A stretch of DNA of 64,000 nucleotides from a virus. Lineage: Duplodnaviria > Heunggongvirae > Uroviricota > Caudoviricetes. The stretch lies in IMG/VR virus record IMGVR_UViG_3300045993_000138. The stretch is one strand, 5' to 3'. The translations under genes were made by a program, and so were the position numbers. The notes below the pieces were generated by a model that made no database searches, was not told the origin of the DNA, and worked only from the letters and a program-made list of their open reading frames with translations. Positions 1 through 64,000 of this stretch are shown here, one piece after another. The first letter of the stretch is position 1, and the number at the start of each line of letters is the position of its first letter.

Positions 1-1
1 A

Positions 2-1120
2 GAGGATCACAAGAAAACTCTAAGAATCAAGAACAAAGTTGTCACCAAATATGGTGAGAAAGCGTTCGGGCATCTTCATGCGGCAGCAACTGATTATGCT
101 TCTGGAAATGAACATGGTGCATCAAAACACTATAGTGAATATGAAAGACATGCTATGGATGAATCCCTTGAATTAGCGGCAGCAGCACTTGCTTCTGCTC
201 CAGTTCTACATTTTGTTGGAAGTACTATTGGTGATGCAATTGGAAACAAGGTTAGACGTAGCATAGAAAAGCATAATTCTGGTAAGAGAACTGATGCTGC
301 TATTGCATCGAAAGATGCATCGAAACTACATGCAAAGGCATATAGGTTAACAAGATTGAAGAGTTTCAGCAAGAAGCATCCGAACAAGGCACTTCATGCC
401 AAGACTGCTGCGAAATATGATCAGGCAGATGCTGCCGATCAGACTGCTAGAGCAGCCGCAAAATCAAAGACTGATGCATATCGTAGTAGCGTAGCAAGTG
501 ATAATAAGACATTTGACAAGTGGGGTGCTGTCGGTCTTGGTATCAAGAGAATGCTTCACAAGGAAGAAAAACAGACTGGTTGGACATGTTCTAACGACAA
601 GCATTGTGGCGGCAACATCTTTGATAGAGTATACAGTGATGAACTAAAGGCACCTGTAAAGAAATGCCGAAATTGCGGAACAGAACATCCATTCAAGAAG
701 AGAGTTACGCAAAAGTCTGTCAGAAGAGCAGCAGCACATGAGAGATTGACATCATACATGGCAAAATACAACTTAGATGAAAGCATGGCAGTATTCAAAC
801 GTCACAATGGTAACGTTCTTCCTCCTATAAAGCCAGTAAGGGACAACGAACCACTTCTTGACAAGATTCGTAGAATCATCAAGAAGAAAAGATTAGGAAT
901 CAAAGAAGGTTATCGTCGCGCTGCCGATCACGAACACAGCATGGCAAGAAGGTATCTTGAACAGATGGATGATGGAAAACATCTTGCCATTAAGAGTGTA
1001 GGAGTCCACGATAAGAAAGGACATGTACACATTCACTATGCGGCAAAAGGTCAGGTTGGCGGTGGACGTTATGTTGTCCTAGACAAGCATGGCAAGGAAA
1101 TGGATTTAAAAAAGAAATAG
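2..1120 (+). CDS. Hypothetical Lys/Ala-rich protein, 5'-truncated at the window edge
   Basis: The reading frame is open from base 2 into the ATG at 155, so the track ORF is an internal fragment. It carries a CSNDKHCGG...CRNCG Cys4 motif. No family recognised. Confidence 0.4.
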   Translation, partial: EDHKKTLRIKNKVVTKYGEKAFGHLHAAATDYASGNEHGASKHYSEYERHAMDESLELAAAALASAPVLHFVGSTIGDAIGNKVRRSIEKHNSGKRTDAAIASKDASKLHAKAYRLTRLKSFSKKHPNKALHAKTAAKYDQADAADQTARAAAKSKTDAYRSSVASDNKTFDKWGAVGLGIKRMLHKEEKQTGWTCSNDKHCGGNIFDRVYSDELKAPVKKCRNCGTEHPFKKRVTQKSVRRAAAHERLTSYMAKYNLDESMAVFKRHNGNVLPPIKPVRDNEPLLDKIRRIIKKKRLGIKEGYRRAADHEHSMARRYLEQMDDGKHLAIKSVGVHDKKGHVHIHYAAKGQVGGGRYVVLDKHGKEMDLKKK

Positions 1121-1129
1121 GAGTTTAAA

Positions 1130-1369
1130 ATGAAATTCTCGGAAATGTTCAAACATGCATTTACGGGAGTAGACAATGAAACAATTGATATTGGTAGAGT
1201 CCTTTGGGCTGTGGGCTGTTTGTCATTTTTAGGATGCGCGTTCTACTCGCTTTACAAAGGTCAGACTTTTGATGCCGTAGCATTCGGCACTGGATTTGGA
1301 TTGATAATGGCGGCTGGTGGTGGTGCCTTGATGTTGAAGAAAACAACGGAGCCACAGAGTAAGCAATAA
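1130..1369 (+). CDS. Small membrane protein (holin candidate)
   Basis: 79 aa with two hydrophobic segments (LWAVGCLSFLGCAFYSLY; FGLIMAAGGGALML) and a charged C-terminus. It sits directly upstream of a spanin-like gene pair. Confidence 0.35.
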   Translation: MKFSEMFKHAFTGVDNETIDIGRVLWAVGCLSFLGCAFYSLYKGQTFDAVAFGTGFGLIMAAGGGALMLKKTTEPQSKQ

Positions 1370-1385
1370 TTATTGGAGATATAAT

Positions 1386-1964
1386 ATGGGTATACTTGGA
1401 ATGGCGGCAAGTGGAATTCCACTGCCTTGGAAAATCTTGATTGCGATTGCAGTCATAACATCAGCATTGGGTGGAACATACTATTATGCTTATAACAGAG
1501 CAGAAACCATCACAACTGACAAATACGAACTCAAGATTGCCAAGTACGCAAATGATCAAAAAGATCTAAAACAACAACTGACAGATGAACGTGCCCTCGT
1601 TAGAGAGAACGTGGTCATTAGGTATTTGTACAAGGTTCAGGAAGTCGAGAAGCTAAAGATCGTCTACAGAGACATCTCTAATCATGAAGTTCCATCTCAA
1701 TATGCATTGTCTACTGGTTGGATCTACCTACACGATCAGGCAGCATTGGGACTTCCACCAGATGAAACTCTGTCGAAGGATTCTACTCCATCTACTATCA
1801 TGGATAATCAGGCATTAGCAATAGTTGCCGAAAACTATGGTACATGTCATGAAAAAGACGCTCAAATCAATGCCCTTCGCGACTATGTTCATGCCATGCA
1901 AGATTGGGCTGCAAAGGTAAAATCTGCTGTTGACAAAGCTAATAAGTCAGTATTGCCTAAATAG
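1386..1964 (+). CDS. i-spanin-like protein (N-terminal TM anchor plus coiled-coil periplasmic domain)
   Basis: N-terminal TM (ILIAIAVITSALGG) followed by a long helical, charged region. It is immediately followed by a small Pro-rich lipoprotein gene. Confidence 0.4.
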   Translation: MGILGMAASGIPLPWKILIAIAVITSALGGTYYYAYNRAETITTDKYELKIAKYANDQKDLKQQLTDERALVRENVVIRYLYKVQEVEKLKIVYRDISNHEVPSQYALSTGWIYLHDQAALGLPPDETLSKDSTPSTIMDNQALAIVAENYGTCHEKDAQINALRDYVHAMQDWAAKVKSAVDKANKSVLPK

Positions 1965-1972
1965 AGGATATC

Positions 1973-2167
1973 ATGAAAAATGTAATTATAACACTAGCGA
2001 CAGTTGTATTATTGAGTGGATGTTGCCACACCAATACTCTGATGATTCCAACTATTGAAGATGTCACGGCACCTCCAGAGTTGCTTTTGAAAGAGCCAGA
2101 GAAATTGAAAACAATAAGACAACCCGAAGCACCTACTAAAACAGGAGCTAGTGAAACTACAAAATAA
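1973..2167 (+). CDS. o-spanin-like outer-membrane lipoprotein
   Basis: 64 aa with signal peptide and lipobox LLSGC, then a proline-rich mature part (PPELLLKEPEKLKTIRQPEAP). This is the classic Rz1-type architecture. Confidence 0.45.
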   Translation: MKNVIITLATVVLLSGCCHTNTLMIPTIEDVTAPPELLLKEPEKLKTIRQPEAPTKTGASETTK

Positions 2168-2191
2168 TGTTCGGGGTCTAGGAGAGAACCA

Positions 2192-2581
2192 ATGATAGAC
2201 TTCGAACAAAAGATATCAAAACTAGAAATAGAACTTTCTGCTTTGAAAGAGAAAGTCTATTTTCTTTCTGTGGTCTACGACAAATTCGACACCACTCTAG
2301 AGAAGATCGAATCAGTCATAGAAGCACGCAGAGAAGGTGCTTCCTTTGAAGTCAAAGAACTTCGCCGCGAAATGGAACAACTAGAGAAGAAAATTCTAGA
2401 AGCCGTTGAAGACTGCCGTGAAGAACTTAAAGATCTTCATCATGCAAACACAAGAAAGATTGAAGAACAATCTGGAAAGATCGAAGACCTTAATAAATGG
2501 CGTTGGATTACAGTCGGCGCGGCAGGTATCATAGCGTGGATTATTTCAAAAGTATCCAACATGGTAAACATCTCTCCATAA
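2192..2581 (+). CDS. Coiled-coil protein with C-terminal TM segment
   Basis: Heptad-rich charged sequence plus C-terminal WRWITVGAAGIIAWIISKV. Confidence 0.35.
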   Translation: MIDFEQKISKLEIELSALKEKVYFLSVVYDKFDTTLEKIESVIEARREGASFEVKELRREMEQLEKKILEAVEDCREELKDLHHANTRKIEEQSGKIEDLNKWRWITVGAAGIIAWIISKVSNMVNISP

Positions 2582-2647
2582 ACTTGCTTTTTTGGTTGAA
2601 ATGTAGTATCATGAGTACATTGATTGTCACTTTGAAAGCTTTATATC

Positions 2648-3706
2648 ATGTCCGTCTTTTTAGACAGAACTTACCTATTGAAAATATCCAGTCGTCTTCG
2701 TAACTTCAAAGAAAAGAAGAACGATTTATATAACTTTTCATGCCCTATTTGCGGAGATTCACAGAAGAACCGCACGAAAGCCCGTGGCTATGTATTTCGT
2801 AAGAATAATGACTATTTTTACACATGTCACAATTGTCAAACGGGAACAACTTTCCCCAAACTATTAAAGCACATCGATGAACAGGAATATTCACAATATT
2901 GCCTTGATCGTTATAGTTCTGGTGACAATAATCGCTCAAATTACGAGAAACCCATAATCGATCTTAAGGGTGGCAGGAAACCAACAGAAGCATTTCAAGA
3001 TACTGTTACACTGCAAAATATATTTTCCAAAAGTGCAGGTAACTATGTGTTTGGGAGCCTAGATACACTACCAGCAGAACATTTTGCTGTTCAATACATT
3101 CGCATGAGAAAGATTCCAGAGAAGTTCTGGAAAGAGATTTTCTATACTAACAAGTTCAAGGATTTCCTAGACAATACATTCAAAGATCACGGCAAGGATA
3201 ATGTTCCAAACGATGATCGTATTGTTCTGTGTTATACTAACTCGAAAGGTGAAATTACGAATGTAGCTGGTAGAGCATTGGGCGAATCGAAAATCAGGTA
3301 TATCACAGTAAAGGTGCTAGATGAAAAAAAGTTGTTCGGCTTGCACAGGTTGCTCCCCAAAGAAACAGTCTACGTCTTGGAAGGTCAGTTCGACTCTTAC
3401 TTCGTGGAAAATAGTGTTGCCAGCGGCGATAGTAATCTATGTGCTGTTCCAGACTTTCTTTCCGACAGTGAGTGTGTTTTAGTTTATGATGCCGAGCCAC
3501 GAAATAAAGAGATTGTAAAACAAATAAACCGTGCCATCGAGAATGACCATTCAGTTGTATTGTTCCCGAATGATATACCCTATAAAGATGTGAATGAAAT
3601 GATCATGAATGGTATGAGTGAGAGTGAAGTGATGAACATTATCCGCGAGAATACTTTTCAAGGTCTAACAGCGAAGCTCAAGTTCGCAGAGTGGAGAAAA
3701 TGCTGA
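2648..3706 (+). CDS. DNA primase, T4 gp61-like (zinc ribbon plus TOPRIM-like core)
   Basis: CPICGDSQKNRTKARGY...YTCHNCQ matches the gp61 zinc-ribbon signature (CPxCGDS..NKARG). Acidic motifs (VLEGQFDSYF, LVYDAEPRN) fit a TOPRIM core. Confidence 0.6.
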   Translation: MSVFLDRTYLLKISSRLRNFKEKKNDLYNFSCPICGDSQKNRTKARGYVFRKNNDYFYTCHNCQTGTTFPKLLKHIDEQEYSQYCLDRYSSGDNNRSNYEKPIIDLKGGRKPTEAFQDTVTLQNIFSKSAGNYVFGSLDTLPAEHFAVQYIRMRKIPEKFWKEIFYTNKFKDFLDNTFKDHGKDNVPNDDRIVLCYTNSKGEITNVAGRALGESKIRYITVKVLDEKKLFGLHRLLPKETVYVLEGQFDSYFVENSVASGDSNLCAVPDFLSDSECVLVYDAEPRNKEIVKQINRAIENDHSVVLFPNDIPYKDVNEMIMNGMSESEVMNIIRENTFQGLTAKLKFAEWRKC

Positions 3707-4449
3707 CAACGAAGTATAAGTCCATATTCATATCTGATATCCACTTAGGATCCAGAGGTTGTAAAGCCGAAGAACTCTGTTCTTTTCTCAAACACAACAC
3801 AAGCGAGAATCTATTTTTAGTAGGAGACATTATTGACGGCTGGAGACTTCGTAGAAAATTCTTTTGGAGACAATCACACACCAATGTAATTCGTAGGTTT
3901 CTTACAGCATCTAAAAGAAATACTAGAGTTGTCTATATTACTGGAAATCACGATGAAGACTTTCGTATGCTCTCTCCATTTTCGTTTGGAAATATAGAAC
4001 TATATAATCACTTCCGCTACAAAGCAGTGAACGGAAAAACATACATGGTTATTCATGGGGATTTGTTTGATGGAGTATTGAGAACACGTTTGAAATTCCT
4101 ATACCATGTCGGAGATTTTGTATACGAACAGTTACTCAGAGTCAATAACCTTCTACAGAAGATCCGCAGCGCATTAGGTCTTTCTTATTGGAGTCTCAGT
4201 GCATACCTGAAAAATAAGACAAAGGAAGCCCTATCTTATTTGAATGATTTCGAAGATCTAATCACAGACTATTGCAAAAAGAAACATGCTGATGGAGTGA
4301 TATGTGGACACGTTCATCATCCAGCAATCAAGATGATAAATGACGTAGAGTATATGAATGATGGAGATTGGGTAGAAAGTTGCACAGCACTTGTGGAACA
4401 TCATGATGGCAAATGGGAGATTGTGGAATGGTTGTTAAGAAAAGAATAG
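3691..4449 (+). CDS. LpxH-family calcineurin-like metallophosphoesterase (UDP-2,3-diacylglucosamine diphosphatase-like)
   Basis: Metal-binding motifs: SDIHLG, GDIIDGW, ITGNHDED, IHGDLFD, GHVHHPAI. The C-terminus DGDWVESCTALVEHHDGKWEIVEW parallels the LpxH tail. Confidence 0.55.
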   Translation: MEKMLTTKYKSIFISDIHLGSRGCKAEELCSFLKHNTSENLFLVGDIIDGWRLRRKFFWRQSHTNVIRRFLTASKRNTRVVYITGNHDEDFRMLSPFSFGNIELYNHFRYKAVNGKTYMVIHGDLFDGVLRTRLKFLYHVGDFVYEQLLRVNNLLQKIRSALGLSYWSLSAYLKNKTKEALSYLNDFEDLITDYCKKKHADGVICGHVHHPAIKMINDVEYMNDGDWVESCTALVEHHDGKWEIVEWLLRKE

Positions 4450-5423
4450 TCATCATTAGTGATGCGTGGTATCCTCAAGTAAATGGGGTTGTCACTACCT
4501 ACACCAATATAATTCAAAACATAGATCATAATGTCTATGACGTAGAACTCATTGAGCCGAGTCAGTTCAAGACTATTCGCTTTCCCTTCTATAAGGAAAT
4601 TGAACTTTCTATTTGTACCAAGAATCGAATGAAGAATATTCTCAAGAATATGGAACCAGTACACCGTTTCCATATTGCCACAGAAGGACCATTAGGGGTT
4701 GCCGCAAAGCGAGCGTTGGATGAAATGGGTATTCGTTACACTACCGCATACCACACCAAGTTTCCAGAATACTTGAAAACTAATTGGGGATTTCCACTGA
4801 CTATTTCCAATGCATTTTTCAACTGGTTTCATAGAAAGTCTCGTATTGTCATGATGCCATCACCTTCTGTAGCAAAAGAAAAGGCACATTGGAATGTTCA
4901 GGTTTCTGGTAAGGGATATGATGAACATTTTATGTTTAGTTCGACCGTCGATGAAAATGATAATAAAATTCTTCTCTATGTCGGCAGAGTAAGTAAGGAA
5001 AAGGGTATCGAAGATTTCTGCCGATTACAGATTCCTCACACAAGAAAGGTTGTGGTTGGAAATGGTCCAGATAAGAAAAGATTGAAAAAGAAGTATCCTG
5101 ATGTAATTTTTGCAGGGTATAAATTTGGAAAAGACCTTGCTAGATATTACCAGTCTGCCAGTGTCTTCGTATTTCCAAGCAGAACTGATACTTTTGGAAT
5201 AGTTGTACTGGAAGCAATGGCATGTGGAACACCCGTAGCCGCATATCCAGTAACTGGTCCAATCGATCAAATTGTTAATGGTGTCAACGGTTACACAAGT
5301 CAAAGTTTGAGTAATGCAGTGGTGAAATGTTTTGCTATTTCACGTAAAAGTGTGTATAATAGTGTAAAGAATATATCGTGGAAGAAGTCTGCCGAGCAGT
5401 TTATTTCACATTTGGAGGGATGA
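4413..5423 (+). CDS. Glycosyltransferase family 4 (GT-B, retaining)
   Basis: N-terminal ISDAWYPQVNGV (Glyco_transf_4-like). C-terminal E-X7-E region FVFPSRTDTFGIVVLEAMACGTPVAA (Glycos_transf_1). Confidence 0.65.
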   Translation: MGDCGMVVKKRIVIISDAWYPQVNGVVTTYTNIIQNIDHNVYDVELIEPSQFKTIRFPFYKEIELSICTKNRMKNILKNMEPVHRFHIATEGPLGVAAKRALDEMGIRYTTAYHTKFPEYLKTNWGFPLTISNAFFNWFHRKSRIVMMPSPSVAKEKAHWNVQVSGKGYDEHFMFSSTVDENDNKILLYVGRVSKEKGIEDFCRLQIPHTRKVVVGNGPDKKRLKKKYPDVIFAGYKFGKDLARYYQSASVFVFPSRTDTFGIVVLEAMACGTPVAAYPVTGPIDQIVNGVNGYTSQSLSNAVVKCFAISRKSVYNSVKNISWKKSAEQFISHLEG

Positions 5424-5425
5424 TT

Positions 5426-6094
5426 ATGAGTAAGATTGATGTATTGAATGGTGGTTTCGTTAGACTAGTAGACTCAATGGGTTCTGATCTTTCAATCGTA
5501 AGAGCCGCAAGAGTATCGTATGACGCGGATTGGCGCGAAGGTGACGAGAAGAGTGATGCAAAACTCATTGGATATCTGATGAAGAATCGTCACACAAGTC
5601 CATTCGAATCAGTGACATTCACATTCGAAGTGAAGGCACCAATCTTTGTATTCCGTCAGTGGCATCGTCACCGCACATGGTCATTCAATGAAATCTCCGC
5701 GAGATACACAGAACTTGATGAAGGTTTCTATGTTCCAGAGTTAGATCAGATCACCACACAGTCAAAAGATAATAAGCAGATGCGAACGAATGAACAGCAT
5801 CCATTAGCACCAAATTTCCAATATATAATTGACTCAAAGTGTCAAGCTGCATTTGCCACATATCGCGCATTGATAGTTGATGGTTGCCCAAGAGAACTCG
5901 CACGTTCTGTGTTGCCAGTAGCAGCATACAGCCGCATGTTCGCAACTTGCGATCTACATAATCTTTTACACTTTATTCGTTTGCGTGATCACGAACATGC
6001 TCAGTATGAAATCAGAGTATACGCACAAGCCATGTTGGAATTGATTAGACCAATCGTTCCAATCGCCACGAAAGAATTTGAGACAACACTATGA
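5426..6094 (+). CDS. thyX: Flavin-dependent thymidylate synthase ThyX
   Basis: ThyX signature FRQWHRHRTWSFNEISARY (RHRx7S) and the full-length fold. RBS GGAGGG upstream of the ATG at 5426. Confidence 0.85.
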   Translation: MSKIDVLNGGFVRLVDSMGSDLSIVRAARVSYDADWREGDEKSDAKLIGYLMKNRHTSPFESVTFTFEVKAPIFVFRQWHRHRTWSFNEISARYTELDEGFYVPELDQITTQSKDNKQMRTNEQHPLAPNFQYIIDSKCQAAFATYRALIVDGCPRELARSVLPVAAYSRMFATCDLHNLLHFIRLRDHEHAQYEIRVYAQAMLELIRPIVPIATKEFETTL

Positions 6095-6357
6095 ATAACG
6101 AAGATTACAGACAGGGATATAGAGACGGTTGGCGCGATGCGCTAAGTCCTATTGTTCCAAAGAAACCATTTGAACCAGAGAATCCATTCATACCACCAAC
6201 TCTGCCACCATTTCCATACAATCCATCACCAGTTAAACAGAAAGACTATTCCTGTCCTGTGTGTGGAATAACATTCGAATTCGGCAAAGCATATGGGTAT
6301 GCTTGCGCTCAATCAAATTGCCCGTCAAAAATAACATCGATGAATATTTCAGAATGA
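6091..6357 (+). CDS. Small Pro-rich protein with zinc-ribbon motif
   Basis: CPVCG...CAQSNCP. ATGA overlap with the next gene. Confidence 0.3.
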   Translation: MNNEDYRQGYRDGWRDALSPIVPKKPFEPENPFIPPTLPPFPYNPSPVKQKDYSCPVCGITFEFGKAYGYACAQSNCPSKITSMNISE

Positions 6358-6824
6358 AACATAAGCATCACATTGTTCCAAAACATGCTGGTGGCACTAA
6401 CGATTCTTCTAATATTGTAGAATTAAGTGTTGCCGAACATGCAGAAGCACATCGTATACTATTTGAAACTTATGGTAGATGGGAAGATGAAATTGCTTGG
6501 AAAACTTTGAGCGGACAAATTGAAATAGATCAAGCTAGAAGATTGGCATCTTCTATTGCCAATAAAGGTAAAGTAAACAGTATAGAAACGAGAATGAAAA
6601 TCTCCATTTCTAGAACAGGACTCAAAGACTCAGAAGAAACTAGAAAATATAAGAGTCAACGATCTAGTGTGAAAGGGAAGAAATATTACCACAATGGTAT
6701 AATAGAATACAGATATTTGGTTGGATCACAACCAGAAAATTGGATTTTGGGTCGGCTTCCAACTGGAACCGAAAGAGGACATGACGGCAGATTTAAAAAT
6801 AAACAAAAGAAGGAAAGAGAATAA
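6355..6824 (+). CDS. HNH homing endonuclease (free-standing)
   Basis: HHIVPKHAGGTNDSSNIVELSVAEHAEAH HNH motif. Start trimmed to the ATG at 6355, which overlaps the upstream stop. Lies immediately upstream of nrdJ. Confidence 0.65.
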
Positions 6825-6825
6825 C

Positions 6826-8514
6826 ATGAAGAATGAACTACCAACAGTATACCAGCAATATATAGCAATCAGCAGATATGCTAGATATTTAGATGAAAGT
6901 GGAAGACGAGAAACTTGGTCAGAAACAGTCAATAGATATTTTGAGTTCTTTAAAAAGAGAACAGATAACAATAAGAAAATTCCTTGGAAGGAATTACAGG
7001 ATGCTGTTTTAAACCTAGAAGTAATGCCTTCTATGAGAGCATTAATGACTGCTGGACCAGCACTAGAAAAAGATAATGTTGCTGGATATAACTGTTCATA
7101 TGTTGTTATTGATAGTCAGAAAGCATTCGATGAAATCATGTATATTTTATGCTGCGGAACTGGAGTGGGTTTCTCAGTCGAATCTCGCTATACCAACAAG
7201 CTTCCAGAGGTTCCAGATGAACTACATCCAACAGACACCACCATCATGTTCAAAGACAGTAAGATCGGATGGGCAACAGGATACAGAGAATTTGTTTCTC
7301 TCCTATATTCAGGTAAGATTCCTCAATGGGATATCTCCAAACTCCGTCCAGCAGGAGAACGTCTTAAGACTTTTGGTGGTCGCGCATCTGGACCAGAACC
7401 ACTCGTAGATCTTCTAAAGTTCACACTCAACATTTTCAACAAAGCCCGTGGTCGCAAACTGACCACATTGGAATGCCATGACATCGTATGTAAAATCGCA
7501 GATATTGTTGTCTGCGGTGGAGTTCGCCGCTCTGCTCTTATTTCTCTATCTGACCTTAATGATGATTACATCCGTAACTCCAAGTCAGGAGAATGGTGGA
7601 CCCACAACGGTCAGCGATCACTCGCTAATAATAGCGCAGTCTATGAACAACGTCCAGACATGGACACATTCATGAAGGAATGGGTTGCACTATACATGTC
7701 TCGTTCTGGAGAACGTGGTCTGTTCTCGCGTGTTGCCTCACAGGCAGCAGCAGCAAAATATGGTCGCAGAGATCCAAAATTGGACTATGGTACGAACCCA
7801 TGTTCAGAAATCATCCTGCGTCCATACCAGTTCTGTAATCTGTCGGAAGTTGTAGTGCGTGCAGAGGATACACTGGAAACATTGAAGCGCAAGGTAAAGC
7901 TTGCAACCATTCTAGGAACACTACAATCTACACTCTCCGACTTCCGTTACATCAACAAGAAGTGGAAGAACAACACCGAAGAAGAAAGATTGCTAGGCGT
8001 TTCTCTGACTGGTATCATGGATCATAAGACACTCAATGGTTCAGTAAACTTTTCATCAAGTGGACAGAATGAAGAACTAGCACGTTGGCTCACAGAAATG
8101 CGTGAACTTGCTGTAAAAACCAACGTTGATCTTTCTAAGGCACTCGGAGTAGAAGCAGCAGCCGCAATCACATGCGTGAAGCCATCAGGGTGCGCAGATA
8201 TCGATACGAAGATTAAAACTTCGAACGGTATTATGACCATCGAAGAAATTTTTGAACATATGGGCTATGATATTCAAAATTGTAATCAGGGCGATTGGCT
8301 AGAGCCAACTAAAGATTTGCTAGTTTATGATGAAAATGATGAATTAAAACCAATCACTAAACTTTTCGTTAATGGATTTGCCGAAACCTATGAAGTTTCA
8401 GACGAGAACGGAAATACTTACAAGTTTACAGCAGAACATAAAGTTAAAGTTACAGGTAAAGGGTGGGTTCGCGTTGACGAACTTTCAGAAGGTGATGATG
8501 TCGTAAAGTTTTAA
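6826..8514 (+). CDS. nrdJ: Class II (B12-dependent) ribonucleotide reductase NrdJ, N-terminal extein fragment fused to N-intein half
   Basis: Class II RNR active-site region GTNPCSEIILRPYQFCNLSEV. The ORF ends with a Hint-like N-intein (starts CADIDTK...) and then a stop codon. True start is ATG 6826 (MKNELPTVYQQY). The track ORF start at 6721 is read-through from the HNH gene. Confidence 0.8.
   Translation: MKNELPTVYQQYIAISRYARYLDESGRRETWSETVNRYFEFFKKRTDNNKKIPWKELQDAVLNLEVMPSMRALMTAGPALEKDNVAGYNCSYVVIDSQKAFDEIMYILCCGTGVGFSVESRYTNKLPEVPDELHPTDTTIMFKDSKIGWATGYREFVSLLYSGKIPQWDISKLRPAGERLKTFGGRASGPEPLVDLLKFTLNIFNKARGRKLTTLECHDIVCKIADIVVCGGVRRSALISLSDLNDDYIRNSKSGEWWTHNGQRSLANNSAVYEQRPDMDTFMKEWVALYMSRSGERGLFSRVASQAAAAKYGRRDPKLDYGTNPCSEIILRPYQFCNLSEVVVRAEDTLETLKRKVKLATILGTLQSTLSDFRYINKKWKNNTEEERLLGVSLTGIMDHKTLNGSVNFSSSGQNEELARWLTEMRELAVKTNVDLSKALGVEAAAAITCVKPSGCADIDTKIKTSNGIMTIEEIFEHMGYDIQNCNQGDWLEPTKDLLVYDENDELKPITKLFVNGFAETYEVSDENGNTYKFTAEHKVKVTGKGWVRVDELSEGDDVVKF
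8191..8511 (+). mobile_element. Split intein, N-terminal half (IntN, ~107 aa)
   Basis: Begins with Cys1 directly after the extein sequence VKPSG. Hint N-terminal blocks are present. Terminated by a stop codon instead of continuing into an endonuclease domain. Confidence 0.7.
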
Positions 8515-8562
8515 AATACTAAATAGTGTTATACCGTCAGGAAGTAAAGAGGGTTTAATACT

Positions 8563-9183
8563 ATGAATTATAAAAAACTATACGAAGAACACCACGGACC
8601 AATACCACAAGATTATGAGATACACCACATAATACCCAGATATGCTGGGGGCACTGATGATATTTCTAATCTTGTGGCTCTCTCTAAAGAACATCATAAA
8701 AAAGCCCACATGGAAAGATATGAAAAATATGGTGACTTTAGGGATTTGTGCGCTTATCATATGATAGGATATAATTTCAGTGAGGCTCATCAAGTTTCTT
8801 CTTCTGAGGGTGGGAAGATTGGTGGAACTAAAGTTTATGATACTGGAGTTGGTATATTTCGCTCTGAAGAAGAAAGAAAAATTTGGGCTGCTATGGGTGG
8901 GAGAATTGGTGGAAAGATGCAAAAAGAAAATGGTCTCGGTATCCACACACCAAACAAAGAACTCAGATTACAGTGGGCGTCTAAGGGTGGTAAAGCATCT
9001 GGTGTATTTCAAGACCCAAAAAGACAGTCTGAATTTGGTAAACGTGGTGGAGTAAAGAACAAAGGATTTCGTTGGTATACTGATAATGAAGGAACCCATA
9101 AAAAGTATACACCAACACAGCAGATTAATGAAAATTTTGAAGATTTCATAAAAAGAACACAATTTAATAGAGGTAGAAAATGA
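8563..9183 (+). CDS. HNH homing endonuclease encoded between the two intein halves
   Basis: HHIIPRYAGGTDDISNLVALSKEHHKKAH. Has its own RBS and ATG. Its stop overlaps the C-intein ATG (ATGA). Confidence 0.7.
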   Translation: MNYKKLYEEHHGPIPQDYEIHHIIPRYAGGTDDISNLVALSKEHHKKAHMERYEKYGDFRDLCAYHMIGYNFSEAHQVSSSEGGKIGGTKVYDTGVGIFRSEEERKIWAAMGGRIGGKMQKENGLGIHTPNKELRLQWASKGGKASGVFQDPKRQSEFGKRGGVKNKGFRWYTDNEGTHKKYTPTQQINENFEDFIKRTQFNRGRK

Positions 9184-9287
9184 AAGTAGCAAAGATTAGA
9201 AAGACGGGAACCGCAACTCTTACAGCAGATATTGAAGTTGCTGATACACACTCATATCAGTTAGACAATGGTTGGGTGGTTCATAAT
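9180..9287 (+). mobile_element. Split intein, C-terminal half (IntC, 36 aa)
   Basis: MKVAKIRKTG...ADIEVADTHSYQLDNGWVVHN carries the canonical C-terminal blocks F/G ending in HN, followed by the +1 Thr of the extein. Confidence 0.7.
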
Positions 9288-9836
9288 ACAGTTTCACAAT
9301 TGGTTGACTCTGCTTCAGGTATTCATCCTCGTTATTCACAGTACTATATTCGCAGAGTACGTGCAGACAAGAAGGATCCTCTTGCAAACTTCATGATCAG
9401 TAAGGGATACGTTGCCGAAGAAGACTTCTATGGAAAATCAAATTGGGTATTCTCATTTCCAATGAAGGCACCAGAAGGCGCGGTTCTCACCAAGGATGTT
9501 ACTGCAATTGAACAGCTAGAACTTTGGAAGATCTATCAGGAACATTGGTGCGAACATAAGCCATCTATTACAGTATTCGTAGGTGACGACGAATGGATGG
9601 ATGTTGGAGCATGGGTCTATAAGAACATGACAGCAATTTCAGGAGTTTCATTCCTTCCAAGAGACACTGGATCATATCGTCAGGCACCATATGAGGAAAT
9701 TGATGAGGCTAAGTATAATGAACTTCTGGCAATTCAAAATGTCAGTATTGATTGGGTGGAGTTCAAGGAAGAAACTGATATGACTGTTGGTTCTCAAAGT
9801 CTTGCTTGTGTTTCTGGCGTTTGTGACATAACTTGA
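9180..9836 (+). CDS. nrdJ: NrdJ C-terminal extein fragment, translated with IntC leader
   Basis: After ...VVHN the sequence TVSQLVDSASGIHPRYSQYY continues the class II RNR C-terminal region. Confidence 0.75.
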   Translation: MKVAKIRKTGTATLTADIEVADTHSYQLDNGWVVHNTVSQLVDSASGIHPRYSQYYIRRVRADKKDPLANFMISKGYVAEEDFYGKSNWVFSFPMKAPEGAVLTKDVTAIEQLELWKIYQEHWCEHKPSITVFVGDDEWMDVGAWVYKNMTAISGVSFLPRDTGSYRQAPYEEIDEAKYNELLAIQNVSIDWVEFKEETDMTVGSQSLACVSGVCDIT

Positions 9837-10288
9837 ACAAGATTGGGAATAAATTCAAGTGGGGTACATATGACAACAATGGCAGGGTATGTCGTAAATG
9901 TCAGGTGTATAAAACTTGGGATAATTTTCATGCACACAGTGAATGTCCACATGGTAAAAACACTACATGTATAGATTGTAGAAAACCATTGTCCAAACAA
10001 CAATGGAAATCTAAAGACATTGTAAAGAAAATACTCCAGCGCGCAAAGAGTAGGGCTGTTTTAAGAGATAGAGATTTTGATATTGACGAAAGTGATATTG
10101 TGATTCCAGATATTTGTCCAGTTCTAAAAATACCGATGGTTCAACCTAGTATTGATAGAATTGATAACAGTAAAGGATATGTGAAAGGAAATGTTCGTAT
10201 CATTTCTAATAGAGCAAATACACTTAAAAACAATGCTGAAATTTGGGAATTGAAACTTATATTAGAAGATATGGAAAATCATGAGTAA
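9833..10288 (+). CDS. HNH endonuclease (HNH_3 / AP2-like) with N-terminal Cys-rich finger
   Basis: IDRIDNSKGYVKGNVRIISNRAN motif plus CRKCQ...CPHGKNTTCIDC. Apparent TTG start overlaps the nrdJ stop. Confidence 0.5.
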   Translation: MNKIGNKFKWGTYDNNGRVCRKCQVYKTWDNFHAHSECPHGKNTTCIDCRKPLSKQQWKSKDIVKKILQRAKSRAVLRDRDFDIDESDIVIPDICPVLKIPMVQPSIDRIDNSKGYVKGNVRIISNRANTLKNNAEIWELKLILEDMENHE

Positions 10289-11840
10289 TATGAAAGGCAT
10301 CCCCTCAGTGAGTTTTATCAATCTGAGGGAATGTAAATATAGACGATCCAAACTGCAAGAGCAATTAGATCAGCTTCGTGTTAAGACTAGACACGTTCAT
10401 ATTAATGAACGTTACTCTGACATCAAGAGTGAATTGAATGTAGAATGTCCAAGAGCCGATATCATGGATGATGTCGGTTTTGGAGTTACCATTTCTCATT
10501 TGGAATCAGTGAAATATTGGTATGAAAATACTAATGAACCTTATGCACTCTTCTGCGAAGACGATATTAATTTGATGACATCACAAAATTGGAATTTCAC
10601 ATTCCAAGATGTATTAGACAATCTTCCTAGTGATTGGGAAGCACTACAACTGATACGTATCAAAAATTTCAGCACTGGATATGATGGATCCGAAGGCATC
10701 AATTTCAGAGAAAGAGAATGGGACGATTGGGGTTGTGCTGCCGTATTCATGAAGAGAAGTTATGCCAGAAAACTTCTGGCAAGACATATTACTCCCACAG
10801 GATATAGATTAGATCTTGGACACATTCAACCTATTGTAGAGAATGTCATGCTATATGGACTAGGAAAGGTTTATAATCTACCTTTGTTCAGAGAATGGTT
10901 ATTCAAAGAATCTACAGATCCTTGGGATCTAGAACGTGGAGTGAAGGACGATCATAAGAAATCTAGTGATTTCATCCAAGATTTCTGGAGAAACAATACA
11001 AAATCCATAGAAGAGATAATGGGAACTGATAAGATGAAGCTTAGGGGATTTCCATCGATTACATATGTGAATTTGATCGGATCTGCCGATAGAAGAATGT
11101 TCATGGAGAATCAATTCAAAAAATACGATATTGAAAAACACACCAGACATAGTACACACAGATATGAAAACATATCAGACTGTTATACAGTTACGTGTAA
11201 AGGTCTGCTAGATCATGGGCATCCGGGGGTTGCTATTTCATTCTTAGAAGCTATTGAGGCTTGGTACGATCTGACAAATGAAGAATATGCAATATTCTGT
11301 GATGATGATTCTAGTTTTGAAAGCATTGATGATTGGTCTTTCACTTGGAAAGAATTCATGAAAAATCTTCCAGAAGATTGGGAATGTATTCAGTTGATTC
11401 GTATCAATGAGTGGGTCGATGGTGGCTACTTCAAGTATGATGAAACAGAGATTCCGGCACTCCGCATAAGAAAGAGACAGTGGGATGATTGGGGATCTTC
11501 GTTTATGCTTAAGCGTAGTTATGCCAAAAAATTGATTGATAAGTATAAAGTTGGTGATAGTTCATACGATTTTTCAATAGAAGATCCAGATTGGGGATAT
11601 CTACATCCTCTCATTGAGAACATTCTATTTCGAAATCTAGGTGTGGTCTACAGTTTTCCGTTGTTGTTGGAGCATCAATACTTTGATTCTTCGATTCATC
11701 CTGATTCGATTTCAAGAATCAGAGACACTGAGAACTTTAATCCTCTAAACCCTCACAATCTATCGTATACATATTATTCGAAGCTATGGAAAGAAGTCGG
11801 CAAAACAACTTCAATTGAACAAATGATGGGGAAAATTTGA
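10281..11840 (+). CDS. Tandem-domain glycosyltransferase family 25 (LPS-type beta-glycosyltransferase, Lic2B/LgtB-like)
   Basis: Two internally repeated ~240-aa units. Each starts with the GT25 motif (FINLRECKYRRSKL; VNLIGSADRRMF) and contains FC(E/D)DD and LP(S/E)DWE(A/C)(L/I)QLIRI. Confidence 0.55.
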   Translation: MSNMKGIPSVSFINLRECKYRRSKLQEQLDQLRVKTRHVHINERYSDIKSELNVECPRADIMDDVGFGVTISHLESVKYWYENTNEPYALFCEDDINLMTSQNWNFTFQDVLDNLPSDWEALQLIRIKNFSTGYDGSEGINFREREWDDWGCAAVFMKRSYARKLLARHITPTGYRLDLGHIQPIVENVMLYGLGKVYNLPLFREWLFKESTDPWDLERGVKDDHKKSSDFIQDFWRNNTKSIEEIMGTDKMKLRGFPSITYVNLIGSADRRMFMENQFKKYDIEKHTRHSTHRYENISDCYTVTCKGLLDHGHPGVAISFLEAIEAWYDLTNEEYAIFCDDDSSFESIDDWSFTWKEFMKNLPEDWECIQLIRINEWVDGGYFKYDETEIPALRIRKRQWDDWGSSFMLKRSYAKKLIDKYKVGDSSYDFSIEDPDWGYLHPLIENILFRNLGVVYSFPLLLEHQYFDSSIHPDSISRIRDTENFNPLNPHNLSYTYYSKLWKEVGKTTSIEQMMGKI

Positions 11841-11841
11841 T

Positions 11842-12822
11842 ATGGGAAATTTTGTAAAGCATGTATTGAATAATGGTGGAAGCATACACCCTCTGATCAT
11901 TCCAGCAGATCAGACAAACGGAACTGGAACATTCAATCCGTCCGTCTATAATGACAATGGAAAACTGATGTTCAATGTCAGGCATTGTCAAGTAACAATC
12001 TATCATTCAGAACTAGGTAAGTTCGAACATGAGTGGGGTCCACTGGTGTATCTAAATCCAGAGAATGATGTTACTCTGACAACCACCAATTTCTTCTGTC
12101 ATCTTAATGATGACTTGTCTATATCCAAGGTAGATAAGGTTAATTTTGACAAGTTCAATGTCAAGCCAATTTGGGAATTCATTGGTCTAGAAGACTGTCG
12201 AGTTTTTCGATGGGAAGGAAAGATGTACCTCTGTGGTGTACGCAGAGACACTACTACGAATGGTGTCGGCAGAATGGAACTCTCTGAAATTGAAATCGAT
12301 GAAAACGGAGTCAGGGAAGTATCCAGATTCAGAATTCCTGCACCAAATGACGATGGATCCTATTGCGAAAAGAACTGGATGCCAATTCTAGATATGCCAT
12401 TCCACTTTCTAAAGTGGTGTAATCCGGTAGATATTGTCAAGGTAGATCCAGTAGAAAAGACATGTAAGAACGTCATCGTGGGTAAACCACAGTTGAATGG
12501 AATCAGAGATCAACGTGGTGGATCACAGGTCATTCCATTGAAGAATGGCGAACATATGTGCATCACTCATGAGGTAGATCTATTCAAGAGTACCAATGGA
12601 AACAAGGATGCCACGTATAGACACAGAATCATTAGATTCGACAAGGATTGGAACGTTGCCAAGATTTCAGATCTATTCTCGTTCTTCGAAGCCGAGATTG
12701 AATTTTGTGCTGGCATGGCAGAACATGGTAACAATTATCTGATCACATTCGGAGTTACTGATAATGCTGCCTACTTACTTCGTTGCCCAAAGAAAGTGAT
12801 TGAGGATATCATCTATGGATAA
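11842..12822 (+). CDS. Hypothetical protein, possibly beta-propeller glycosidase/phosphorylase-like
   Basis: The GTGTFNPSV motif is reminiscent of GH43/GH130-type propellers. Weak evidence only. Confidence 0.35.
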   Translation: MGNFVKHVLNNGGSIHPLIIPADQTNGTGTFNPSVYNDNGKLMFNVRHCQVTIYHSELGKFEHEWGPLVYLNPENDVTLTTTNFFCHLNDDLSISKVDKVNFDKFNVKPIWEFIGLEDCRVFRWEGKMYLCGVRRDTTTNGVGRMELSEIEIDENGVREVSRFRIPAPNDDGSYCEKNWMPILDMPFHFLKWCNPVDIVKVDPVEKTCKNVIVGKPQLNGIRDQRGGSQVIPLKNGEHMCITHEVDLFKSTNGNKDATYRHRIIRFDKDWNVAKISDLFSFFEAEIEFCAGMAEHGNNYLITFGVTDNAAYLLRCPKKVIEDIIYG

Positions 12823-14872
12823 ACTACAGAATGCGCTGAATGAATTTTCCGTCGATACGGAAAATTCCGAGAAGAATTATCGACTAGCATTGTGCTATGA
12901 AGAAATCAAGCAGACTGCATCTGCCGTGACGTATTTCTTTAGAGCAGCCGAAAGAACCGAAGATAAGACTCTGGCATACGAATGTCTGGTGAAAATGGCA
13001 CTATGTTTTGAAAGACAGGGTAACAGAGAAAACACCGTCAGAAGAGTTCTACAGAGTGCAATAAGTCTTCTACCAAAAAGACCAGAAGCATACTTCCTAA
13101 TGAGTCGAGCGTTGGATAGAGTTCGTAGCTATGTCGATGGATATGTGTATTCACAAATAGCACTCGAAAACTGTGATTTTAACATTCCACCACTAAGATC
13201 ATATGTCGAATATCCCGGTAAGTATGGTGTCATATTCGAAAAGGCAGTCTGTGCATGGTGGTGGGGAAAGATTGAAGAGTCTACCAGTCTATTCTTTCAT
13301 CTACAGGATGTTTATGGAATGCAGTTGGATTCGGCGCACGCAAATGCCATTCAGTCTAATATCGATAAGCTGAATCTGAAAAGACCAAATACCAAGAAGA
13401 CAATCATCGATTGTTTCACATACTATGATGAAACGTGTCGAGAGATTCTGGAATTGAGATATAATGTTCTCAAGGATCATGTCGATAAGTTTGCCGTGTG
13501 TGAGTCTAATAAGACTCAGACTGGTGTTCCTATTGAAAGAAAACTAAGACAGACTATTGCCGAACTTGGTCTTGATGCTAGCAGGTTCATCATTGTGGAT
13601 CTTGATATTCCAGATGAAGATTCACTGGAAGTCAGAGAAATTGATAGAATGAATTGCTATGAAGACAAGAACGAAAGATCATACAAAGCAAGAGTCAGAG
13701 AACGTGTTCAGAAGAACTTCTTGAATTCGCCAAGAGTATTGAATCTGTTCGATAATAACACCTACTTCATCGTCAGTGATTGTGATGAAATTATCGATCC
13801 AAAAAACATCGAATTTGTCATGAATATGGCAGATCAATACCCAAACAACATTTTCAAGCTGCCACTGGCACACCTTGAAGGTAAGGCGAATCTTCGTGTA
13901 CTCAAGAGAAGTACCATGACACCAAAACCTTGGGATGGTGCAATGTTTGTGTGTAAGAAAGAACATCTGAGAAAGGCAGAAGTAATTCAGATCAGATCCA
14001 ATCTTGAGAATCCATTTCCAATTCTATATCTGACACAGGATGGAAAGAGAATCGAAGACTTCGGCTGGCACTTCTCTTGGATGGGAGATTCTTCAAGAAG
14101 ACTCAAGAAACTGGAAGGATTCGTACATAGTAACGAGAAGATGTCTATTCTTCAAACTGGAAGCTACGATTCCAAGGAAACTCTGGAAAGAATGGCAAAG
14201 GATCCAAGACCCGGAGACATGTCAGTAAGCTGCGAAGTGGACACAATTCTTGTGAAATATCCAGAAAACAAGCTTCCACCAGAGATAACACAGAACGAAA
14301 AGATGCGTGATTTTTTTTTAACTAAGGATGATACCGTGAGCAATGAAAATTTAACAGTTGAAGAACTACTAGAAAGTGAATATCAGCATTCATGTAATAA
14401 TGGAAGCGACATATATGCTCACGTTCCAACTCTAAGAAAGTATGCTTCTGAGTGTAAGCATGTCACCGAAATGGGTGTTCGCGACGGTCAATCGACCCGC
14501 GCATTGCTTCCAGAGAATGTAGTTCTTAGATCATATGACCTATTTCTAGATCCGTTGGTAACTGCCTTGTTTGTTAAGGCAAAATCCATCGGTAAGGATG
14601 TAGAATATTTGGTGGGTGATACACTAGCAATTGACATTGAAGAGACTGATTTATTGTTCCTAGATACAGAGCATACATACCAACAGGTGACTGGTGAATT
14701 GAATAGACATCATACGAAGGTCAGAAAGTATATCGCATTCCACGATACTGCCGAACCTTTCGTTGGTGAAGTTCTACCAGCAATCGTGGATTTCACAATT
14801 AGAAATCCAGAGTGGAAGTTTGTTTATCACAACAGAGACTGTCATGGATTTACAGTCATAGCAAAGGAGTAA
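12800..14872 (+). CDS. Multidomain protein: N-terminal TPR, central GT17-like glycosyltransferase, C-terminal class I SAM methyltransferase-like
   Basis: IIDCFTYYDETCREILELRYNVLKDHVDKFAVCESNKTQTG fits the Glyco_transf_17 signature (F.F.NE.D.LE.RL...VD.FVI.ES..TF.G). VTEMGVRDGQST is MTase motif I-like. N-terminal TPR-like helices. Alternative start at 12815. Confidence 0.5.
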   Translation: MRISSMDKLQNALNEFSVDTENSEKNYRLALCYEEIKQTASAVTYFFRAAERTEDKTLAYECLVKMALCFERQGNRENTVRRVLQSAISLLPKRPEAYFLMSRALDRVRSYVDGYVYSQIALENCDFNIPPLRSYVEYPGKYGVIFEKAVCAWWWGKIEESTSLFFHLQDVYGMQLDSAHANAIQSNIDKLNLKRPNTKKTIIDCFTYYDETCREILELRYNVLKDHVDKFAVCESNKTQTGVPIERKLRQTIAELGLDASRFIIVDLDIPDEDSLEVREIDRMNCYEDKNERSYKARVRERVQKNFLNSPRVLNLFDNNTYFIVSDCDEIIDPKNIEFVMNMADQYPNNIFKLPLAHLEGKANLRVLKRSTMTPKPWDGAMFVCKKEHLRKAEVIQIRSNLENPFPILYLTQDGKRIEDFGWHFSWMGDSSRRLKKLEGFVHSNEKMSILQTGSYDSKETLERMAKDPRPGDMSVSCEVDTILVKYPENKLPPEITQNEKMRDFFLTKDDTVSNENLTVEELLESEYQHSCNNGSDIYAHVPTLRKYASECKHVTEMGVRDGQSTRALLPENVVLRSYDLFLDPLVTALFVKAKSIGKDVEYLVGDTLAIDIEETDLLFLDTEHTYQQVTGELNRHHTKVRKYIAFHDTAEPFVGEVLPAIVDFTIRNPEWKFVYHNRDCHGFTVIAKE

Positions 14873-14875
14873 GGA

Positions 14876-15061
14876 ATGTCTTCATCAGACGCATATCTAG
14901 AAATGTCATGTAATAATTGCGAGTCTATATTTTCCATAGAATATATGGATGGAAATGTAAACGGTAGCCCAATCTATTGTCCGTTTTGCGGAGAAGTGAT
15001 TCAAGAAGATAACACATCATACAAGGACGACGAAGACAAAGAAGATCTTGACGAATATTGA
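14876..15061 (+). CDS. Small zinc-ribbon protein with acidic tail
   Basis: CNNCES...CPFCG. Confidence 0.3.
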   Translation: MSSSDAYLEMSCNNCESIFSIEYMDGNVNGSPIYCPFCGEVIQEDNTSYKDDEDKEDLDEY

Positions 15062-15102
15062 TCCACTATATACTATTGAACATATAATAATCGAGAACGC
15101 AT

Positions 15103-15711
15103 ATGGCAGAGACTCCTACAATTGGAATCGATTACTCTCTGAGTTGCCCTGCCATGTGCATAATGACTGCACCGAATATAGCTAATTGTGCCTTCTATTT
15201 TCTGACTGTACACAAAAGAATGGTTGGTACTGTTGACAGATATGTTGGATATGAACACAAGGAATACTACACAGAACAAGAACGTTACGATAACATAGCC
15301 GAGTTCTTTTTGAATAAGATTCCAATTCATCCGAAACCACCAAATATCTTTATTGAAGATTATTCGTTTGGTTCGAAAGGTAGAGTTTTTCACATTGCAG
15401 AAAATACTGGATTACTGAAATATAAGCTATGGGAAGTGGGGCTAAAGTTTGAGACTATACCACCCACAGTGATAAAGAAATTTGCTACATCGAAGGGCAA
15501 TGCTGACAAACAAAAAATGTATGATGCTTTTGTTGAGGAAACTGGTGTAAAGCTGATTCCGACGTTCTCCAAAACGGGTAAGTTGGATAGTCCAGTGACC
15601 GATATCGTAGACAGTTTTTATATCGCAAAATACGGCTATCATCTGACTCACTCACCAATTTTAGGGGAACAAGATGCAGACCACAAACATAAAAAGCTTA
15701 AAGCTAGATGA
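15103..15711 (+). CDS. RuvC-like Holliday junction resolvase (RNase H fold)
   Basis: Candidate catalytic residues: D in TIGIDYSLS, E in IFIEDYSF, and DxxD in TDIVDSFYIAKYG. Confidence 0.45.
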   Translation: MAETPTIGIDYSLSCPAMCIMTAPNIANCAFYFLTVHKRMVGTVDRYVGYEHKEYYTEQERYDNIAEFFLNKIPIHPKPPNIFIEDYSFGSKGRVFHIAENTGLLKYKLWEVGLKFETIPPTVIKKFATSKGNADKQKMYDAFVEETGVKLIPTFSKTGKLDSPVTDIVDSFYIAKYGYHLTHSPILGEQDADHKHKKLKAR

Positions 15712-16072
15712 AGATGATGTAGACGCAATCTCATTTTCGATGGATGCGGATGCGGGACAAGAAACTTGTTGGAATTTTAGCATAATGAAACTGACTGACA
15801 GACCAGAATTTTGGCATAACGAATTGGGATATAAGTATCAAGTAGTGCTTTACAAAGGCGATAGAGCCGAAGTTTTTGAAGCTATCATTGGAGATTTGAA
15901 ATATTACATCAACAACCTGATTGGCATCAAGCAAGAAGGTATGATCATGAAGAAGTGCAGCAAATCTGATGAGATCATGGAAAAGCTATTCAGAAAGAAG
16001 TATATTAATGAATTGTCTTATGGACTCGTTCAAATTGCTTCACAGAAGCAGAAGGAACTAGAAACGATATGA
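15674..16072 (+). CDS. Hypothetical protein
   Basis: ORF overlapping its neighbours in operon fashion. Confidence 0.3.
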
Positions 16073-17016
16073 ATTATATTATAGCAGGGGGAGCGGGATT
16101 TCTCGGCTCACATTTGGCAAAAGCATTGATGGGGGAAGGTCATCATGTCACAATCCTCGATAACTTATGTACAGGGCAAATGGAAAACGTTAAGTCGCTA
16201 TTTGGAAGAGGCGATTTCTCTTTCATGCGTCTTGATATTAATGATCCTTGCCTTACCGATCATCTTGGCGACGGTCCTTATGACGGTATCTTTAATCTCG
16301 CTTGCCCTGCTAGTCCAATCCATTACCAAAACATCCCAATCGAAACCACATTAACATGTGTAGTTGGTTCGAACAATTTATTGATGTTGGCGAAGAAATA
16401 TGGGTGTAGAATTCTCCAAGCGTCTACTTCCGAGGTATACGGTGATCCAGAAATTACTCCGCAGCCTGAGACTTATGTGGGACACGTTAACAGCTATGGT
16501 CCCCGCGCCTGTTACGATGAAGGTAAGAGGGCTGCGGAAGCTTTGTTCTATGATTACAAGAGGATTCATAAGGTCGATACGAGGGTTGTTCGTATTTTCA
16601 ATACTTATGGTCCTAATATGTGCGTGGATGATGGTCGCGTGGTATCTAACTTCATAGTACAGGCACTCAGAGGAACTGACATCACAATCTATGGTGATGG
16701 ATATCAGACTAGATCCTTCTGTTATGTCGATGATCTGGTTCGTGGATTGATAACATTCTTCAATCAGAATGAAATCAACGGACCTATGAATCTTGGAAAT
16801 CCAGAAGAATTCACAATGCTTGAACTAGCAGAATCTATCATTGATTTGACTGGAAGCAAATCCAAGATCATTCATCTTCCACTTCCACAAGATGATCCAA
16901 CACAAAGATGTCCAGATATCACACTTGCGAATTCTATCGGTTGGAAGCCAAGCATTCTTTTAAATGAAGGATTGCCTCCAACTATTAACTATTTCAAGAC
17001 AAAACTGGCAGTTTGA
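16069..17016 (+). CDS. UDP-glucuronate decarboxylase / UDP-xylose synthase (SDR family)
   Basis: GGAGFLGSH Rossmann motif, YDEGKR catalytic YxxxK and the UXS-specific RIFNTYGP. Confidence 0.8.
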
Positions 17017-17032
17017 CTATTAAAGAAACCTG

Positions 17033-17061
17033 TGCTATAATATATACTCCAAAGTAGAACT
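17033..17061 (+). promoter_or_regulatory. sigma70-type promoter (TTGACT-N17-TATAAT with TGn)
   Basis: Hexamers read directly from the sequence. Followed by an RBS and the ATG at 17074. Confidence 0.4.
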
Positions 17062-17073
17062 CTAGGAGTTTAT

Positions 17074-17376
17074 ATGATCAATCGATATGAAAGAATCCGC
17101 AAGATTCTAAAGAACAATGAAACCGTAGTTTCATTCGTAAAGCTTAATGGCGATCTTAGAACGATGCGCTGCACACTCAAGCCAGAACTTCTTCCAGAAG
17201 ACACTCGTACCACTGTCGAACAGGTTGTTGAATCAGAAGTAACTCCGACTGCCGTGCGTGTGTGGGATCTTGAAAAGACTGCATGGCGCTCTTTCCGTAT
17301 TGATGGTGAACTTCATGTGTCTTATGATAACACGACAATTCACTTTGACGCTGTTGATAGTGAGGAAGTTGTCTAA
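17074..17376 (+). CDS. Hypothetical protein
   Basis: ORF with RBS (AGGAG). Overlaps the next start. Confidence 0.35.
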   Translation: MINRYERIRKILKNNETVVSFVKLNGDLRTMRCTLKPELLPEDTRTTVEQVVESEVTPTAVRVWDLEKTAWRSFRIDGELHVSYDNTTIHFDAVDSEEVV

Positions 17377-18446
17377 TGGCAAGAGTCGCAAAGTCTGATA
17401 AGATTGTTCTAGATCCAGAACCAACTTATGAGAAGAAGAAGGCAGCAACACAAGAAGAACTTTGTGCTGCTCTTCGTTGGTATGTACACCACAAGAATGA
17501 GAAGGATGCCGCTAAATATCTTGGATGTGATCTAAAGCACGCCAAGAATAATTCTACGCTTGCTTGGGTCACACGCATGTTATCGCGTGGGTTCGTTCTC
17601 CCCAAGGGATCAAAGGCTTCATATGAAGAACTTAAGGCTCGCTATGAAAAGGAAGTTCACGCTTCGAAACCATCCGTTGAGATTGACGCTGATGGAAATG
17701 TGGTGGAAGTCAAGACTAACGTAATCAATCTGCAAGAACGCATCGCAGCAAAGACCGACCAACATATTGGTGAACTAGAAGGCATGATCGATGAATTCGG
17801 TTTCGGTGAGAAGCCATTCAATGCCTATGATTGGTTCATCGAACATGAAGTGAAGCCAATTCATGCCAACAAGATTGGTGAATACTTTCGCAATCGCGCA
17901 AAGGCATTTCTAGCGGCAGTAGAATCCAAGGATAAGGAATATCGTACTGCCCATCTGAACATTGGTAAGACTCGCGTTAAGTCTATTCTATCCGTAATGG
18001 CAAGTATTGTCAAGGATTCGGAACGCCTAGCGCAGAATGCCAATAAGATGCGTAAGCCACGTAAGAAGAAGGCAGTTTCTGCCGAGAAGTTGGTGTCTAA
18101 GCTTAATTTCAAGGAAAAGGATAATACCTTTAAGATTCAGTCCATCAATCCACAGACGATTGTTGGTGCGGCGCAGCTATGGGTGTTTAACACAAAAACC
18201 CGCCGACTTGCATTATATAATGCATCTGATCGTGGTGGTCTTTCACTAAAGGGATCAACTTTAAAGAATTTTGCAGACGATCTCAGCTTTTCGAAGACTT
18301 TGCGTAAGCCAGAAAAGGTCTTGACTTCCATTCTGGAAGGTGGTAAGATAGTACTTCGCCGCCTAATGGATGATATTAACGGGAAATCCTATAAACTGAA
18401 CGGTCGTATTAATAAGGACTGTGTAATCCTCCGAGCGGTGCATTAA
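17376..18446 (+). CDS. Hypothetical protein (356 aa)
   Basis: Long ORF. No motif recognised. Confidence 0.4.
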   Translation: MARVAKSDKIVLDPEPTYEKKKAATQEELCAALRWYVHHKNEKDAAKYLGCDLKHAKNNSTLAWVTRMLSRGFVLPKGSKASYEELKARYEKEVHASKPSVEIDADGNVVEVKTNVINLQERIAAKTDQHIGELEGMIDEFGFGEKPFNAYDWFIEHEVKPIHANKIGEYFRNRAKAFLAAVESKDKEYRTAHLNIGKTRVKSILSVMASIVKDSERLAQNANKMRKPRKKKAVSAEKLVSKLNFKEKDNTFKIQSINPQTIVGAAQLWVFNTKTRRLALYNASDRGGLSLKGSTLKNFADDLSFSKTLRKPEKVLTSILEGGKIVLRRLMDDINGKSYKLNGRINKDCVILRAVH

Positions 18447-18474
18447 TTCTAAATACTAATGCCAGAAAACCTAT

Positions 18475-19017
18475 TTGGGAGGACAGACTATGGTGATTCT
18501 ACAAACCAATCGTCTTAATAGAGAAGAACTTTCGATGGTCAAGAACTATTCGAAATTCGTCCTGAATAAATTCGTATCTAGGTCAATACAAAATAAATCA
18601 ATCATCAAAATACACATTGTGCATCCTAGCGACTTGGAGAACTATGCCGACGCAGATGACCTAAAGAAGTTTAGTGCTTGGGTTACATACGAAGGGATTC
18701 AGAATGACAAGAAGGTTTTCAAAGTCATAGTAAATCAATGTCAGGTGAATCGCAAGGCAAAGAAGACACTAGTTCGTTTAAGAAAGTTATTGATAGATTT
18801 GGGACATGAACTCGTTCATGTCAAGCAATATCTAAATAATGAAATGTTTGATTATGTGGCGGGTGGTGTAAGATATAAGGGATCATTTTTTGATCACTCA
18901 TACAAGAATGATGAAGAAGCTTACTATAATTCCCCTTGGGAGCTAGAAGCTTACGGAAGAGAGTTGGGACTATATAAAATGTTTAAGACACAGTTACTAG
19001 AGGAAGCAAAGACCTAA
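18475..19017 (+). CDS. Hypothetical protein with HExxH motif (possible small metallopeptidase-like)
   Basis: LIDLGHELVHVKQY. Weak. Confidence 0.3.
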   Translation: MGGQTMVILQTNRLNREELSMVKNYSKFVLNKFVSRSIQNKSIIKIHIVHPSDLENYADADDLKKFSAWVTYEGIQNDKKVFKVIVNQCQVNRKAKKTLVRLRKLLIDLGHELVHVKQYLNNEMFDYVAGGVRYKGSFFDHSYKNDEEAYYNSPWELEAYGRELGLYKMFKTQLLEEAKT

Positions 19018-19018
19018 A

Positions 19019-19204
19019 ATGTCCAAGATGAAGCATGAGTTCGAAGACAACGATTTCAGTGAATGGGGCGAATATAAGAAGACCAGTAAGAAGAAAGCCA
19101 AGCACCGAGAACAACGTGAATGGAAATTCGACAAGCGCAAGGATTACGATTCTGATGAGGGGTCTTTCAATGACGACGAGGATGACTATCGCGTAAGTCG
19201 TTGA
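19019..19204 (+). CDS. Small charged protein
   Basis: 61 aa, K/E/D-rich. Confidence 0.3.
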   Translation: MSKMKHEFEDNDFSEWGEYKKTSKKKAKHREQREWKFDKRKDYDSDEGSFNDDEDDYRVSR

Positions 19205-19217
19205 TAATATTATAGAA

Positions 19218-19250
19218 AATGGGGCTTGACTTTAAAGCCCCATTTATGTC
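19218..19250 (+). terminator. Rho-independent terminator
   Basis: GGGGCTTgactttAAAGCCCC hairpin followed by a T-run. Confidence 0.5.
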
Positions 19251-19260
19251 ATACTAAGGC

Positions 19261-19665
19261 ATGAATACGAATATTCCCACAGTTGGTTCGACAGTGCGTG
19301 TCACTACGCGACACAAGAACATTTACTATCTTACTGCGAATAAAGAACCGCACGTTTTCAACACGTATGAAGGAACGGTAATCCCTAACAACAAGTGGGA
19401 TGAACCATATACCTTCACGATGACTGGAACGAAGAATTTTCCGACTCGCAATATCCATATGGATTGTGTGACTCACATGAAGATTCTCAAGGGTTCTTCG
19501 AAGGCAATGGATAAGTCCATTCGCGCATTCAGAATTTCTTCGAAGTCCAGCGGCAAGGTTTATGTTGTAGTCAAGAATGGTACCAAGTACACTTGTGACT
19601 GCATGGGATTTCAATATCGCAAGCATTGTAAGCACATCGATGGTGTGCATAGGAAAGTGGGATGA
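19261..19665 (+). CDS. SWIM zinc-finger protein
   Basis: CDCMGFQYRKHCKHIDGVH matches the SWIM CxCxnCxH pattern. Confidence 0.4.
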   Translation: MNTNIPTVGSTVRVTTRHKNIYYLTANKEPHVFNTYEGTVIPNNKWDEPYTFTMTGTKNFPTRNIHMDCVTHMKILKGSSKAMDKSIRAFRISSKSSGKVYVVVKNGTKYTCDCMGFQYRKHCKHIDGVHRKVG

Positions 19666-19874
19666 TTAGAGAAGGAATTGCCAAAGATACTCTGTATAGA
19701 ACACTCACCGATCAGTTCAAGGTAGAATGTTCTGATCGTTCAAGTGAGATTGATCCAGAGAATGAACTTTGCTGGAAGAGTCTCACGGCAGGATGGGCAG
19801 TCGCAAAAGGTCTGCATCCAGAAGATGCATACGATTTTGCTGTCTACATTCGATATAAGACGGATCTAGGCTGA
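19662..19874 (+). CDS. Hypothetical protein
   Basis: ATGA-overlapped ORF. Confidence 0.3.
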   Translation: MIREGIAKDTLYRTLTDQFKVECSDRSSEIDPENELCWKSLTAGWAVAKGLHPEDAYDFAVYIRYKTDLG

Positions 19875-20012
19875 TGTTCGGTGAAGCATTCGGAATGATG
19901 TTCAAAAGTCTCAAAGTAACCTTTGTGGCAGCAGTTGTAATGTTCCCATTGGCTATTTGGAAACTGGTTGATATTTCGATTTGGATATACAATCGTCTAT
20001 AAATAGGTTTAT

Positions 20013-20090
20013 GCCCTCGTAGCCCAATTGGCAGAGGCGGCAGGTTCAAACCCTGTTCATGTGTCAGTTCAAATCTGACCGAGGGCACCA
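20013..20090 (+). tRNA. tRNA, anticodon read as CAA (Leu by anticodon) with a class-I-like short variable arm, A73 and encoded CCA
   Basis: Acceptor GCCCTCG/CGAGGGC. T-arm GTCAG-TTCAAAT-CTGAC. Anticodon stem GCAGG/CCTGT with loop TTCAAAC. A TATAAATA motif lies ~10 nt upstream. Confidence 0.65.
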
Positions 20091-20246
20091 AATTTAGAGA
20101 GAAGACTATGGATGAATTACCAGAGAAATCTACGGATAGTCAGAAAACTGATTATCAGAAATTCTTAGAGAAGAGAGAAGCTGGTGAATTTATTCCAGAT
20201 TCAGAATTGGAAATGTATCTTAAACTTATAGAAGAAGTGAAGTAAA

Positions 20247-20555
20247 ATGTCAGTTTGGTCAACAACTCCAATTTCGTTAACTCCAGATATTGAAATATTA
20301 TCATGGTCTGTGCGTCAAATTCAAAATGGTGATCATCATCTTGTTGGATATAATGGAACAGAAATGGAGGGTCGCGTCTCTTCCAAGATTCTAAGTTTTG
20401 ATAACCCGACAAAGACTGCCATTACCGCATCTGGTAGAACATACAAGCTTGTTGGTGAATCTGGTTCTGATCCAGATGCCGAATATGTTTGGTCTGTTTG
20501 GAAAAGAATTAATAAAGTTAAGACTTTCGTGGATGTTTCTGATGAATATTCTTGA
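20247..20555 (+). CDS. Hypothetical protein
   Basis: ORF located between tRNA genes. Confidence 0.35.
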   Translation: MSVWSTTPISLTPDIEILSWSVRQIQNGDHHLVGYNGTEMEGRVSSKILSFDNPTKTAITASGRTYKLVGESGSDPDAEYVWSVWKRINKVKTFVDVSDEYS

Positions 20556-20580
20556 CTTTTAAAGAAATATCCTATATAAT
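20552..20580 (+). promoter_or_regulatory. sigma70-type promoter for the tRNA-Arg gene (TTGACT-N17-TATAAT)
   Basis: Perfect hexamers. The -10 ends 11 nt before the tRNA 5' end. Confidence 0.5.
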
Positions 20581-20591
20581 ATATTGACAAT

Positions 20592-20668
20592 GGCGCTATA
20601 GCTCAACTGGACAGAGCGGAAAGCTTCTACCTTTCAGGTTGTGGGTTCGAATCCTACTAGCGTCGCCA
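20592..20668 (+). tRNA. tRNA-Arg (anticodon UCU), CCA encoded
   Basis: Acceptor GGCGCTA/TAGCGTC. D-arm GCTC-AACTGGACA-GAGC. Anticodon stem GAAAG/CTTTC with loop CTTCTAC. T-arm GTGGG-TTCGAAT-CCTAC. Confidence 0.8.
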
Positions 20669-20692
20669 AATTTAAAGTGATATGGAAATTAT

Positions 20693-21355
20693 ATGATTGA
20701 ACACAATGGAAGCATCTACCTCTCGGGTGGAATGGAACGCGCAGTAGATCTAGGATCACAGTGGCGTATCCAAGTTTCCGAAGAAATCAAACATATGGGT
20801 TTCCTACCACTAGACATTACCGCACTGGATAAGGCATATACTGCCGTTCATGGTAAGGTCATTGCTGGTGAAGATGAACTTCACGATAAGTATAACATTC
20901 GCTATCAATTCATCTATACTGATCTACGTCTGATCATCGAAAATACAGATGCGGTAATTGCGTATTACGATGAACCGTTCAAGAACGGTGCCGGATCATT
21001 CGCAGAATGTCAGTGTGCCTATGATCACGGTAAGCCACTGTTCATTGTATCTGCGTTTCCGAAAGAACAGATGCCATCATGGTTGAAGGCACTTGCCACA
21101 AAGATTTTCTTTGACTTTGAAGATCTCTATGATTATCTTGCGAAGCTTCCAAAGCAGATTTTGACCACTAAGAAGTGGAGTACAAATCATTCATTTGTAT
21201 GTTCAATGTGTGGTGATGCTACCAAGAAAAGAGAATATCATTACGTTCTCAAGAGCAATCATCCATACTGTGACAATTGTTCGTGTGTAGTTGCGCAGAC
21301 TCACGCAAAGTATGCAGATCGTTATGAGTTTATCAGTGAGATTTTGGGGTTATAA
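20693..21355 (+). CDS. Nucleoside 2-deoxyribosyltransferase-like fold protein with C-terminal Cys-rich region
   Basis: SIYLSGGME ... [29 protein letters not shown] resembles the Rcl/NDT family. C-terminal CSMCG...CDNCSC. Confidence 0.35.
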
Positions 21356-21356
21356 A

Positions 21357-21629
21357 ATGCCGTATATTGTAGATGGAAAACGACTTTATCTTGACGATGA
21401 AATCAATGCTCTTGCGCGAGCAATCGAAGCAGCTTCTTCGGAAGAAGGTCGTGCTGGTAATCTGAACTACTCAATCACCAGACTTATTGATCGTCTTTAT
21501 GATCGTCGTTATTCGGAAATCAACGATGCCGTTGGTGTTCTTGAATGTGTAAAGTTGGAATTCTATCGTAGAGTCGCTGCACCTTATGAAGACAAAAAGT
21601 GTGTCGAAAATGGCGACGTTTACCGCTAA
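21357..21629 (+). CDS. Hypothetical protein
   Basis: ATG 21357 (MPYIVDG). The longer upstream ORF overlaps the previous gene. Confidence 0.35.
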
Positions 21630-21638
21630 ATAAAATTA

Positions 21639-21716
21639 CGCCCAAGTAGCGCAATCGGCAGGAGGCAGCAGATTTAAAATCTGTACAGTACGGGTTCGAA
21701 TCCCGTCTTGGGCACC
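21639..21716 (+). tRNA. tRNA, anticodon read as UAA (Leu by anticodon) with weak D-stem and short variable arm, A73 and CCA encoded
   Basis: Acceptor GCCCAAG/CTTGGGC. T-arm ACGGG-TTCGAAT-CCCGT. Anticodon stem GCAGA/TCTGT with loop TTTAAAA. D-stem pairing is poor. Confidence 0.55.
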
Positions 21717-21731
21717 AAACAGGAATATAAT

Positions 21732-21980
21732 ATGAGTAACGTGATTAGTGTGATGTCGATGACAGATGAAGATCTACAGAGATCATTGAATCTTGCTTAT
21801 ATCAATACATTGAAGTCTCTAGAAGTAGAAAAGTTTCTTACGAAAGAACAAGTCGAAGATCTTGAAGTCAATTATTTGATCGTTATCGAACGAAAGAGTT
21901 GGCTTCCAAAGTTTTTGAGTGAACGATTTGGTCTTACTAAAGACGATCAACTGATCACCAGATTGGTACGTAGAATCTAA
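21732..21980 (+). CDS. Hypothetical protein
   Basis: Start trimmed to ATG 21732, because the track start at 21708 lies inside the tRNA. Confidence 0.35.
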   Translation: MSNVISVMSMTDEDLQRSLNLAYINTLKSLEVEKFLTKEQVEDLEVNYLIVIERKSWLPKFLSERFGLTKDDQLITRLVRRI

Positions 21981-22216
21981 TGTTCGTTTCTCCTAATCCA
22001 GATTGTGTTGATGATTGTCGTTTCAGAGAAAATGGAGGAATTTCAACATTGAAGTATTATCCTCCAATCTACGATAAGACTGGTAGAAACACCAATCCAG
22101 ATCGTAACTGGCACACATCAGAAGTGACTTGTACAGTGTGTGGCGCACAATGGATTAAGAAACAGGTGGGGTCAGATACCCCAACTTTTACAAAAATATC
22201 TGCGGAAAAGGCTTGA
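21980..22216 (+). CDS. Small Cys-containing protein
   Basis: CVDDC...CTVCG motif. Confidence 0.35.
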   Translation: MFVSPNPDCVDDCRFRENGGISTLKYYPPIYDKTGRNTNPDRNWHTSEVTCTVCGAQWIKKQVGSDTPTFTKISAEKA

Positions 22217-22241
22217 CAGAGGACAAAATTTACTATATACT
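22213..22241 (+). promoter_or_regulatory. Strong sigma70 promoter (TTGACA-N17-TATACT) driving the downstream noncoding locus
   Basis: Consensus -35 with a near-consensus -10. No ORF follows for ~460 nt. Confidence 0.5.
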
Positions 22242-22249
22242 ATGTTATA

Positions 22250-22570
22250 TTGATTGGATACTGCAAACCAACTAAAATGAAAAGGTATTGGCGTAAAACC
22301 CACATCCGACTGCCCCAACAGTAAATGGGTGTTCTCTGAGATACATGAGATAAGGTTAGTTTCCGTAACAACTGCCAATCAGATTTGAATTTTTTTAGAA
22401 TAGGTTCAGCAAACCAAAAATGCTTGGGAGAAATCCCAAACCAGCAAGCCTAGTCCTCTTAAGGGACGAGTTATAAGGTTTAGTAAAACCCGACTATTCT
22501 GTTGATTTTAGGATACTTGCAGCAATCCAACACTACTATTGTAAAGTAAAAAGGTATCCTGTTGAAATTT
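22250..22570 (+). ncRNA. Noncoding repeat-containing RNA region (candidate Y-RNA-like / structured RNA modules)
   Basis: No ORF >60 aa. Repeated units each contain ..CAGCAA(A/T)CCAA..AAAATG.. and paired arms (AGGATAC...GTATCCT; GGGAGAAATCCC). GTAAAACCC(N)CGACT occurs twice. Confidence 0.3.
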
Positions 22571-22687
22571 GGGATCAGTTCAGCAACTCTAAAATGGAAA
22601 CCAGTAGGTCGTGGGTTCGAATCCCGCTGTCATCGTAAGATGACATAGCTCAGTTGGTAGAGCAACAGGCAAATAAAAGTTGATCCC
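22571..22687 (+). ncRNA. Circularly permuted tRNA-like module enclosed by a terminal helix (YrlA-type Y RNA candidate)
   Basis: Order is terminal helix GGGATCA, then variable/T-arm (GTGGG-TTCGAAT-CCCGC), acceptor 3' strand TGTCATC-G, loop TAA, acceptor 5' strand GATGACA, TA plus D-arm GCTC-AGTTGGTA-GAGC, and terminal helix TGATCCC. The Rsr-like gene starts 19 nt downstream. Confidence 0.5.
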
Positions 22688-22705
22688 GTTTGTTATAGAA
22701 GGAAT

Positions 22706-24121
22706 ATGAAAATGAACTCATTTGTAAACGCAGTTAAGACCGTTCCAGTTCTCAAGCGTACTGAGAATGGCATGAAGGCACAGGCATCAACAATGTCTGC
22801 TGTTGTCGATCTTTTCTACAAGATCGGTGGTTCCCGTGGAATGCAGATCGTTCCACAGTTCGAAAAGGCATATCAGGATAATCCAGACCTAGCACTTCGT
22901 GTTGCTCAGTGGGCACGCGATGTCCGTGGTGGTGCTGGTGAACGTCAGCTATTCCGTGATATTCTTCTACACCTAGAAGCGCATCACACCGATGTTCTTC
23001 TTGGAACACGCCTACTCAACAACGTCGCAGAAATCGGACGTTGGGACGATCTCCTAATCTTCACCAATGGTGTTGTAAAGGCGAAGGCATTCGGCATCGT
23101 CGCGGAAGCACTCAAGATCGGTAACGGTCTTGCGGCAAAGTGGATGCCACGTAAGGGTTCGGTTGCGGCTGAACTTCGTGCGTACCTTGAACTATCACCA
23201 AAGGCATATCGTAAGCTTGTTGTTGGTCTATCCAACACAGTCGAGCAGAAGCTTTGTGCGCGTGAGTTTGAGAAGATCAACTACTCACACGTTCCATCAC
23301 TTGCGATGTCACGTTACATGAAGGCATTCTCCAAGAATGACGCAGAACGTTTCGTTGCATATCGTGAAGCCCTAAAGGCTGGCGATAAGACTGTAAAGGT
23401 AAATGCTTCGGCAGTATACCCATACGATGTTATCAAGTCTCTACGTGCTGGTGATAAGGACGTTGCTGACGCAATGTGGAAGGCACTTCCAGACTACATG
23501 GATGACTCAAATGTTCTACCAATGGTAGACGTTTCAGGTTCGATGGGATGTTCAGTTGGTGGAAACGCCAACCTACAGTGCATCGATGTTGCTCTTTCGC
23601 TCGGTCTATACTGCGCGGATAAGAACAAGGGTGCATTCAAGGACATGTTCCTAACATTCTCGGGTTCACCAGAACTTCTTGTATTGAAGGGAACACTTTC
23701 ACAGAAGATGGTTCAGATGAATTCTTCTCGTTGGGGAATGAACACCAACCTTCACGCTGCTTTCGAGCGTGTACTTGAGACTGCAATCAAGGGTAAGGCT
23801 TCTGCGGAAGACATGCCATCGATCATGCTTATCCTCTCGGACATGCAGTTCGACATGTGTACGTCTTACGATGACTCTGCAATGCAGATGATCTCTCGTA
23901 AGTATGAGAAGGCTGGATATAAGCTTCCAACCATTATCTTCTGGAATCTCAATGATCGTGCTGGAAATGCGCCAGTCTCATTCAACCAGAAGGGTGTTGG
24001 TCTTGTATCAGGATTCTCACCTTCGATCATGAAGGCTATTCTGTCCTCGGACATGGATACGCTTTCACCAGAAACCATCGTCCGCGATGCGGTGATGATT
24101 GATCGTTACAACTACGTCTAA
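22706..24121 (+). CDS. TROVE/vWA-domain protein, Ro60 (Rsr)-like
   Basis: vWA MIDAS motif VDVSGSMG at the position expected for Ro60 (LALDVSASM). TROVE-like N-terminal region. Genomic coupling with a tRNA-like ncRNA. Confidence 0.5.
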   Translation: MKMNSFVNAVKTVPVLKRTENGMKAQASTMSAVVDLFYKIGGSRGMQIVPQFEKAYQDNPDLALRVAQWARDVRGGAGERQLFRDILLHLEAHHTDVLLGTRLLNNVAEIGRWDDLLIFTNGVVKAKAFGIVAEALKIGNGLAAKWMPRKGSVAAELRAYLELSPKAYRKLVVGLSNTVEQKLCAREFEKINYSHVPSLAMSRYMKAFSKNDAERFVAYREALKAGDKTVKVNASAVYPYDVIKSLRAGDKDVADAMWKALPDYMDDSNVLPMVDVSGSMGCSVGGNANLQCIDVALSLGLYCADKNKGAFKDMFLTFSGSPELLVLKGTLSQKMVQMNSSRWGMNTNLHAAFERVLETAIKGKASAEDMPSIMLILSDMQFDMCTSYDDSAMQMISRKYEKAGYKLPTIIFWNLNDRAGNAPVSFNQKGVGLVSGFSPSIMKAILSSDMDTLSPETIVRDAVMIDRYNYV

Positions 24122-24145
24122 AAGCGTGTTGTATTGTTGAAAGTA

Positions 24146-24180
24146 AGTGCTAGTCGGTTTTAATCGGCTAGCACTTTTTC
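24146..24180 (+). terminator. Rho-independent terminator after the Rsr-like gene
   Basis: GTGCTAGTCGG-ttttaat-CGGCTAGCAC followed by TTTTT. Confidence 0.45.
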
Positions 24181-24278
24181 ATTTGGAGATTAAGATGATT
24201 AGTGGATACGTTATGCTAGCTTTGATCATCACTGCTATCGTTACTATGGTCGATTTGATTATTAAAAGTGAGTAGAAT

Positions 24279-24692
24279 ATGACACATGCAGTATTGAATC
24301 TGGACTTCATTACGGTTTGGAATCCAGAAACAAGTAGAACAGAGGTTAATATCTTCGCTGGAAATAACAGTGAACCCATTCTTGTTATTCCACTGAGAGA
24401 CATTGTGACAGCAGGAATTGCACAGGATCTTGACTATCAGGCTTCTGAGTTTTCTCAGCACAAGCCTTGGATGCACGAAACTGACATTGCAGAGAATCGT
24501 CTAGTTTCCAAGGAACTTCGCCAGCTATCGTTTGAATATGATGTTCTAGTGGACAATTACACTTCTGATTCTGGATTTGAAACAGAAGAGGAAATGCTAC
24601 AGGAACTTGTCAGAGAATCAGAGGAAATGGGATTGTATGAAGATCCCTATCTTTACTATGATCCAAGCCTGAACTATAATGGTGGACTTTAA
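24279..24692 (+). CDS. Hypothetical acidic protein
   Basis: ORF with RBS. Confidence 0.35.
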   Translation: MTHAVLNLDFITVWNPETSRTEVNIFAGNNSEPILVIPLRDIVTAGIAQDLDYQASEFSQHKPWMHETDIAENRLVSKELRQLSFEYDVLVDNYTSDSGFETEEEMLQELVRESEEMGLYEDPYLYYDPSLNYNGGL

Positions 24693-24699
24693 GAATCTA

Positions 24700-24712
24700 G
24701 TGTGATATAATG
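24700..24712 (+). promoter_or_regulatory. Extended -10 promoter element (TGTGATATAAT) for tRNA-Met
   Basis: TGn plus TATAAT, 8 nt upstream of the tRNA 5' end. Confidence 0.35.
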
Positions 24713-24719
24713 TAAATAT

Positions 24720-24796
24720 ACGGCTGTAGCTCAGTGGTAAGTAGCAAGCGCCTCATAAGCGTTAGGTCGTTGGTTCAACCCCAACCAGTCGTACCA
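24720..24796 (+). tRNA. tRNA-Met (anticodon CAU; could also be lysidine-modified Ile), CCA encoded
   Basis: Acceptor ACGGCTG/CAGTCGT. Anticodon stem AGCGC/GCGTT with loop CTCATAA. T-arm GTTGG-TTCAACC-CCAAC. Confidence 0.75.
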
Positions 24797-25161
24797 TCTT
24801 TAGGAATGAAATGAATAACGCATACGAAAAAGGTAGTCTGCCGTGGGTTCAGTGGAATCACATCGATGGTCCGCTACTACATCTTCGCAATGGTGAATTG
24901 TACTGGCTTTCTTGGTGGGATCGCATTCAGTTGCGTTTGAAGTGGACTGATGTTTATGCACTCGAAAGTAAGTATAGAGAATGGAAGGGACTAAGATGAG
25001 TCAAATTGAAGAAATTGAACAGAAGAAAATAATCCTACGCCAAAATGGATATCACACTCTCTGGCATGAAGAAAATTGGGTTCACAAAGATGATCCAAAT
25101 CCAGATTGGTCTGGTCGTCCATTAGAACAAGCATATAATCAACTTATGAAGTCGCAAATGT

Positions 25162-25578
25162 ATGACTAAAATCGGAGTCACTGGTGGCAGGAACTACAAA
25201 GATAAACTTTGGGTTTTCCATATCATGGATTATGTCTATCGTAACACAGAGGACATATTTTTAATTGTTGGTGATGCTGCTGGCGTTGATGAATTTTGCA
25301 GAGCATGGGCAAAAGATCGCTGCATTCCACACGAAATATTCGAAGCAAACTGGACTAAGTATGGAAGGTCTGCTGGACCTTTGAGAAACAAGGCTATGAG
25401 AGATTCTGGTATAGAATTGCTGATAGCATTCGAAGGTGGTATTGGAACTAAAAACATGGTGCAACTATGCAAAGAGAAGAAGATCAGGATATTGACTCCA
25501 CCGAACAGGTCGATGATCATAAATCTAGAAGAGCCAAAAGAATCCAACAAAAACAGCGACACATCAAAAGACAGTTAG
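25162..25578 (+). CDS. SLOG/DUF2493-like nucleotide-binding fold protein
   Basis: IGVTGGR...LIVGDAAGVDEF...LIAFEGGIGT glycine-rich motifs. Weak. Confidence 0.3.
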   Translation: MTKIGVTGGRNYKDKLWVFHIMDYVYRNTEDIFLIVGDAAGVDEFCRAWAKDRCIPHEIFEANWTKYGRSAGPLRNKAMRDSGIELLIAFEGGIGTKNMVQLCKEKKIRILTPPNRSMIINLEEPKESNKNSDTSKDS

Positions 25579-25964
25579 AGATCAGAAAAAGATCTGGATG
25601 GGGTCCAAATCACAATGATCCAAAGCAACTTCAACCTCATAGAATGGCAAAGAAACGTGCCAACGATTGTGGTAGATCTAACTGCATGTTGTGCGGCAAT
25701 CCAAGAAGAAGTAAGTTAACCAAAGCTGATCGACTAACAATACAAGAAAAAAGAGCAGAAGAATATGAAAAGAGTTTTGATGATTTGGATGGGTGAGTTT
25801 TGGAAATGCATTCGCAAGGCAATATTCTTCACGTTTCTGATGTCACTGGTAGTGTTGTTCTTTGAACTCATTGCCACCGGACAATTCCTTGCACTCATTA
25901 CATACATCATGCTCTTATCGATTATCTACGCAACCATAATGACACTAGTAAAGGCATACGAATA

Positions 25965-26546
25965 ATGGATAGCCAGCAACAGTCATACTACGCGAAAAAT
26001 AAAGATAAAATTTTAGCGAGTTCTAAAGATAATTACAATAAAAATAAAGAAAAGATTCTCATTAGAACAAAGAAATATAGAGAAGAAAACAAGGAATATT
26101 TCAAAGAATATTCCAAGAAATATAGAAAAGAAAATAAAAATACTCTGAAAGAATCTAGAAAAGGATATTACTCAGAAAACAAAGAAGTAATAACAAAGAA
26201 AAGAAAACTTTTTTCAGAGAAAAATCCATTTCGTCATAGATTAAATTCTTCAAAGAAGAATGCAAAAACCAGAGGAATATACTTTAATCTTACTGAAGAA
26301 AATATTAGAGTTTTGTGGGACATGCAAGATGGTCTTTGCTACTATAGTAAAATACCAATGAGTCTGATATTTGGTAATGGAAGAGTAAATTTTGATGTAT
26401 TTTCCATTGATCGTATAGATCCATCTAAGGAATATACTTTTGATAATGTTGTTTTGTGTAGATGGATAGTTAATCAAATGAAAAGTGATATGACTTTAGA
26501 AAATTTTAGGAATGAAGTAAAAACTTTAAACGAGAACATGAAATGA
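25965..26546 (+). CDS. Lys-rich protein with C-terminal HNH_3-type endonuclease domain
   Basis: C-terminal FSIDRIDPSKEYTFDNVVLCRWIVNQMK is paralogous to the HNH at 9833-10288. N-terminal half is low-complexity K/E/N. Confidence 0.45.
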   Translation: MDSQQQSYYAKNKDKILASSKDNYNKNKEKILIRTKKYREENKEYFKEYSKKYRKENKNTLKESRKGYYSENKEVITKKRKLFSEKNPFRHRLNSSKKNAKTRGIYFNLTEENIRVLWDMQDGLCYYSKIPMSLIFGNGRVNFDVFSIDRIDPSKEYTFDNVVLCRWIVNQMKSDMTLENFRNEVKTLNENMK

Positions 26547-26824
26547 AAGATAGAGAATCAGAGTTGATGACAATTTTACAAGAAGAAGCCAGTGAAGTAA
26601 CACAGGCTATTAGTAAAATATTCAGATTCGGTCCTAGTGGGTTCAATCCCAAGGATCGCAAGAAGGTCACAAACATCCATCATCTTGAGGATGAAATTGG
26701 TGATATTCTAGGCGTTCTAAAGCTTCTCATTGAAGAAGGTTATGTGGACGGCGAGCGCATTCAGAAAGGTGCGGAAGCAAAGGTCAAGAAGCTCGACAAG
26801 TTCATGACAAATCCACCAGAATGA
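26543..26824 (+). CDS. MazG-like nucleotide pyrophosphohydrolase (small all-alpha NTP-PPase)
   Basis: EEASEVTQAI...EDEIGDILGVLKLL matches the MazG EExxE...ExxD pattern. Confidence 0.55.
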   Translation: MKDRESELMTILQEEASEVTQAISKIFRFGPSGFNPKDRKKVTNIHHLEDEIGDILGVLKLLIEEGYVDGERIQKGAEAKVKKLDKFMTNPPE

Positions 26825-27579
26825 AACTAAGTATTCCAATGCCGAAGATCATCGTGGCAGAGTTTCCTAATAGAAAGGAACTCACGATGACTATGTATCG
26901 TATTCAGGAACACTATGAGTCTCCGTTTCTGAATATCAGAGGAAAGGTATTCTCAGTAGAAGAATTCATAGACACTCACATGGACGATAGTGGATTCATT
27001 TCATACTTTCATGAATGGAACGGATTCAATGTCTCTGGACAAGTTCTCAATCAATTCTTTCGTATTTTTCCAGTAACCGAAAGAGAAAGGGATCTTCTGA
27101 ATGCAATTACCGAACATGTAAATCTAAAGGATGAATATTACCTGATTGCCATTCTCAATAACGACAAGCTAACATTGAAGCATGAATACGCACATGCTCT
27201 GTGGCTGATCGATCCTTTGTATCAGAACATGGCAAAGATGTTGATTGGAGATATTCTGATCAAGCACCACAGAAAGATGACAAAGACTCTATTGCGAATG
27301 GGCTATGATCAATCTGTAGTTGACGATGAAATCAATGCATATCTCTCTACCAGTTCAAATAATGATCTGATCGACATGTTTGATATTGAAGAGTATGATG
27401 AAATAAAGAACATCGTCAGGAAATTGAAGAAACTTTTCAAAGAGAAGCTTCAAGCGCACGAACTAAGCGTTCGATCTGATGCTGCCGAAGCACTAGAAAA
27501 AGCATTCAAGCGTGGCGACAGACTGATTGCAAAAGGAATCAAGCCAAGATTTACGATCAAAGGAACACCAGATCCGTAA
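26821..27579 (+). CDS. Hypothetical protein (252 aa)
   Basis: ORF; no motif. Confidence 0.4.
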   Translation: MKLSIPMPKIIVAEFPNRKELTMTMYRIQEHYESPFLNIRGKVFSVEEFIDTHMDDSGFISYFHEWNGFNVSGQVLNQFFRIFPVTERERDLLNAITEHVNLKDEYYLIAILNNDKLTLKHEYAHALWLIDPLYQNMAKMLIGDILIKHHRKMTKTLLRMGYDQSVVDDEINAYLSTSSNNDLIDMFDIEEYDEIKNIVRKLKKLFKEKLQAHELSVRSDAAEALEKAFKRGDRLIAKGIKPRFTIKGTPDP

Positions 27580-27606
27580 GTCATTGATTTAACTCAAATT
27601 TTCACA

Positions 27607-27635
27607 CTTGACTTCGATTGCGATATTAGCTATAA
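27607..27635 (+). promoter_or_regulatory. sigma70 promoter (TTGACT-N17-TATAAT)
   Basis: Upstream of ATG 27665. Confidence 0.45.
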
Positions 27636-27664
27636 TGAAGTACAGTGAAGTTTTGGAGTTTTTG

Positions 27665-27817
27665 ATGAATATTACGAAGTCTGAGTATAATGCCATTGTG
27701 CAGGAACGTGATGCGTACAAGAAGATTCTTCTTGCCATTTCGGATACCGAGAAGGTTGACGGCATTGTTCTTTACCGTATTCGTAAGCTTCTGATGAAGT
27801 TTCTGTTGGTGAATTGA
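27665..27817 (+). CDS. Small hypothetical protein
   Basis: Trimmed to the ATG downstream of the promoter. Confidence 0.3.
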   Translation: MNITKSEYNAIVQERDAYKKILLAISDTEKVDGIVLYRIRKLLMKFLLVN

Positions 27818-27818
27818 T

Positions 27819-28052
27819 ATGAGTGACAGTTACCGTCTACCTGATCGTAGCATGACTACAGACCTAAAGAGGTTTGAGGATGCATGGTATTCGATCATTC
27901 TTCCCATCGAAAGAAAGTATGGAGTCAAATGCATTGCATTCGATCCAAACATCACATTCTTCAATCCGAGTGAGTATAACGGAAGTTTCGATATGCCCAT
28001 CTGGTTCGCAGAAAAGCTTGTAGAGGACATTCGCAATAGTGAAGCACAATAA
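27819..28052 (+). CDS. Hypothetical protein
   Basis: ORF with GTTGATATG overlap. Confidence 0.35.
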   Translation: MSDSYRLPDRSMTTDLKRFEDAWYSIILPIERKYGVKCIAFDPNITFFNPSEYNGSFDMPIWFAEKLVEDIRNSEAQ

Positions 28053-28173
28053 GCACTATGTCGAGCAGCGCAATGCTGCGATTTACGTGGTTTGTGTGTT
28101 TCTCGCACTTGCCGCATACGTGGGCTTTCTAAAGTACCTCATAACTCATTGATTTGATTAAAGTTTATAACTC

Positions 28174-28201
28174 TTGACTTTCTCACCCCAAATGCTATAA
28201 T
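28174..28201 (+). promoter_or_regulatory. Conserved promoter-leader cassette A (TTGACTTTCyCaCCCCAAATGCTATAATGG ... GGTTAGGAGATTGAT-start)
   Basis: Near-identical copy at 34086-34137. TGn extended -10. Confidence 0.5.
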
Positions 28202-28226
28202 GGTATTACAAGGTTAGGAGATTGAT

Positions 28227-28418
28227 ATGAGTGTTCGCAGGTTTCAGGTAGTCATTCGCGGTTCGAACGGTCACGAACTAGATCGCAGTGACATCATCAG
28301 CTTTCTCAATGAAGACGATGCATTTCAGGATCGTGTCATTCGTGAAGCGATGTATGAATTCGGCTTGAACCACATTTTCATGATTGGTGATTCGATCACC
28401 ATCGAAGAGGTTGAGTAA
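28227..28418 (+). CDS. Small hypothetical protein
   Basis: First gene after cassette A. Confidence 0.35.
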   Translation: MSVRRFQVVIRGSNGHELDRSDIISFLNEDDAFQDRVIREAMYEFGLNHIFMIGDSITIEEVE

Positions 28419-28699
28419 ATGTCACTTCGCAAAATCGGCAAGATCTACGGTGAGAAAACCTTCGGGTGGCACCGTCGCATCAAGGGTGCAAACAAGAAGC
28501 TTTCTTCGCGTATTGCCCGTCGTCGTCTGAATCGGGAGTTTGAGTAAAATGAGTAATCAATCAGTAACATATGGAATGAGTCTCGGCGGCACCATTGCCG
28601 TCGTTGCCTCATGGTCGATCAATCATAGTATTCTGTGGGCAATTCTCCACGGATTCTTTGGTTGGTTTTATGTTCTTTACTTTGCGATTGTACACTAAA

Positions 28700-28987
28700 A
28701 TGGATCATCTAGAATACAGACCGAAGGATTTCGAAGAGCGTTGTTGGGACGCCGAAGCAGAGGTTGTGCGACTTCGTGAAGAAAACGAATCTCTGAAAAA
28801 GGACGCAGAACGTTATCGTTGGCTGCGCGAGAATGCTATGTTGCGTGATCCATATGATATGGGTTATGGTCCGAGTTCTTGGAATTGGACTATTGAATTG
28901 GAGACTGGCAAGAGTGGTGGAAGAACCCCGCCAAACAGTACACCAACTTTCGATGAAACTGTGGATGCCGAAATGGCGAAGTATTGA
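28700..28987 (+). CDS. Hypothetical coiled-coil protein
   Basis: Trimmed to ATG 28700 (MDHLEY). Confidence 0.3.
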   Translation: MDHLEYRPKDFEERCWDAEAEVVRLREENESLKKDAERYRWLRENAMLRDPYDMGYGPSSWNWTIELETGKSGGRTPPNSTPTFDETVDAEMAKY

Positions 28988-29247
28988 GGAATAACGAAAT
29001 GTTTCTATTATTTGCTGGTGATGCTTACTACCCATCTGGTGGATGGGGAGATTTTATTCAAGCTTTCGAAACTCTAGAGGGTGCGAAGGAATGGTATGCT
29101 GAAAATCAGCGTGTTGCCGAAGAACAACGTGGATTGGGTTGGAAGCCTAACATGGATTGGAAGCACCGATTTGATTGGGCACAAATTGTGGATACTGAAA
29201 CTATGGAAGAGATTGACTATACTGATGAAAAGCCTTTCAAGGAATAA
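28984..29247 (+). CDS. Hypothetical protein
   Basis: ORF. Confidence 0.35.
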   Translation: MRNNEMFLLFAGDAYYPSGGWGDFIQAFETLEGAKEWYAENQRVAEEQRGLGWKPNMDWKHRFDWAQIVDTETMEEIDYTDEKPFKE

Positions 29248-29248
29248 T

Positions 29249-29626
29249 ATGAATATTCAAGAACGAGTGATGAAGGAACTAGGTGTCGCACTAAAGCAGT
29301 TTGGCACCTATTCATTCGATGACAAGGGACCGAATGAGGTTATGGATCTCAATCCATTCATTGATGAACTTCTCAAGATGCCACGAAAGGATGCTGCCGA
29401 AGCAATCATCAAAATTGCCAATTCAAAGAAGCACAAAGGGCGCGGCTTGACTGTTGCGATGCATCTTGTGCTTGAAATGCAGGATTGTCCTGAACTCTTT
29501 GAGATTGCTGGAATCGATGACATTCTGAATGGTGATCTTCCTAGCAAGCCTCGCAATGTTGAGCCTGTTCGTATCGAATGCATGAATGCGGAAGCTTTTC
29601 TCATGAAGCGTTTTGCGGGGAACTAA
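29249..29626 (+). CDS. Hypothetical protein
   Basis: ATG 29249 (MNIQERV). Confidence 0.35.
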   Translation: MNIQERVMKELGVALKQFGTYSFDDKGPNEVMDLNPFIDELLKMPRKDAAEAIIKIANSKKHKGRGLTVAMHLVLEMQDCPELFEIAGIDDILNGDLPSKPRNVEPVRIECMNAEAFLMKRFAGN

Positions 29627-29853
29627 AATGGATAATGTTAGTATTAACCAAATGTCAATTGCAGAATTGCGACTGACGATGATCACGCAATACAATGTTT
29701 CTCTGATCTTGGATGCCGCAGCAGACCAGTTTGCTAATAAGGCTAGCAGGGATAGTAATGGACAAGTTCTAGAACACTTCTATAAGTATATTTACTTTTC
29801 ATTTCTGACTGGATATCAGGGGGCACAGGAAGTTCAGAAAAAGGTGGAAGAAC

Positions 29854-30162
29854 ATGAAACTAAGTGAACTAAAGGGTATTCTAGAATTATATTCTCCAAC
29901 ACCATCTAATGATCCTCAAGTTGTTGTGAGAATTCAATTACCCTATAGCACCGTTGGTGGTCAGCCATCTATGCCTGTAAAGCAGGTGTATGGCGGTTTC
30001 GATTGGGATCATGGTAAGTTCTTTATTCATACAGAAGAATCACTGACAAAGGCGAATAATGATTTTGCCGAACAGTTCAAGAAACTTCAGGATGATTATG
30101 GTAAGGTGAGTTTTGAGAATCGCAAGCTTAAGAAGCGCATTGCGGAGTTGGAGAAGAAGTAA
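29854..30162 (+). CDS. Hypothetical protein
   Basis: ORF. Confidence 0.35.
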   Translation: MKLSELKGILELYSPTPSNDPQVVVRIQLPYSTVGGQPSMPVKQVYGGFDWDHGKFFIHTEESLTKANNDFAEQFKKLQDDYGKVSFENRKLKKRIAELEKK

Positions 30163-30383
30163 TGAACAGAGAACTCTGTGAAAAGTTATGGAATGATCCA
30201 GAATTCAAACTAATCAGTGGAATTCGTGAGGTTTTAGATTACCACAAGACTTGGAATGGAATGGGTTGGACATACTCTCCTATTCGCCCAGAACGTTATG
30301 TTCCTCTTCTAAAGAAGATCGACACTCGATTAGATGATCTATGTCTCAACTATGGTATTGACAGAAATGGAGATCCGTTGTAA
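30162..30383 (+). CDS. Hypothetical protein
   Basis: ORF. Confidence 0.35.
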   Translation: MNRELCEKLWNDPEFKLISGIREVLDYHKTWNGMGWTYSPIRPERYVPLLKKIDTRLDDLCLNYGIDRNGDPL

Positions 30384-30736
30384 TGAATAACCAAATCTTT
30401 TATCTGATGGACTACAATTGGGAACTTGGTGAACTGGTCAAGGAAAACTCAAAGACTTATAGAATAAGTTGTCATCATCATGGATATGAGAGGGTTGTTC
30501 CAAAAGAGAAGTGTGCTTTTCCAGATGAATCCGTGTGTATTGTTTGGGAAATCTGGAAGGGTGTGAATGGTCGCGGTGGATATAGAGTCGAACGAGAACT
30601 CTATCCAAACAGGCGAGTGAAGGCAAGAAAGATTTCTCGGCAATCTGGTGGTATTGGTAGAATAACAGAACTCACCTACGGAGAGTGTCAGGAAGATGAA
30701 TACGAAAGAGCATATTCTGAGAGACAAGCAAGATGA
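30383..30736 (+). CDS. Hypothetical protein
   Basis: ORF. Confidence 0.35.
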   Translation: MNNQIFYLMDYNWELGELVKENSKTYRISCHHHGYERVVPKEKCAFPDESVCIVWEIWKGVNGRGGYRVERELYPNRRVKARKISRQSGGIGRITELTYGECQEDEYERAYSERQAR

Positions 30737-31023
30737 ATAAGATTGTGAGTGAACGAATCGAAAGGCTCATGCGCGAATCTGGTGGCGATTATATGGTCAC
30801 ATTCGACAATGAGGAAGATAATGAAATGGGCAAGGTGGTATCTGTTGACTTTGATCCACCAGAAACTTTCGATAAATTCACAGGATCACTTGTCCGCGCA
30901 GTCCTAATGGAAGTCGAGAAGTATAACGAATCTGTCGAGAATCTTGGTGAGGTTTTCTCCTTCTATGACTGTATTCAGTATGTGATGCCGAAGTTTATTG
31001 ATTTTATGGAGTATGAAGAATAA
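30733..31023 (+). CDS. Hypothetical protein
   Basis: ORF. Confidence 0.35.
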   Translation: MNKIVSERIERLMRESGGDYMVTFDNEEDNEMGKVVSVDFDPPETFDKFTGSLVRAVLMEVEKYNESVENLGEVFSFYDCIQYVMPKFIDFMEYEE

Positions 31024-31418
31024 TGGGAACTAATTATTACGTCGCAAACAATTACTGCGACTGTTGCAAGAGATATGATGAAATGCATATCGGCAAGAGT
31101 TCTGGTGGATGGGCATTCTCTTTCAGAGGATACAAGTATCCTGCTGCTGCCGAATACGCTGATATCGATTCTTGGAAAAAGTGGAAGGAATTTCTGAAAG
31201 ACAAGAAGATTGTCGATGAATATGGAGACACTATTGATTATGTAGATTTCGTAAATCTAATCGAAACTGTGAAGTCTCCAACCTTTGTGAATGATATGGG
31301 TCGAAAGAATAAGACTCACAATGAAGAGGGTAGAAAGGAATTTCCAAGATGGTTTGATTCCAGTTACGATTGGGATGATGAATATGGCTATAGTTTTTCT
31401 AGTAGGGAGTTTTCATAA
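31023..31418 (+). CDS. Hypothetical Cys-rich protein
   Basis: CDCCKRYDEMH motif. Confidence 0.35.
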   Translation: MGTNYYVANNYCDCCKRYDEMHIGKSSGGWAFSFRGYKYPAAAEYADIDSWKKWKEFLKDKKIVDEYGDTIDYVDFVNLIETVKSPTFVNDMGRKNKTHNEEGRKEFPRWFDSSYDWDDEYGYSFSSREFS

Positions 31419-31603
31419 TGGGTAGGGGCGTATTATTGTTTCTTTTGGTTGCCACGTTGTTTTATGTGGGAATCGGCGCGTTCCGTCATCTGACTGGAAT
31501 GGAGAAGTTGGCAGTCACAAAGACTGTTTTGTATTCGGCATTCTGTAGCTTACTGGCTGCTATTGTGCTGTATTTCGTTGTTGTTTTGTTCTAAGAGGTT
31601 TAT

Positions 31604-32410
31604 ATGAGTAAGTTTATGAAGATTGCTGCTGTCGTTGCTCTCGCGAGTTTCGCAGTGGGTTGTGCGCGAGTTGAGACTGGTGAGATTGGTCTGCGAATCG
31701 GTTTCGATAAGCAGGTAAAGAAGGAAGAACTGCAACCCGGATCTTTCAATCAGGAGTTCATTGGTGATGTTCTGCTATTCCCTGTAAAGGAAATTGCTCT
31801 GCATGTTGACAAGCTGATGCCACAGACTCTCGACAAGTCCACACTTGCTGGTCTTGACTTCACTGTGATCTATTCGATCAATCCAAGTGCCGCGTATGAA
31901 CTGTATACTACAAAGAGTCACAGTCTGCATGGCACGGATGACAAGGGTAATACATTCCTGATGTATAACTATCTGTCTACCGTAGCGAATAGCGCAGCAT
32001 ACAAGTCGATTGCGAAGTATGAGGCACTACAGACCACAAACCATCGTGCTGAGATTGAGGCTGATATCAAGAATTTCATGGCAGAAGCACTGCATAATGA
32101 ACATCTAGATACTGCAATTATTCTAAGTCAGGTTCAGGTTCGTAATATTCAGCCAGCGGCAAGTATCATCGAAAGTGCGAATGCCGTAATCACACAGCAG
32201 AATGCTCTGCGTGCGAAGCAGGTTGAAGTGCAGACTGCGGTTGCCGAAGCGCAGCGTTTGAAGGAACTTGCTGGTAATCCTCAGTCGATTGAATACATGC
32301 ACGCAAAGGCATTGCAGGATATTGCCGAGGGTGTCAAGACTGGTAAGGTTCACACAATTGTGGTTCCTTATGATTTTCGCGGCATAATTTCCGTTCCTAC
32401 TAAGCAGTAA
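31604..32410 (+). CDS. SPFH/band-7 (stomatin/HflK-like) domain lipoprotein
   Basis: Signal peptide with lipobox FAVGC. GEIGLRIGFDKQV is an SPFH-like N-terminal beta-region, followed by a C-terminal helical region rich in A/Q/E. Confidence 0.5.
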   Translation: MSKFMKIAAVVALASFAVGCARVETGEIGLRIGFDKQVKKEELQPGSFNQEFIGDVLLFPVKEIALHVDKLMPQTLDKSTLAGLDFTVIYSINPSAAYELYTTKSHSLHGTDDKGNTFLMYNYLSTVANSAAYKSIAKYEALQTTNHRAEIEADIKNFMAEALHNEHLDTAIILSQVQVRNIQPAASIIESANAVITQQNALRAKQVEVQTAVAEAQRLKELAGNPQSIEYMHAKALQDIAEGVKTGKVHTIVVPYDFRGIISVPTKQ

Positions 32411-32748
32411 CATGAGTTGGGGGTGGGAAACCACCTCCATTTTACTATGAATAAACGTCTACAAAAACTAGCTAAAGAAGCTATGGATTATTCCAGAGGT
32501 TGGTTTAGTCAGGACAAGTATCGACACGTTGAAGACATGTTTAACGCAAAGTTCGCAGAACTGATCGTCAGAGACGCAATGGACTACGCTTCTCGCAATT
32601 GGGAAAACGGACATCTTCTTGCAGAAGATCTTAGAATACATTTTGGAATTGAGTGATGATGACATTAATCATATTGTTGTTACCGTGGATCTGGGTATTT
32701 ACACTACCTTTACCTCCAAAGAATGGACCATATTTTCGCGGAGATTGA

Positions 32749-33042
32749 ATGATGAAAGTTTTAGATGAAGATGTATTAAAGGATGTTCTGACCAATATCG
32801 TCAGAAATGCCAACGAAGAACTTTATGCCTGTAAGCAGGAAGATTTAGAAAGATATTGGTTCTATCGTCGCGATTCATCTAAGTCGAACGAATGGAATCT
32901 ATATAAGTTCAGCGATTGTTTGGAACTTTACAAGAAAAAGTGCCGTCAATGGGAAGAACATCATAATGGTGGATGTTGTGTTGTTGAAAGGGTCCGCGAC
33001 CAATATCTAATGCCGAAGATCAAAGAGTTTTTAGCGGAATAG
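32749..33042 (+). CDS. Hypothetical protein
   Basis: ORF. Confidence 0.35.
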   Translation: MMKVLDEDVLKDVLTNIVRNANEELYACKQEDLERYWFYRRDSSKSNEWNLYKFSDCLELYKKKCRQWEEHHNGGCCVVERVRDQYLMPKIKEFLAE

Positions 33043-33046
33043 TGAA

Positions 33047-33328
33047 ATGATTTTACCAGTTGATTACACAAAACTCACTGCCGACAAACGAAGGGCAGTC
33101 AGAGAAGAATACGTAAAGACGCAGAACGGTCTGTGCTATTGGTGTAAGGCACCACTAGACAAGGATCCTCCTGTTGAAATCAGAAACAATCTGATTGATT
33201 GGAGACTCTTTCCACCAAACTTTCTAAAGTATCCAGTGCATCTACAACACAATCACAATACTGGAATGACAGAGGGTGCAGTTCATGCATACTGTAATGC
33301 CGTAATGTGGCAGTATCACAAGAGGTAG
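33047..33328 (+). CDS. Recombination endonuclease VII family (T4 gp49-like) Holliday-junction/branch nuclease
   Basis: CYWCKAPLD ... HLQHNHNTGMTEGAVHAYCN matches the Endo VII Zn-binding and H-N-H-like catalytic core (C.IC...DHDH.TG.VRG.LC..CN). Confidence 0.55.
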   Translation: MILPVDYTKLTADKRRAVREEYVKTQNGLCYWCKAPLDKDPPVEIRNNLIDWRLFPPNFLKYPVHLQHNHNTGMTEGAVHAYCNAVMWQYHKR

Positions 33329-33332
33329 TATC

Positions 33333-33572
33333 ATGGAAGTCTATGGTATTCAATATAGGATGAATCAGGCTACTTTCGAAAAAGATGTTTTCGTGACTGT
33401 CAGAATTTCACCATCTTATCTAGATGAAATAAAGTTTTTTGACGATGAAAATAAAAGAGAGACTTATACAATGCTAGGTCAAGAACTTTGCGAATCTATC
33501 GATAATTTGAGATATCGTTATGATAAATTACAGGAGAAGATGAATGATTCTACAAAACCAGATCAGGTGTAA
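33333..33572 (+). CDS. Hypothetical protein
   Basis: ORF. Confidence 0.3.
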   Translation: MEVYGIQYRMNQATFEKDVFVTVRISPSYLDEIKFFDDENKRETYTMLGQELCESIDNLRYRYDKLQEKMNDSTKPDQV

Positions 33573-33840
33573 CAAGTGTGGTGATGAACCATTCTCGGCG
33601 CATCGTCATGACTTCAAGTTTTGCAAGTGCGGAGCGGTTGCAGTTGACGGTGGCATGGACTACCTACGTCGAGTTGGTGAAGTTCACGGTGGCTACACAG
33701 ACATGTCTTATGAACTGGACGATGCCATTGTGAAGGAATGTAATGATGCAATCCAGTGGGCACAGGATACTGGACGCAACAATCTAGGAACACTTTGTGC
33801 TGTGCTGAGAGTCATGAACAAGCATGGGAAACTAGCATGA
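33544..33840 (+). CDS. Hypothetical zinc-ribbon protein
   Basis: CNKCG...CKCG. Confidence 0.3.
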   Translation: MILQNQIRCNKCGDEPFSAHRHDFKFCKCGAVAVDGGMDYLRRVGEVHGGYTDMSYELDDAIVKECNDAIQWAQDTGRNNLGTLCAVLRVMNKHGKLA

Positions 33841-34085
33841 ATGAGTTCATTGAAAGAGTGATAGTTCAGCTATTCGCTGTATTCATGTATTCCACGATTC
33901 ACAATTTTTGGGGACTCGGCATGACAGAATCTATTCTTGCCGTCATCCTTTGGGAGTTATTGAACATTGGATATACTCTGACAAAGATCAGACAGAAGGG
34001 CATTCCAAGAGCAAAAGACAAGTATTACGAGGAAGAATGAAGTTTCTATCTCGTAAGTCCTTGATTCTTTTGTAATTTATACATC

Positions 34086-34113
34086 TTGACTTTCCTGCCC
34101 CAAATGCTATAAT
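34086..34113 (+). promoter_or_regulatory. Conserved promoter-leader cassette A, second copy
   Basis: TTGACTTTCCTGCCCCAAATGCTATAATGG followed by GGTTAGGAGATTGATGTG. Confidence 0.5.
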
Positions 34114-34137
34114 GGATCATAAGGTTAGGAGATTGAT

Positions 34138-34341
34138 GTGATTCTTCGCGGCAAGTCCCAAGTTGGCAAAAATCGAATTCGTGAACTAGGTTCCGAATGG
34201 GTTATTGTGCGCGAGAGTGACAATCTTCTGTTCAATCTTTCCAGCGGTCCCGCATGGCTCTTGCAGCCAGTCGGACAGAATAGCGAAAAGTCTCGTTGGG
34301 TTTTCAAGAACAACGATCCTCATTTTGAAGTGGTGCAATAA
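34138..34341 (+). CDS. Small hypothetical protein (GTG start)
   Basis: First gene after the cassette A copy. Confidence 0.35.
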   Translation: MILRGKSQVGKNRIRELGSEWVIVRESDNLLFNLSSGPAWLLQPVGQNSEKSRWVFKNNDPHFEVVQ

Positions 34342-34509
34342 TGTATAATGGTCGAATGAAGGTTTGGTGCCCGTCTTGCAAGGAATACATTCCTGCAAAG
34401 AAGGCGAAGTATATCAACATCGAAGAAGGTGATCGTGGTCAGGACGTTGTGACTTTCGATTGCAAAATCTGCAATGCGAAGTCTGTCAAGGGTCAGGTAG
34501 TTTCCTAAA

Positions 34510-34767
34510 ATGACTGTCACTGTTTCTGTCAATATCATTTCTAGTTCCAGCAAGGAAATTCGGGACGAGATTAATCGTCTGGAAATCTTTACTGAAACTC
34601 TCAAGAAAGAATTGGCGCGTCGCATCGATGGCGACTGTTTCAAGTATGGATTTCTCACCAATTATGGTTATCGTGGATATGATACTTTTGCCGAAGCCGC
34701 TAAGGCTGCACAAGAGTATTATAACGATCCAGATGGTGGATATAATGTTGTGAAGGTATATCTGTGA
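34510..34767 (+). CDS. Hypothetical protein
   Basis: ORF. Confidence 0.35.
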   Translation: MTVTVSVNIISSSSKEIRDEINRLEIFTETLKKELARRIDGDCFKYGFLTNYGYRGYDTFAEAAKAAQEYYNDPDGGYNVVKVYL

Positions 34768-35153
34768 AGTATTACGAAGTCTGCCCGTCCTGCGGTGGAA
34801 ATCCTGAAATGGATGAAGATGGTAACTATTACACTTGTTTCGCATGTTGCGATACTGGTGCTGTTGCCGTCGAAGAGACTTACGAGGAAACCATTTCCCG
34901 TGAACTACAGGAATCGTATGGCGAATATGCTAATGAAAACTATGGCACTCTGACGCATCGTTTTGTTTGTCATCACGATGTTGTCGAACTTCGCGATTGC
35001 CGCAATAATATGGAAGCATTTCGAATTGTCAACGAACAGTTGAATCCTTCGAAATATTATGGTTTGGGTAATTGGGTTCTGAGTGAAAATCCCGATCTTT
35101 GGGAGTTTTATTGGGTGGATCACGATTTTTGTGGTGAACAGAATGATTACTGA
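34764..35153 (+). CDS. Hypothetical Cys-rich protein
   Basis: CPSCGG...CFACCD. Confidence 0.35.
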   Translation: MKYYEVCPSCGGNPEMDEDGNYYTCFACCDTGAVAVEETYEETISRELQESYGEYANENYGTLTHRFVCHHDVVELRDCRNNMEAFRIVNEQLNPSKYYGLGNWVLSENPDLWEFYWVDHDFCGEQNDY

Positions 35154-35300
35154 TTATGAAACTCGCTGGCTCGCTATCTGTAACGAAGCGATTCGGCTGG
35201 ATAACAAGTCCACTGGTCTTCTGATTGAATACCGCAGCCTACAGGCACTCAGTATTGCACAGATGATCGACAAAGGTTTAATTCAGAAGGGTATGAGAAA

Positions 35301-35858
35301 GTGATGAATAAGTTTTCTACTACAAAGATGTTTCGTACTGCCGTCATGGTAGTTGCTGCTATCATGGCAGAATCGACGGCATTCGCAGAGGATAACATTT
35401 CTCACTTCGATCCGAATCAGACTCCATTCGATTCCCCACAGGAAGCTGCTGTCGAAGCACTTCACAATATTCTATCATTAGATCAGAAGATCGAACATTC
35501 TGGTGTGGTTTTCGAGTTCCGTGGGAATTTCTACTACACACTTCCTGCTACGAGTGGTCGCGGCAACAAGACGCGAGTACAGATTGCATATCCGCAGGGA
35601 GCTAAGATCGTTGCTCTCTATCACAATCATCCCCGTCCTATTGGGAATGATCGTGATCTAACGATGCTCTTTAGTGCGCTAGATGTTTCGACTGCGGATG
35701 ATCTTCATGCCGACTCATACATCTATGTGCAGAGTACTGGTGAGATTCGTGAATATTCTCCCGGCACCGACAAGCATGAAACTAAGACGATCCTGTATCA
35801 TGTCACCAATGGCGATGTTGCTGACGGACATTTTGTACAAACTCTCGCTTCCAAGTAA
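35301..35858 (+). CDS. Secreted hypothetical protein (signal peptide)
   Basis: N-terminal signal peptide ending AFAED. HNHP...SALD motif reminiscent of a JAB/MPN-like metal site (weak). Confidence 0.35.
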   Translation: MMNKFSTTKMFRTAVMVVAAIMAESTAFAEDNISHFDPNQTPFDSPQEAAVEALHNILSLDQKIEHSGVVFEFRGNFYYTLPATSGRGNKTRVQIAYPQGAKIVALYHNHPRPIGNDRDLTMLFSALDVSTADDLHADSYIYVQSTGEIREYSPGTDKHETKTILYHVTNGDVADGHFVQTLASK

Positions 35859-35871
35859 GGAGAATGAGAAA

Positions 35872-36135
35872 GTGAAGATTCTAGAAACATATTGGTTCAT
35901 TGGCGGCGGCATTGTTCGCGTCCAGACAGATTACGAAGGTATCAAGTATTATATCCGTGGATATGGCAGTCATGCTGCTGGTATCTCACAGGACTATGAC
36001 GCAGAATATATCGCAAATTGGGGTTCCACATTCCCAAAGGCTGCGGGTGACGCACTTTTCGGTATGACTGATACTTCATTAATTTCTTCTAATGATGAAG
36101 ATCTCCCATCAATTCTAAAGTATCAGGCAGAGTAA
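35872..36135 (+). CDS. Hypothetical protein (GTG start after AAGGAG)
   Basis: Trimmed from the track ORF at 35683. Confidence 0.3.
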   Translation: MKILETYWFIGGGIVRVQTDYEGIKYYIRGYGSHAAGISQDYDAEYIANWGSTFPKAAGDALFGMTDTSLISSNDEDLPSILKYQAE

Positions 36136-36136
36136 T

Positions 36137-36436
36137 ATGAAGACGATTCACAAGTATAAGCTCGGTGATTACGCACATGCGAACATCGTTGAAATGCCTG
36201 AGTACGCAGAAGTTCTCACGGCACAAATGAAGGATGGTGATATTCACATTTGGGCATTGTTTGAAACTATGTACGGTGATTTTCCATATCCAGAGGACAA
36301 GGTTGTGAAGCGTAGGTTTCACATCTATGGAACTGGTTGGGAAATTTCAGATACAGCATATAACCTAAACACATTGAAGTACATTGCGACCGTTCAGACC
36401 GAAGGGTATGTTTGGCACGTTTTTGAGGAAGTTTGA
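36137..36436 (+). CDS. Hypothetical protein
   Basis: ORF. Confidence 0.35.
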   Translation: MKTIHKYKLGDYAHANIVEMPEYAEVLTAQMKDGDIHIWALFETMYGDFPYPEDKVVKRRFHIYGTGWEISDTAYNLNTLKYIATVQTEGYVWHVFEEV

Positions 36437-36658
36437 TATGAGTAAGAATGATTTCTCTGTGACTCACGCAGTCCAGATTTGGCACATTGATGGATACGGC
36501 TATCAGATTCAGACAGATGAAACTGGTAGTGCCGTCGAAATTCTCTATTGTGAAGATAACTTCAAGAACTTCAAGACCATTGGTGTGAATCTTCTAATGC
36601 AGAAGGATTTGGCACTTTCCGTTGCTGATGCCATTCGTGAAATTGCGAGTAAGCTATA

Positions 36659-36982
36659 ATGCGTGCGGATGAATCATTCTATGGTAATCCAAACGAACTC
36701 TCTGAATCCGCGAAGGGTAAGTATTGTGTGGACTGTGTTCATCATTCGTATGAACCAGCAGTAGCAGGAAATCCAGAAGAACGAATTTATTCTATTGCAG
36801 AACGACACATTTGTAATCGTAAGGGTCCATCATTTATCAGTAACATTACTGGTGAAACAATTTATGAAAATATCGATACATCTTGCCACGATCAAAGACA
36901 TGGGACTGGTAAGTATCATTGTGAAGAAGGTGGTAAGTATTTCGTAAGAAAGCAGGTTGACGAGAAAGGAAGTTTGAAATGA
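36659..36982 (+). CDS. Hypothetical Cys/His-rich protein
   Basis: CVDCVHH...CNRKG...CHDQRH...HCEEGG. Confidence 0.35.
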   Translation: MRADESFYGNPNELSESAKGKYCVDCVHHSYEPAVAGNPEERIYSIAERHICNRKGPSFISNITGETIYENIDTSCHDQRHGTGKYHCEEGGKYFVRKQVDEKGSLK

Positions 36983-37381
36983 GTGGTCGCAAACTTATGA
37001 TGCTTCTTTCTGTTGAAATCGGTGATTACGATGAATTAGCCAAGGGAGTCAAAGGTGACTATCCAGAATGGTCTGATTATGAAATCGACGCTTATCTAAG
37101 AGATCCAGAAACTTGGAGAGAATCAAGTTATGATTATTACGCAACAGAATTATACAGCATTGAAGTAAAGGATATTTGAAATGAAAGATCTAAAGGAAGC
37201 GATTGAGATTCTGTTGAAATATATTCCAGAAGGCGAATATGCTGGAACAGAAGCAGAACATGATATGATCTATCTGTCTGGTCCTGCGCCAGAGGATATC
37301 TCACCAGAAGATGTCGATAGACTGGATGCACTCAATGCCTACTATGACGAAAGTTTTGATTCTTGGGTAATGTATACCTGA

Positions 37382-37735
37382 TTGGAGAATGAAGTGGGCA
37401 TTTCAATAAATTTCTATACCGTATACGGAATCAAGATCAAGGGATACCCCAAGGATTTCACTGAGGCATACGATGAAGTTTATGATGACAAAGATACTCC
37501 ATTTGTCATCTGTGATGGAATGTGTGGAGAGTATGTCATCCTTGGCGTAAAACTTTTCGATTCTGGTGATGCGCGATGGGGATTTGAGAACGGCGATGAT
37601 TTCAAGGAAATTGACATTGCCGATCTTTCAAGGCTGGAATCCGAATACAAGAATCAGTTTCTCGCAAAGTTTCCAGAGTTTGGGCATCTATTGAATCCCG
37701 AATTCAAGTTGATGACTTTGGCATATTATAGTTGA
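37382..37735 (+). CDS. Hypothetical protein
   Basis: ORF. Confidence 0.3.
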   Translation: MENEVGISINFYTVYGIKIKGYPKDFTEAYDEVYDDKDTPFVICDGMCGEYVILGVKLFDSGDARWGFENGDDFKEIDIADLSRLESEYKNQFLAKFPEFGHLLNPEFKLMTLAYYS

Positions 37736-37742
37736 GGTTTAT

Positions 37743-38006
37743 ATGAAGTTTACGAAAGAATATTTGCTGGATCTACTAGATGGTGAAGTTGGTGATGGTG
37801 TTGTCATGGAAGATGATGTTTCACACAAGACTCGCTGGAGTCTCTGCTATCGAATGGTTTTCAAGCACGAAGATAAGTTCTATGTCACACGATATTCTAT
37901 TGGTGCCACAGAGTCGCAGGATGAAAGTCCATACGAATATGAAGATGATGAAATCGAATGTAAGGAAGTCTTCCCAAAGGAAGTCACGGTAACAGTTTAT
38001 GAATAA
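37743..38006 (+). CDS. Hypothetical acidic protein
   Basis: ORF. Confidence 0.3.
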   Translation: MKFTKEYLLDLLDGEVGDGVVMEDDVSHKTRWSLCYRMVFKHEDKFYVTRYSIGATESQDESPYEYEDDEIECKEVFPKEVTVTVYE

Positions 38007-38218
38007 TAACACTCCAAAGCTTACCCGCCGACAGGCAGCAATCATTGGTGCATTCACTGGATGCACCAGTGGTCCGTTTGATGATATCAAGGCATATGTA
38101 GAAAGTCTCCCAAACATGCGCGGAGTCGGTGACATTTGGATGAGCCAGAATTTCAAGCAGATTCAGAAAGCAGCAGAGGCTGACTTTCTTGCAATCTGTG
38201 CAAATAAGGAAGATGAAT

Positions 38219-38773
38219 ATGACCTCTAAATCAGAATGGGCACCAGAACCTAGCATTGAAGAAATGCTAAAGGTGGGTCGCGGAAACGGACTCACCACAC
38301 TACTTGAGGCGTTCGATTCGTATACTGGATGTTCAGATGCCTATCTGTTCTTCGATATGGCGAACTATTCAAACCAATACGCATGGCTGATTTCTCAGAT
38401 TGCCAAGAAGGGTTGGGTTGTTCCAGTCGAATCTAATGACATGTATGATGTAACTGTCGATATTGATCCGACTATCACCATTGCACAGTGTATGGAAGAT
38501 ATTGGAATGACTTGGAGAGAGTTTCAGCTTCCACCGAGGCAGTATGCCCGTGTGAAGTTTGTGTGCGATGAAGAATCTCGTAAGTATTATCCATTTGATA
38601 GAGAAGAAACCTTTATTTACCTTGGTGAGATTCCAAACATGAAAGGTCATTGTATTGTTGTTTCTGATAAGGACAAGCAGATTCACATTGGATTCCATAT
38701 TTCAAATTTCGTAGAATGGGATGATGAAGAGGCACTGATTTTCAGTGACACCATTCCACTTGGGGATGAATGA
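38219..38773 (+). CDS. Hypothetical protein
   Basis: Trimmed to ATG 38219. Confidence 0.35.
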   Translation: MTSKSEWAPEPSIEEMLKVGRGNGLTTLLEAFDSYTGCSDAYLFFDMANYSNQYAWLISQIAKKGWVVPVESNDMYDVTVDIDPTITIAQCMEDIGMTWREFQLPPRQYARVKFVCDEESRKYYPFDREETFIYLGEIPNMKGHCIVVSDKDKQIHIGFHISNFVEWDDEEALIFSDTIPLGDE

Positions 38774-39517
38774 ATGAACAAATACTGTAAGATTCACGGT
38801 GATACACTGGAAGAACGATTCGACAATGATATGAAGATCGTTTTGGTCTGTGTACATTGTCAGCTTGACGAGGCGAATGCTGAGTTGCTGAGAATTCACA
38901 ATGCAGTGGAAGAACAGTATGTAATAACACACCGCATTTCGTGTGAACGCAATCATGCTCACGCACAACTTGATGAGGCGCGATATCTTGCAGTCCACCG
39001 CCTCGCTATGTACGAGCAACGCGAATCCCTGATCCGAGACTTGCAGAAGGCATGTGGAGTCGCAGAGCGCGAGCGCGATGAAGCGCGTGCGGAGTTGGCG
39101 AAGGTGTGGGCGATGTTTACGGAACGGGCGGCTGACAATAACGCCCTCCGCGCCGCGATTGAGGCGCATAACGCGAAGGTGCGTCGGCACATTGGTGAGG
39201 GCTGGCATGGCACCGACTACTGGCTTATCCCCCTGCCGTCTGCCGCCGCGCAATACGGCACAGATGACGCATTTGTATGCACGCCGTCTCCTATGCCCGC
39301 TGCGCCCGAACACAAGCCAACGTGTGCCGTGTTCAAGGGGGTTGGCTCCATGAACTACGGAGAGTTCATCACGCCGCCGTGTGACTGCGCCGCGCCCGAG
39401 GTAGACGAGAACGGCGTTCCGCAGCGGTTCCGTGACGCGCTGAAGTCTCAGCCTCGCACCGCGTTTCAACGGTATGTCGATGAACTGCCGCCAATTACTG
39501 GAGAAGATAATGAGTGA
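38774..39517 (+). CDS. Hypothetical protein with N-terminal Cys motif and GC-rich, Ala/Arg-rich C-terminal two-thirds
   Basis: CKIHGD...CVHCQ. From ~38990 the codon usage switches to GCG/CGC/GCC-rich. Confidence 0.4.
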   Translation: MNKYCKIHGDTLEERFDNDMKIVLVCVHCQLDEANAELLRIHNAVEEQYVITHRISCERNHAHAQLDEARYLAVHRLAMYEQRESLIRDLQKACGVAERERDEARAELAKVWAMFTERAADNNALRAAIEAHNAKVRRHIGEGWHGTDYWLIPLPSAAAQYGTDDAFVCTPSPMPAAPEHKPTCAVFKGVGSMNYGEFITPPCDCAAPEVDENGVPQRFRDALKSQPRTAFQRYVDELPPITGEDNE

Positions 39518-40314
39518 ACAAGATGCTTGGGGTGTTGTTGGAGAATACGCAGATGCTTTCGATGGATTTCGACTGGAAGTTGATAAGCTCAAAGAAGAGA
39601 ATAAGCGTCTAAGAGATGCTATTAAGTGGGTTCTGACTGATATGCAGTACAAGGCACCAGAACAGTTTAACGAAGAACTTGTGGGTACTTGGTATGTTCA
39701 CCTTCTACTAGCATTGGAGAATTGATATGAATAATAATGAAGTATATTTTGAATATCTGGATAAGCTACGCGAGTCTGGTGTCACCAACATGTTTGGTGC
39801 AGCACCATATCTTGCAGAGGCATTCAGTTTGACAAAGCCAGAGGCTAGAACAATTTTGGGTGAATGGATGAAGACATTCACAGAAAGACATTCGAAGAGA
39901 GCATAACATGCATCCTGCAATATACGCATTGATTTTGACAGTACAGTATAACACTGTTTATATAAACACCATTAATGGATTTGAATCCCGCGAATTGTGT
40001 ATGGCAGCAGCACAACGCTGGCTAGACCATCGTTTTGAAGTATATGACAGGACTGCCGTATGTGTACAGATGACTTATCCAAGAGACAGCAAATAGGAGA
40101 TTATGATGGCACTTGTAGAAATTGATATTGAAGAACATCTTTATGAAGTAGACACACAGAGTCTTGTCGATGAATTGGAATCGCGTCATGAAGATTATGA
40201 TAATGAAGTGAAGAGAATTCTCAACCGACTTTGGGAAGCCAAGTATTACGGAACTCCAGAGAAGTTTGATGAACTATTTCGAAACATTTGCGATGAACAT
40301 ATCGGCAAGGCAGC

Positions 40315-40343
40315 TTGATTCTTAATGATTAATCTGGTATAAT
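40315..40343 (+). promoter_or_regulatory. sigma70 promoter (TTGATT-N17-TATAAT, TGn)
   Basis: Upstream of ATG 40368. Confidence 0.4.
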
Positions 40344-40367
40344 AAAGGTTCATTACGGAGATTTATT

Positions 40368-40631
40368 ATGAATGAATCAGCAGATATGAAGGCACTCACC
40401 GAACAGTTACGAGAAGCGAACCATGAGATTTCTTCTCTAAGAGAGAAGGTGTCTGAGTGGCAGTATAAGTATTTTCGACTAGAAGATGATTATCAGAGTC
40501 TCCGTAATGATATGGAGAATACACTGGATAGTGATGCTGTGTTTGTAGAAGAGATTGATAGGTTACGTGAAGAGAATGTGAAACTCCAGAGATGGAAGGA
40601 TAACATGCTCACGGTTGTATATGAAGAGTGA
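40368..40631 (+). CDS. Coiled-coil hypothetical protein
   Basis: ORF. Confidence 0.35.
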   Translation: MNESADMKALTEQLREANHEISSLREKVSEWQYKYFRLEDDYQSLRNDMENTLDSDAVFVEEIDRLREENVKLQRWKDNMLTVVYEE

Positions 40632-40646
40632 TTGAGGAATTTTATT

Positions 40647-41075
40647 ATGAATAATGTTGAAAATGTACAGTTCCATATTAATAATGGACAGATTTACCTT
40701 GAAGTTAGTGGAGTCATGGTTCCAGTCAGGATTGGAACGGGAATCATCGATGATGATATTGTCTCCACAAAGAAGATGAAGAAGCCCAAGAATCTTGTAA
40801 AGACTGCCAATAGGGATTTTGGAAAGGTGACTAAAACCATTAGACTCAGTAAGTCAACTAATGAAAAACCAGATTCAAAGAGAATTCGCAGCACTGTTGT
40901 TAATTCGATTAAGGTTGGTCAGGTTCTGGCTACCAAGGCTGATGGAATTACTCAGCAACAAAACTATAACAGACAAACATCATGTGTCGATAAGATCCAG
41001 AAGAATACTGGTAAGAGATTCGTAGGAAGCAAGTATGGTCCTAATGGTGCAGTTATTCTAAAGAGAGTCAAGTAA
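40647..41075 (+). CDS. Hypothetical basic protein
   Basis: ORF. Confidence 0.35.
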   Translation: MNNVENVQFHINNGQIYLEVSGVMVPVRIGTGIIDDDIVSTKKMKKPKNLVKTANRDFGKVTKTIRLSKSTNEKPDSKRIRSTVVNSIKVGQVLATKADGITQQQNYNRQTSCVDKIQKNTGKRFVGSKYGPNGAVILKRVK

Positions 41076-41386
41076 TGTCAAAGAACAATTTTGCGCCAGA
41101 ATCAACTCTGCATAACAAGCCAGTCTGTATGATGAAATCGGCAGTTAATAAAACTGGACTCACCAAGGCTGTAATTTATAGTCGCCGCGCTCGATTTTGT
41201 AATATTGCAGTTGGATCTTTTCAAGAATTTAGAAAGAATAAGTTTCAGGAGAATTACACATTTAGAGAATGGGTGAAGCTATATTCAAATACCGCACATG
41301 CTTTAAAGAGAGAGAAGGGGGTTCATTTTAGAATCCAGTCTTTCGAAGAAAGAGGTATTGTGAGGGTGTATCGACTTAAGGTGTAG
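41075..41386 (+). CDS. Hypothetical protein
   Basis: ORF. Confidence 0.35.
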   Translation: MSKNNFAPESTLHNKPVCMMKSAVNKTGLTKAVIYSRRARFCNIAVGSFQEFRKNKFQENYTFREWVKLYSNTAHALKREKGVHFRIQSFEERGIVRVYRLKV

Positions 41387-41581
41387 TATAATGAGTAATG
41401 AAGTAACACGATACGAACTGGTCTGGATGGATTACAACGAAGCCGAAATGCTTCCTGTTGAAACTAGTGTCGGGAATGATGAATACGTTCGCGTAGAAGA
41501 TTACAACAAGCTTCTGGAAGAATATGAAATTCTTAAAGTAGAGTACGAACTAGCCGAAAAAGTTCTGGTTCATGAGGGACT

Positions 41582-41944
41582 ATGGAAGAGATAGATATAA
41601 TCAAGGATGATTTAGCAGACGCGCAACGAGAATTGCGTGCTATGAATGCTACATTAATGCATATCCGTCAACAACGTGAAGAGTTCAAGACTAAGGTTGA
41701 TGATCAGTCGGCAAGAATCTATCACCTTGAAGACAAGATGGAAACAATGCAAACGAATTATAGTAATCTTGATCGTATGTATCAAATGGCACTGGAACGT
41801 AACGAACACATGCGTGTCGCTATGACCAGTGTTCTACATAGATCAGTGTTGACTGGTAATTCAAAGAAAGATTGCGAATGTCCACGTTGCGTGACATTGC
41901 GCGAGGCACTTGAACACAGTATTGCAGATTGGAAGTTGGTATGA
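41582..41944 (+). CDS. Coiled-coil hypothetical protein
   Basis: ORF. Confidence 0.35.
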   Translation: MEEIDIIKDDLADAQRELRAMNATLMHIRQQREEFKTKVDDQSARIYHLEDKMETMQTNYSNLDRMYQMALERNEHMRVAMTSVLHRSVLTGNSKKDCECPRCVTLREALEHSIADWKLV

Positions 41945-42935
41945 TTAATAGCTATAGCGCAAATTGTGCAGGAACCGTTAATTCCTGTTTCTGTATTGGT
42001 CCGCAGGGTACCGAACCACTCTGTCCTTGCGCTATGCGTAGTGTCAAAGTACTGAATGGTAGATACATCATAGATCTTGGTCCTATTAAGCCAAAGGAAG
42101 CGATTGATTATTATACTGCGGCAAAATGCCGTCATGATTTCTCACCAGCATACAAGTGTCCACAATGTCAGGCAGAGTTAAAATATGAAGATTGATGATG
42201 AATACGATGATCCTTATGTTGTGGGTAGAATCACACAATTGGAAAATATTGCCAACACCGTTCCGATGTTTTCAGGAACTGTCTCTTGGACGAGAATAGT
42301 GACATCAGAAGAACGTTTGTGGAAGAGAATTGAAGAACTTGAAGATAGAGTGAAGTCTCTTGAGAATCTAATCAAAAAGCTTCCAATAGATAAAATGAAA
42401 GTATGGGGACCACCATGAACGCTATTACAGACAAGATTCGCGCAGTCTCAGAAAAGACAAATAGAAACATTCAGATCGTGGATACCATTATTCCACTGGT
42501 CGAAGAGATTCAGCGTCTGCGTTTGATTGTTACCACTCGCACGGGTGATGTCGATGCACTAGAAAGATCTTGGGATGAACTCTATGAAGAGAATATGATT
42601 CTTAAGAAGACTATCGAAGGGTTGGAAAAGCAAATAGAACGCGATACTAAAAGATTCATGACAGAGTTTGTAAGCAGACATGCCATGCACGCATGGCTAA
42701 ATGATGGAAAATAATGAGGTTACTGAATGACTAATGTAGTATGGAAGAAAGCATATACAAACGAAGCAAACACTGGATATTCACTTTTCGTTGACGGAAT
42801 TGACACCAGAGCAGTTATCGAACCACCACTACAGAGTAACATGGATGAAGTTTTACTGGAATCGCTGAACGATCCATTCTATCATCTGACTCCGAAACAA
42901 GTAGACCAAGCCATAAAGGAATCAAAGAAGTTATC

Positions 42936-44234
42936 ATGAGCATTTATCGTATTATTGAAAGACTAGAATCCATTAGTTCTCGCAATGAGAAGATGGAAAT
43001 TCTGCGTGAAGAAGTGAATAATGAACTTCTAAAGCAGGTGTTTTTTGCTGCATTGAATCCTCATATCAATTACTTCATCAAGAAGATTCCAGAGGAACTT
43101 CCAAAGGCACCAAAGACTCTACAGAGTATGGAATGGGCACTAGCCGAATTGAATGCACTATCAGCACGCACCGTAACTGGTCATGCTGGTATTGACCATT
43201 TGGCTCGCGTGTTGTCTTCTGTGAATGAAGATGATGCCGATATCATCGAACGTGTCATCAAGAAAGACATGGATTGTGGTGTCGATGTATCCACAGTCAA
43301 CAAGATCTGGAAGAATCTGATTCCAGACTATCCTGTGATGCTGGCAACTGCATTTGATCAGAAGCTTGCAGACAAGTGGAAGTTTCCTTCTGTGGTACAG
43401 AACAAGTTCGATGGTCTACGTGTCAATGTCATTGTACGTGGAACCAAGGTAGAGTTTCGCACCCGTAATGGAAAGCTAATCAATCTGCTAGGCGAAATGG
43501 ATGCCGAATTCATCAAGCTATCAAATGATCTTCCTATGGTATACGATGGTGAACTGTTGGTTTCAGATGGTCGCAATGGTGTTCTTCCTCGTAAGGAAGG
43601 TAATGGTATTCTAAACAAGGCACAGAAAGGCACCATCAGTCAGGATGATGCCGAGCGAGTTATCGTAAAGCTTTGGGATGCAATTCCATATCCACACTTT
43701 GTTGCTGGTTTCAGTGATCTAGAATACAAGAATCGTCTGGTATTCCTATTTCCTGTCGCAAAGTTAAAGATTAATCGAATTGCCGTAGCTGAAACACACG
43801 TTGTCGAAGATATGGAAGACGTTCAGAAGCACTATCAGGCAGCACTCGCGGCTGGTGAAGAAGGTGTCATTCTAAAGGATATGGATGCACCTTGGGAGAG
43901 CAAGCGTTCGAAGCATCTAATGAAGTTCAAGGCAGAACTTGAATGTGATCTAAAGTGTGTCGAATGGATCGAAGGCACTGGTAAGTATAAAGGAATGCTA
44001 GGTGCATTGTTGCTTGAAAGTGCCGACAAGAAGGTTAATGTATCAGTAGGATCTGGATTCAATGATAAGCAACGCAAGACACTTAAAAAGAAGGATTGTG
44101 TAGGTAAGGTTGTTGCAGTCAAGTATAACGCACTGATTGAGAATATGAAGGGTGCAAAGAGTCTGTTCCTGCCGATCTTCATTGAACTGCGTGAAGATAA
44201 GTCAAAAGCTGATAGTTTGAAGGATATCAAGTAA
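42936..44234 (+). CDS. ATP-dependent DNA ligase
   Basis: Motif I KFDGLR (KxDGxR), motif III/IV region YDGELLV, motif V ILKDMDAPWE, and a C-terminal OB-fold region. Confidence 0.7.
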   Translation: MSIYRIIERLESISSRNEKMEILREEVNNELLKQVFFAALNPHINYFIKKIPEELPKAPKTLQSMEWALAELNALSARTVTGHAGIDHLARVLSSVNEDDADIIERVIKKDMDCGVDVSTVNKIWKNLIPDYPVMLATAFDQKLADKWKFPSVVQNKFDGLRVNVIVRGTKVEFRTRNGKLINLLGEMDAEFIKLSNDLPMVYDGELLVSDGRNGVLPRKEGNGILNKAQKGTISQDDAERVIVKLWDAIPYPHFVAGFSDLEYKNRLVFLFPVAKLKINRIAVAETHVVEDMEDVQKHYQAALAAGEEGVILKDMDAPWESKRSKHLMKFKAELECDLKCVEWIEGTGKYKGMLGALLLESADKKVNVSVGSGFNDKQRKTLKKKDCVGKVVAVKYNALIENMKGAKSLFLPIFIELREDKSKADSLKDIK

Positions 44235-44749
44235 TGAACAACTATGTAAGACATGCATTAGCAGAATTTCGTGCTGCTGGATGGATGGATAAAGACCACA
44301 ATTATAGTGATGAAATGCAAGAAGCAATGTGTCTTCATGTGTTAAAGCTACTCGATGCATTTCATGGTGAGGGACATTCTGGATCTTCTGCACCATATGC
44401 AGTAAATCTATTCAAGTCTCTAGCATTATTCGAACCAATTGTTCCACTGACTGGCGAAGATTGGGAATGGAATGAAGTTGGACATTATGGAGAGGGAGTT
44501 GGTGTTAGTGTATATCAGAACAATCGTTGCTCTCATGTATTCAAGCAAGAAGATTGTTTCGATGGTCAGCCATACGATAGTGAAGGTGTAGTCTTTTGGG
44601 ATTGGCATAAGGATACTGAAACTGGCGAAATGCATAAGGCACATTTTACTTGTGCAGATAGTCGCGTTCCTGTTACGTTTCCATATACACCAAAGAAAAC
44701 CTATAAGTTCAGACCATCAGAAGAATTTCCAAATGAGGTATTGTCATGA
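44234..44749 (+). CDS. Hypothetical protein
   Basis: ORF. Confidence 0.35.
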   Translation: MNNYVRHALAEFRAAGWMDKDHNYSDEMQEAMCLHVLKLLDAFHGEGHSGSSAPYAVNLFKSLALFEPIVPLTGEDWEWNEVGHYGEGVGVSVYQNNRCSHVFKQEDCFDGQPYDSEGVVFWDWHKDTETGEMHKAHFTCADSRVPVTFPYTPKKTYKFRPSEEFPNEVLS

Positions 44750-44998
44750 AAGTAAAGCAACTGATCAAGCTATTGAAAGATCTAGATCCAGATCTACAGG
44801 TTATTCTACAGAGAGATCTAGAAGGTAATGGATACTCACCACTGAGTGGGGTAGATGACGAAGATGTTCTCTATGGAGAAGATGATGATGGTGGGATGGC
44901 TATGTCAACACAAGATCTTGCCGAGGACATCGAAAATGGATATCTCAGCGAAGATCACGAATTTGTTCCTTGTGTAATTCTATTTCCAGAGCGTTAAT

Positions 44999-45484
44999 AT
45001 GTCCCTAATCAGAACAAAAGGTGATCTAATCTCACTAGCATTCGAAGGTCACTTTGATGTGATCGTTCATGGCTGCAACTGTTATTGTGCTATGGGTGCT
45101 GGTATTGCCAGAGACATTGCAGACCGTATTCCTGCCGCATATGATGCAGACAAGTTTACTGTGCGTGGTGATGCCAGCAAGATTGGTACGTACACGGCAG
45201 TTAGCGTTCCGACAAAAACAAGTCCAGTATCACTCTTTATGGTAGTGAATGCCTATACTCAGGTTATTCCATCATGGTCGAACCGGAATGTATTCGAATA
45301 CGATGGATTCGAGAGGATTCTGAATTCTCTTGCCGTAGAATACAAAGGTTCACGATTCGGATTCCCATATATCGGTATGGGACTTGCTGGTGGCGATAAG
45401 ACTCGCATCATTCCAATGATCGAAGCATTCGCGGACAAGGTAACATTGGCAGGTGGAACGGTAACTCTAGTGGAGTTTGGATAA
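44999..45484 (+). CDS. Macro domain protein (ADP-ribose binding/processing)
   Basis: DVIVHGCNCYCAMGAGIARDI matches the macro-domain Gly-rich loop. Confidence 0.55.
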   Translation: MSLIRTKGDLISLAFEGHFDVIVHGCNCYCAMGAGIARDIADRIPAAYDADKFTVRGDASKIGTYTAVSVPTKTSPVSLFMVVNAYTQVIPSWSNRNVFEYDGFERILNSLAVEYKGSRFGFPYIGMGLAGGDKTRIIPMIEAFADKVTLAGGTVTLVEFG

Positions 45485-46146
45485 TGAGAGTAGCATTCCA
45501 AAAAGAACATTATGGATATCTCCTGCGTTTCTGGAGTACCAAATCAATGCACTGGCATGAAGTTGCCTATGTAATATTCGGTATTAAAGGTCTACAATTG
45601 GAAATGCACACACCTTCAACGTGGCATGAACATGCTCGCGTCTGGTTCACAATCGGATTAGGTATAATCACAATTTCGTTTTCTCTGCCGTGGCATGGTA
45701 AGATCGTAGAAGATCATTATCAGTGTTCTGGTGCGCGATATGGATTTCAATTCTTTGAGGATCTATTCTGGATTCACTTCGGTCAAGATACAGGAAGAAG
45801 TATTGATCCTAAGAAAACTCTGACATTCTATATGCCGTGGCATTGGGATCATAAGGAACATAAAATCCTCTCAGAGTATGAAACACACCCATATACCTAT
45901 ATTTTGAAGGATGGTGAAGTCCAACTACGCAATGCCAAAATCAGAAAAGAAAGTAGATTGTGGAAGCGTTGGTGGATTCCATACAGAATGTATAGAGAAT
46001 ATATCGATGTTCAGTTCAACGAAGAAGTCGGTGAACGTGCAGGATCGTGGAAGGGTGGATGCACTGGCTGTTCATACGATATGAAGAAAGGTGAAACACC
46101 AGTAGAAACACTAGGTAGAATGGAACTAGAGAGAGTTTTCAAGTGA
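45484..46146 (+). CDS. Hypothetical protein
   Basis: ORF. Confidence 0.35.
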   Translation: MRVAFQKEHYGYLLRFWSTKSMHWHEVAYVIFGIKGLQLEMHTPSTWHEHARVWFTIGLGIITISFSLPWHGKIVEDHYQCSGARYGFQFFEDLFWIHFGQDTGRSIDPKKTLTFYMPWHWDHKEHKILSEYETHPYTYILKDGEVQLRNAKIRKESRLWKRWWIPYRMYREYIDVQFNEEVGERAGSWKGGCTGCSYDMKKGETPVETLGRMELERVFK

Positions 46147-46496
46147 GCATTCCATATCTTATATATTACTACGAACCCAATCCAGACTTTGAAAAGTTGT
46201 GGATGCTAGCGGATATTGAAATTCCAAGTCAAGAATTATATGACTGTATGCTTGGTAACTGGATGACTCTCGGTAGATCAATTCCACCATATGAAGAATG
46301 GTCAACGAAAGTTCGCCAATCTCAACTTGAATCGAATATTGAATCCAGTAAATGTGCATTAAAGGTTGGTAAGATGGCTATATTGGATGAAGAAGATTTG
46401 CTAAAGAAACTGGCAGAATTTCCAGCGACAACAAGATTCATGGACAAAGACATACAAGTGAAATTTGATGGAGTGAAGAATGAACGAAAAGATTAA
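46143..46496 (+). CDS. Hypothetical protein
   Basis: ORF. Confidence 0.3.
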   Translation: MSIPYLIYYYEPNPDFEKLWMLADIEIPSQELYDCMLGNWMTLGRSIPPYEEWSTKVRQSQLESNIESSKCALKVGKMAILDEEDLLKKLAEFPATTRFMDKDIQVKFDGVKNERKD

Positions 46497-49400
46497 AGAA
46501 CTCATTGAACAGTCTCACATTCTCATTCCACATGAAAGAGAATGGAACGTGAACGTAAAGACATTCAGTAAAGAGAAGTTTGTAAATTTGCTTCTGAATG
46601 AAGTCATCGAAATCGTCCAGTGGTATCCAGAAGTTAACAATCAGAGAGAACAGGATGTATTGAATCAGGCAGTCGGACGCATTATTGAATTGTATGGAGT
46701 AAAATATGAAAATCCCAATGACTAGAGAGGATATTGAACTAATCAGTGCCGTAGTGGAAGAGAACGATCTGAACACATTTTATTTGGTTGTTGAAAATGG
46801 TTCTGGTATTGGTTCTACTATGAGTGTTGAACTTGATATACACATCAACGGCAGAAAGGCAAAGGCATATATTCCTATTGCAGATGTGGAGAATTGGTAA
46901 TGAACCAAAGATTTAAGGCACCATATAATTGCACAAGATGCAATCTAGTATGGGATGGAAACCAGAAAGATGGTAGAAGAGAGGGCTGGAGATTTCATGG
47001 AACATTGAATTATTGTCCAGATCACAAACAGTTTCAATTTAGTTTAGGCGATAGGGATTTATAATATGGATAAGAATATTCATTTACTTGCTGAACGATG
47101 CGATGGTCAAATGACAACTTGTGAAATGGGATGTACTGGATTTAATTACATCAAATTCGCTGATCTGCTATTGAAAGAAGCAATCACAGTCATGAATCAA
47201 GAATGGTATGAACTGAATAACAGACAGCATCCAGAGAAAGAATCAGACAGAGACATTGGATTCCGTGTAGGGCAGAAGAGTCAGACTCTATTGCTCATGG
47301 GAAAGATCAAGAAACATTTTGGAGTAGAGTGATGAACGAAACAGATGAAAAACCTTCCCATTGGGAAGTTCAATATGGTCGTCTTCAAAAGAAGATGGTC
47401 AAGCTAAGACAACAGCGTGATCACTGGAAGGAACGCACGGATTTCTTTCATGAAATGCTGCGTTATTATCCATATGCTGAGAAATCTCATAAAGACTATC
47501 AGCAACGTATTAAGGATCAGAATGAACTCCAAGATCTACGCAAGCGTGTGAAGGAACAGGAATTGCTGATTGATAGACTTGTCAAAGAGAATGTCAAAGA
47601 GAATGGGAGAGCATGATGGCACCGTATTTCGTAATAATAGCAGCAGTTTTGACAATACTCTCTGGTTGTGCTACAATGAAGAGGCACCGCGAAGAATTCG
47701 TAATAGACTGTATCAATCACGGTGGCACAGTATTGATCTATAAGCATACCAGAAAGTGTATTGAGAAGCATGACGATAATCTATCCAGATGATGGAACTC
47801 CCAGACATGATCTAATGACTGCAAATTTCATGCATTCATTGGCACATGATATTGTGAGTGTCCAGCCAATGAACATTGGTGATGTTACGATGGGTGGCGA
47901 GAACATCTTTAGCTATTCATATGAGAAGATGATGTTTGATAGAATCTCACACAACAGATGGGAAGATGATGGTGGACAAGTATAATGAATAACAATCAGT
48001 ATAAGTCATATGCTATTTCTAGTCTTTGTGGAGTAGTTTTAGGAACTACTGGCATTCAGCACAACTGGTTGGTGTTTGTGCTTACACTAATGATCTTTTT
48101 CTTGAACTTATCTATTGAGTGATATGAATGAAACTCTCACAATTGTGTTCATATTTCAATGAAGACGAGCTAAAGGTATTGATTGTCGGCAAATATTATG
48201 GTCAGGATTCCATTCCAACGAAACATGAGATAATGCGATTTTTGATGAAAGAATGCAGAGGTAGAGCAAACCCTTTGTTGGTTGAAGAAGTTGTAAATGA
48301 ATGGTGGGATAGCAAATATGGCGAAAAATGAATATGAAAACTTTGGTGAATGGTTCGAAGATAATTGTCCACCAATTCTAAAGATACCACTATACGTTAT
48401 TGCAATTCCATTTGTGCTTCTGTTTCTTTGTGTTGGTTGGTTATTCCTACCACCTAGACTTGCCAGAGAATGGCTTGGTATCAATAGTAACAGAGATTAT
48501 GATAGTAGGGGTGGATGATGAAAATCGATGATTACACAAGAACTCTAGAGGCTGCTCTAAACGGTGCGTTGAATAGAATCAATGGACTTGATTATCAAAT
48601 TCAGGAACTTACTTCTGCTCTGCGTGTAGAAGAAGGAACAAACTGTGATCTTCGCAGACAAATCAGTTATGCCAAGACTTTCCTAGTAGATGAAGTCAGA
48701 ACAACAGACGATAGAATTGAAAAGTCATACAGAGTTCTAGGTGGAACTAGTTATTTTGATCTGATGGATGAAGAGAAAGATTCATATGTGGATATGGCAG
48801 AAAACGATATGAGGCAACCATGATGAATAATGCTGGCGCTATATTAATCTGCATATTTCTAGTTCCTATTGCATATCTAATGGGAATGGCACACCAGAGT
48901 ATTCGTGAGTTTAATAGTGCCTTAGATAAAGCACAAGAATATGAGAACGATGAAGATCGTCGTCTAGGAATCAATCGTCTCATAAGAGAGAACATTGAGG
49001 CATACAAGAGAGAACAGAAATTCCTTCGTATTGCCAAAAAAGAACTTGCGGATGAATTGTGGGATGCACGTTGTGGAGTTAAAACTCATGAGTAAGACTT
49101 CGTTATCAGCAAATCTGAGATTAGTCTCTAAATGGACAGTATCACACATGCGCGAGGCGGCAGATAGAATAGATAATCTGGAAAGTCTATTGAAGAATCG
49201 CCCAACAACGGACAATCTAATTTCAGACTATGTAGAATGGTCGAATGAAGTTGAAAAGGTATTGAAAAATGAGCAGTAGTGCAAAAGAATTCTATGATCT
49301 AGAACAGGAAAGTGCGTATAACGAACGTCTGGATAGAATCAAGAAACTAAAGCCAGAAGAGATACTGAAGGCATTGGAAAGTATCGATACCAACATTCAA

Positions 49401-50955
49401 CTGTTGGACATCGATAAAATGAGATTAAAGCACACTGAATGGTGGAGACTGGATCAGATTCGCCGCGCAACACACAAACTATTGACTGGTAAGGATCTAC
49501 AATAATGGGAATCTCTAGAAAACACATCAGAATATGGCTTCTAACATGCGAAGAGTGTTCACTGACACAATTACATCAGCCATGCGAGGCATGTCCCAAT
49601 AGACATGCACAGGGACTATGAAAGTAAACTTCACAGAAGAACAGCACATGCGTATCATAGAGATTCTTGAAGATGAAATGTTTCGTCAACAAAAGATCTA
49701 CGAAAGACGAATGATGAATAGAATAGAACAAGGTCGCCTTGAAGAATTGAATGAATTGATTGAAGTATTACGGAGCGCAAAGAAATGAGAACAATGAGAG
49801 CAAAGATGAAGATTTCCACCATAACAAAGTATGGAAGAGTTGAAGGTAAGACAGAGAGTGTTACATTAAAATTCAATGCAGTTTCTGCATCACAATATCC
49901 AGCAGATGGTAGTGATGAAGACAATTCATTCGCAAAGTGGACTCCAAATGCAGATTTAAATATGGTAATTACAAATCCAGATCTATTAGATAAGTTTGAT
50001 GCTGGTCAGACCTTTTATGTGGATTTTACTAAGGTATAATGATATGAAAATCCTAGAACGTGGAACACCACCCGGTGAACAGGTATTCAGAGTATCTTGC
50101 AAAACATGCAAGAGCAAGCTGGAGTTCACGGCAGGAGAAGCCAAGCATGACACTGATCGGCGAGGCGGAAATGATGAATGGTGGAAGGTAGATTGTCCAG
50201 TGTGCAAGCAATTGGTATATGGATACAGGAATGATATCGTTGTGAAGGATTCAAATGACTGAGAAAATCAATCTATGGCTTGATGATATCCGTCCCGCTC
50301 CGTGGGGATGGGTTCATGTCAAGACTGATGCAGAAGCCAGATGGTATCTAGAGAAAGGAATGGTGCAGCAAATGTCGCTGGATCATGATCTAGGTGCGTG
50401 CGAAGATTGCATGGGTGGCAACACCGTCGAGCAATGGCTTGAAAAGTTTGCATTCCGCAGTATGCCCAACTGTGACCATTTCGGCACTGGATACACTCTA
50501 GTTTGCTGGATGGAAGAGACAGGTCATTGGTCTGACGAGAAGCCAACTGTACACTCTGCAAATCCAGTAGGACGCGCAAAGATGCAGGTTGCAATCAATA
50601 GGAAGTTTTCATGAAAGAATATGAAGATTCAATTTACTATGAAGCATATCGAATGCTAGATAGGTGGCGTGATTGGTCTGAACACCATAACCTAACTATT
50701 GAGGAATTCGTCAAGCTTGTTGGTGATTCAGATGAACTACAAGAAAAGCTTTGGGCAAAGTCGAAGGATTTTGATTAATGACTACTACAAAGAAATTATC
50801 CATCATACTAGGATTCTGGACAGCATTCTTTGGTTTTATATGGTTAGCTTTTTGGCATCCAGATGTACTATTTGTTTTAAGTATTGTACTGCCGGTGGTA
50901 GCATCGTCAGTATGGATATGGAATATTTTGAGCGGCTTCGGAGATAAACATTCCA

Positions 50956-51159
50956 ATGAATAATCCAATTGGTGAGATAGATCAAAAGACATTGCCATGT
51001 CCATTCTGTGGATCTAGGGCAATGATAGAGAACTATATAATCGAAGCCGCAGTGTTCTGTACAAACACACATTGTGGTGCAAAAGTAAAGGCAAAACATG
51101 CTCCAAGGCATGACACTGGTATTGAAGAAGCAATAGAGAAATGGGAACGAAGAGTATGA
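50956..51159 (+). CDS. Lar-family small zinc-ribbon protein
   Basis: LPCPFCGS...CTNTHCG. Confidence 0.4.
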   Translation: MNNPIGEIDQKTLPCPFCGSRAMIENYIIEAAVFCTNTHCGAKVKAKHAPRHDTGIEEAIEKWERRV

Positions 51160-51982
51160 ATACAATTAATTTTCTGACTGTATTTGGATATTTACTACCA
51201 ACTGTCGTAAACTTCTTGTATACTATTATTCATACGATTGAAGATTGGAAGTCAGATAGTAAAGAACCAATAATGCTCTATAGAAAAGTAACACTCGGAT
51301 ACATTCTATTGGCACTGTTTTTCACATTCACACCAATCATCAATGCATTCTATTTTCTAATTGTAGCAGCACCAGAATTCTTCAGTGAGGTGTGTGATGT
51401 GATCTCGAAGATTCTCACTACACCATTGAATAGGACAAAACATGATGCAAGCTAAAATATGTCCTACTTGTATGCAAGCCTATCCAGCAAATACGATACA
51501 CTCATGTAAGGCTGCTAATAGTATATCTCCACCACCACCATTACCAAAGCCAGCATGGGCAACAGAGATATCTGATAAGATCGATGTTCTCGGTGAAGTA
51601 ATGAAACTGCGTGAGATATTGTCACAGCAGATTACCATTAATCGTGCATTATTGAAAGAAAATTCAAAGCTAAAGAAGAAAATAGACGATCTGGAAAACC
51701 AGACATGGCACAGGATGCCTAACTAGTAATAAATACAGTTACCAAAGCCATTCAAGAGTAAGGAAACTGAATAGTAGAAATCTGTTCTACAGCACTGTAA
51801 CTGGTTCTATATTAATACTTGTATCTTGTTCGAATCCTGAATTTCCACCAATCACAGAAGAAAGAGTTAATGCTGTCAAAGGCAGCATTACCCGTACTCC
51901 TGATAAAACTATTACAGAAACGATAGCAACAGTCCCGCGTCGTCCAAGACCCCAACACAATGAACGCCCAAGTGTTGAGACT

Positions 51983-53671
51983 GTGATAATACCAAAAGAT
52001 CCTGAAAAACAGGATTCTATTGTTGATATTGAGACTAATACACCTAAAATCACATTCGACACTCGCCCAATACAAGAACTGTATGACGAGGCACGCAGTA
52101 TATTACTAAATCGTAATGGTCCGTATGACAAGGCAATAGACGATCTACGTTCTATTATACTGACCAATCCACCTGATGTTGCCAAGCTTGCACATGAATA
52201 TCTCGGCTATGCATACGAGAAGTCCAAGCTATACGAAAAGGCAATGAGAGAATATGCGGTATATCTGTCTCTATATCCAGAAGAGAATGATGACAGAATG
52301 AGAGTGCGTCAACGTCTCATGTCAATTGAGATCGTGGTGCCAAAAACTACATTGGACATATCCAGAAACAAGACACCACACATTGGTAACGATCATAGTG
52401 TGAATGCCACAGTCTCAGAATATGTGTACATGAATAACTCTGGTGCCAATACCACACAGGTCAGTTCAATCACAGGTGTCCAGTACAACATTAGTCTGTC
52501 ACATAATCAGTATAATCTATCATCCAGATTGAGACTCACCGAGATTAAAGACCTGTCTGGATTGAATGGCAACAGAACCAGCCTGTATACTGCATATGCA
52601 AAGTTCGAAGACACATTCAAGCACTATAATGTGATCGTCGGCAGACAGATGCCAGAGGCAGGTGCAATCAGCAGGTTCGATGGAGTCTCTGCACTGTGGG
52701 ATATTAGTGATGAATTAAAGGTAGTTATTGCCGGTGGCAAGCCATATGTCGGAATGTCGTCCAGTACATCACGCAGTTTCGAAGGTGCAGAAATAGACTG
52801 GAGTATCAATAGAGACTGGACAGTTGGATTATACTACAATCGTGAGACTGCCGACAAGTTATTGGAAAGATCCGCAATAGGCACAGACATTAACTATCGT
52901 GACGATAATACTAACATACTCACTCGCATTGAATATGACACGGTATATCATAGCTATAATTCCATTACGATACAGGCTAATAAATTCTTCAAGAATTACC
53001 AGATATTCGGACTGTACGAGCGCAGACGTTCACCAATGCTATATGCAGACAGTGCATTGTCGTTGGGTGGATTGAATCCAGACAGACAGGTATATAATTC
53101 TGTCAGCGAAATGATCAGCAAGTCTGGATTGAATCAGGCAGAGATCTATAACTACATCGAATCATCCACACCATTTGCAACATCATTTGTAGTGGGCGCA
53201 AACAAGAAACTGAACAAGCAATGGACAGTCGCAACAGATTTTCAAGTCACCAATCTGTCAACAGTGCCGGGTTTCAATATAGTATCACAGACACCATATG
53301 ATCCTGTGCCCATTCAAATAGGACAATCTAATTCATATGCATTGGGATTGCATTTGACTGGCGATAATATACTGAAAGAGAACAATACCACAGAATTCGT
53401 GTTGAATCACGGCATTGGCTCCATCAATTCGTACTCTATTACCGCAGCGGATAATTTCAGAAAGAATAAAAACACAACGTCATTGATAGTGCGCTATGAT
53501 TATTACGATCATGACAACATCGTTAACAAGACTGTATCCACCATGCTACGTGGCATCTATACTATCAATGATCACCATGCAATCGAGGCACAGTATTCTA
53601 GAGCATGGACACTTTCACCTGACTACAAACCAACCGACTCACTCTATATTGGATACCGATATGACTTTTAA
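51983..53671 (+). CDS. TPR-containing outer-membrane beta-barrel lipoprotein. The N-terminus probably extends upstream to ~51770-51810.
   Basis: C-terminal beta-signal ...SLYIGYRYDF. N/S/T/Y/G-rich amphipathic strands. TPR helices (YLGYAYEKSKLYEKAMREYAVYLSLYP). The in-frame upstream extension encodes SILILVSCSN (lipobox) but has no ATG. Confidence 0.55.
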   Translation: MIIPKDPEKQDSIVDIETNTPKITFDTRPIQELYDEARSILLNRNGPYDKAIDDLRSIILTNPPDVAKLAHEYLGYAYEKSKLYEKAMREYAVYLSLYPEENDDRMRVRQRLMSIEIVVPKTTLDISRNKTPHIGNDHSVNATVSEYVYMNNSGANTTQVSSITGVQYNISLSHNQYNLSSRLRLTEIKDLSGLNGNRTSLYTAYAKFEDTFKHYNVIVGRQMPEAGAISRFDGVSALWDISDELKVVIAGGKPYVGMSSSTSRSFEGAEIDWSINRDWTVGLYYNRETADKLLERSAIGTDINYRDDNTNILTRIEYDTVYHSYNSITIQANKFFKNYQIFGLYERRRSPMLYADSALSLGGLNPDRQVYNSVSEMISKSGLNQAEIYNYIESSTPFATSFVVGANKKLNKQWTVATDFQVTNLSTVPGFNIVSQTPYDPVPIQIGQSNSYALGLHLTGDNILKENNTTEFVLNHGIGSINSYSITAADNFRKNKNTTSLIVRYDYYDHDNIVNKTVSTMLRGIYTINDHHAIEAQYSRAWTLSPDYKPTDSLYIGYRYDF

Positions 53672-54194
53672 AACACTTTTATTCGTGACACTTTTGTTAC
53701 TGATTGTACCGTATTCTGTACTAAATGCTGCCGAATGTACACGATATGAGACACTGCATCCTACCTATCCATTGACAGGTGCCCATTTGAGTACAGGCAA
53801 ATGTACATCGTGTGGTCTGTGCCATATACCGGCAGGAAATGCAATCTGGATGGGCACACCAAGAACATGTATCGCATGTCACAATGGAAGCCCGTCACGC
53901 ATGACAATAGGCAGATCAGCAAAGCATCTACCTACGCTATTATTGGACTGTGGAGGATGCCATAATACCACGTTATTCAATAGTTTCACGGGTATTACAC
54001 AGGCAATGATACACAATACTGGATATCCTGCCGTGCGCTGCGATGCGTGCCATAATGGACAGTATACTACCTATAATGCGCGTGGCAAATCGAACGATCA
54101 TCCTAGAACAGTAAGGGGAGTTGTCGTCACTACTGTGGATTGCAACTATCCGGGTGGATGCCACAGACCGACAGATCCTTCATTCAACAACTGA
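53661..54194 (+). CDS. Multiheme c-type cytochrome (4 CxxCH plus 1 CX5CH), secreted
   Basis: Signal peptide MTFKTLLFVTLLLLIV...NAAE, then CGLCH, CIACH, CGGCH, CDACH, CNYPGGCH. Start overlaps the barrel gene end. Confidence 0.75.
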   Translation: MTFKTLLFVTLLLLIVPYSVLNAAECTRYETLHPTYPLTGAHLSTGKCTSCGLCHIPAGNAIWMGTPRTCIACHNGSPSRMTIGRSAKHLPTLLLDCGGCHNTTLFNSFTGITQAMIHNTGYPAVRCDACHNGQYTTYNARGKSNDHPRTVRGVVVTTVDCNYPGGCHRPTDPSFNN

Positions 54195-54249
54195 TGTTTC
54201 CTAAATAGCAGTGTCTCATTAATTTCTCCGTAAAGGAATACGCACTAAA

Positions 54250-55020
54250 ATGAACAAGTTCAAGAGCCTTTTGTTATCTACATTGATGCTCATAACAACG
54301 ACTGTTGGATTTTACCTTCCAGCCACAGTTGCTATCGCATTGATTCCTGACACTGCACAAGCCGCAGAATGTACACAGTACGAAACACTACACCCTAACT
54401 ATCCATTGACAGGTTCACACTTGTCCACTGGTAAGTGTGGAACATGTGCATCGTGCCATGCTGGTGGCATCTATGTCGGTACACCAAAGGTATGTGCAAC
54501 ATGCCACAATGGTAATCCTAGCGGACAAATTTCGGCAGCGACAATCGGTAAGTCATCCGCGCACATTCCAATCGGAACCACAACGTGCGATACCTGCCAC
54601 AATACTACATCATTTACCGCAACGTGGACAATGAATCACGCGAGTGTATCAGGACAACGATGCGATACGTGCCATACAGGAACAACCTATACTGCATATG
54701 GTGCGATGGGCAAGGACACGAATCACATCAATACCACACAGGATTGTGTGCAGTGCCATGCTTCGATGGACACAGGAATGACACACACCAATACTGACTG
54801 GTTCATTCCAATCGCTGCGATTCACGTAGGAATCACCACAGGATGCGTATCGTGCCATGATGGTACACATGCGACAGGTAAGATTAATTATGCGGCAGGA
54901 CACCCTGTAACATCAGATGCATGTGAAACATGTCACTCTATTAACACAAACTTCAAGTGTGCTTCATTAATAGATGACAAACCATTTCTTGCAATGCTAA
55001 AGAAAAAGCTATTCGCATAA
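54250..55020 (+). CDS. Multiheme c-type cytochrome (7 CxxCH), secreted; paralog of the previous gene
   Basis: Signal peptide. The shared N-terminal motif AAECT(R/Q)YETLHP.YPLTG.HLSTGKC links it to the upstream cytochrome. Seven CxxCH motifs: CASCH, CATCH, CDTCH, CDTCH, CVQCH, CVSCH, CETCH. Confidence 0.75.
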   Translation: MNKFKSLLLSTLMLITTTVGFYLPATVAIALIPDTAQAAECTQYETLHPNYPLTGSHLSTGKCGTCASCHAGGIYVGTPKVCATCHNGNPSGQISAATIGKSSAHIPIGTTTCDTCHNTTSFTATWTMNHASVSGQRCDTCHTGTTYTAYGAMGKDTNHINTTQDCVQCHASMDTGMTHTNTDWFIPIAAIHVGITTGCVSCHDGTHATGKINYAAGHPVTSDACETCHSINTNFKCASLIDDKPFLAMLKKKLFA

Positions 55021-55493
55021 GAAATGCTTGACTGAATGCCCGCGAGTGTGCTATACTAAAATATAGTTTTAACATTCGCGGGTTTTCTGCATTCTGTGTG
55101 TGGTGCGGTGCACACTATTACATAAATATGGTATGAGGGCACCAAAATAATATGGACAAGCGATGGATGCAACTCTACTCAATTCTCATAGCATTAAGTA
55201 TTCTGCTGATGATTGTCTTAATAATAAGGGACGGGAACAATACTCAATAATTCTTTGAAGATTAATAAACAATGTCTGGTGGCTGACTATACTATCACAA
55301 AAAGCATAGGAGCGACCAAATCAAATGCATAACAATACACAAGACGTATTCTCAGCATTTATATCGGACACTGGCTGGCTATTCATCTATATTAATCAGG
55401 AAGGCATTCACACATGGTATCCACTTATCAAACTCAATGACGACCAACAACAGCAATACAAAGACATAGCCGACAAGTATCAAGTATCAAACA

Positions 55494-56069
55494 ATGTCAA
55501 CGAATAAATTCATAGACGCAATGCTAATGATGTACGATGCCTATGATCCATACACAGTGGGTCATGGGCATCGTGTCGGCACGCTTTCGCATGACATTGC
55601 ACTTCGCATGGGAATGGATCAAAAGGCAGCAGACAATCTAAGACTCATGGGAATGGTACATGATGTCGGCAAGATTGCAGTGCCATTGAATATTCTGGCA
55701 AAGCCATCAAAACTCACACCAATCGAATATGAACTAATCAAGACTCATGTAAACGTAGGCTATGAAATATTCAGAAACTTCGATGATCCAAAGGATCTTG
55801 CCACAGTCATTCTACAGCATCATGAAAGACTGGACGGCAGTGGATATCCACACGGACTGAAAGAAGACGAGATTTTACTGGAATCCAAGATTCTTGCCAT
55901 TGCAGACACAATCGAAGCCATGTCATCCAACAGACCCTATCGCAAGGGACTAGGAATGGACGTTACTTTGAAAGAGATAGATAAAGGTAGAGGCACGAAG
56001 TATGATCGCAAGATTGCCAATACAGTGCTAAAAATGTTCAGAAAAGAGAACTACACGATCAGAGATTAA
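55494..56069 (+). CDS. HD-GYP domain phosphodiesterase (c-di-GMP hydrolase family)
   Basis: HGHRVG...VHDVGKIAVP...HHERLDGSGYPHGL...IADTIEAMSSNRPYRKG is a near-perfect HD-GYP signature. Confidence 0.8.
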   Translation: MSTNKFIDAMLMMYDAYDPYTVGHGHRVGTLSHDIALRMGMDQKAADNLRLMGMVHDVGKIAVPLNILAKPSKLTPIEYELIKTHVNVGYEIFRNFDDPKDLATVILQHHERLDGSGYPHGLKEDEILLESKILAIADTIEAMSSNRPYRKGLGMDVTLKEIDKGRGTKYDRKIANTVLKMFRKENYTIRD

Positions 56070-56455
56070 TATATTATCAGGAGATTATATTATGGGTAAT
56101 GATGAAGAACTAGAGTGTCCAAAGCATGGTACACACGATGAATGGGCTGAAACACATGAAGGCAGACTGGTCTGTGGTAAATGTATCATGGACTATTTCG
56201 TTGCCAATTTTCCATCATATGACAAGAATGGCAAAGATCTGAGAGTTCCAACAATATGCTCATATGCTGATATCAGCTTTAATGAAGCTTTTGGTGGAAA
56301 ATGAAAAAGAAAGATTTGATAATTAAAATCGAATCGCTCGAATGCCACAATAGGCAGCTAATAGAGCATAATCAAAGATTAATCAAAGAGAAAGACAGTC
56401 TGATCAAGGCAGTCGGACTATTGACACTGAAACAGATAGGAATGAGGCTAATACA

Positions 56456-56755
56456 ATGAACACATTTCCCACTCTACCCTTGATTCCACAAGACAAGGCT
56501 AATCATGCGATTTATGGAGCAATTCTTGCCACCATCATTCTTTTGATTACCACATATTTTCATATTTCAAATGCACCACTGATTTCTCTAGGATTCACAT
56601 CTATTGTTGGTGCCTACAAGGAACTCTCGGATTGGTATCAAAACAAAATTGCCAATACACAAGTACACAATGTAGATTTCTTTGACTGGCTAGCGGCATC
56701 ATTGGGTGGTGCATTAGTGTATTTACTTACAGAGGTAGGAATGAGGATTATATAA
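56456..56755 (+). CDS. Small membrane protein (2-3 TM)
   Basis: Hydrophobic segments AIYGAILATIILLITTYF and WLAASLGGALVYLL. Confidence 0.35.
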   Translation: MNTFPTLPLIPQDKANHAIYGAILATIILLITTYFHISNAPLISLGFTSIVGAYKELSDWYQNKIANTQVHNVDFFDWLAASLGGALVYLLTEVGMRII

Positions 56756-57216
56756 TGAGAATACTGCAATTCGGCACCAAAGAGAACAATTGGACATGGA
56801 TCATAGAGGGAGTGAATCTGTCATGAAAAATGATCGTTATGAATACAACAGAGAACATGATAGCGAAGAGGCACGCGCCGCACTCTATTATTGCATCGAA
56901 CAACTGGAACGTCAGGGAAAGGTATCAAAGACACTAGCCGACACATTCTATGTTTCCATGCCAGAAGAGGTATTGGCAGGGTTTATCAAGCCATGAAAAC
57001 CACAGAACCCATAGAAAAAGACGATGATCACATGACCATAGGTGAATTCATAGACGCAGTACATTCTGGATTATTCAATGACAATGATGGACATGGTGTA
57101 TATGCCGATTATACTTCCAAGGATGTTTGGTCATCTTTCGATGAAGAAGTCTATCCAAGTGACGTATACTCCAATCACATAGATCTACAGAGGACACACA
57201 TTGTGTGGTATAACAA

Positions 57217-57561
57217 ATGAGCAAAAACAAATCAGACTGGAAAGACTATAATTGGGCAAAAGACAAGAAAACTGATATCAGTCCAGAGTGGAAAGAATAT
57301 CGTTTGGCAAAAGAGAATGGAAAGTATAGCGAATATGCCGAAATAGACCTGAAAGATTGGGTAGATATACCAACAACACCCTATGCCATGTCAAAAGAGG
57401 ATTTCGCGAGTATATTCATGTGTAATGTCGAAGACGAGTATAATATCAAGCAAATGATAATGAAAACCGAAGGATTCACAGAAGAACAATATAACGAACG
57501 AATGGAAGTGGGACTAGACAGACTATATCAAGAATACCTAGACGGAATGACAAAGCCATGA
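57217..57561 (+). CDS. Hypothetical protein
   Basis: ORF. Confidence 0.35.
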   Translation: MSKNKSDWKDYNWAKDKKTDISPEWKEYRLAKENGKYSEYAEIDLKDWVDIPTTPYAMSKEDFASIFMCNVEDEYNIKQMIMKTEGFTEEQYNERMEVGLDRLYQEYLDGMTKP

Positions 57562-57627
57562 ACAAGACAGAATACATATCAAGTCACACATATTAGTGGA
57601 TAACTCTAAGAATTACTGGAAAACGAT

Positions 57628-58179
57628 ATGATTCGCCTGTTTATACTGTATCGCATAGTGAATCGCGCTAATAATCGCGAGTACTTTGGTGTCCACGCCA
57701 CTGAGGATTTTGAGTGGGGTACCGCAACTGCTAAAGATACGTGGCGACCTAGTACCAATGCATTCTCTGAGGATTTGCGAGTCTATGGTGGGTCTGTATT
57801 CTCTCTGGAGCCTATCAGATGCTTTGCGGATGAACGTGAATCCTCTGTGACTCTCAGTAACATTTTAAAGACACAGAAGCCATACTATAACTCACTGGTC
57901 GCGCAGAGTCACAGTACACCACAGATAGGTAACAAGTATGCACTAGGATACAGGCATAGTGATGCTGTTAAGCAAAAATTATCTGAGGATCGCAGTGGGT
58001 CTGGTAATCCCATGCATGGTAGAAACCACAGTGATACTTCAAAATCACTAATGGCACAGAAGAAAGCAACAAAACGATGGGTTAACGATGGTATCAGAGA
58101 ATATCAGTTATTCAAGTCTGAACCTGTACCTATTGGGTGGTTTGCAGGTAGGTTGGCACGGAAATTGCATGAAGTGTAA
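57628..58179 (+). CDS. GIY-YIG homing endonuclease with NUMOD-like C-terminal DNA-binding repeats
   Basis: LYRIVNRANNREYFGVHA (GIY-YIG). NPMHGRNHSDTSKSLM is a NUMOD3-like repeat. Confidence 0.6.
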   Translation: MIRLFILYRIVNRANNREYFGVHATEDFEWGTATAKDTWRPSTNAFSEDLRVYGGSVFSLEPIRCFADERESSVTLSNILKTQKPYYNSLVAQSHSTPQIGNKYALGYRHSDAVKQKLSEDRSGSGNPMHGRNHSDTSKSLMAQKKATKRWVNDGIREYQLFKSEPVPIGWFAGRLARKLHEV

Positions 58180-58215
58180 ATGAGAATCAGTTGCATTTGG
58201 CACTGATTTAACTTA

Positions 58216-58422
58216 TTAATTATTATGTCCAGGTTTCTTGGCAGTTGCTGCCGCTTTTATCTGATTTTTCAACCACTTATGGTAGTCTGTAACTGTTTGT
58301 TTATCTTGAAGTTTTCTATAGGCTTCTGGTTCCAAACTACCCTTGCCGACACGGTTCAGGTCGCCATATAGTTCGCGATGCTTGTTGTCTTTGAGTGCCA
58401 TTGGAATTCCTAATGATATCAA
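58216..58422 (-). CDS. Possible small basic protein on the minus strand
   Basis: Only ORF in a 660-nt gap with no + ORF. Uncertain. Confidence 0.25.
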   Translation of the reverse strand: MISLGIPMALKDNKHRELYGDLNRVGKGSLEPEAYRKLQDKQTVTDYHKWLKNQIKAAATAKKPGHNN

Positions 58423-58840
58423 GTAGTTACTGATCTGGTATTTAGGATCATGAAAAACGTATGTGATTGATTGTATTGTAGTTTCTATGAATTTCCTTGA
58501 ATCCTGAGTCTATGGGTGTATACTGATCTATATGGATGTCTAACCTGATGGGGATAGACTAGGCTATACATTGCTAGACTGTACTAGACTGGCGACTTAA
58601 CATAATGTGTTCAGAAACTGATTGTGTTCACGTAACGTGAACAGGAGCGAAAATTGAACATCTGTAACTCCTTGTATTTCTTAATGTTTTAGTGTGTCTT
58701 CAAACTTGACTCTTTCTACCAATATGCTATTATAAGTCATGGGTTGGAAGAAACCCGCGCTGAAGTCGGAAACCTACGGGGAACTGGTATAAGCGGATCT
58801 TCCAGCCCAACTAGATTAAAGTTAGATTCAGGAGAATCAT

Positions 58841-59200
58841 ATGTCGAAGTCGAAGGTTGTTAAGGTGGCGAGTGCGGTTGTGACCGAGCTTGCCGAGGTT
58901 CAGGCGAAACTCAAGGCGCTGCGTGAGTCGCAGAAGGCACTCAAGGTTGCCGCGAAGGCTGATCGTGAGAACAGCAAGCTTGCCCGTGCGATTGCGAAGG
59001 CTGAGAAGCTTGCTGCGACTGCTGCTCGCAAGGCTGCTGCGGAGTCGAAGAAGGTCGCGAAGCTTGAGGCTGCGAAGGCGCGTCTCGCGAAGCTTGAGGC
59101 TTCGGTCGCTGCGAAGGCTGCGAAGGCACGCACTCCGAAGGCGCTCAAGAAGGCTGCTCGCAAGCCGTCGAAGGTGAAGTTCATCAGTCAGGCGGCGTAA
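58841..59200 (+). CDS. Ala/Lys-rich histone H1-like (Hc1/AlgP-type) basic protein
   Basis: AKA/KKA repeats over 119 aa. GC-rich codon usage (GCG/GCC/AAG) that is atypical for this genome. RBS AGGAGAA upstream. Confidence 0.45.
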   Translation: MSKSKVVKVASAVVTELAEVQAKLKALRESQKALKVAAKADRENSKLARAIAKAEKLAATAARKAAAESKKVAKLEAAKARLAKLEASVAAKAAKARTPKALKKAARKPSKVKFISQAA

Positions 59201-59320
59201 AGTTTCGGAACAAGTAGCGGGGGGTTTCTGTGCCAGCCGCGAAAGTTCCACTCTAACAGACCCCGCGAAAGCCTCGGAAATTTGAGGTTAGTAGCGGGAT
59301 CTTCTAATAAGCAAGAATAA

Positions 59321-59352
59321 CGATGCCAACTCTGGCACTGCCCCGTTCTGGG
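59321..59352 (+). terminator. Rho-independent terminator
   Basis: GCCCCGTTCTGGGGC followed by ATTTTTTG. Confidence 0.5.
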
Positions 59353-59411
59353 GCATTTTTTGTTGTGCTGATTTTACTTATTAAATATTATGTAAAATAC
59401 ACACATAAACG

Positions 59412-59440
59412 AAAGCCACCCGAAGGTGGCTGGTTTACCG
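59412..59440 (+). terminator. Second hairpin terminator
   Basis: GCCACCcgaaGGTGGC followed by TGGTTT. Confidence 0.4.
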
Positions 59441-60072
59441 ACTGTTTGCCTATGGCTGGTTTCTGTTACCGCGTCTTCCACCATGCTATCGGATTCTAAT
59501 GCATGGTTTAGGTTATTATCCACAACGCCCTATGTACATTCTTGACTCGAAACCCCGAGTAGTACAGGTCAGGCTAAAGTTACGTCATTCGTGTTTTCTT
59601 AGTTCTCTCTGTTTCTTCACTCTATGATTCATCATACCATATCTGTGTTCATAGTCAAGTACTATAAAACTGTTGGAAATCAATGAGTTACGGGAATGGG
59701 TGGATTTAACATAATTTTTATTATGTCAAATCATATAGTCTGGATCAGGACTATGATGCCCAAGGGCTACAGCGGTAACTTATTGATTCTATTCTTCATT
59801 TTGTACTTGTATTCTTTCATACGTATGGTATTATTAATACATGGAAACGACAAACATGATGATTTCGAAGGCAAGCGCGCCCAACAGTGCGCGAGTTTCT
59901 GGCACGTTCAAGGTGATGTCACCGAAACACGCTGGAACCAAGCATTGGCTCTATGTGTGGGATCAGAATCGTGGTGATTCTGGCTCATGGCGTCCAGTGA
60001 TGCCGCTGGAACTCACTGCGGTGCTGCATTGGGAAGACATGATCAAGATTGTTACAGGTGAGATTGCTTAAT

Positions 60073-60321
60073 ATGAAGACCAATGATATCAAGAAGGGTA
60101 TGCGAGTCAAGCTGGCTAATGGCTGGTACGGCACGATGGCAGACAATGCCAAGGGCAATACTCGCATGGTCGATGTTGAGGGCACCTACCGTGAGACTGG
60201 TAGCGTCTATTCGCATGACATCGTGAAGGTGCTGCTCGGTGGATCGTGGAACAATTGCTGGATTCTGGTCGAGCATACTCCCGCGCAGAACAAGATGCGT
60301 AAGATGGTGGAGAACTTCTAA
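60073..60321 (+). CDS. Hypothetical protein
   Basis: ATG 60073 (MKTNDIKKG). Confidence 0.35.
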   Translation: MKTNDIKKGMRVKLANGWYGTMADNAKGNTRMVDVEGTYRETGSVYSHDIVKVLLGGSWNNCWILVEHTPAQNKMRKMVENF

Positions 60322-60349
60322 GTCATTGAATTCATTGAGATTTATTCAC

Positions 60350-60377
60350 TTGCAATCTTTCATGCATTTGGTATAAT
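60350..60377 (+). promoter_or_regulatory. Promoter-leader cassette B copy 1 (TTTATTCACTTGCA...GGTATAATGAATCATAGG)
   Basis: TTGCAA-N16-TATAAT. The family is repeated at 62057, 62635, 63093 and partially at 63976. Confidence 0.5.
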
Positions 60378-60403
60378 GAATCATAGGCTCTGGAAATAAA
60401 CAA

Positions 60404-60631
60404 ATGCGCAAGTACGACATCAATTCGATCATCAAGAACACTCCTGCATTCTGTGCTGTGTTTCAAATGAAGCATGATCTTGAGGTTGCTGAATTCAAGC
60501 TCAAGAAGTATGATATTCTCTTTGCCACTGGCTTTGAGAACACCTATCGCCTTCTGAGCAAGAAGGGTCCGATTGTTGTTGTTCACGGTTCGCATGTGGT
60601 TTTCGTTGCATACGAAAAGGTAAATGGCTAA
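60404..60631 (+). CDS. Hypothetical protein
   Basis: First ORF after cassette B. Confidence 0.35.
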   Translation: MRKYDINSIIKNTPAFCAVFQMKHDLEVAEFKLKKYDILFATGFENTYRLLSKKGPIVVVHGSHVVFVAYEKVNG

Positions 60632-60945
60632 TGGCACGCCGCAAGCGTAATGATCGAGTCTATCTGGTCTACCAGATTGCCGCACCTACTGGTGAAACCT
60701 ACTATGGTATCACTGCACGTATCGGTCAGGCATATGGTAAGACTCTAAAGACCCGTCTGCGTCGCCATTTTTCCAAGGCATTCAATGAAGACACCGAATG
60801 GTTGCTCCATGAAATGATTCGCGAATATCCGTTGATCACTGAATGGAACATTCAGATGGTGGAAGAGATTCGTGGGCGCAAGAATGCCTATGCTCTGGAA
60901 CGTGAATATATCACTGAATTTCAGCCTGTTTTGAACACGTTCTAA
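60631..60945 (+). CDS. Small GIY-YIG-like nuclease domain protein
   Basis: VYLVYQIAAPTGETYYGIT ... RLRRH ... E resembles the GIY-YIG core. Confidence 0.4.
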   Translation: MARRKRNDRVYLVYQIAAPTGETYYGITARIGQAYGKTLKTRLRRHFSKAFNEDTEWLLHEMIREYPLITEWNIQMVEEIRGRKNAYALEREYITEFQPVLNTF

Positions 60946-60956
60946 AGGAACATATT

Positions 60957-61196
60957 ATGTCAACTGTAAATCTTGCTGTTGCTATCTGGACCAATCACAT
61001 GTCGGAGCGGGGTGGATTCCCTGCCTGTATGACTCACAATGAATTCTCTGATTGGTCTGAGGCAGAGCGTGAAGCCCCTACCAAGCCAATTCGCGAGTTC
61101 GCGTGTCGCGACTGCACCCGTGAGTATCAGGTGGGTCAGATCAAGCTTGGAAATTGTGCGCTGGAACGCATTCATGTCGGTCGTATTGCCAAGTAA
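60957..61196 (+). CDS. Hypothetical Cys-containing protein
   Basis: ORF. Confidence 0.3.
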   Translation: MSTVNLAVAIWTNHMSERGGFPACMTHNEFSDWSEAEREAPTKPIREFACRDCTREYQVGQIKLGNCALERIHVGRIAK

Positions 61197-61842
61197 GACC
61201 ATCGACAAACATAGACTCATGGCTGCATATCTTGCGGCAGAGTCCCGCGTGAATGTCGCAGAGAAGATTCTGCGACATTCCATGCATTTGTATCATGAGC
61301 GTGGGCAACCTCCTGAATTGGCAAAGAAAATTGAAGTTTACTTCGTTTCTTACGAACAGGAACAGAATCAGTTCATACATATCAAGAAACTGCTGCACAA
61401 ATACCTAGATTCTAGACTCCTGCAAGTCTTTGATATTAAATGAGTTTTTGTTGTTGTGTTTCTCACCCAATATGGTATTATAAGACATGGATAAGATAAT
61501 TGACAAGCCGAACTTCCTTGAGAAGTCCAAGCGTCGCAACCCTCTCGTAAAGGTTCTGAGAACCGACGAGTATTTCAGACAGAGAATCGAGCGTAGCGCG
61601 AAGGCGTATACCCGAAAGGAGAAGTATCGTGCGTGGTAAGTATCCTCAGTTTCATGGTAGCCCGCATGATCGTGGTGGTGCCGATGCATACTATGATCGT
61701 CCGAAGGATCCGCATTGGTATCCCGAGGGTTCATACAATGGTCGCCGCATCCCTGAGTCTGAAATGACTGCGGATGAAGTGGAAGCGTATCACTACGGCT
61801 ATGATAACAATCAGGCTGGCAAAAAGGATTGGGGTTAAGATC

Positions 61843-62028
61843 ATGCGTAATTACATAATCGTGTACATGACCGATGGCGCGTCGCGCATCCGATACATGG
61901 GTCCGTTCATTTCATCTGTGGATGCCGACAACTATCTGCGCGAGAATGAGAAGTATTTCCCGTTCGGTGCGTATGTCGCAGAACTGCGTCCGTTCGGTGA
62001 TTTCTCAGAGACTCCTTACTACCAGTAA
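61843..62028 (+). CDS. Hypothetical protein
   Basis: ATG 61843. Confidence 0.3.
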   Translation: MRNYIIVYMTDGASRIRYMGPFISSVDADNYLRENEKYFPFGAYVAELRPFGDFSETPYYQ

Positions 62029-62056
62029 GTCATTGATATTACAGCGATTTTTGCTA

Positions 62057-62084
62057 TTGCAAAACAATACAGAATTGCTATAAT
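62057..62084 (+). promoter_or_regulatory. Promoter-leader cassette B copy 2
   Basis: TTGCAA-N16-TATAAT followed by GAATCATAGAGTTAGGAAATAGAGAAATCCC-ATG. Confidence 0.5.
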
Positions 62085-62115
62085 GAATCATAGAGTTAGG
62101 AAATAGAGAAATCCC

Positions 62116-62310
62116 ATGAGTATGAAGACCGTCAGCAATCGCGAAGCGAATCGAATTGTCCGTGAGCGCATTAATCTCAAGATTTCGATTGAGCGTGCCA
62201 AATCGGCACTAGAGGGTGCCAGAGAAACTCTGTCACAAGCTAGGGGTCGCGTAGCCTTTCAGAAAAAGACTCTGGAACAACTCAAGCAATTGCTCAAGGA
62301 AACCAAGTAA
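62116..62310 (+). CDS. Hypothetical coiled-coil protein
   Basis: Starts MSMKTV, directly after the cassette. Confidence 0.35.
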   Translation: MSMKTVSNREANRIVRERINLKISIERAKSALEGARETLSQARGRVAFQKKTLEQLKQLLKETK

Positions 62311-62634
62311 AATGAAAGGGTTCAAAACTGGCACGTTTCTTGTCGCATGTCTCGGAATGTTTCCTGAGACTGTGCTGATGGATACCATCGAAGGCATTCA
62401 AACTGTAGTCAAGCGCAAGGGTCTGACTGCTGAAAACTATCACGTTTTCCGAATCAATGGGAATGGATACATTCAGCGTTGCAATCTGTCTGGTAGGATC
62501 ATCTAAGTGATTCATAAGTCTCAAGTTTTTCTGCTGTTTGCATTGCTTGCTCTGATTTGGGGACACTGGCTGGCTGTCATAATCTTCATGATCTTCTTTG
62601 CGCTATGTGATTGATATCTAAAGGATTTATTCAC

Positions 62635-62662
62635 TTGCATTTCTTAATGGGAATGCTATAAT
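62635..62662 (+). promoter_or_regulatory. Promoter-leader cassette B copy 3
   Basis: Leader identical to copy 2 through the first six codons (ATGAGTAT(G/C)AAGACCGTC). Confidence 0.5.
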
Positions 62663-62693
62663 GAATCATAGAGTTAGGAAATAGAGAAATCCC

Positions 62694-63068
62694 ATGAGTA
62701 TCAAGACCGTCGATTGCACCATCAACTTCGTTGCCCGAAAAGTTCTGGCACAGGTCAAGCGTAACCTCAAGGCATACGCTTGCACGGGTGAGGCTGCGAT
62801 TGAACTGTATGTCAATGGTCGCGAGCGTGGCTTTGCCATCACTACGATCAAGGGGGTGGTTGCATTCTCTGAGGCACGTTGCAGTGACGAGATTGTGGTC
62901 TATCAGGGTGCGCGGAATCAATTCGCATGGGGTACGTATATCCCGAATGATGAGGTCTACAATGACTCCACCATGTTCAGGGGCGACAAGATTCAGGCTG
63001 CGGCGCGATTCATTTCGAGCATGGTTGCTGCCAACTGCCGCGACGATGACTACAACTTCATTAAGTAA
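62694..63068 (+). CDS. Hypothetical protein
   Basis: Starts MSIKTV. Confidence 0.35.
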   Translation: MSIKTVDCTINFVARKVLAQVKRNLKAYACTGEAAIELYVNGRERGFAITTIKGVVAFSEARCSDEIVVYQGARNQFAWGTYIPNDEVYNDSTMFRGDKIQAAARFISSMVAANCRDDDYNFIK

Positions 63069-63092
63069 TTGATTCCTAAAGGATTTATTCAC

Positions 63093-63120
63093 TTGCATTT
63101 CTTAATCGAAATGCTATAAT
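63093..63120 (+). promoter_or_regulatory. Promoter-leader cassette B copy 4
   Basis: TTGCAT-N16-TATAAT. Confidence 0.5.
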
Positions 63121-63151
63121 GAATCATAGGTTAAGGAAATCGGAAAAGATC

Positions 63152-63511
63152 ATGGCTAAGTCAACTAACAACTTCATTCTCATTTACAGCATGTCCCTGT
63201 ACCGCGTCGAATCGCGCTACAAGAATGCCTACAAGTACGAAGGCGTGGCACTGCGCCGCAAGCTTGAGATCAGCCTTAAGGAATGGACTCGCTACGTGGA
63301 AGAACTGAAGCGTGCGAAGGCTGCTGGTTATGATCATCGTGGCGATGCTCCCGAAGAAATGGTTGTCATGGAAGAGCGTGAATACGCGAAGCTCATCAAG
63401 GGCAAGGGTGAGTGGAAGGAAAATCTTCTGGGCAATGGCAAGAAGATCTGGGTTGCCTTTGACACTCCCGCGTGTTGCGATCCGTCCACTGAAACCTACC
63501 ATTGCATGTAA
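63152..63511 (+). CDS. Hypothetical protein
   Basis: Trimmed to ATG 63152 (MAKSTNN). The track start at 63119 lies inside the -10 region. Confidence 0.35.
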   Translation: MAKSTNNFILIYSMSLYRVESRYKNAYKYEGVALRRKLEISLKEWTRYVEELKRAKAAGYDHRGDAPEEMVVMEEREYAKLIKGKGEWKENLLGNGKKIWVAFDTPACCDPSTETYHCM

Positions 63512-63530
63512 TATGTTTATTGTAACTCCA

Positions 63531-63722
63531 ATGATGAATCGCACGGATACCTCAATGAGTACACTCAAGATCAATGATCGTGTTCGCTACACCGAATGCG
63601 GTCGATACCTCACGGGTTGCCGTGGATGGATCAAGGATATTGTAGGTGAAAACATCTATGTCTCTTTCGGATTCGAAAATGACTGGTGGGTTCATCGTGA
63701 GACTTTGGAGAAGATTTCGTGA
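63531..63722 (+). CDS. Hypothetical protein
   Basis: Trimmed to ATG 63531. Confidence 0.3.
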   Translation: MMNRTDTSMSTLKINDRVRYTECGRYLTGCRGWIKDIVGENIYVSFGFENDWWVHRETLEKIS

Positions 63723-64000
63723 ACGTATTACATAATCTCGGAATGTGGTTAGAAAACAACATATTCCCTATTCTATTCGGAATGGTTCTTGCACTGTTTT
63801 TGTGCTGGACAACTCATGGTGACAGGACACTCTGCGGATTCTTCTGAAAAAACTTGACAAGTACTTGAATCTGTTATACAATGTCTGTGTAGCAGATCAA
63901 TGAATAGTATTAAACATAATAACTCTTATGTTAAATCCCTGATAGTTCCTGAGCATTCTGTGAGTTACTGAATTTACTGAAGTTTATTCACTTGTGTATT

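Follow-up and report, generated by a model that had tools for sequence, protein, structure and literature searches.

Virus-encoded glycosylation is known from chlorovirus PBCV-1, which possesses the multidomain glycosyltransferase/methyltransferase A064R and has xylose among its capsid glycans, from mimivirus (fibril and collagen glycosylation), and from mycobacteriophages (capsid/tail glycosylation). Protein glycosylators that combine an N-terminal TPR array with a glycosyltransferase include OGT, SPINDLY, and Listeria GmaR; Caulobacter FlmG is a TPR-glycosyltransferase protein glycosylator as well. Family GT25 comprises both LgtB/Lic2A-type LOS transferases and the collagen galactosyltransferase COLGALT1. 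A different kind of system is the bacterial plcP-agt operon, examples of which are those of Sinorhizobium, SAR11 HTCC7211 (PlcP/GTcp), Phaeobacter MED193, Agrobacterium (Agt), and Burkholderia, the latter with a conserved plcP-agt-dagK arrangement (10.1101/2023.05.30.542800). PlcP is a Mn-dependent metallophosphoesterase, and an operon with agt is the commonest context of its gene (PMC4796936; PMC8231724).

Layout of the region

The window (the whole 64-kb stretch of DNA that was analysed) is from an uncultured T4-like aquatic phage. It contained the following features:

3700-4449, + strand: LpxH-fold metallophosphoesterase, module A gene 1 (249 aa from the ATG; a GTG at 3691 is also possible)
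4413-5423, + strand: GT4 (GT-B) glycosyltransferase, module A gene 2 (336 aa; overlaps the end of gene 1)
5420-10288, + strand: spacer of non-carbohydrate genes (ThyX; HNH ORF; class II RNR; endonuclease VII/HNH-like ORF)
10281-11840, + strand: tandem GT25-like GT-A glycosyltransferase, module B (519 aa; units ~1-246 and ~247-519)
11842-12822, + strand: GH130/GT108-fold five-bladed beta-propeller, module B core (326 aa)
12815-14872, + strand: TPR-GT17-methyltransferase fusion, module B core (685 aa from the ATG)
15103-15711, + strand: RuvC-like Holliday junction resolvase (phrog_159 at 1.8e-30)
16069-17016, + strand: UDP-glucuronate decarboxylase (UDP-xylose synthase, UXS), module B accessory (315 aa)

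An earlier note on this DNA had read five of these ORFs as one carbohydrate-active set of 13 kb. All five were retrieved, on the + strand and at the positions first reported, and most of the domain calls stood (four of the five ORFs as carbohydrate-active), but the single functional set did not. Indeed, a ThyX gene, a split-intein class II RNR, HNH and endonuclease VII-like ORFs, and a RuvC gene are interposed; the phosphoesterase-GT4 pair is missing from the sister phages L001 and L091 and located at another site in L092; and UXS accompanies the conserved GH130-like/TPR core in just five of 80 viral loci. In addition, the list was incomplete, as a sixth carbohydrate-type gene, the GH130-fold ORF, which is the most conserved one, had been missed. 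The region is best read as two functionally separate modules, A (3700-5423) and B (10281-17016), which are located ~4.9 kb apart, with nucleotide-metabolism and homing-endonuclease genes between them.

Enzymes of module B

The constant core of module B consists of the GH130-like gene and, 3' of it, a gene for a TPR-bearing enzyme; a TPR module occupies this position at 75 of 77 viral loci. In the window, the GH130-like gene is translationally coupled to the TPR fusion, with a stop/start overlap of 8 nt that was also present in the coordinates of the related contigs L003, L004, and L005. The top structural neighbours of the GH130-like protein were mannoside phosphorylases, and a putative role as a beta-mannosyl-transferring enzyme is proposed. 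It differs from GH130 enzymes in its coupling to a TPR enzyme, in having no significant sequence match (16.1 bits versus 26 with Pfam; none in a PDB sequence search), and in its extreme conservation. The protein is phage-specific, its core being 52-100% identical across thousands of contigs; a weaker core match (26%) comes from a phage recorded with an Actinomycetia host, which presumably lacks LPS.

The three domains claimed earlier for the fusion were apparent in its predicted structure (AlphaFold, pLDDT 91.5), namely a TPR part (residues 1-185), a GT17 GT-A domain (196-~500), and a class I SAM-methyltransferase fold (515-685). The GT17 domain (PF04724, 29.9 bits versus a cut-off of 26) contains an invariant D322-x-D324 and GWHFSW417. 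It resembles GT17 enzymes such as MGAT3/GnT-III in possessing a GT-A domain with DXD, although it matches the Pfam model in the N-terminal half only. The fusion was also matched by GT17 proteins from uncultured Caudovirales (TMt 0.74-0.83), and PF04724 was found in hundreds of homologues on phage-type metagenome contigs. GT17, noted earlier as a predominantly eukaryotic-type family, is hence no exotic import from eukaryotes here. With Foldseek, the TPR part matched CTPR, OGT, and SPY, and the methyltransferase part, of which motif I is EMGVRDGQST, matched TehB, CCoAOMT, and NodS. OGT, SPINDLY, and GmaR, the top Foldseek neighbours, thus share the N-terminal TPR array with the fusion, whereas the phage catalytic domain is a GT-A domain of GT17 and not GT41 or GT2. 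The homologue in the relatives L001 and L002 (503 aa) has no methyltransferase domain. Related phages have the TPR module joined to various other enzymes (FkbM/Methyltransf_24 methyltransferases, radical SAM, GT2, or GT25). Given this variety of partners, it seems to be a docking unit common to several enzymes and not a part of a single one.

The internal tandem duplication of the 519-aa protein was confirmed, as its halves are 33% identical to each other (E 1e-48), each contains a stretch of phrog_2835 (4.3e-66), and each maps onto single ~240-aa cyanophage genes annotated as GT25. Both halves have kept the DXD motif (EDD93 and DDD341) and every invariant position of the family. The relatives L001 and L091 possess a single copy (252-253 aa). 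The window protein itself did not match Pfam GT25, but its membership of this family is indicated by homologues carrying PF01755 and by a match of the family profile with a solved GT25 structure (8xlz, 1.7e-5). It shares a GT-A domain with DXD with the GT25 LOS transferases but differs from them in combining two units in tandem, both apparently intact, and in falling below Pfam detection. The UXS assignment was borne out by a phmmer match of residues 3-313 with human UXS1 (4gll; 2.1e-98, 332.7 bits) and by the motifs GAGFLGS, STSEVYG, YDEGK (YxxxK), and RIFNTYGP; its score for dTDP-glucose dehydratase was below the cut-off (129.5 versus 365).

Product and target of module B

Module B very likely builds a glycan, which is probably attached to fibre proteins of the phage itself and not to host lipid A or LPS; the virion fibre as a specific target is a tentative assignment. 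The activities and the donor and acceptor sugars that we infer would make it a soluble, cytoplasmic glycan-building set, with the GH130-fold enzyme and the translationally coupled TPR-bearing multi-enzyme as core. Interchangeable tailoring domains (here two GT25 units, a GT17 unit, and a methyltransferase) would lengthen and methylate the glycan, and UXS would make UDP-xylose from host UDP-glucuronate. The acceptor would most likely be a structural fibre protein of the phage, namely a collagen-like tail fibre, resulting in a lineage-variable virion glycan. The chlorovirus, mimivirus, and mycobacteriophage systems are similar in that the viruses encode soluble GT-A enzymes of several domains with a fused methyltransferase, in their virus-encoded nucleotide-sugar synthesis, and in their link to virion surface proteins, including collagen-like ones. 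The phage module differs from them in its domain families (GT25, GT17, GH130-fold, TPR) and bacterial host; to our knowledge, the GH130-like/TPR core pair has no counterpart in those systems.

Collagen-like runs occurred within 10 kb of the GH130-like/TPR pair in 44 of 80 viral loci versus one of 80 control loci (Fisher p ~9e-16, the loci being phylogenetically non-independent); at 42 of these 44 loci, they preceded the pair on its own strand. Giant upstream proteins matched Pfam Collagen (5e-161 and 1.6e-141). In L093, the one related contig checked in this respect, the collagen-like protein also contains a Peptidase_S74 tail-fibre chaperone domain and is part of a neck/terminase/sheath block. 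Similarly, the pair is flanked by collagen-like and tail-fibre genes in the cultured phage DSL-LC02. As the 64-kb window contains no collagen-like ORF, the fibre target that we infer for the source phage derives from these other phages. In the source lineage, module B is located among replication and nucleotide genes, and no T4-type late promoter was found near it.

The alternative that survives best, although it is unlikely, is that the glycosyltransferases, methyltransferase, and UXS alter the O-chain of the host LPS, a capsule, or another surface glycan during infection, to block superinfection or change receptor display. The bacterial GT25 enzymes that have been characterised use LOS/LPS as substrate, the module in the window is beside early-type replication genes instead of structural genes, and a generic hypervariable host-recognition island would also yield proximity to fibre genes. 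Furthermore, O-chain modification has been favoured for the many 'LPS-related' glycosyltransferases in the host-recognition clusters of pelagimyophages and cyanomyophages (PMC7029224). However, no flippase, polymerase, Gtr-type, or any other membrane protein accompanies the module, all enzymes being soluble (no transmembrane segments in any module enzyme); the core is strongly linked, in a fixed orientation, to collagen-like fibre genes; and solved TPR-glycosyltransferase fusions (OGT, SPY, GmaR) are typically protein glycosyltransferases. In addition, the conservation of the GH130-like core over thousands of contigs and its match in the Actinomycetia-host phage are easier to reconcile with an acceptor intrinsic to the phage than with host-specific glycans. 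Of the two possibilities raised earlier, virion protein glycosylation is hence favoured for the GT25, GT17, and UXS genes, whereas the LPS/lipid A reasoning is not.

It is very unlikely that the GH130-like protein is a beta-mannoside phosphorylase scavenging or making a soluble oligosaccharide or compatible solute, with the other enzymes as unrelated morons. GH130 enzymes usually act as catabolic phosphorylases, mannoside phosphorylases are the top structural neighbours, a cyanophage homologue is named 'MGP protein' in GenBank, and transfer from GDP-mannose is weak in characterised GH130 enzymes (PMC12814180). Yet, the related family GT108 contains true beta-mannosyltransferases (PMC12814180), and the GH130-like gene shows translational coupling with the gene that follows it, is almost always accompanied by a TPR module fused to glycosyltransferase or methyltransferase domains, and is linked to fibre genes.

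Glycosylation of modified bases in the phage DNA is highly improbable too. Such use of glycosyltransferases by phages has been noted (PMC7029224), and the module adjoins nucleotide-metabolism and recombination genes (ThyX, RNR, endonuclease, RuvC) in the source lineage, but the ORFs scanned included no hydroxymethylase or other enzyme of base modification, the thymidylate synthase being ThyX, and the same core pair is situated in fibre/structural regions in most other phages. We know of no DNA-glycosylating members among the GT25, GT17, GH130-fold, and TPR domain types.

Module A and the interposed genes

Module A is likely a horizontally acquired plcP-agt lipid-remodelling cassette, since its phosphoesterase and GT4, as an ordered pair, match a bacterial phosphate-stress operon. 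Of 80 bacterial loci, 57, among them those of Burkholderia and SAR116, had a phosphoesterase homologue directly 5' of a GT4 homologue, with both genes on one strand. The same order occurred in 68 of 77 IMG/VR viral loci, although many of these, with identities of ~42%, may stem from prophages or host fragments. As in the bacterial operons, the metallophosphoesterase gene directly precedes that of a ~335-aa GT4; the phage pair differs in being only ~40-54% identical to the bacterial copies and in the absence of dagK, bta, and ols partners from the window. Among bacterial proteins, the nearest homologue of the phosphoesterase (54% identical) is encoded in an operon for an OlsF-like acyltransferase, GT4, metallophosphoesterase, and GT4, the last of which is 40% identical to the phage GT4.

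The GT4 assignment held (Pfam Glycos_transf_1 at 1.3e-26, Glyco_transf_4 at 1.3e-9), and the top NCBIfam matches were glycolipid synthases. The protein is predicted to belong to the Agt/GTcp diacylglycerol-glycosyltransferase clade, the motifs of which (PMC8231724), GRVxxEK, FPSxTDTFG, and D-x7-E, are present as GRVSKEK, FPSRTDTFG, and D259-x7-E267, the last in place of the E-X7-E reported before. Counterparts of all 11 residues essential by mutagenesis in GTcp were found at the expected spacing. For the phosphoesterase (Pfam Metallophos at 1.1e-12), which contains the complete set of metal-binding motifs (DxH, GD, GNHD, HGD, GHxH), a putative role as PlcP-type phospholipase C is proposed. It is 56.7% identical to a gene product of Pelagibacter phage Mosig, the gene of which adjoins a phosphate ABC transporter gene. 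The phosphoesterase would strip the phosphorylated head group off host phospholipids, yielding diacylglycerol, to which the GT4 would transfer glucose, galactose, or glucuronate, with a UDP-sugar as donor. Formation of this phosphorus-free glycolipid would release phosphorus, or lower the need for it, while phage DNA is being synthesised. If true, module A would be an auxiliary metabolic gene pair following the same logic as phage pstS/phoH.

As LpxH is its nearest solved structure, the phosphoesterase may also be a UDP-sugar or nucleotide-lipid pyrophosphatase. A true LpxH (UDP-2,3-diacylglucosamine diphosphatase), with the GT4 as an LPS-core or lipid A-related transferase, is scarcely credible: the best NCBIfam and solved-structure matches are LpxH (family profile with 5k8k, 1.6e-15), the calcineurin-like fold aligns over its full length, including the lid inserted between the metal motifs, and the homologues of Mosig and S-SRM01 are named UDP-2,3-diacylglucosamine hydrolase in GenBank, but the window protein scores far under both LpxH equivalog cut-offs (45.6 and 33.3 bits versus 134 and 190), the best LpxH-model match among 38 family members scanned was no better than E 8.4e-19, the surroundings contain no lpx genes, the conserved partner gene encodes a diacylglycerol glycosyltransferase of the Agt clade as in plcP-agt operons, and the ornithine-lipid-type acyltransferase in the bacterial context marks a phosphate-stress lipid operon. 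The LpxH-family call therefore stands for the fold only, and the lipid A/LPS reasoning is not supported.

Between the modules, the Pfam labels Thy1, RNR-II, and HNH were found on the spacer genes (identical contig L005), and the endonuclease VII/HNH-like ORF (9833-10288) corresponded to phrog_3322/1035. A split intein, accompanied by a free-standing HNH endonuclease, interrupts the class II RNR, and the intein junctions were mapped by comparison with an uninterrupted homologue. The RuvC-like resolvase falls outside the glycan module, though it is syntenic between this module and UXS, with the same order in L001, L091, and L121.

Gene order and phage lineage

The region consists of closely packed ORFs that form a single run on the + strand, as follows:

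2648-3706, + strand, primase
3691/3700-4449, + strand, metallophosphoesterase (249-252 aa)
4413-5423, + strand, GT4 glycosyltransferase (336 aa)
After the GT4 gene, + strand, in this order: ThyX, an HNH ORF, a class II ribonucleotide reductase split into two pieces around an HNH endonuclease, and an endonuclease VII/HNH-like ORF
10281-11840, + strand, tandem GT25-like protein (519 aa)
11842-12822, + strand, GH130-like protein (326 aa)
12815/12800-14872, + strand, TPR-GT17-methyltransferase fusion (685-690 aa)
Between the fusion and the UDP-xylose synthase (UXS) genes, + strand: a 61-aa ORF, RuvC, and a 132-aa ORF
16069-17016, + strand, short-chain dehydrogenase/reductase (SDR; UXS, 315 aa)
17074-17376, WYL_2 protein

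The gene order of an independent public contig (L005) was identical to that of the window. No near-identical DNA was found among deposited phages, the sole match being a 240-bp stretch of the ribonucleotide reductase gene. The primase is approximately 40% identical to the primases of T4-like cyanophages, Methylophilales phage Melnitz, and Ralstonia phage RSP15. These primase relatives, together with the lack of a close DNA relative, indicate a lineage of T4-like aquatic myoviruses that is uncultured. In every relative seen, UXS was syntenic with both the WYL_2 protein and the next protein (356 aa; phrog_11903). An earlier note had presented five carbohydrate-active enzymes of this region as one set within 13 kb. 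That enumeration was mostly right at the domain level, but it merged two unrelated modules and missed the key conserved GH130-like gene; a single functional operon of 13 kb was rejected.

The phosphoesterase-glycosyltransferase cassette

The phosphoesterase (Pfam Metallophos, 1.1e-12) displays the LpxH fold, with both calcineurin-like metal motifs and an inserted lid, and the complete metal set (D13, H15, D43, N83, H84, H119, H204, and H206) is invariant across its family alignment. Indeed, the family profile matched the LpxH structure 5k8k (1.6e-15) over the full length (positions 7-240 against 4-235). The proposed membership of the LpxH family thus stands as a full-length likeness, but not at the family cut-offs, as both LpxH equivalog models were missed (45.6 bits for NF003743, cut-off 134; 33.3 bits for TIGR01854, cut-off 190); among 38 members of the phosphoesterase family scanned, the best LpxH-model match was no better than E 8.4e-19. 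In addition, no lpx genes were found near the phosphoesterase gene, its neighbour being an Agt-type GT4 gene in phage and bacteria alike. Because of these low scores, the lack of lpx neighbours, and the Agt-type partner, a true LpxH role in lipid A metabolism was rejected, and the lipid A and LPS reasoning of the earlier note found no support.

The gene context points to a metallophosphoesterase-type phospholipase C (PlcP) instead. In marine heterotrophs, PlcP is a Mn-dependent metallophosphoesterase that converts PG or PE into diacylglycerol under phosphorus stress, and plcP operons hold a gene for non-phosphorus-lipid synthesis, most often agt directly downstream (PMC4796936). The phosphoesterase and GT4 genes of the window, which overlap, have the same arrangement. 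Among bacterial homologues, the closest to the phosphoesterase (54% identity) is encoded in an operon comprising, in order, an OlsF-like acyltransferase, a GT4, the phosphoesterase, and another GT4, and the GT4 downstream of this homologue is 40% identical to that of the window. Similarly, a phosphoesterase homologue of 45-46% identity occupies the plcP position in Burkholderia loci, a genus in which a plcP-agt-dagK operon is conserved (10.1101/2023.05.30.542800); for the Burkholderia dolosa pair, the one downstream ORF tried as dagK gave no Pfam match.

The assignment of the second protein to GT4 was confirmed by its GT-B domains (PF00534, 1.3e-26; PF13439, 1.3e-9). The E-x7-E motif claimed for it is absent, however, and D259-x7-E267 occurs in its place, next to GRVSKEK(G) at residue 191 and FPSRTDTFG at residue 254. 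The diacylglycerol glycosyltransferases of the Agt/GTcp clade, which act under phosphorus stress, are recognised by GRVAxEKN, FPSxTDTFG, and an Asp for the first Glu of E-x7-E (PMC8231724); the window protein differs from the first signature in having a final G instead of N. Furthermore, mutation of any of eleven GTcp residues (G16, G82, G85, H104, R190, K195, D256, T257, F258, G259, and E264) inactivates the enzyme (PMC8231724), and all eleven have counterparts in the window GT4 when matched by relative spacing only (G25, G92, G95, H114, R192, K197, D259, T260, F261, G262, and E267).

Of 80 bacterial species loci, 57 had a phosphoesterase homologue directly upstream of the GT4 gene and in the same orientation, with SAR116, Azospirillum, and several Burkholderia among them; the 80 loci were gathered by a genome scan seeded with the GT4 alignment, the phosphoesterase alignment being too divergent as a seed. 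No donor lineage stood out in the scan, every bacterial match being 39-46% identical. In IMG/VR, at least 132 relatives were found, with the pair present in 68 of the 77 loci having enough upstream sequence, although part of the loci of approximately 42% identity may be host DNA; the cassette occurs in more than 100 predicted viral contigs. It is missing in the sister contigs L001 and L091, whereas in L092, which otherwise matches L091 in called genes, it lies between nrdA and the thioredoxin gene. This variation in presence and in site fits a mobile auxiliary gene cassette. The cultured Pelagibacter phage Mosig encodes a phosphoesterase of 56.7% identity, adjoining a phosphate ABC transporter gene, and no Agt-type GT4. 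In its record (MT647606, 5897-7732), the phosphoesterase is annotated as a putative UDP-2,3-diacylglucosamine hydrolase and is divergent from a putative phosphate ABC transporter (pstS-like) gene.

The PlcP-like enzyme would convert a phospholipid into diacylglycerol and a phospho-head group, and the Agt-like GT4 would convert diacylglycerol into glucosyl-, galactosyl-, or glucuronosyl-diacylglycerol. No published description of a phage-encoded plcP was found in the literature searched, and databases label this phosphoesterase, present in a cultured pelagiphage, as an LpxH-type hydrolase. If the PlcP-Agt reading is true, phages of phosphorus-poor waters themselves remodel the membrane lipids of their hosts, membrane phospholipid joins the phosphorus pools tapped by viral auxiliary genes (pstS, phoA, and phoH), and lipid-remodelling gene counts in ocean metagenomes have to be read differently.

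The GH130-like gene, its TPR-bearing partners, and their putative acceptor

The most conserved gene of the region is the GH130-like ORF; its metagenome homologues number more than 4600, and the top 120 are 59-100% identical. An identical protein is encoded on a complete contig of approximately 214 kb. Its product is a five-bladed beta-propeller, for which GH130 structures were the nearest in a fold search. This identification comes from the fold search alone, as the sequence gave 16.1 bits with PF04041 (below 26; E 0.0055) over a 35-residue stretch and the family profile matched no PDB sequence even at E 10. Whether such an enzyme acts as a phosphorylase, a hydrolase, or a transferase is set by the catalytic Asp, the phosphate-binding basic residues, and the conformation of the L2 loop. 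The invariant residues E117-D118-x-R120, R134-R135, R162/R164, H243, K255, and Y259 are candidate catalytic or phosphate-binding residues, picked from conservation. Families GH130 and GT108 comprise phosphorylases, hydrolases, and GDP-mannose-dependent beta-mannosyltransferases (PMC12814180).

An 8-nt overlap joins the end of the GH130-like gene (stop codon) to the start of the TPR fusion (ATG) in the window and, by coordinates, in two cultured Synechococcus phages and L005 as well. Of the 77 IMG/VR loci with sequence (of 80), 75 encoded a homologue of the TPR module downstream of the GH130-like gene and in the same orientation, and 49 had it immediately downstream. The domains near or fused to the TPR module varied across the 80 loci (GT25 in 23, GT17 in 13, UXS in 5, and the present methyltransferase in 4), and elsewhere its partners were FkbM or Methyltransf_24 methyltransferases, GT2/Glyco_transf_7C, radical SAM, and DUF6445. 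A constant GH130-like gene and TPR module with changing partners indicate that these two form the invariant unit, the catalytic decorations being interchangeable. In many related phages, including the IMG/VR loci L105, L113, L117-L119, L124, and L174 (alignment A5), the protein following the GH130-like one is a GT25-TPR-GT25 or GT25-TPR-methyltransferase protein, in which the TPR module is internal, between the catalytic domains. L091 and L092 encode GT17 as a separate protein of 296 aa and carry the TPR module in a fusion with an FkbM methyltransferase. The deposited annotations near the conserved pair of Synechococcus phage S-SCSM2R (8305-11833) look unreliable: the gene preceding the GH130-like one is labelled 'baseplate wedge subunit and tail pin', the GH130-like gene 'MGP protein', and the TPR enzyme 'cytochrome c-type biogenesis protein CcmH/NrfG'.

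As to the decorations in the window, the TPR-GT17-methyltransferase fusion proposed earlier was borne out by structure prediction (pLDDT 91.5), with a TPR array at residues 1-185, a GT-A domain from 196 to approximately 500, and a Rossmann methyltransferase fold at 515-685. Its real start is the ATG at 12815 (685 aa), not the TTG of the 690-aa form. The GT17 family PF04724 (gathering 26) was matched with 29.9 bits by the whole protein and 30.4 bits by the isolated domain, a match confined to positions 70-203 of the 348-position model. D322-x-D324 and GWHFSW do not vary across the family, and phage GT17 proteins superpose on the fusion (TMt 0.74-0.83). The characterised GT17 enzymes (GnT-III) add beta-1,4-GlcNAc onto beta-mannose. 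Foldseek backed both the TPR and the methyltransferase folds, the latter with TehB (2i6g, 7.9e-6), CCoAOMT (3ntv), and NodS (3ofk) as matches. The methyltransferase domain has the class I SAM fold with a glycine-rich motif I (EMGVRDGQST), and its sequence support is weak (Methyltransf_24, 18.2 bits versus 26.3; best PDB profile match, E 0.1). The rest of the window contains no paralogue of any of the three parts of the fusion.

The halves of the 519-aa protein are 33% identical (E 1e-48), confirming the tandem duplication reported before. The GT25 label holds through relatives, but not through a direct match, as neither the whole protein nor either half matched PF01755 (gathering 24 bits). Each half aligns to single-domain cyanophage genes annotated as GT25, and both retain the DXD motif (EDD93 and DDD341) and all invariant family positions. 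Further, the homologue P0125 (35% identity, likewise tandem) scored 30.2 bits with PF01755, a domain carried by many other homologues, and the family profile matched 8xlz ('Glycosyltransferase family 25 protein'; 1.7e-5) in an alignment spanning the DXD motif. In sister phages, the gene is single-copy (252-253 aa), indicating that the duplication is recent and confined to one lineage. The claim of a UDP-xylose synthase holds equally: the SDR aligns with human UXS1 over residues 3-313 (2.1e-98) and contains all catalytic and cofactor motifs (GAGFLGS, STSEVYG, YDEGK, and RIFNTYGP), so that its sequence marks it as a true UDP-xylose synthase. The window ORFs scanned included no UDP-glucose dehydrogenase or GDP-mannose genes, which implies that precursors would be host-derived. 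The literature searched yielded nothing relevant on the use of UDP-xylose in phage virions.

Concerning the acceptor of the glycan, a role in DNA glycosylation was considered and rejected. The earlier note had left host envelope glycans and virion proteins as alternatives. In favour of the former, hypervariable host-recognition islands are known to mix fibre genes with glycosyltransferases, and these glycosyltransferases have been interpreted as modifying O-chains (PMC7029224). Transmembrane segments are lacking in all of the enzymes, and flippase, polymerase, and Gtr-type genes are absent. In viral loci, the ORF directly upstream of the GH130-like gene often encodes a giant protein; those examined combine a high content of Gly, Gln, and Thr with G-X-Y repeats. 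Of 80 loci, 44 had runs of at least eight G-X-Y repeats within 10 kb, versus 1 of 80 control loci from related phages, taken via the DUF2828/DUF7788 gene (Fisher p approximately 9e-16, with sampled loci that are not independent of each other). Among loci of at least 15 kb, 31 of 44 had such runs, and in 42 of the 44 positive loci these were upstream on the same strand. Two giant proteins matched Pfam Collagen (5e-161 and 1.6e-141), and the latter, from the viral locus L093, ends in a C-terminal Peptidase_S74 domain and is flanked by neck/small-terminase and large terminase/sheath genes. Peptidase_S74 domains act as intramolecular chaperones and are characteristic of tail fibres and spikes. In the cultured phage DSL-LC02, the conserved pair is flanked by collagen-like and tail-fibre genes, and a more distant GH130-like homologue belongs to a phage with an Actinomycetia host in its record. 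The 64-kb window itself contains no collagen-like repeats or ORF, and the module in its lineage is surrounded by replication genes. The T4-type late promoter TATAAATA has one site in the window (19998), fewer than expected by chance, with none upstream of the module, and a sigma-70 promoter scan did not rise over the shuffled expectation. The soluble enzymes, the linkage to collagen-like and fibre genes, and the homologue with an Actinomycetia host favour the phage's own virion fibres as the protein acceptor rather than host LPS; of the two earlier alternatives, virion glycosylation is, with moderate confidence, the better supported one for this module.

In the proposed mechanism, the GH130-fold enzyme might move beta-linked mannose or handle a beta-mannoside, and the TPR module might dock the tailoring enzyme either to the acceptor shared with the GH130-like protein or to that protein itself. 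Lengthening of the glycan would fall to the GT17 domain and both GT25 units, its methylation to the C-terminal domain of the fusion, and UXS would supply one donor by converting host UDP-glucuronate into UDP-xylose. If fibres are what the module glycosylates, a gene pair of great abundance and strong conservation (>4600 homologues), carried by two cultured cyanophages, would define a glycosylation system of phages. The swappable tailoring domains of this system would be likely to determine host range, the properties of receptor-binding fibres, or the protection of fibres from proteases and grazers, and the default LPS/O-antigen annotation of such genes would be corrected. Taken together, it is a tentative and rather unlikely proposition that marine and freshwater T4-like phages possess a modular, self-encoded fibre glycosylation, in which a GH130-fold beta-mannosyltransferase primes collagen-like tail fibres and the TPR module docks GT25, GT17, GT2, O-methyltransferases, or radical SAM enzymes to build a lineage-specific glycan (with xylose in the present case), plus an independent viral plcP-agt cassette that strips host-lipid phosphorus for replication. 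That aquatic T4-like phages carry many glycosyltransferases is general knowledge already; neither the viral plcP-agt auxiliary cassette nor a GH130-like/TPR system tied to collagen-like fibres appears to have been described in the literature searched.

Other genes of the window

The class II ribonucleotide reductase (6781-9836) is a 'fractured' gene. Its N-terminal part ends in TCVKPSG followed by an intein-N fragment of approximately 93 aa (CADIDTKIKTSNG), a free-standing HNH endonuclease ORF (8563-9183) lies between the parts, and the C-terminal part opens with an intein-C fragment ending in DNGWVVHN, followed by TVSQLVDSASG. The homologue in L001 is uninterrupted (TCVKPSGTVSQLVDSASG). A second HNH ORF (6354-6824) is located just upstream of the ribonucleotide reductase gene. 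The 471-aa DUF2828/DUF7788 protein used as the control gene (22706-24121; phrog_850 'RNA-binding protein', 1.3e-146) is 43-48% identical in many unrelated large phages (Enterobacteria, Aeromonas, and cyanobacteria). A candidate anti-defence gene (45484-46146) matched the CBASS inhibitor Acb3 (PF25187, 7.4e-34). Further genes were:

31604-32410, SPFH/Band 7 protein
42936-44234, ATP-dependent DNA ligase
55494-56069, HD_5 phosphohydrolase

Finally, two ORFs (53496-54194 and 54250-55020) encode multihaem cytochrome c-type proteins with four and seven CXXCH motifs, respectively (Pfam Cytochrome_C7/c3), the second having a signal-peptide-like N-terminus. Their position at the negative turn of the GC skew (52-56 kb) suggests an acquired island.

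Follow-up and report, generated by a model that had tools for sequence, protein, structure and literature searches.

A phage class II ribonucleotide reductase gene fractured by a split intein, with a Mob-like HNH homing-endonuclease gene between the intein halves

In the fractured genes described by Dassa et al. 2009 (NAR 37:2560; PMC2677866), a conserved gene of DNA metabolism, nrdJ among others, is divided into two adjacent co-oriented ORFs by a split intein cut at the canonical endonuclease-insertion position; a hairpin lies 5′ of the endonuclease gene, and the genes are of phage origin. The NrdJ-1 and NrdJ-2 loci are the source of the widely used NrdJ-1 split intein. All nucleases in these genes are of the GIY-YIG and Vsr-like types, HNH nucleases being merely predicted as capable of such an association, and the NrdJ-1/-2 insertion point is NPC↓S (the arrow marks the site of insertion), directly after the thiyl-radical Cys (PMC2677866).

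Here we describe a locus alike in all these general respects, found in a metagenomic 64,000-nucleotide stretch of a Caudoviricetes phage (IMGVR_UViG_3300045993_000138), referred to below as the window. By the definition of Dassa et al. it qualifies as a fractured gene: a class II (RTPR-type) nrdJ is cut by a split intein, with a nuclease gene in the gap. A preliminary description of the sequence had proposed just this, and all the elements were found at nearly the positions it gave. It also regarded the arrangement as a known one, which is true of the kind of locus and not of the NrdJ-1 allele, where both the site and the nucleases are different. From the published NrdJ-1/-2 loci it differs in its nuclease and in where the intein sits: the endonuclease is Mob-like HNH rather than GIY-YIG or Vsr-like, and the intein lies at KPSG↓T, some 130 residues C-terminal of NPC↓S, with Thr as the +1 residue. 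The features of the locus are as follows.

6354–6824, + strand: HNH-A, 156 aa, free-standing HNH-type homing-endonuclease gene 5′ of nrdJ, outside the fracture
6826–8514, + strand: nrdJ N-half ORF (ATG 6826, TAA 8512–8514), 455 aa of class II RNR plus the 107-aa N-intein
6826–8190, + strand: nrdJ N-extein, 455 aa, ending ...ITCVKPSG and holding the thiyl-radical motif NPCSEI
8191–8514, + strand: N-intein (IntN), 107 aa (8191–8511), with Cys1, block B motif T-A-E-H and TAA stop 8512–8514
8523–8564, + strand: predicted RNA hairpin in the spacer, pairing the Shine-Dalgarno GAGG and the A and U of the HNH-B start codon
8563–9183, + strand: HNH-B, 206 aa, free-standing Mob-like HNH homing-endonuclease gene with Shine-Dalgarno GAGGG
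9180–9836, + strand: C-half ORF, 36-aa C-intein followed by Thr+1 and the RNR remainder (182 aa)
9180–9287, + strand: C-intein (IntC), 36 aa, MKVAKIRK...ADIEVADTHSYQLDNGWVVHN, blocks F and G, ending ...GWVVHN with the terminal His-Asn
9288–9836, + strand: nrdJ C-extein, 182 aa, Thr+1 first (TVSQLVDSASGIH...), ending ...LACVSGVCDIT plus stop
9833–10288, + strand: endonuclease VII-like (HNH-superfamily) ORF, 151 aa, 3′ of nrdJ, a flanking mobile-nuclease candidate outside the fracture

The fracture thus comprises three genes, NrdJ(1-455)-IntN, HNH-B and IntC-NrdJ(456-637). Read-through is excluded by three stop codons in the N-half frame, its own included (TAA 8512, TAG 8524 and TAA 8545). The C-half ATG overlaps the HNH-B stop (ATGA), and the two frames differ. 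Apart from this designed break, the nrdJ halves are free of frameshifts and stops. Independent contigs assembled from different metagenomic samples have the same three genes in the same layout, which excludes both chance and assembly error. Rfam gave no match in 5500–11000, neither to group I introns nor to any other family. The claim of an intact genomic context stands, if not as a distinction, since many long metagenomic contigs and the cultured phage S16 offer it too. The exact N-half protein is also on record from a contig of up to 214 kb, the phage being large and metagenomic.

Removal of the intein leaves a product of 637 aa that, as anticipated, has the sequence of a complete RNR. It aligns with Lactobacillus leichmannii RTPR (1L1L; E = 2.5e-44) without a gap at the junction, where ...TCVKPSG↓TVSQLVDSASGIH pairs with ...TTVKPSGTVAKLAGASEGMH of 1L1L, and it matches the RTPR profile TIGR02505 (1.3e-97) to the last profile position, with a score of 327.8, slightly under the cut-off of 340. 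The N-extein matches Pfam Ribonuc_red_lgC (1.2e-8) and RNR-II_ins_dom (1e-6), and the C-extein carries the 1L1L and TIGR02505 alignments on to the C-terminus. The insertion point, KPSG↓T, falls in a conserved loop motif of NrdJ.

Both intein halves are recognized by intein models, as the preliminary description had expected, and match solved split inteins, but taken singly the model scores are weak. IntN reaches 24.4 with TIGR01445 intein_Nterm (4.3e-5; cut-off 24.5) and 21.9 with Pfam Intein_splicing (1.6e-4), below the 35.8-bit cut-off, while IntC exceeds the TIGR01443 intein_Cterm cut-off (17.1 bits against 15.6). A profile of six homologous inteins matches Npu DnaE (8.5e-5), DnaB inteins and, only remotely, NrdJ-1 (E = 3.9e-4, with part of the profile aligned); in the profile alignment the break coincides structurally with the Npu DnaE split site. 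IntC aligns with Npu DnaE IntC, IKIATRKYLGKQNVYDIGVERDHNFALKNGFIASN. A search with IntN retrieved 111 representative proteins at E ≤ 1e-10; of the best 150 matches, 117 run to the C-terminus of the protein and end there. C1, T80, H83, D124, H142 and N143 are invariant in the six intein homologues. Indeed, all splicing residues (Cys1, block B Thr/His, block F Asp, His-Asn and Thr+1, the last a rarer nucleophile than Cys or Ser) are invariant despite exteins down to ~60% identity. IntN is acidic (net charge −12) and the IntC N-terminus basic (+4 over the first 10 residues). AlphaFold, run on the single sequence of the fused intein, gave no usable model (pLDDT 48); from the sequence matches, the associated halves would be expected to adopt a HINT fold.

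The nuclease between the halves, HNH-B, scores above the Pfam HNH gathering threshold (E = 6.9e-7) and matches HNH domains in the PDB (1.6e-6). Among annotated proteins its closest relatives belong to the T-even Mob family: T6 MobE, which adjoins nrdA (32% identity), and T4 MobB. The HNH-B family numbers 159 proteins, with the HH...N...H residues at least 95% conserved in 117; its members lie inside a fractured nrdJ in all seven loci examined. In the 48-nt spacer between the IntN stop and HNH-B (8515–8562), the hairpin has a minimum free energy of −17.4 kcal/mol (z = −4.1). The equivalent hairpin of the related contig L071 is a perfect 13-bp stem (z = −4.5), and L068 has a stem of other sequence (GCCAAC/GTTGGC) at the equivalent place (z = −3.5). 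Comparable hairpins lie upstream of the fractured-gene endonucleases (PMC2677866) and, in the part of the literature on Aeromonas phage Aeh1 relayed by PMC3045599 (its reference 33), of mobE. The predicted pairing suggests that the hairpin masks the HNH-B ribosome-binding site and may play a regulatory role.

Overlapping stops and starts had been noted at the locus, along with the translational coupling they might imply. Overlaps were found between HNH-A and the upstream ORF 6091–6357 (ATG with TGA), between HNH-B and the C-half, and between nrdJ and the downstream ORF (stop with TTG start), but HNH-A and nrdJ are separated by 1 nt (TAA-C-ATG). Coupling of the C-half to HNH-B is no more than a suggestion: a Shine-Dalgarno of the C-half's own lies within the 3′ end of HNH-B and is retained in an HNH-less relative, and coupling would be counter-productive if the hairpin holds HNH translation low.

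Both genes flanking nrdJ had been taken for HNH genes. For HNH-A, starting at 6354 rather than 6355, this is borne out by PHROG 655 'homing endonuclease' (5.1e-15) and by 34% identity with HNH-B across the catalytic HNH core (E = 5e-15), although Pfam HNH stays under the cut-off (0.0021; 18.6 against 21.4 bits). For the ORF 9833–10288 the label is only loosely justified. Its activity is uncertain, and it has no match in Pfam or PDB, being placed as endonuclease VII-like by PHROG only (phrog_3322 'endonuclease', 3.6e-28; phrog_1035 'endonuclease VII', 7.8e-24); it reads IDRIDN where HNH_3-type proteins have DH. The position of HNH-A is occupied by a GIY-YIG gene in the homologous phage L063, and in L066 thyX lies directly 5′ of nrdJ; the position of the downstream ORF is held in L063 by a SegE-like GIY-YIG/NUMOD3 gene.

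Related phages display every stage of gain and decay of the element. An uninterrupted nrdJ, which the preliminary description had suggested seeking in homologous phages, is present in L063 at exactly KPSG↓T (...ITCVKPSGTVSQLVDSA; N-extein 94.5% identical to that of the window), and the empty site of the L063 type reads ...GTGAAGCCATCAGGG↓ACA... in nucleotides. In P0304, P0330 and others, KPSG↓T holds a contiguous mini-intein. The split intein and HNH gene, with the same stops, spacer and ATGA overlap, are carried by at least six other contigs (L066, L068, L071, L072, L073 and L074, from different samples and assemblers), and the arrangement is retained where NrdJ is only ~60% identical. In L070 the intein is split and the HNH gene deleted; what remains is 12 nt of spacer and the HNH ORF's final 54 nt, where the C-half Shine-Dalgarno lies. 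In L069 the two halves are 31 nt apart.

Comparison of these alleles shows sequence signatures of what appears to be recent horizontal transfer. The window and L066 have 100% identical IntC, yet their exteins are just 81–82% identical; in nucleotides, the exteins are ~74% identical and a tract at ~8400–9300, covering the IntN 3′ end, spacer, HNH and IntC, ~93%. The synonymous difference pS is 0.25–0.27 in the tract against 0.69–0.76 in the exteins. Similarly, L071 and L070 are 95–100% identical from ~20 nt 5′ of IntN to ~25 nt 3′ of IntC, with exteins at ~70%. Estimates of dN/dS, at 0.03–0.26 for the intein halves and 0.06–0.22 for the exteins overall as for the C-extein against its relatives, show purifying selection on all parts of the locus. 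Since the high-identity tracts end at the intein borders and HNH dN/dS is ~0.06–0.10, they indicate that HNH-B is probably a working nuclease that has recently homed.

We consider this locus best explained, with a probability of roughly 85%, as a fractured nrdJ from which RNR would be rebuilt by protein trans-splicing, and which would spread by HNH-driven homing; splicing, cleavage and the homing site we infer from sequence. Judging from the relatives, a mini-intein would have been seated at KPSG↓T, a conserved loop of NrdJ. This intein may then have been entered, at the canonical endonuclease-insertion position, by a Mob-like HNH homing-endonuclease gene that brought with it a stop codon, a spacer whose hairpin masks the ribosome-binding site, and a reading frame of its own. 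The NrdJ halves would be translated separately, the C-half by way of the Shine-Dalgarno embedded in the HNH-B 3′ end. The acidic IntN and the basic IntC N-terminus would associate into the HINT fold, and Cys1, block B Thr and His, block F Asp, the terminal His-Asn and Thr+1 would carry out trans-splicing, joining ...VKPSG to TVSQL... in a normal 637-aa RNR. In mixed infections the HNH enzyme may cut alleles without the element, be they empty nrdJ sites or HNH-less intein alleles, and recombinational repair would copy the element in.

A different and rather unlikely outcome would be that the halves are never ligated, the intein halves serving as a high-affinity dimerisation module of a non-covalent two-chain RNR, as the tails of Aeh1 NrdA-a/NrdA-b do. 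The Aeh1 precedent, where the RNR is divided by a Mob-type HNH gene and can work as two chains joined by terminal tails, speaks for it, as do its authors' speculation that the tails descend from a split intein (PMC3045599) and the membership of HNH-B in the same Mob family as mobE. However, a docking-only module needs no splicing residues, yet all of them are invariant at extein identities down to ~60%. Moreover, where a contiguous mini-intein of the same family fills this site, it must cis-splice to give its host a functional enzyme, and a 143-residue insert inside the conserved KPSG↓T seems unlikely to be tolerated. Still less probable is a decaying nrdJ, inactivated by the nuclease insertion in a phage that uses a host or other RNR. 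Homing-endonuclease insertions can pseudogenise genes, and some phage RNR genes that bear several insertions are regarded as degenerating (PMC3653736), but here selection on the exteins and intein halves is strongly purifying (dN/dS ~0.03–0.26) across lineages with saturated synonymous divergence, nothing but the designed break interrupts the frames, the arrangement persists at ~60% NrdJ identity, and L070 lost its HNH gene yet retained the C-half ribosome-binding site. An assembly or sequencing artefact, for which one could cite the metagenomic origin of the window, or a misread contiguous intein with an in-frame HNH domain, as exists within some inteins (PMC2677866), is effectively refuted by the three in-frame stops that follow IntN before HNH-B begins, the frame change between HNH and C-half and the same stops, spacer and ATGA overlap on at least six other contigs.

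The reading as a fractured nrdJ rebuilt by trans-splicing sets the locus among several known systems. In Rhizobium phage RHph_N3_13, nrdJ is likewise annotated as two partial genes, which flank an HNH-like ORF, but repair there is at the RNA level (Rfam Intron_gpI, 83.6 bits), whereas the window has intein halves and no intron. The fractured uvsW of the cultured, T4-like Salmonella phage S16 (gp114/gp114.1/gp115) has the same three-gene layout and an IntN 36% identical to ours; it differs in host gene, in its TnsA/Vsr-like nuclease with a NUMOD3 motif and in its +1 Cys. The Npu/Ssp DnaE inteins, whose +1 residue is also Cys, are the best structural-sequence match, with the same break, fragments of ~102+36 residues against 107+36 here, an acidic IntN and a basic IntC N-terminus. 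Unlike here, the DnaE halves are encoded at two distinct loci, and no endonuclease lies in between (PMC2677866); the host protein differs as well. The endonuclease-less derived form gp41-7 (PMC2677866) is paralleled by the split intein without HNH. Finally, in Aeh1, as its nrdA-a/mobE/nrdA-b locus is outlined in PMC3045599 (with its references 8, 32 and 33), an RNR catalytic-subunit gene is also split by a Mob-family HNH gene, which overlaps the downstream half and whose ribosome-binding site is sequestered by an RNA hairpin. Aeh1 differs in having no intein, the short-tailed halves assembling non-covalently, and in placing the split of a class Ia nrdA between active-site cysteines, not at the KPSG/APTG loop. 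Our locus resembles the hypothetical intein-bearing ancestor on which the authors of PMC3045599 speculated.

[quoted passage not shown] The ORF map and the raw sequence reveal five co-oriented genes, and the coordinates originally proposed agree with ours to within 1 nt, HNH-A starting at 6354. The genes are, in order:

6354-6824, + strand: HNH-A, from the ORF map
6826-8514, + strand: nrdJ N-half; 455 aa of RNR (...ITCVKPSG), then a 107-aa segment from Cys, then TAA
8563-9183, + strand: HNH-B, with its own Shine-Dalgarno sequence, GAGGG
9180-9836, + strand: nrdJ C-half; 36 aa (...GWVVHN), then, from Thr, 182 aa of RNR
9833-10288, + strand: 151-aa ORF, endonuclease VII-like by PHROG

The N-half frame is closed by three stops in total, its own and two in the 48-nt spacer. 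The TGA of HNH-B overlaps the ATG of the C-half (ATGA), which lies in a different frame. Thus, with its own Shine-Dalgarno sequence, the stops upstream and the change of frame, HNH-B is a separately translated endonuclease gene between the halves. An Rfam search of 5500-11000 found no intron or other RNA family at E <= 0.1. The window also encodes a primase, thyX, a DNA ligase and four tRNA genes, the latter (Leu-CAA, Arg-TCT, Leu-TAA and Met-CAT; 20013-24796) lying downstream of the nucleotide-metabolism module. An identical N-half protein (record P0001) is known from a contig of up to 214 kb.

Once the intein residues are removed, the two adjacent co-oriented ORFs rebuild one protein of 637 aa (455 + 182), a complete RNR as had been proposed. 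It aligns with the structure of the monomeric adenosylcobalamin class II RNR (RTPR) of L. leichmannii (1L1L; E = 2.5e-44) colinearly across the junction, where ...tcvkpsgTVSQLVDSASGIH is matched to TTVKPSGTVAKLAGASEGMH. The RTPR profile TIGR02505 matches the spliced sequence, likewise colinear through the junction, at E = 1.3e-97 (327.8 bits against a cut-off of 340.05), the best stretch covering profile positions 177-723 of 724 and the match reaching the last profile position. The uninterrupted homologue in a related phage locus, L063, agrees with this reconstruction and supplies an intact nrdJ at the same insertion site, as was to be looked for in homologous phages (...VKPSGTVSQL).

The N-half ends in an N-intein (IntN) and the C-half opens with a C-intein (IntC), as judged by TIGR01445/TIGR01443, the profile match to Npu DnaE in the PDB and the motifs. 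Scores against curated intein HMMs lie on both sides of the cut-offs: the fused IntN and IntC pass TIGR01443 (17.1 against a cut-off of 15.6), but remain just short of TIGR01445 (4.3e-5; 24.4 bits against 24.5), and the score for Pfam PF14890 is 21.9 against 35.8. A profile of six intein sequences matches Npu DnaE (8.5e-5), NrdJ-1 (3.9e-4) and DnaB inteins, and its alignment puts the natural break at the exact split position of Npu DnaE. The residues of a class 1 intein are present, namely Cys1, T80-A-E-H83 in block B, Asp124 in block F, His142-Asn143 in block G and Thr+1; all six homologues share Cys1, Thr80, His83, Asp124, His142-Asn143 and Thr+1. The net charge is -12 for IntN and +4 for the N-terminal ten residues of IntC. 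A single-sequence AlphaFold2 model of the fused intein (pLDDT 48) was too low in confidence for use on the HINT horseshoe fold. Conserved catalytic residues, together with purifying selection, suggest that protein trans-splicing restores NrdJ.

Searched exhaustively with HMMER, 1.84 billion representative proteins (50% identity clusters) yielded 323 relatives of IntN, 111 of them at E <= 1e-10. For 117 of the 150 best hits, the protein ends where the match does, and these are therefore naturally split. Their sites are mostly (V/I/T)KP(S/A/E)G|C, some being the homologous APTG|C of other RNRs. One protein with an intein of this family, P0287, is interrupted at KPSGNS|C and has a GIY-YIG-like motif (YIIYNK...KYIGCQYG) in frame after IntN; it may represent a GIY-YIG domain fused into the intein.

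HNH-B has an N-terminal HNH core (Pfam HNH, 6.9e-7; PDB HNH domains, 1.6e-6) and a similarity, albeit remote, to the Mob endonucleases. In cultured phages, the annotated genes closest to it belong to the T-even Mob family; they include T6 MobE, which adjoins nrdA (tblastn, 32% identity over 133 aa, E = 1e-4), T4 MobB (37%, E = 3e-6) and 'Mob-like HNH' genes. At E <= 1e-3 the family of HNH-B numbers 159 proteins; across 117 of them the HH...N...H residues show at least 95% conservation. Wherever the context was examined, in the window and six other loci (7/7), the gene lies between an intein-bearing nrdJ N-half and a C-half of ~220 aa, with HNH identity to HNH-B reaching down to 50% among the six. 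The C-terminal two-thirds of HNH-B (window 8800-9100) holds repeated Gly-Gly-Lys-type motifs (GGKIGG, GGRIGGK, KGGKASG, KRGGVKNKG) and probably serves DNA binding by the nuclease; some homologues are named 'general stress protein YciG' in some sources.

Of the two further HNH genes said to flank nrdJ, HNH-A is a distant paralogue of HNH-B (34% identity over the core; PHROG 655 at 5e-15), whereas the 9833-10288 ORF is endonuclease VII-like by PHROG only (3.6e-28) and has no match in Pfam or PDB. The latter ORF reads IDRIDN, an apparent Arg replacing the first catalytic His, at the position where HNH_3-type proteins have DH. It also matches the PHROG 'Srd anti-sigma factor' family weakly (1.2e-8), and may be inactive as a nuclease. 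In two closely related phages both intergenic flanks of nrdJ hold different free-standing nuclease genes: HNH-A and the endonuclease VII-like ORF (6354-6824, 9833-10288) in the window, a GIY-YIG gene and a SegE-like GIY-YIG/NUMOD3 gene (5167-5724, 7905-8528) in L063. At each end of the gene, nucleotide identity of the two nrdJ copies drops from ~95% to 52-62%.

A sequence in the spacer, ACTAAATAG, was considered as a candidate T4-type late promoter (compare TATAAATA), and we make no claim for it. In a hairpin formed by the spacer at 8523-8564 (-17.4 kcal/mol, z = -4.1), both the Shine-Dalgarno sequence of HNH-B and the first two nucleotides of its start codon are base-paired. Of two relatives, L071 forms this stem perfectly (z = -4.5) and L068 has a stem of unrelated sequence in the same place (z = -3.5). 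Such hairpins are reported to precede fractured-gene endonucleases (PMC2677866), and the reference list of PMC3045599 points to one over the ribosome-binding site of Aeh1 mobE. We infer a regulatory role for the hairpin here.

The informative relatives, recovered by exact-protein look-ups, form a complete allelic series. The empty site is represented by L063, with an uninterrupted nrdJ of 634 aa whose N-extein is 94.5% identical to that of the window. The same site is occupied by a contiguous mini-intein of this family in, for example, the proteins P0304 (...ITCVKPSG|C...VSHN|TCSQLVD) and P0330. The three-gene fracture, complete with a 206-aa HNH and the ATGA overlap, recurs in L066, L068 and L071 (extein identity to the window 81%, 78% and 61%, respectively). 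Split halves devoid of the HNH gene are found in L069 (31-nt gap) and L070 (61-nt gap). L070 is a deletion derivative of an L071-type element: in its gap, the spacer's first 12 nt run directly into the final 54 nt of the HNH ORF (...NENFEDFINRTQFLRGRK*), a remnant that carries the Shine-Dalgarno sequence of the C-half. Some contigs are more elaborate. In L073 (445-4827; NCBI FLOH01000319.1) nrdJ is fractured twice, into three ORFs: in addition to a KPSG|T split intein with a Mob-like HNH, a second split intein interrupts the gene at ...FILM|CGTGVGF, its halves separated by a 302-aa NUMOD3 endonuclease. The N-halves in L072 (782-3457) and L074 (324-3437) are 891 and 1037 aa long against the usual ~560, and presumably carry at least one extra contiguous intein upstream of the split one. 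Compared with cultured phages by megablast, 6000-10600 gave only a 241-nt nrdJ match (73% identity) and no close relative. An IMG/VR scan with the N-half yielded 62 loci and no intein-bearing one; all matches stop at ~residue 469, which suggests uninterrupted alleles.

Two pairwise comparisons within this series exhibit footprints of transfer. Between the window and L066, the exteins are ~74% identical at the nucleotide level with saturated synonymous sites (pS 0.69-0.76), whereas from ~8400 to 9300 (the IntN 3' end, spacer, HNH-B and IntC) identity is ~93% and pS is 0.25-0.27; at the protein level IntC is 100% and HNH 96% identical. This contrast implies that the HNH gene and its immediate surroundings were recently exchanged between intein-bearing alleles. 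Between L071 and L070, the exteins are ~70% identical, but the region from IntN to IntC, together with ~20 nt of upstream and ~25 nt of downstream flank, is 95-100% identical, the footprint to be expected if a whole intein element had entered a divergent nrdJ and short flanking stretches had been co-converted. Between the window and L063, identity drops close to the junction, but we do not count this as evidence of extein-flank co-conversion, as the drop on the upstream side falls within a loop found to be hypervariable in every comparison. Together with the conservation of HH...N...H, dN/dS ratios of 0.06-0.10 (HNH), 0.03-0.26 (intein halves) and 0.06-0.22 (exteins) indicate that selection maintains all parts; this speaks against a pseudogene and in favour of an active nuclease. 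The high-identity tracts and the low dN/dS of HNH are indirect support for the idea that site-specific cleavage by HNH-B drives homing.

Judged by its sequence organization, the locus has every structural feature of the 'fractured genes' (split intein plus free-standing endonuclease) of Dassa et al. 2009 (PMC2677866). In that study, only GIY-YIG and Vsr-like nucleases were found and fracturing by HNH nucleases was merely predicted; its NrdJ-1 and NrdJ-2 inteins are inserted directly after the thiyl Cys, NPC|S (PMC2677866). The present locus cannot be another such allele, since NPCSEI is intact inside its N-extein and the insertion is at KPSG|T. Compared with the fractured nrdJ of that study, it differs in its HNH nuclease, its new site in an RTPR-type NrdJ and its Thr+1, and our analysis adds the allelic series and the transfer footprints. 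In the literature covered, which falls short of most subscription journals and of InBase, we found no description of an HNH-type fractured nrdJ, although an earlier one may exist; nor, as far as searched, any characterisation of the KPSG|T split-intein clade. The intact genomic context, originally pointed out, is not new in itself, since fractured genes are already present in complete cultured phage genomes. One is uvsW of the T4-like Salmonella phage S16 (L077; HQ331142.1, 104626-107352), which carries a TnsA/Vsr-like nuclease. There, gp114 is UvsW_N plus a Hint N-fragment, gp115 opens with a C-intein (...NGALAHN|C), and gp114.1, annotated as hypothetical, is a TnsA-like/NUMOD3 ORF. Two two-piece nrdJ matches in cultured phages were also checked as fractured-gene candidates. 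That of Rhizobium phage RHph_N3_13 (L075, 2466-2715) is instead interrupted by a group I intron (RF00028, 83.6 bits); it is annotated as two partial genes, and the 'Srd decoy' ORF between them is borne by the intron. That of CRP-118 has no Rfam match.

The most far-reaching reading, to which we assign a probability of about 0.45, is that the Mob-like HNH family represents an undescribed third class of fracturing endonucleases, specialised for KPSG|T of phage class II RNR, that with its intein it forms a large, mostly naturally split Thr+1 clade, that the locus is a living counterpart of the intein-bearing ancestor postulated by Crona et al. (2010) for the intein-less, mobE-split nrdA of Aeh1, and that the related phages display a complete homing cycle in one lineage. 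The locus confirms the 2009 prediction that HNH nucleases too can fracture intein-bearing genes. One phage lineage has all intermediates of the proposed pathway from contiguous to naturally split inteins, as well as the footprints of both whole-element homing and HNH-only exchange, and therefore the model becomes testable with defined allele pairs. Under the far-reaching reading, the homing cycle would be open to experiment at each stage: empty site, contiguous mini-intein, split intein with the homing-endonuclease gene, and split intein with only a remnant of it. The clade (111 clusters at 50% identity, mostly split), with Cys1, Thr+1 and a native ...KPSG/TVS... junction, could also supply orthogonal trans-splicing tools.

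Another parallel among known systems is nrdA-a/mobE/nrdA-b of Aeh1. Both loci have a Mob-type HNH gene that overlaps the downstream half and, as far as the sources for Aeh1 indicate, a hairpin over its ribosome-binding site. However, the Aeh1 enzyme has no intein and assembles via short tails, whereas the window has a split intein. The Aeh1 authors speculated that the tails are intein remnants (Crona et al. 2010, PMC3045599). The present locus links the predicted intein-mediated rescue of Mob-split RNR genes with the tail-mediated rescue seen in Aeh1.

Follow-up and report, generated by a model that had tools for sequence, protein, structure and literature searches.

A phage-borne porin and multihaem cytochrome cassette as a probable miniature of the bacterial PCC3 system

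Can a phage carry the parts of an extracellular electron-transfer conduit? The question arises from a locus in which a sequence-only reading of the window (the whole 64-kb stretch of viral DNA analysed) had grouped an outer-membrane barrel, two secreted multihaem cytochromes and an HD-GYP phosphodiesterase into one module, likened it to Mtr/Pcc-type conduits or, alternatively, to a PgaA/BcsC-type secretin, and taken it for a new kind of phage cargo. We used sequence profile searches, structure prediction and gene neighborhood comparisons to establish what the locus encodes, how far it extends and which known system it resembles.

The three-gene cassette and its parts

Positions 51767-55020 of the window hold three co-oriented genes, coding for a barrel porin, a 5-haem cytochrome and a 7-haem cytochrome, which are as tightly spaced as had been supposed: genes 1 and 2 overlap by 11 nt and gene 3 starts 55 nt further on. 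Their parts are as follows.

51767..53671, + strand: outer-membrane porin gene (634 aa, probable CTG start)
51767-51829, porin residues 1-21: predicted lipoprotein signal peptide
Porin residues 22-100: low-confidence linker
About 52070-52336, porin residues 102-190: TPR-like helices
52388-53665, porin residues 208-633: predicted 22-strand beta-barrel
Porin residues 426-467: three-helix insert separating strands 13 and 14
Porin C-terminus: beta-signal YIGYRYDF
53661..54194, + strand: pentahaem c-type cytochrome (177 aa; Cytochrome_C7, 9.8e-7)
Pentahaem signal peptide: predicted cleavage between VLNA and AECT
Pentahaem haem sites: CxxCH at residues 51, 70, 97 and 127; CX5CH at residue 161
54250..55020, + strand: heptahaem c-type cytochrome (256 aa; Cytochrome_C7, 7.7e-10; Paired_CXXCH_1, 6e-7)
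Heptahaem signal peptide, long: predicted cleavage between AQA and AECT
Heptahaem haem sites: CxxCH at residues 66, 82, 113, 138, 166, 199 and 225
Heptahaem C-terminus: conserved FKCASLIDDK motif, then a tail predicted as helix (AlphaFold2)
55034..55094, + strand: hairpin resembling an intrinsic terminator, with UUUUCUG after it, at the end of the three-gene unit

The hairpin has a minimum free energy of -27.8 kcal/mol (z = -6.0 against 200 shuffles), and in comparison with the closest relative, L010, the cassette stands out as a discrete block of 69-82% nucleotide identity between immediate flanks of 86-97%, the diverged block ending at about 55135. The gene at 55494-56069 does code for a protein of the proposed HD-GYP phosphodiesterase family, complete with the HHERLDGSGYP motif (PF13487, 3e-35); however, because it lies beyond the terminator, outside the diverged block and, among the phage loci, beside the cassette only here and in L010, we rejected it as a cassette member and treat it as a separate unit.

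The surroundings are phage-type, as had been claimed, with a Lar-like gene at 50956-51159 (phrog_599, 1.8e-9) on one side, a gene at 57628-58179 matching the NUMOD3/group I intron endonuclease model (TIGR01453) on the other, and the remaining genes of the window likewise phage-type. The assertion that the module shares the base composition of the phage holds for GC (0.41-0.45 in the cassette, 0.42 in other phage genes) and GC3 (0.38-0.40 and 0.38, respectively); the GC3 skew of the cassette genes is about 1-2 sd lower than that of other phage genes. An attempt to assign a host from the DNA ligase of the window failed, as this enzyme is only about 40% identical to those of T4-like and jumbo phages, which infect diverse hosts. 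The cassette is set among accessory and anti-defence genes (Lar-like, Tad3 and Acb3).

The reading frame of the porin gene is open from 51686, and its first ATG, GTG or TTG does not occur before 51983. In L010, a TAA stop directly precedes a conserved CTG, and the lipoprotein signals predicted downstream of it (MNSRNLFYSTVTGSILILVSC here, MNKKNLFYGSVAGSISLILVSC in L010) are conserved at the protein level; hence, judging from the two sequences, translation likely starts at CTG 51767. By analogy with Zn-ribbon-porin fusions in homologues, we also considered a frameshift fusion of the porin to an upstream 94-aa cysteine-containing ORF (51442-51726). This was rejected, since the region contains no slippery site, the ORF contains just three cysteines and matches no Zn-ribbon family, and in L010 the stop lies directly before the porin CTG. 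The lipoprotein-type N-terminus noticed earlier is thus predicted for this porin, but it is lineage-specific: its homologues begin either with an ordinary signal peptide or with a Zn-ribbon in the cytoplasm and a transmembrane anchor after it. The proposed TPR helices and C-terminal beta-signal were recovered, the former through weak but consistent matches (Pfam E 0.004-0.02; BamD model 2.6e-5) and the latter in the terminus ...YIGYRYDF, and the AlphaFold2 model, which provides the structure prediction called for at the outset, is a 22-strand beta-barrel with a TPR N-domain.

Both downstream proteins are paralogous and predicted to be secreted, with the 5 and 7 haem motifs originally counted, and their common N-terminus (AAECT.YETLHP.YPLTG.HLSTGKC) extends to the DNA level (74% identity over 99 nt). 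The fifth pentahaem site is CNYPGGCH rather than CxxCH, and takes the form CX2-6CH across homologues. Conservation of the haem-binding motifs was upheld in both: the pentahaem sites are conserved in 10 homologues, and in 58 heptahaem homologues the seven CxxCH motifs are invariant or nearly so (>= 90%), with seven additional histidines invariant. Cytochrome_C7 scores above its gathering threshold for both proteins, as does Paired_CXXCH_1 for the heptahaem protein; on these profile matches we classify both as multihaem cytochromes c of the c7/paired-CXXCH type, with predicted haem attachment at about 31 residues per haem. The closest solved relative of the heptahaem protein is the dodecahaem GSU1996 of Geobacter (3ov0, 2.6e-5), and there is a faint sequence resemblance to MtrA (6r2q_A, E 0.021); its AlphaFold2 model is of low confidence (pLDDT 63) and was left out of the fold search. 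All three frames are intact and the cassette is under purifying selection, with dN/dS values of 0.16 (porin), 0.07 (pentahaem) and 0.10 (heptahaem).

Occurrence in other phages and relation to PCC3

The porin-then-cytochrome cassette recurs in about 15 distinct phage-like contigs of up to 369 kb with differing neighbours, 13 of these loci being IMG/VR viral contigs with the porin, and it was recovered from independent assemblies (JGI, ENA, Logan and NCBI). Directly after the porin, each of the phage loci has the 7-haem cytochrome, whether or not the 5-haem one is also there. The cassette is therefore genuinely phage-borne and no assembly chimera, a possibility that the sequence-only reading had itself raised. 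In 50,697 phage records, nucleotide searches with the module and with 20 kb from the window gave no match, as did tblastn searches of the same records with the porin and heptahaem protein; nor did we find a report of a phage-borne porin-cytochrome cassette of this kind in the searchable literature, so that its supposed novelty as phage cargo appears to stand. A scan of GTDB returned only three loci, one of them a 2-kb mis-binned fragment and one in a genome labelled Methanobacteriaceae, probably also mis-binned. Cellular homologues of the porin, from Gammaproteobacteria/Pseudomonadota metagenome-assembled genomes, are annotated as 'SPOR domain-containing protein' or 'BamD, partial'.

PCC3 systems are widespread in Proteobacteria and, to our knowledge, their function has only been predicted and never tested biochemically. 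These clusters combine a porin and giant multihaem cytochromes (medians of 21 haems for the periplasmic and 34 for the extracellular ones, with repeats and a low residue-to-haem ratio) with an inner-membrane protein of ~300 aa bearing 5 transmembrane helices, an SGXXG and two WX3HX13H motifs (He et al. 2017, PMC5566968; see also Hoover et al. 2023, PMC9900912). The two PCC3 clusters of Sideroxydans lithotrophicus ES-1 were down-regulated on Fe(II) (PMC8788666).

Our PCC3 reference consists of cellular clusters rather than the published Slit_0867-0870, Slit_1446-1449 and L. cholodnii sequences. In four such loci (L008, L009, L012 and L013), homologous porins lie 3' of cytochromes with 7-45 haems; two WX3HX13H motifs occur in all four clusters, and a regular-expression search found them together with SGXXG in L008 and L009. 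A profile of the phage porins aligned with the porin of L009, a cluster with the inner-membrane-protein signature, with 99.9% probability in hhalign (E 3.7e-31, 517 columns), covering the TPR module and the whole barrel; the L009 porin had no match in a plasmid collection. Likewise, the heptahaem cytochrome recovered the PCC3-cluster cytochromes P0150 and P0158 (5.5e-21 and 4.4e-18). The close gene linkage expected of PCC3 is also present, in the 11-nt overlap and 55-nt spacing given above. The number of haems falls short of PCC3, but the residues per haem and the paired-CXXCH type are PCC3-like. Tblastn and a motif scan detected no homologue of the inner-membrane protein in the 64-kb window; related cassette-bearing phages, however, encode a loop-deleted version of 156-158 aa in which none of the four histidines varies, beside the cassette in some and 55-68 kb away in others. 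A metagenome scan for this mini version, limited to exact peptide patterns, yielded no contig of 214 kb, the genome length of the phage studied here.

A possible electron conduit and competing explanations

Our observations are the genes present, the predicted fold, the conserved haem sites, the homology to PCC3 components, the phage setting and purifying selection; on these we regard 51767-55020 as probably a scaled-down derivative of the PCC3 porin-cytochrome system of bacteria, carried by a phage. From them we infer the function of a trans-outer-membrane electron conduit, and the same qualification applies to its assembly, the direction of electron flow, the physiological benefit and the identity of the host. 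In a Gram-negative host, Sec would carry all three proteins out of the cytoplasm, the cytochrome c maturation machinery of the cell would attach the 5 and 7 haems, and BAM would insert the 22-strand barrel into the outer membrane via the YIGYRYDF signal. The heptahaem cytochrome, as the universal partner of the porin, might then sit in or at the barrel and wire the periplasm to the cell surface, with the pentahaem paralogue as a periplasmic (or surface) relay and the periplasmic TPR module as a docking site for a partner. Electrons would pass between carriers of the host, in its periplasm or inner membrane, and acceptors or donors outside the cell; in the related phages the inner-membrane carrier could be the phage-encoded mini PCC3 di-haem-b-like protein. 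The outcome would be a respiratory outlet added or replaced in oxygen-poor lake water during phage replication. Against this, the phage cytochromes have 5 and 7 haems where PCC3 has medians of 21 and 34, and twelve haems cannot bridge the whole periplasm unaided; the heptahaem model is of low confidence, the searches of the 64-kb window revealed no inner-membrane partner, and the S. lithotrophicus ES-1 clusters respond to Fe(II) by down-regulation. More tentatively, and as a possibility that we rate somewhat below even, these large freshwater phages, as a widespread group, may have a self-sufficient minimal trans-envelope conduit that they install in the host envelope, made up of the mini di-haem-b-type inner-membrane protein, the 5- and 7-haem cytochromes and the 22-strand porin. 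If so, infected cells would gain an extracellular electron outlet or inlet, amounting to virus-driven extracellular electron transfer, through a porin-cytochrome system that would rank among the smallest described from nature.

An unlikely alternative is that the barrel works as a pore for export or assembly (an usher, a nanowire-secretion porin or a PgaA/BcsC/PelB-type channel) that secretes the cytochromes or a polysaccharide; it is similarly improbable, in a version of this, that the secreted cytochromes polymerise or serve as soluble extracellular shuttles. TPR-plus-barrel is indeed the architecture of PgaA, BcsC and PelB; however, the porin domain of PgaA and BcsC has 16 strands as opposed to the 22 predicted here, and the porin has no Pfam/NCBIfam match to the BcsC, PgaA, usher or secretin families. 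Large barrels beside OmcE/OmcS nanowire genes have been proposed to act as export pores (10.1101/2025.10.22.684050), the cassette of one phage (L001) lies 3' of glycosyltransferase and GH19 genes, and the conserved FKC motif and tail of the heptahaem protein have no assigned role. On the other hand, the phage loci examined have no conserved synthase near the cassette, whose neighbours vary in every phage, no locus examined has the barrel without linked cytochromes, and the structural matches of the barrel in Foldseek are generic (TM-scores of 0.22-0.43, normalised to the query). The PgaA/BcsC alternative of the sequence-only reading was thus not sustained, and export of cytochromes would still be an extracellular electron-transfer function.

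We also doubt, to a like degree, a non-respiratory use by the phage, such as masking or replacement of a receptor in superinfection exclusion, altered envelope permeability, or a periplasmic electron sink, redox buffer or detoxifier of reactive species. Exclusion factors that are outer-membrane proteins or lipoproteins are common in phages, the accessory/anti-defence setting of the cassette would suit such a role, and the cassette diverges more than its flanks between close relatives, as surface-exposed proteins do. Yet its dN/dS values speak of conservation, not diversifying selection, and such uses leave unexplained both the strict coupling of the porin to haem-wire cytochromes across phages and bacteria and the PCC3 inner-membrane redox protein of the related phages. 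Least credible by far is host DNA mis-assembled into the phage, or a decaying recent capture without function: the GC3 skew, which for the porin and heptahaem genes is about 2 sd under the phage mean, and the non-canonical porin start would fit it, but the recurrence in independent assemblers and samples, the phage-like GC and GC3, the intact and selected frames, and the distance of the nearest cellular homologues (identities of just 30-39% to the cytochrome and about 23% to the porin) speak against it.

Giant PCC3 cytochromes with 20-85 haems are hard to express. As a natural minimisation of PCC3 (12 haems, a 634-aa porin and, in relatives, a ~157-aa inner-membrane partner), the small phage proteins would open the PCC3 hypothesis to direct tests through heterologous expression, and may offer a compact part for bioelectronic engineering. 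The cassette suggests that phages may rewire host respiration; should it work as inferred, viruses would go beyond tuning single enzymes to deliver a whole outer-membrane electron conduit, and in stratified lakes infection by phages would become linked to the cycling of iron and humic substances and to redox cycling.

Comparison with known systems

The earlier comparison with Mtr/Pcc-type conduits proved right in recognising a porin-plus-multihaem-cytochrome module, but the type is that of PCC3, which is defined bioinformatically, and neither Mtr nor Geobacter Pcc. As in PCC3, there is a homologous outer-membrane barrel of about 22 strands that comes with a TPR module and ends in ...GYRxDF (for Leptothrix cholodnii, too, the PCC3 porin is predicted to have 22 strands), accompanied by homologous c7/paired-CXXCH cytochromes with about 30 residues per haem and, in related phages, by a homologue of the inner-membrane protein that has SGXXG as well as the two WX3HX13H motifs. 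Unlike PCC3, the phage cytochromes have 5 and 7 haems in place of 10-85, the porin gene comes first, the carrier is a virus, and the inner-membrane protein is absent from the window and only about 157 aa long in the relatives, with its cytoplasmic loop deleted. Porins of the wider cellular family often have an N-terminal AMIN or SPOR domain, as against the lipobox or Zn-ribbon-TM anchor of the phage proteins.

MtrCAB, MtoAB and PioAB similarly place an outer-membrane barrel beside periplasmic and surface multihaem cytochromes. However, the MtrB barrel has 26 strands, as against the 22 predicted here, and the phage cytochromes have 5 and 7 haems rather than 10; the porin had no Pfam/NCBIfam match to MtrB/PioB at E values up to 1, and the cytochromes had none to the MtrA/DmsE decahaem family, matching only generic c7/c3/paired-CXXCH models and, below its cut-off, the MtrC/MtrF domain. 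The Geobacter Pcc (OmbB-OmaB-OmcB) and Ext clusters are closer in having small-barrel porins (about 20 strands) and c7-related haem domains, but no homology to their porins is detectable, the phage cassette lacks a lipoprotein cytochrome, and lineage and gene order differ. TonB-dependent receptors are likewise 22-strand barrels, with an N-terminal plug domain and a TonB box (TonB_dep_Rec and Plug families), and the porin is not one of them.

Among mobile elements, large freshwater phages carry pmoC, amoC and a NapC/NirT cytochrome as energy-metabolism genes (PMC7674155, 10.64898/2026.06.18.733297), the pmoC-phage paper mentioning neither cytochrome nor porin, and Borg elements carry multihaem cytochromes (PMC9605863). 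The phage studied here resembles these as a mobile element of similar habitats with host-derived energy-metabolism genes; Borgs, however, are archaeal non-viral elements, and the phage pmoC, amoC and NapC/NirT products are single subunits that join host complexes, whereas the cassette encodes a predicted multi-component, envelope-spanning module.

Layout and limits of the cassette

Three closely packed genes lie on the + strand at 51.7-55.1 kb of the window, with a gene coding for an HD-GYP domain protein beyond them:

open from 51686, start placed at CTG 51767, + strand: gene 1, the porin
53661-54194, + strand: gene 2, the pentahaem cytochrome, 177 aa, overlapping gene 1 by 11 nt
54250-55020, + strand: gene 3, the heptahaem cytochrome, 256 aa, 55 nt past gene 2
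55494-56069: HD-GYP gene (PF13487 at 3e-35)

The frame of gene 1 has no ATG, GTG or TTG upstream of 51983. In L010, a 74-kb contig and the closest relative of the window's phage, a TAA stands directly 5′ of a conserved CTG, after which a typical lipoprotein signal is kept at the protein level (MNSRNLFYSTVTGSILILVSC in the window, MNKKNLFYGSVAGSISLILVSC in L010); from these two features we infer that gene 1 begins at CTG 51767, giving a predicted protein of 634 aa. From ~51740 to ~55135 nucleotide identity to L010 is 69-82%, a sharp drop against the 86-97% of the flanks, which makes the cassette a discrete block and suggests either that it was swapped by recombination or that the envelope proteins evolve faster. 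The cassette is under purifying selection (dN/dS against L010 of 0.16, 0.07 and 0.10 for genes 1, 2 and 3).

A hairpin followed by UUUUCUG (-27.8 kcal/mol; z = -6.0 against shuffles) begins 14 nt past the stop of gene 3 and is overlapped by a promoter-like site, closing the operon-like packing of the three genes with a terminator. Because these elements follow gene 3, the HD-GYP gene looks like a unit apart from the cassette. The sequence-only reading had joined it to the porin and the two cytochromes in one module; these three stay together, whereas the HD-GYP gene lies beyond the terminator and outside the diverged block (its region is 90-95% identical to L010), and among the phage loci examined it adjoins the cassette only in L010. 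Its product is a stand-alone protein of 191 aa without a receiver domain, kept only in this closest relative; with anti-CBASS and anti-Thoeris genes in the vicinity, one may speculate that it breaks down cyclic (di)nucleotide signals. A possible 32-aa ORF with one transmembrane helix (MDKRWMQLYSILIALSILLMIVLIIRDGNNTQ) occupies 55152-55250, past the cassette terminator and ahead of the HD-GYP unit.

The predicted porin and the two multihaem cytochromes

An AlphaFold2 model of the gene 1 product, built on an alignment of 44 homologues (mean pLDDT 78), starts with a hydrophobic helix; a linker of ~80 residues, modelled with low confidence, leads to five TPR-like helices (residues 102-190), and residues 208-633 form 22 β-strands, with three helices inserted between strands 13 and 14, in agreement with the TPR helices and outer-membrane barrel first noticed in the sequence. 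The homologues fall into 44 clusters of 42-73% identity, and some carry an N-terminal Zn-ribbon, a transmembrane helix and a long linker, which points to inner-membrane anchoring. At the compared locus L006, and also at L007, the Zn-ribbon N-domain, which other homologues have as part of the porin itself, lies in a separate frame. The two L006 frames join at a nine-A run at about 9640-9660 (GATCAAAAAAAAAGATAA), where one more A would yield the fusion; the arrangement could reflect slippage during transcription or translation, or a sequencing error in the homopolymer.

The gene 2 product has four CxxCH motifs and a fifth site of variable spacing across homologues (CX2-6CH). That of gene 3 has seven CxxCH motifs, invariant or nearly so (at least 90%) in 58 homologues in which seven further histidines are invariant, a pattern compatible with bis-His ligation of seven haems. 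Both match Cytochrome_C7 above the gathering score and have ~31 residues per haem; among solved structures, the Geobacter dodecahaem cytochrome GSU1996 (3ov0, 2.6e-5) comes nearest to the gene 3 product, whose match to MtrA is faint. We retrieved 172 matches to the heptahaem cytochrome, with exactly seven CxxCH motifs in 77 of the 120 matches listed. The two cytochromes have a common mature N-terminus, AECTxYExLHPxYPLTGxHLSTGKC (74% DNA identity over 99 nt), and are paralogues; the earlier description of paralogous cytochromes with five and seven haem motifs is thereby borne out, and we regard the conservation of the haem sites as established, along with the fold prediction. At the heptahaem C-terminus (54958-55020), an invariant FKC (F235, K236, C237) precedes a tail predicted as helix, both conserved across heptahaem homologues; the motif is missing from the pentahaem paralogue, and its unpaired cysteine might act as a ligand, form an intermolecular disulfide or serve as an anchor.

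Phage context and distribution

The phage context is established, and the window carries these phage genes:

replication and accessory genes: primase, ribonucleotide reductase, T4-type DNA ligase, Holliday-junction resolvase
also among these: glucosyltransferases, Lar-like protein, homing endonucleases, Tad3, Acb3, four tRNAs
20013-24796: tRNA genes Leu-CAA, Arg-TCT, Leu-TAA and Met-CAT
22706-24121: phrog_850 'RNA-binding protein' gene (DUF2828/DUF7788), among the tRNA genes
44234-44749: Tad3, Thoeris inhibitor (PF25185 at 4.4e-30)
44999-45484: Macro-domain protein (weak match), anti-defence island
45484-46146: Acb3, CBASS inhibitor (PF25187 at 7.4e-34)

The anti-defence island (44234-46146) lies directly 3′ of the DNA ligase gene, and its Tad3-Acb3 pair also occurs in L010. 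As the sequence-only reading had it, the cassette has the base composition of the phage, with GC and GC3 equal to background and GC3 skew ~1-2 sd lower.

All cassette contexts that we opened, drawn from JGI, ENA, Logan and NCBI on contigs of up to 369 kb, are phage-like, with long runs of small ORFs of no assigned function and phage DNA-metabolism genes; the porin is present on 13 IMG/VR viral contigs. In a census with profile models run over all fetched loci, ~11 distinct phages have the order porin, pentahaem, heptahaem cytochrome, and ~4 have the porin followed by the heptahaem cytochrome only; the cassette genes always adjoin one another, and their neighbours vary from phage to phage. The 369-kb contig L015, together with L030 and L031, represents a second, more distant phage clade with the two-gene cassette; the sparse gene calls of L015, along with its genes for RF-1/PCRF and SmpB, hint that stop codons may be recoded. 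One genome of a homologous phage, GCA_902730605.1, has already been released, and the collection lists its cassette proteins without names. A full-text literature search combining phage or virus with multihaem cytochrome, porin-cytochrome or extracellular electron transfer found no such cassette, its returns being limited to Borg elements, amoC-phages with a NapC/NirT cytochrome, and unrelated work; a pmoC-phage paper on comparable lake phages does not mention a cytochrome or porin.

Relationship to bacterial porin-cytochrome clusters

Weaker cytochrome matches (30-39% identity) fall on cellular contigs. Two of these loci, L008 (a 1-Mb contig) and L009 (Pseudomonadota genome GCA_040752855.1), each encode a remote relative of the phage porin together with several multihaem cytochromes and a membrane protein of ~280-300 aa; an alphaproteobacterial genome (L012) encodes 18- and 45-haem cytochromes and then a homologous porin. 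When 1.8 billion representatives were searched with a profile, 1436 porin relatives were recovered (609 at under 1e-30), and in many of the relatives AMIN or SPOR domains stand N-terminal to the TPR-barrel. PCC3, as named by He et al. 2017 (PMC5566968), combines a porin with two cytochromes of very high haem number, one 'periplasmic' and one 'extracellular'; it also includes an inner-membrane protein of ~300 aa that bears SGXXG and a pair of WX3HX13H motifs and has been proposed as a binder of two b-haems. PCC3 is itself a bioinformatic prediction; its porin in L. cholodnii is predicted to have 22 strands, and S. lithotrophicus ES-1 showed no induction of it by Fe(II) (PMC8788666). SGXXG and both WX3HX13H, the exact PCC3 motifs, are present in the membrane proteins of L008 and L009, and those of L012 and L013, another cellular locus, have two WX3HX13H motifs; by these signatures, the cellular clusters related to the cassette are of predicted PCC3 architecture. 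The porin-cytochrome linkage is invariable in phages and cells. The Mtr/Pcc-type conduit proposed earlier survives as a porin-cytochrome module, with its family being PCC3 instead (phage porin profile aligned by hhalign to the porin of L009: 99.9% probability, E 3.7e-31, 517 columns, from the TPR through the final ...GYRVDF).

Scanning all fetched loci for these motifs recovered 156-158-aa ORFs with both WX3HX13H and SGXXG:

L025, 8541-9008, and likewise L026: mini inner-membrane protein, immediately 3′ of the porin-heptahaem gene pair
L027, 4973-5446: mini inner-membrane protein, directly before the porin
L034-L038: phage-encoded mini inner-membrane proteins

They are 42-51% identical to bacterial PCC3 inner-membrane proteins, cleanly lack a ~125-residue cytoplasmic loop and keep all four putative haem-b histidines invariant. 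Seven viral loci in an IMG/VR scan encode the protein, and in two cassette-bearing IMG/VR genomes its gene lies ~68 kb and ~55 kb from the cassette; homology and motif searches found no copy in the 64-kb window, and a metagenome scan for the protein, restricted to set patterns, yielded no contig of 214 kb, the length of the full contig.

With moderate confidence, we read the cassette as a phage-borne, radically miniaturised PCC3. Its proteins would be exported by Sec, the cytochromes matured by the host Ccm system and the porin inserted by BAM; the heptahaem cytochrome, as the porin's constant partner, would form a trans-outer-membrane wire, with the pentahaem paralogue as an optional relay, exchanging electrons with host carriers or with the mini inner-membrane protein of phages. 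The whole periplasm is too wide for twelve haems; soluble host carriers might cross it, or the envelope might be bridged another way, perhaps as in the homologues whose porin has the Zn-ribbon and transmembrane anchor. One possible pay-off is respiration kept up in oxygen-poor water, a setting suggested by sample names similar to those of stratified-lake surveys rather than by metadata.

A non-respiratory envelope or exclusion role is unlikely, as it would leave both the conserved haem wire and the phage-borne inner-membrane redox partner unexplained. Generic structural matches lend weak support to an export or usher-like pore or a polysaccharide secretin, the PgaA/BcsC-type alternative raised initially; against it stand the lack of family matches, the predicted 22 strands and the lack of a conserved synthase. 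Mis-assembly is effectively excluded, the genes adjoining one another in ~15 distinct phages with differing neighbours. Set beside bacterial PCC3, the phage porin and both cytochromes are established homologues of its components, whereas a homologue of its inner-membrane partner is encoded only in related phages.
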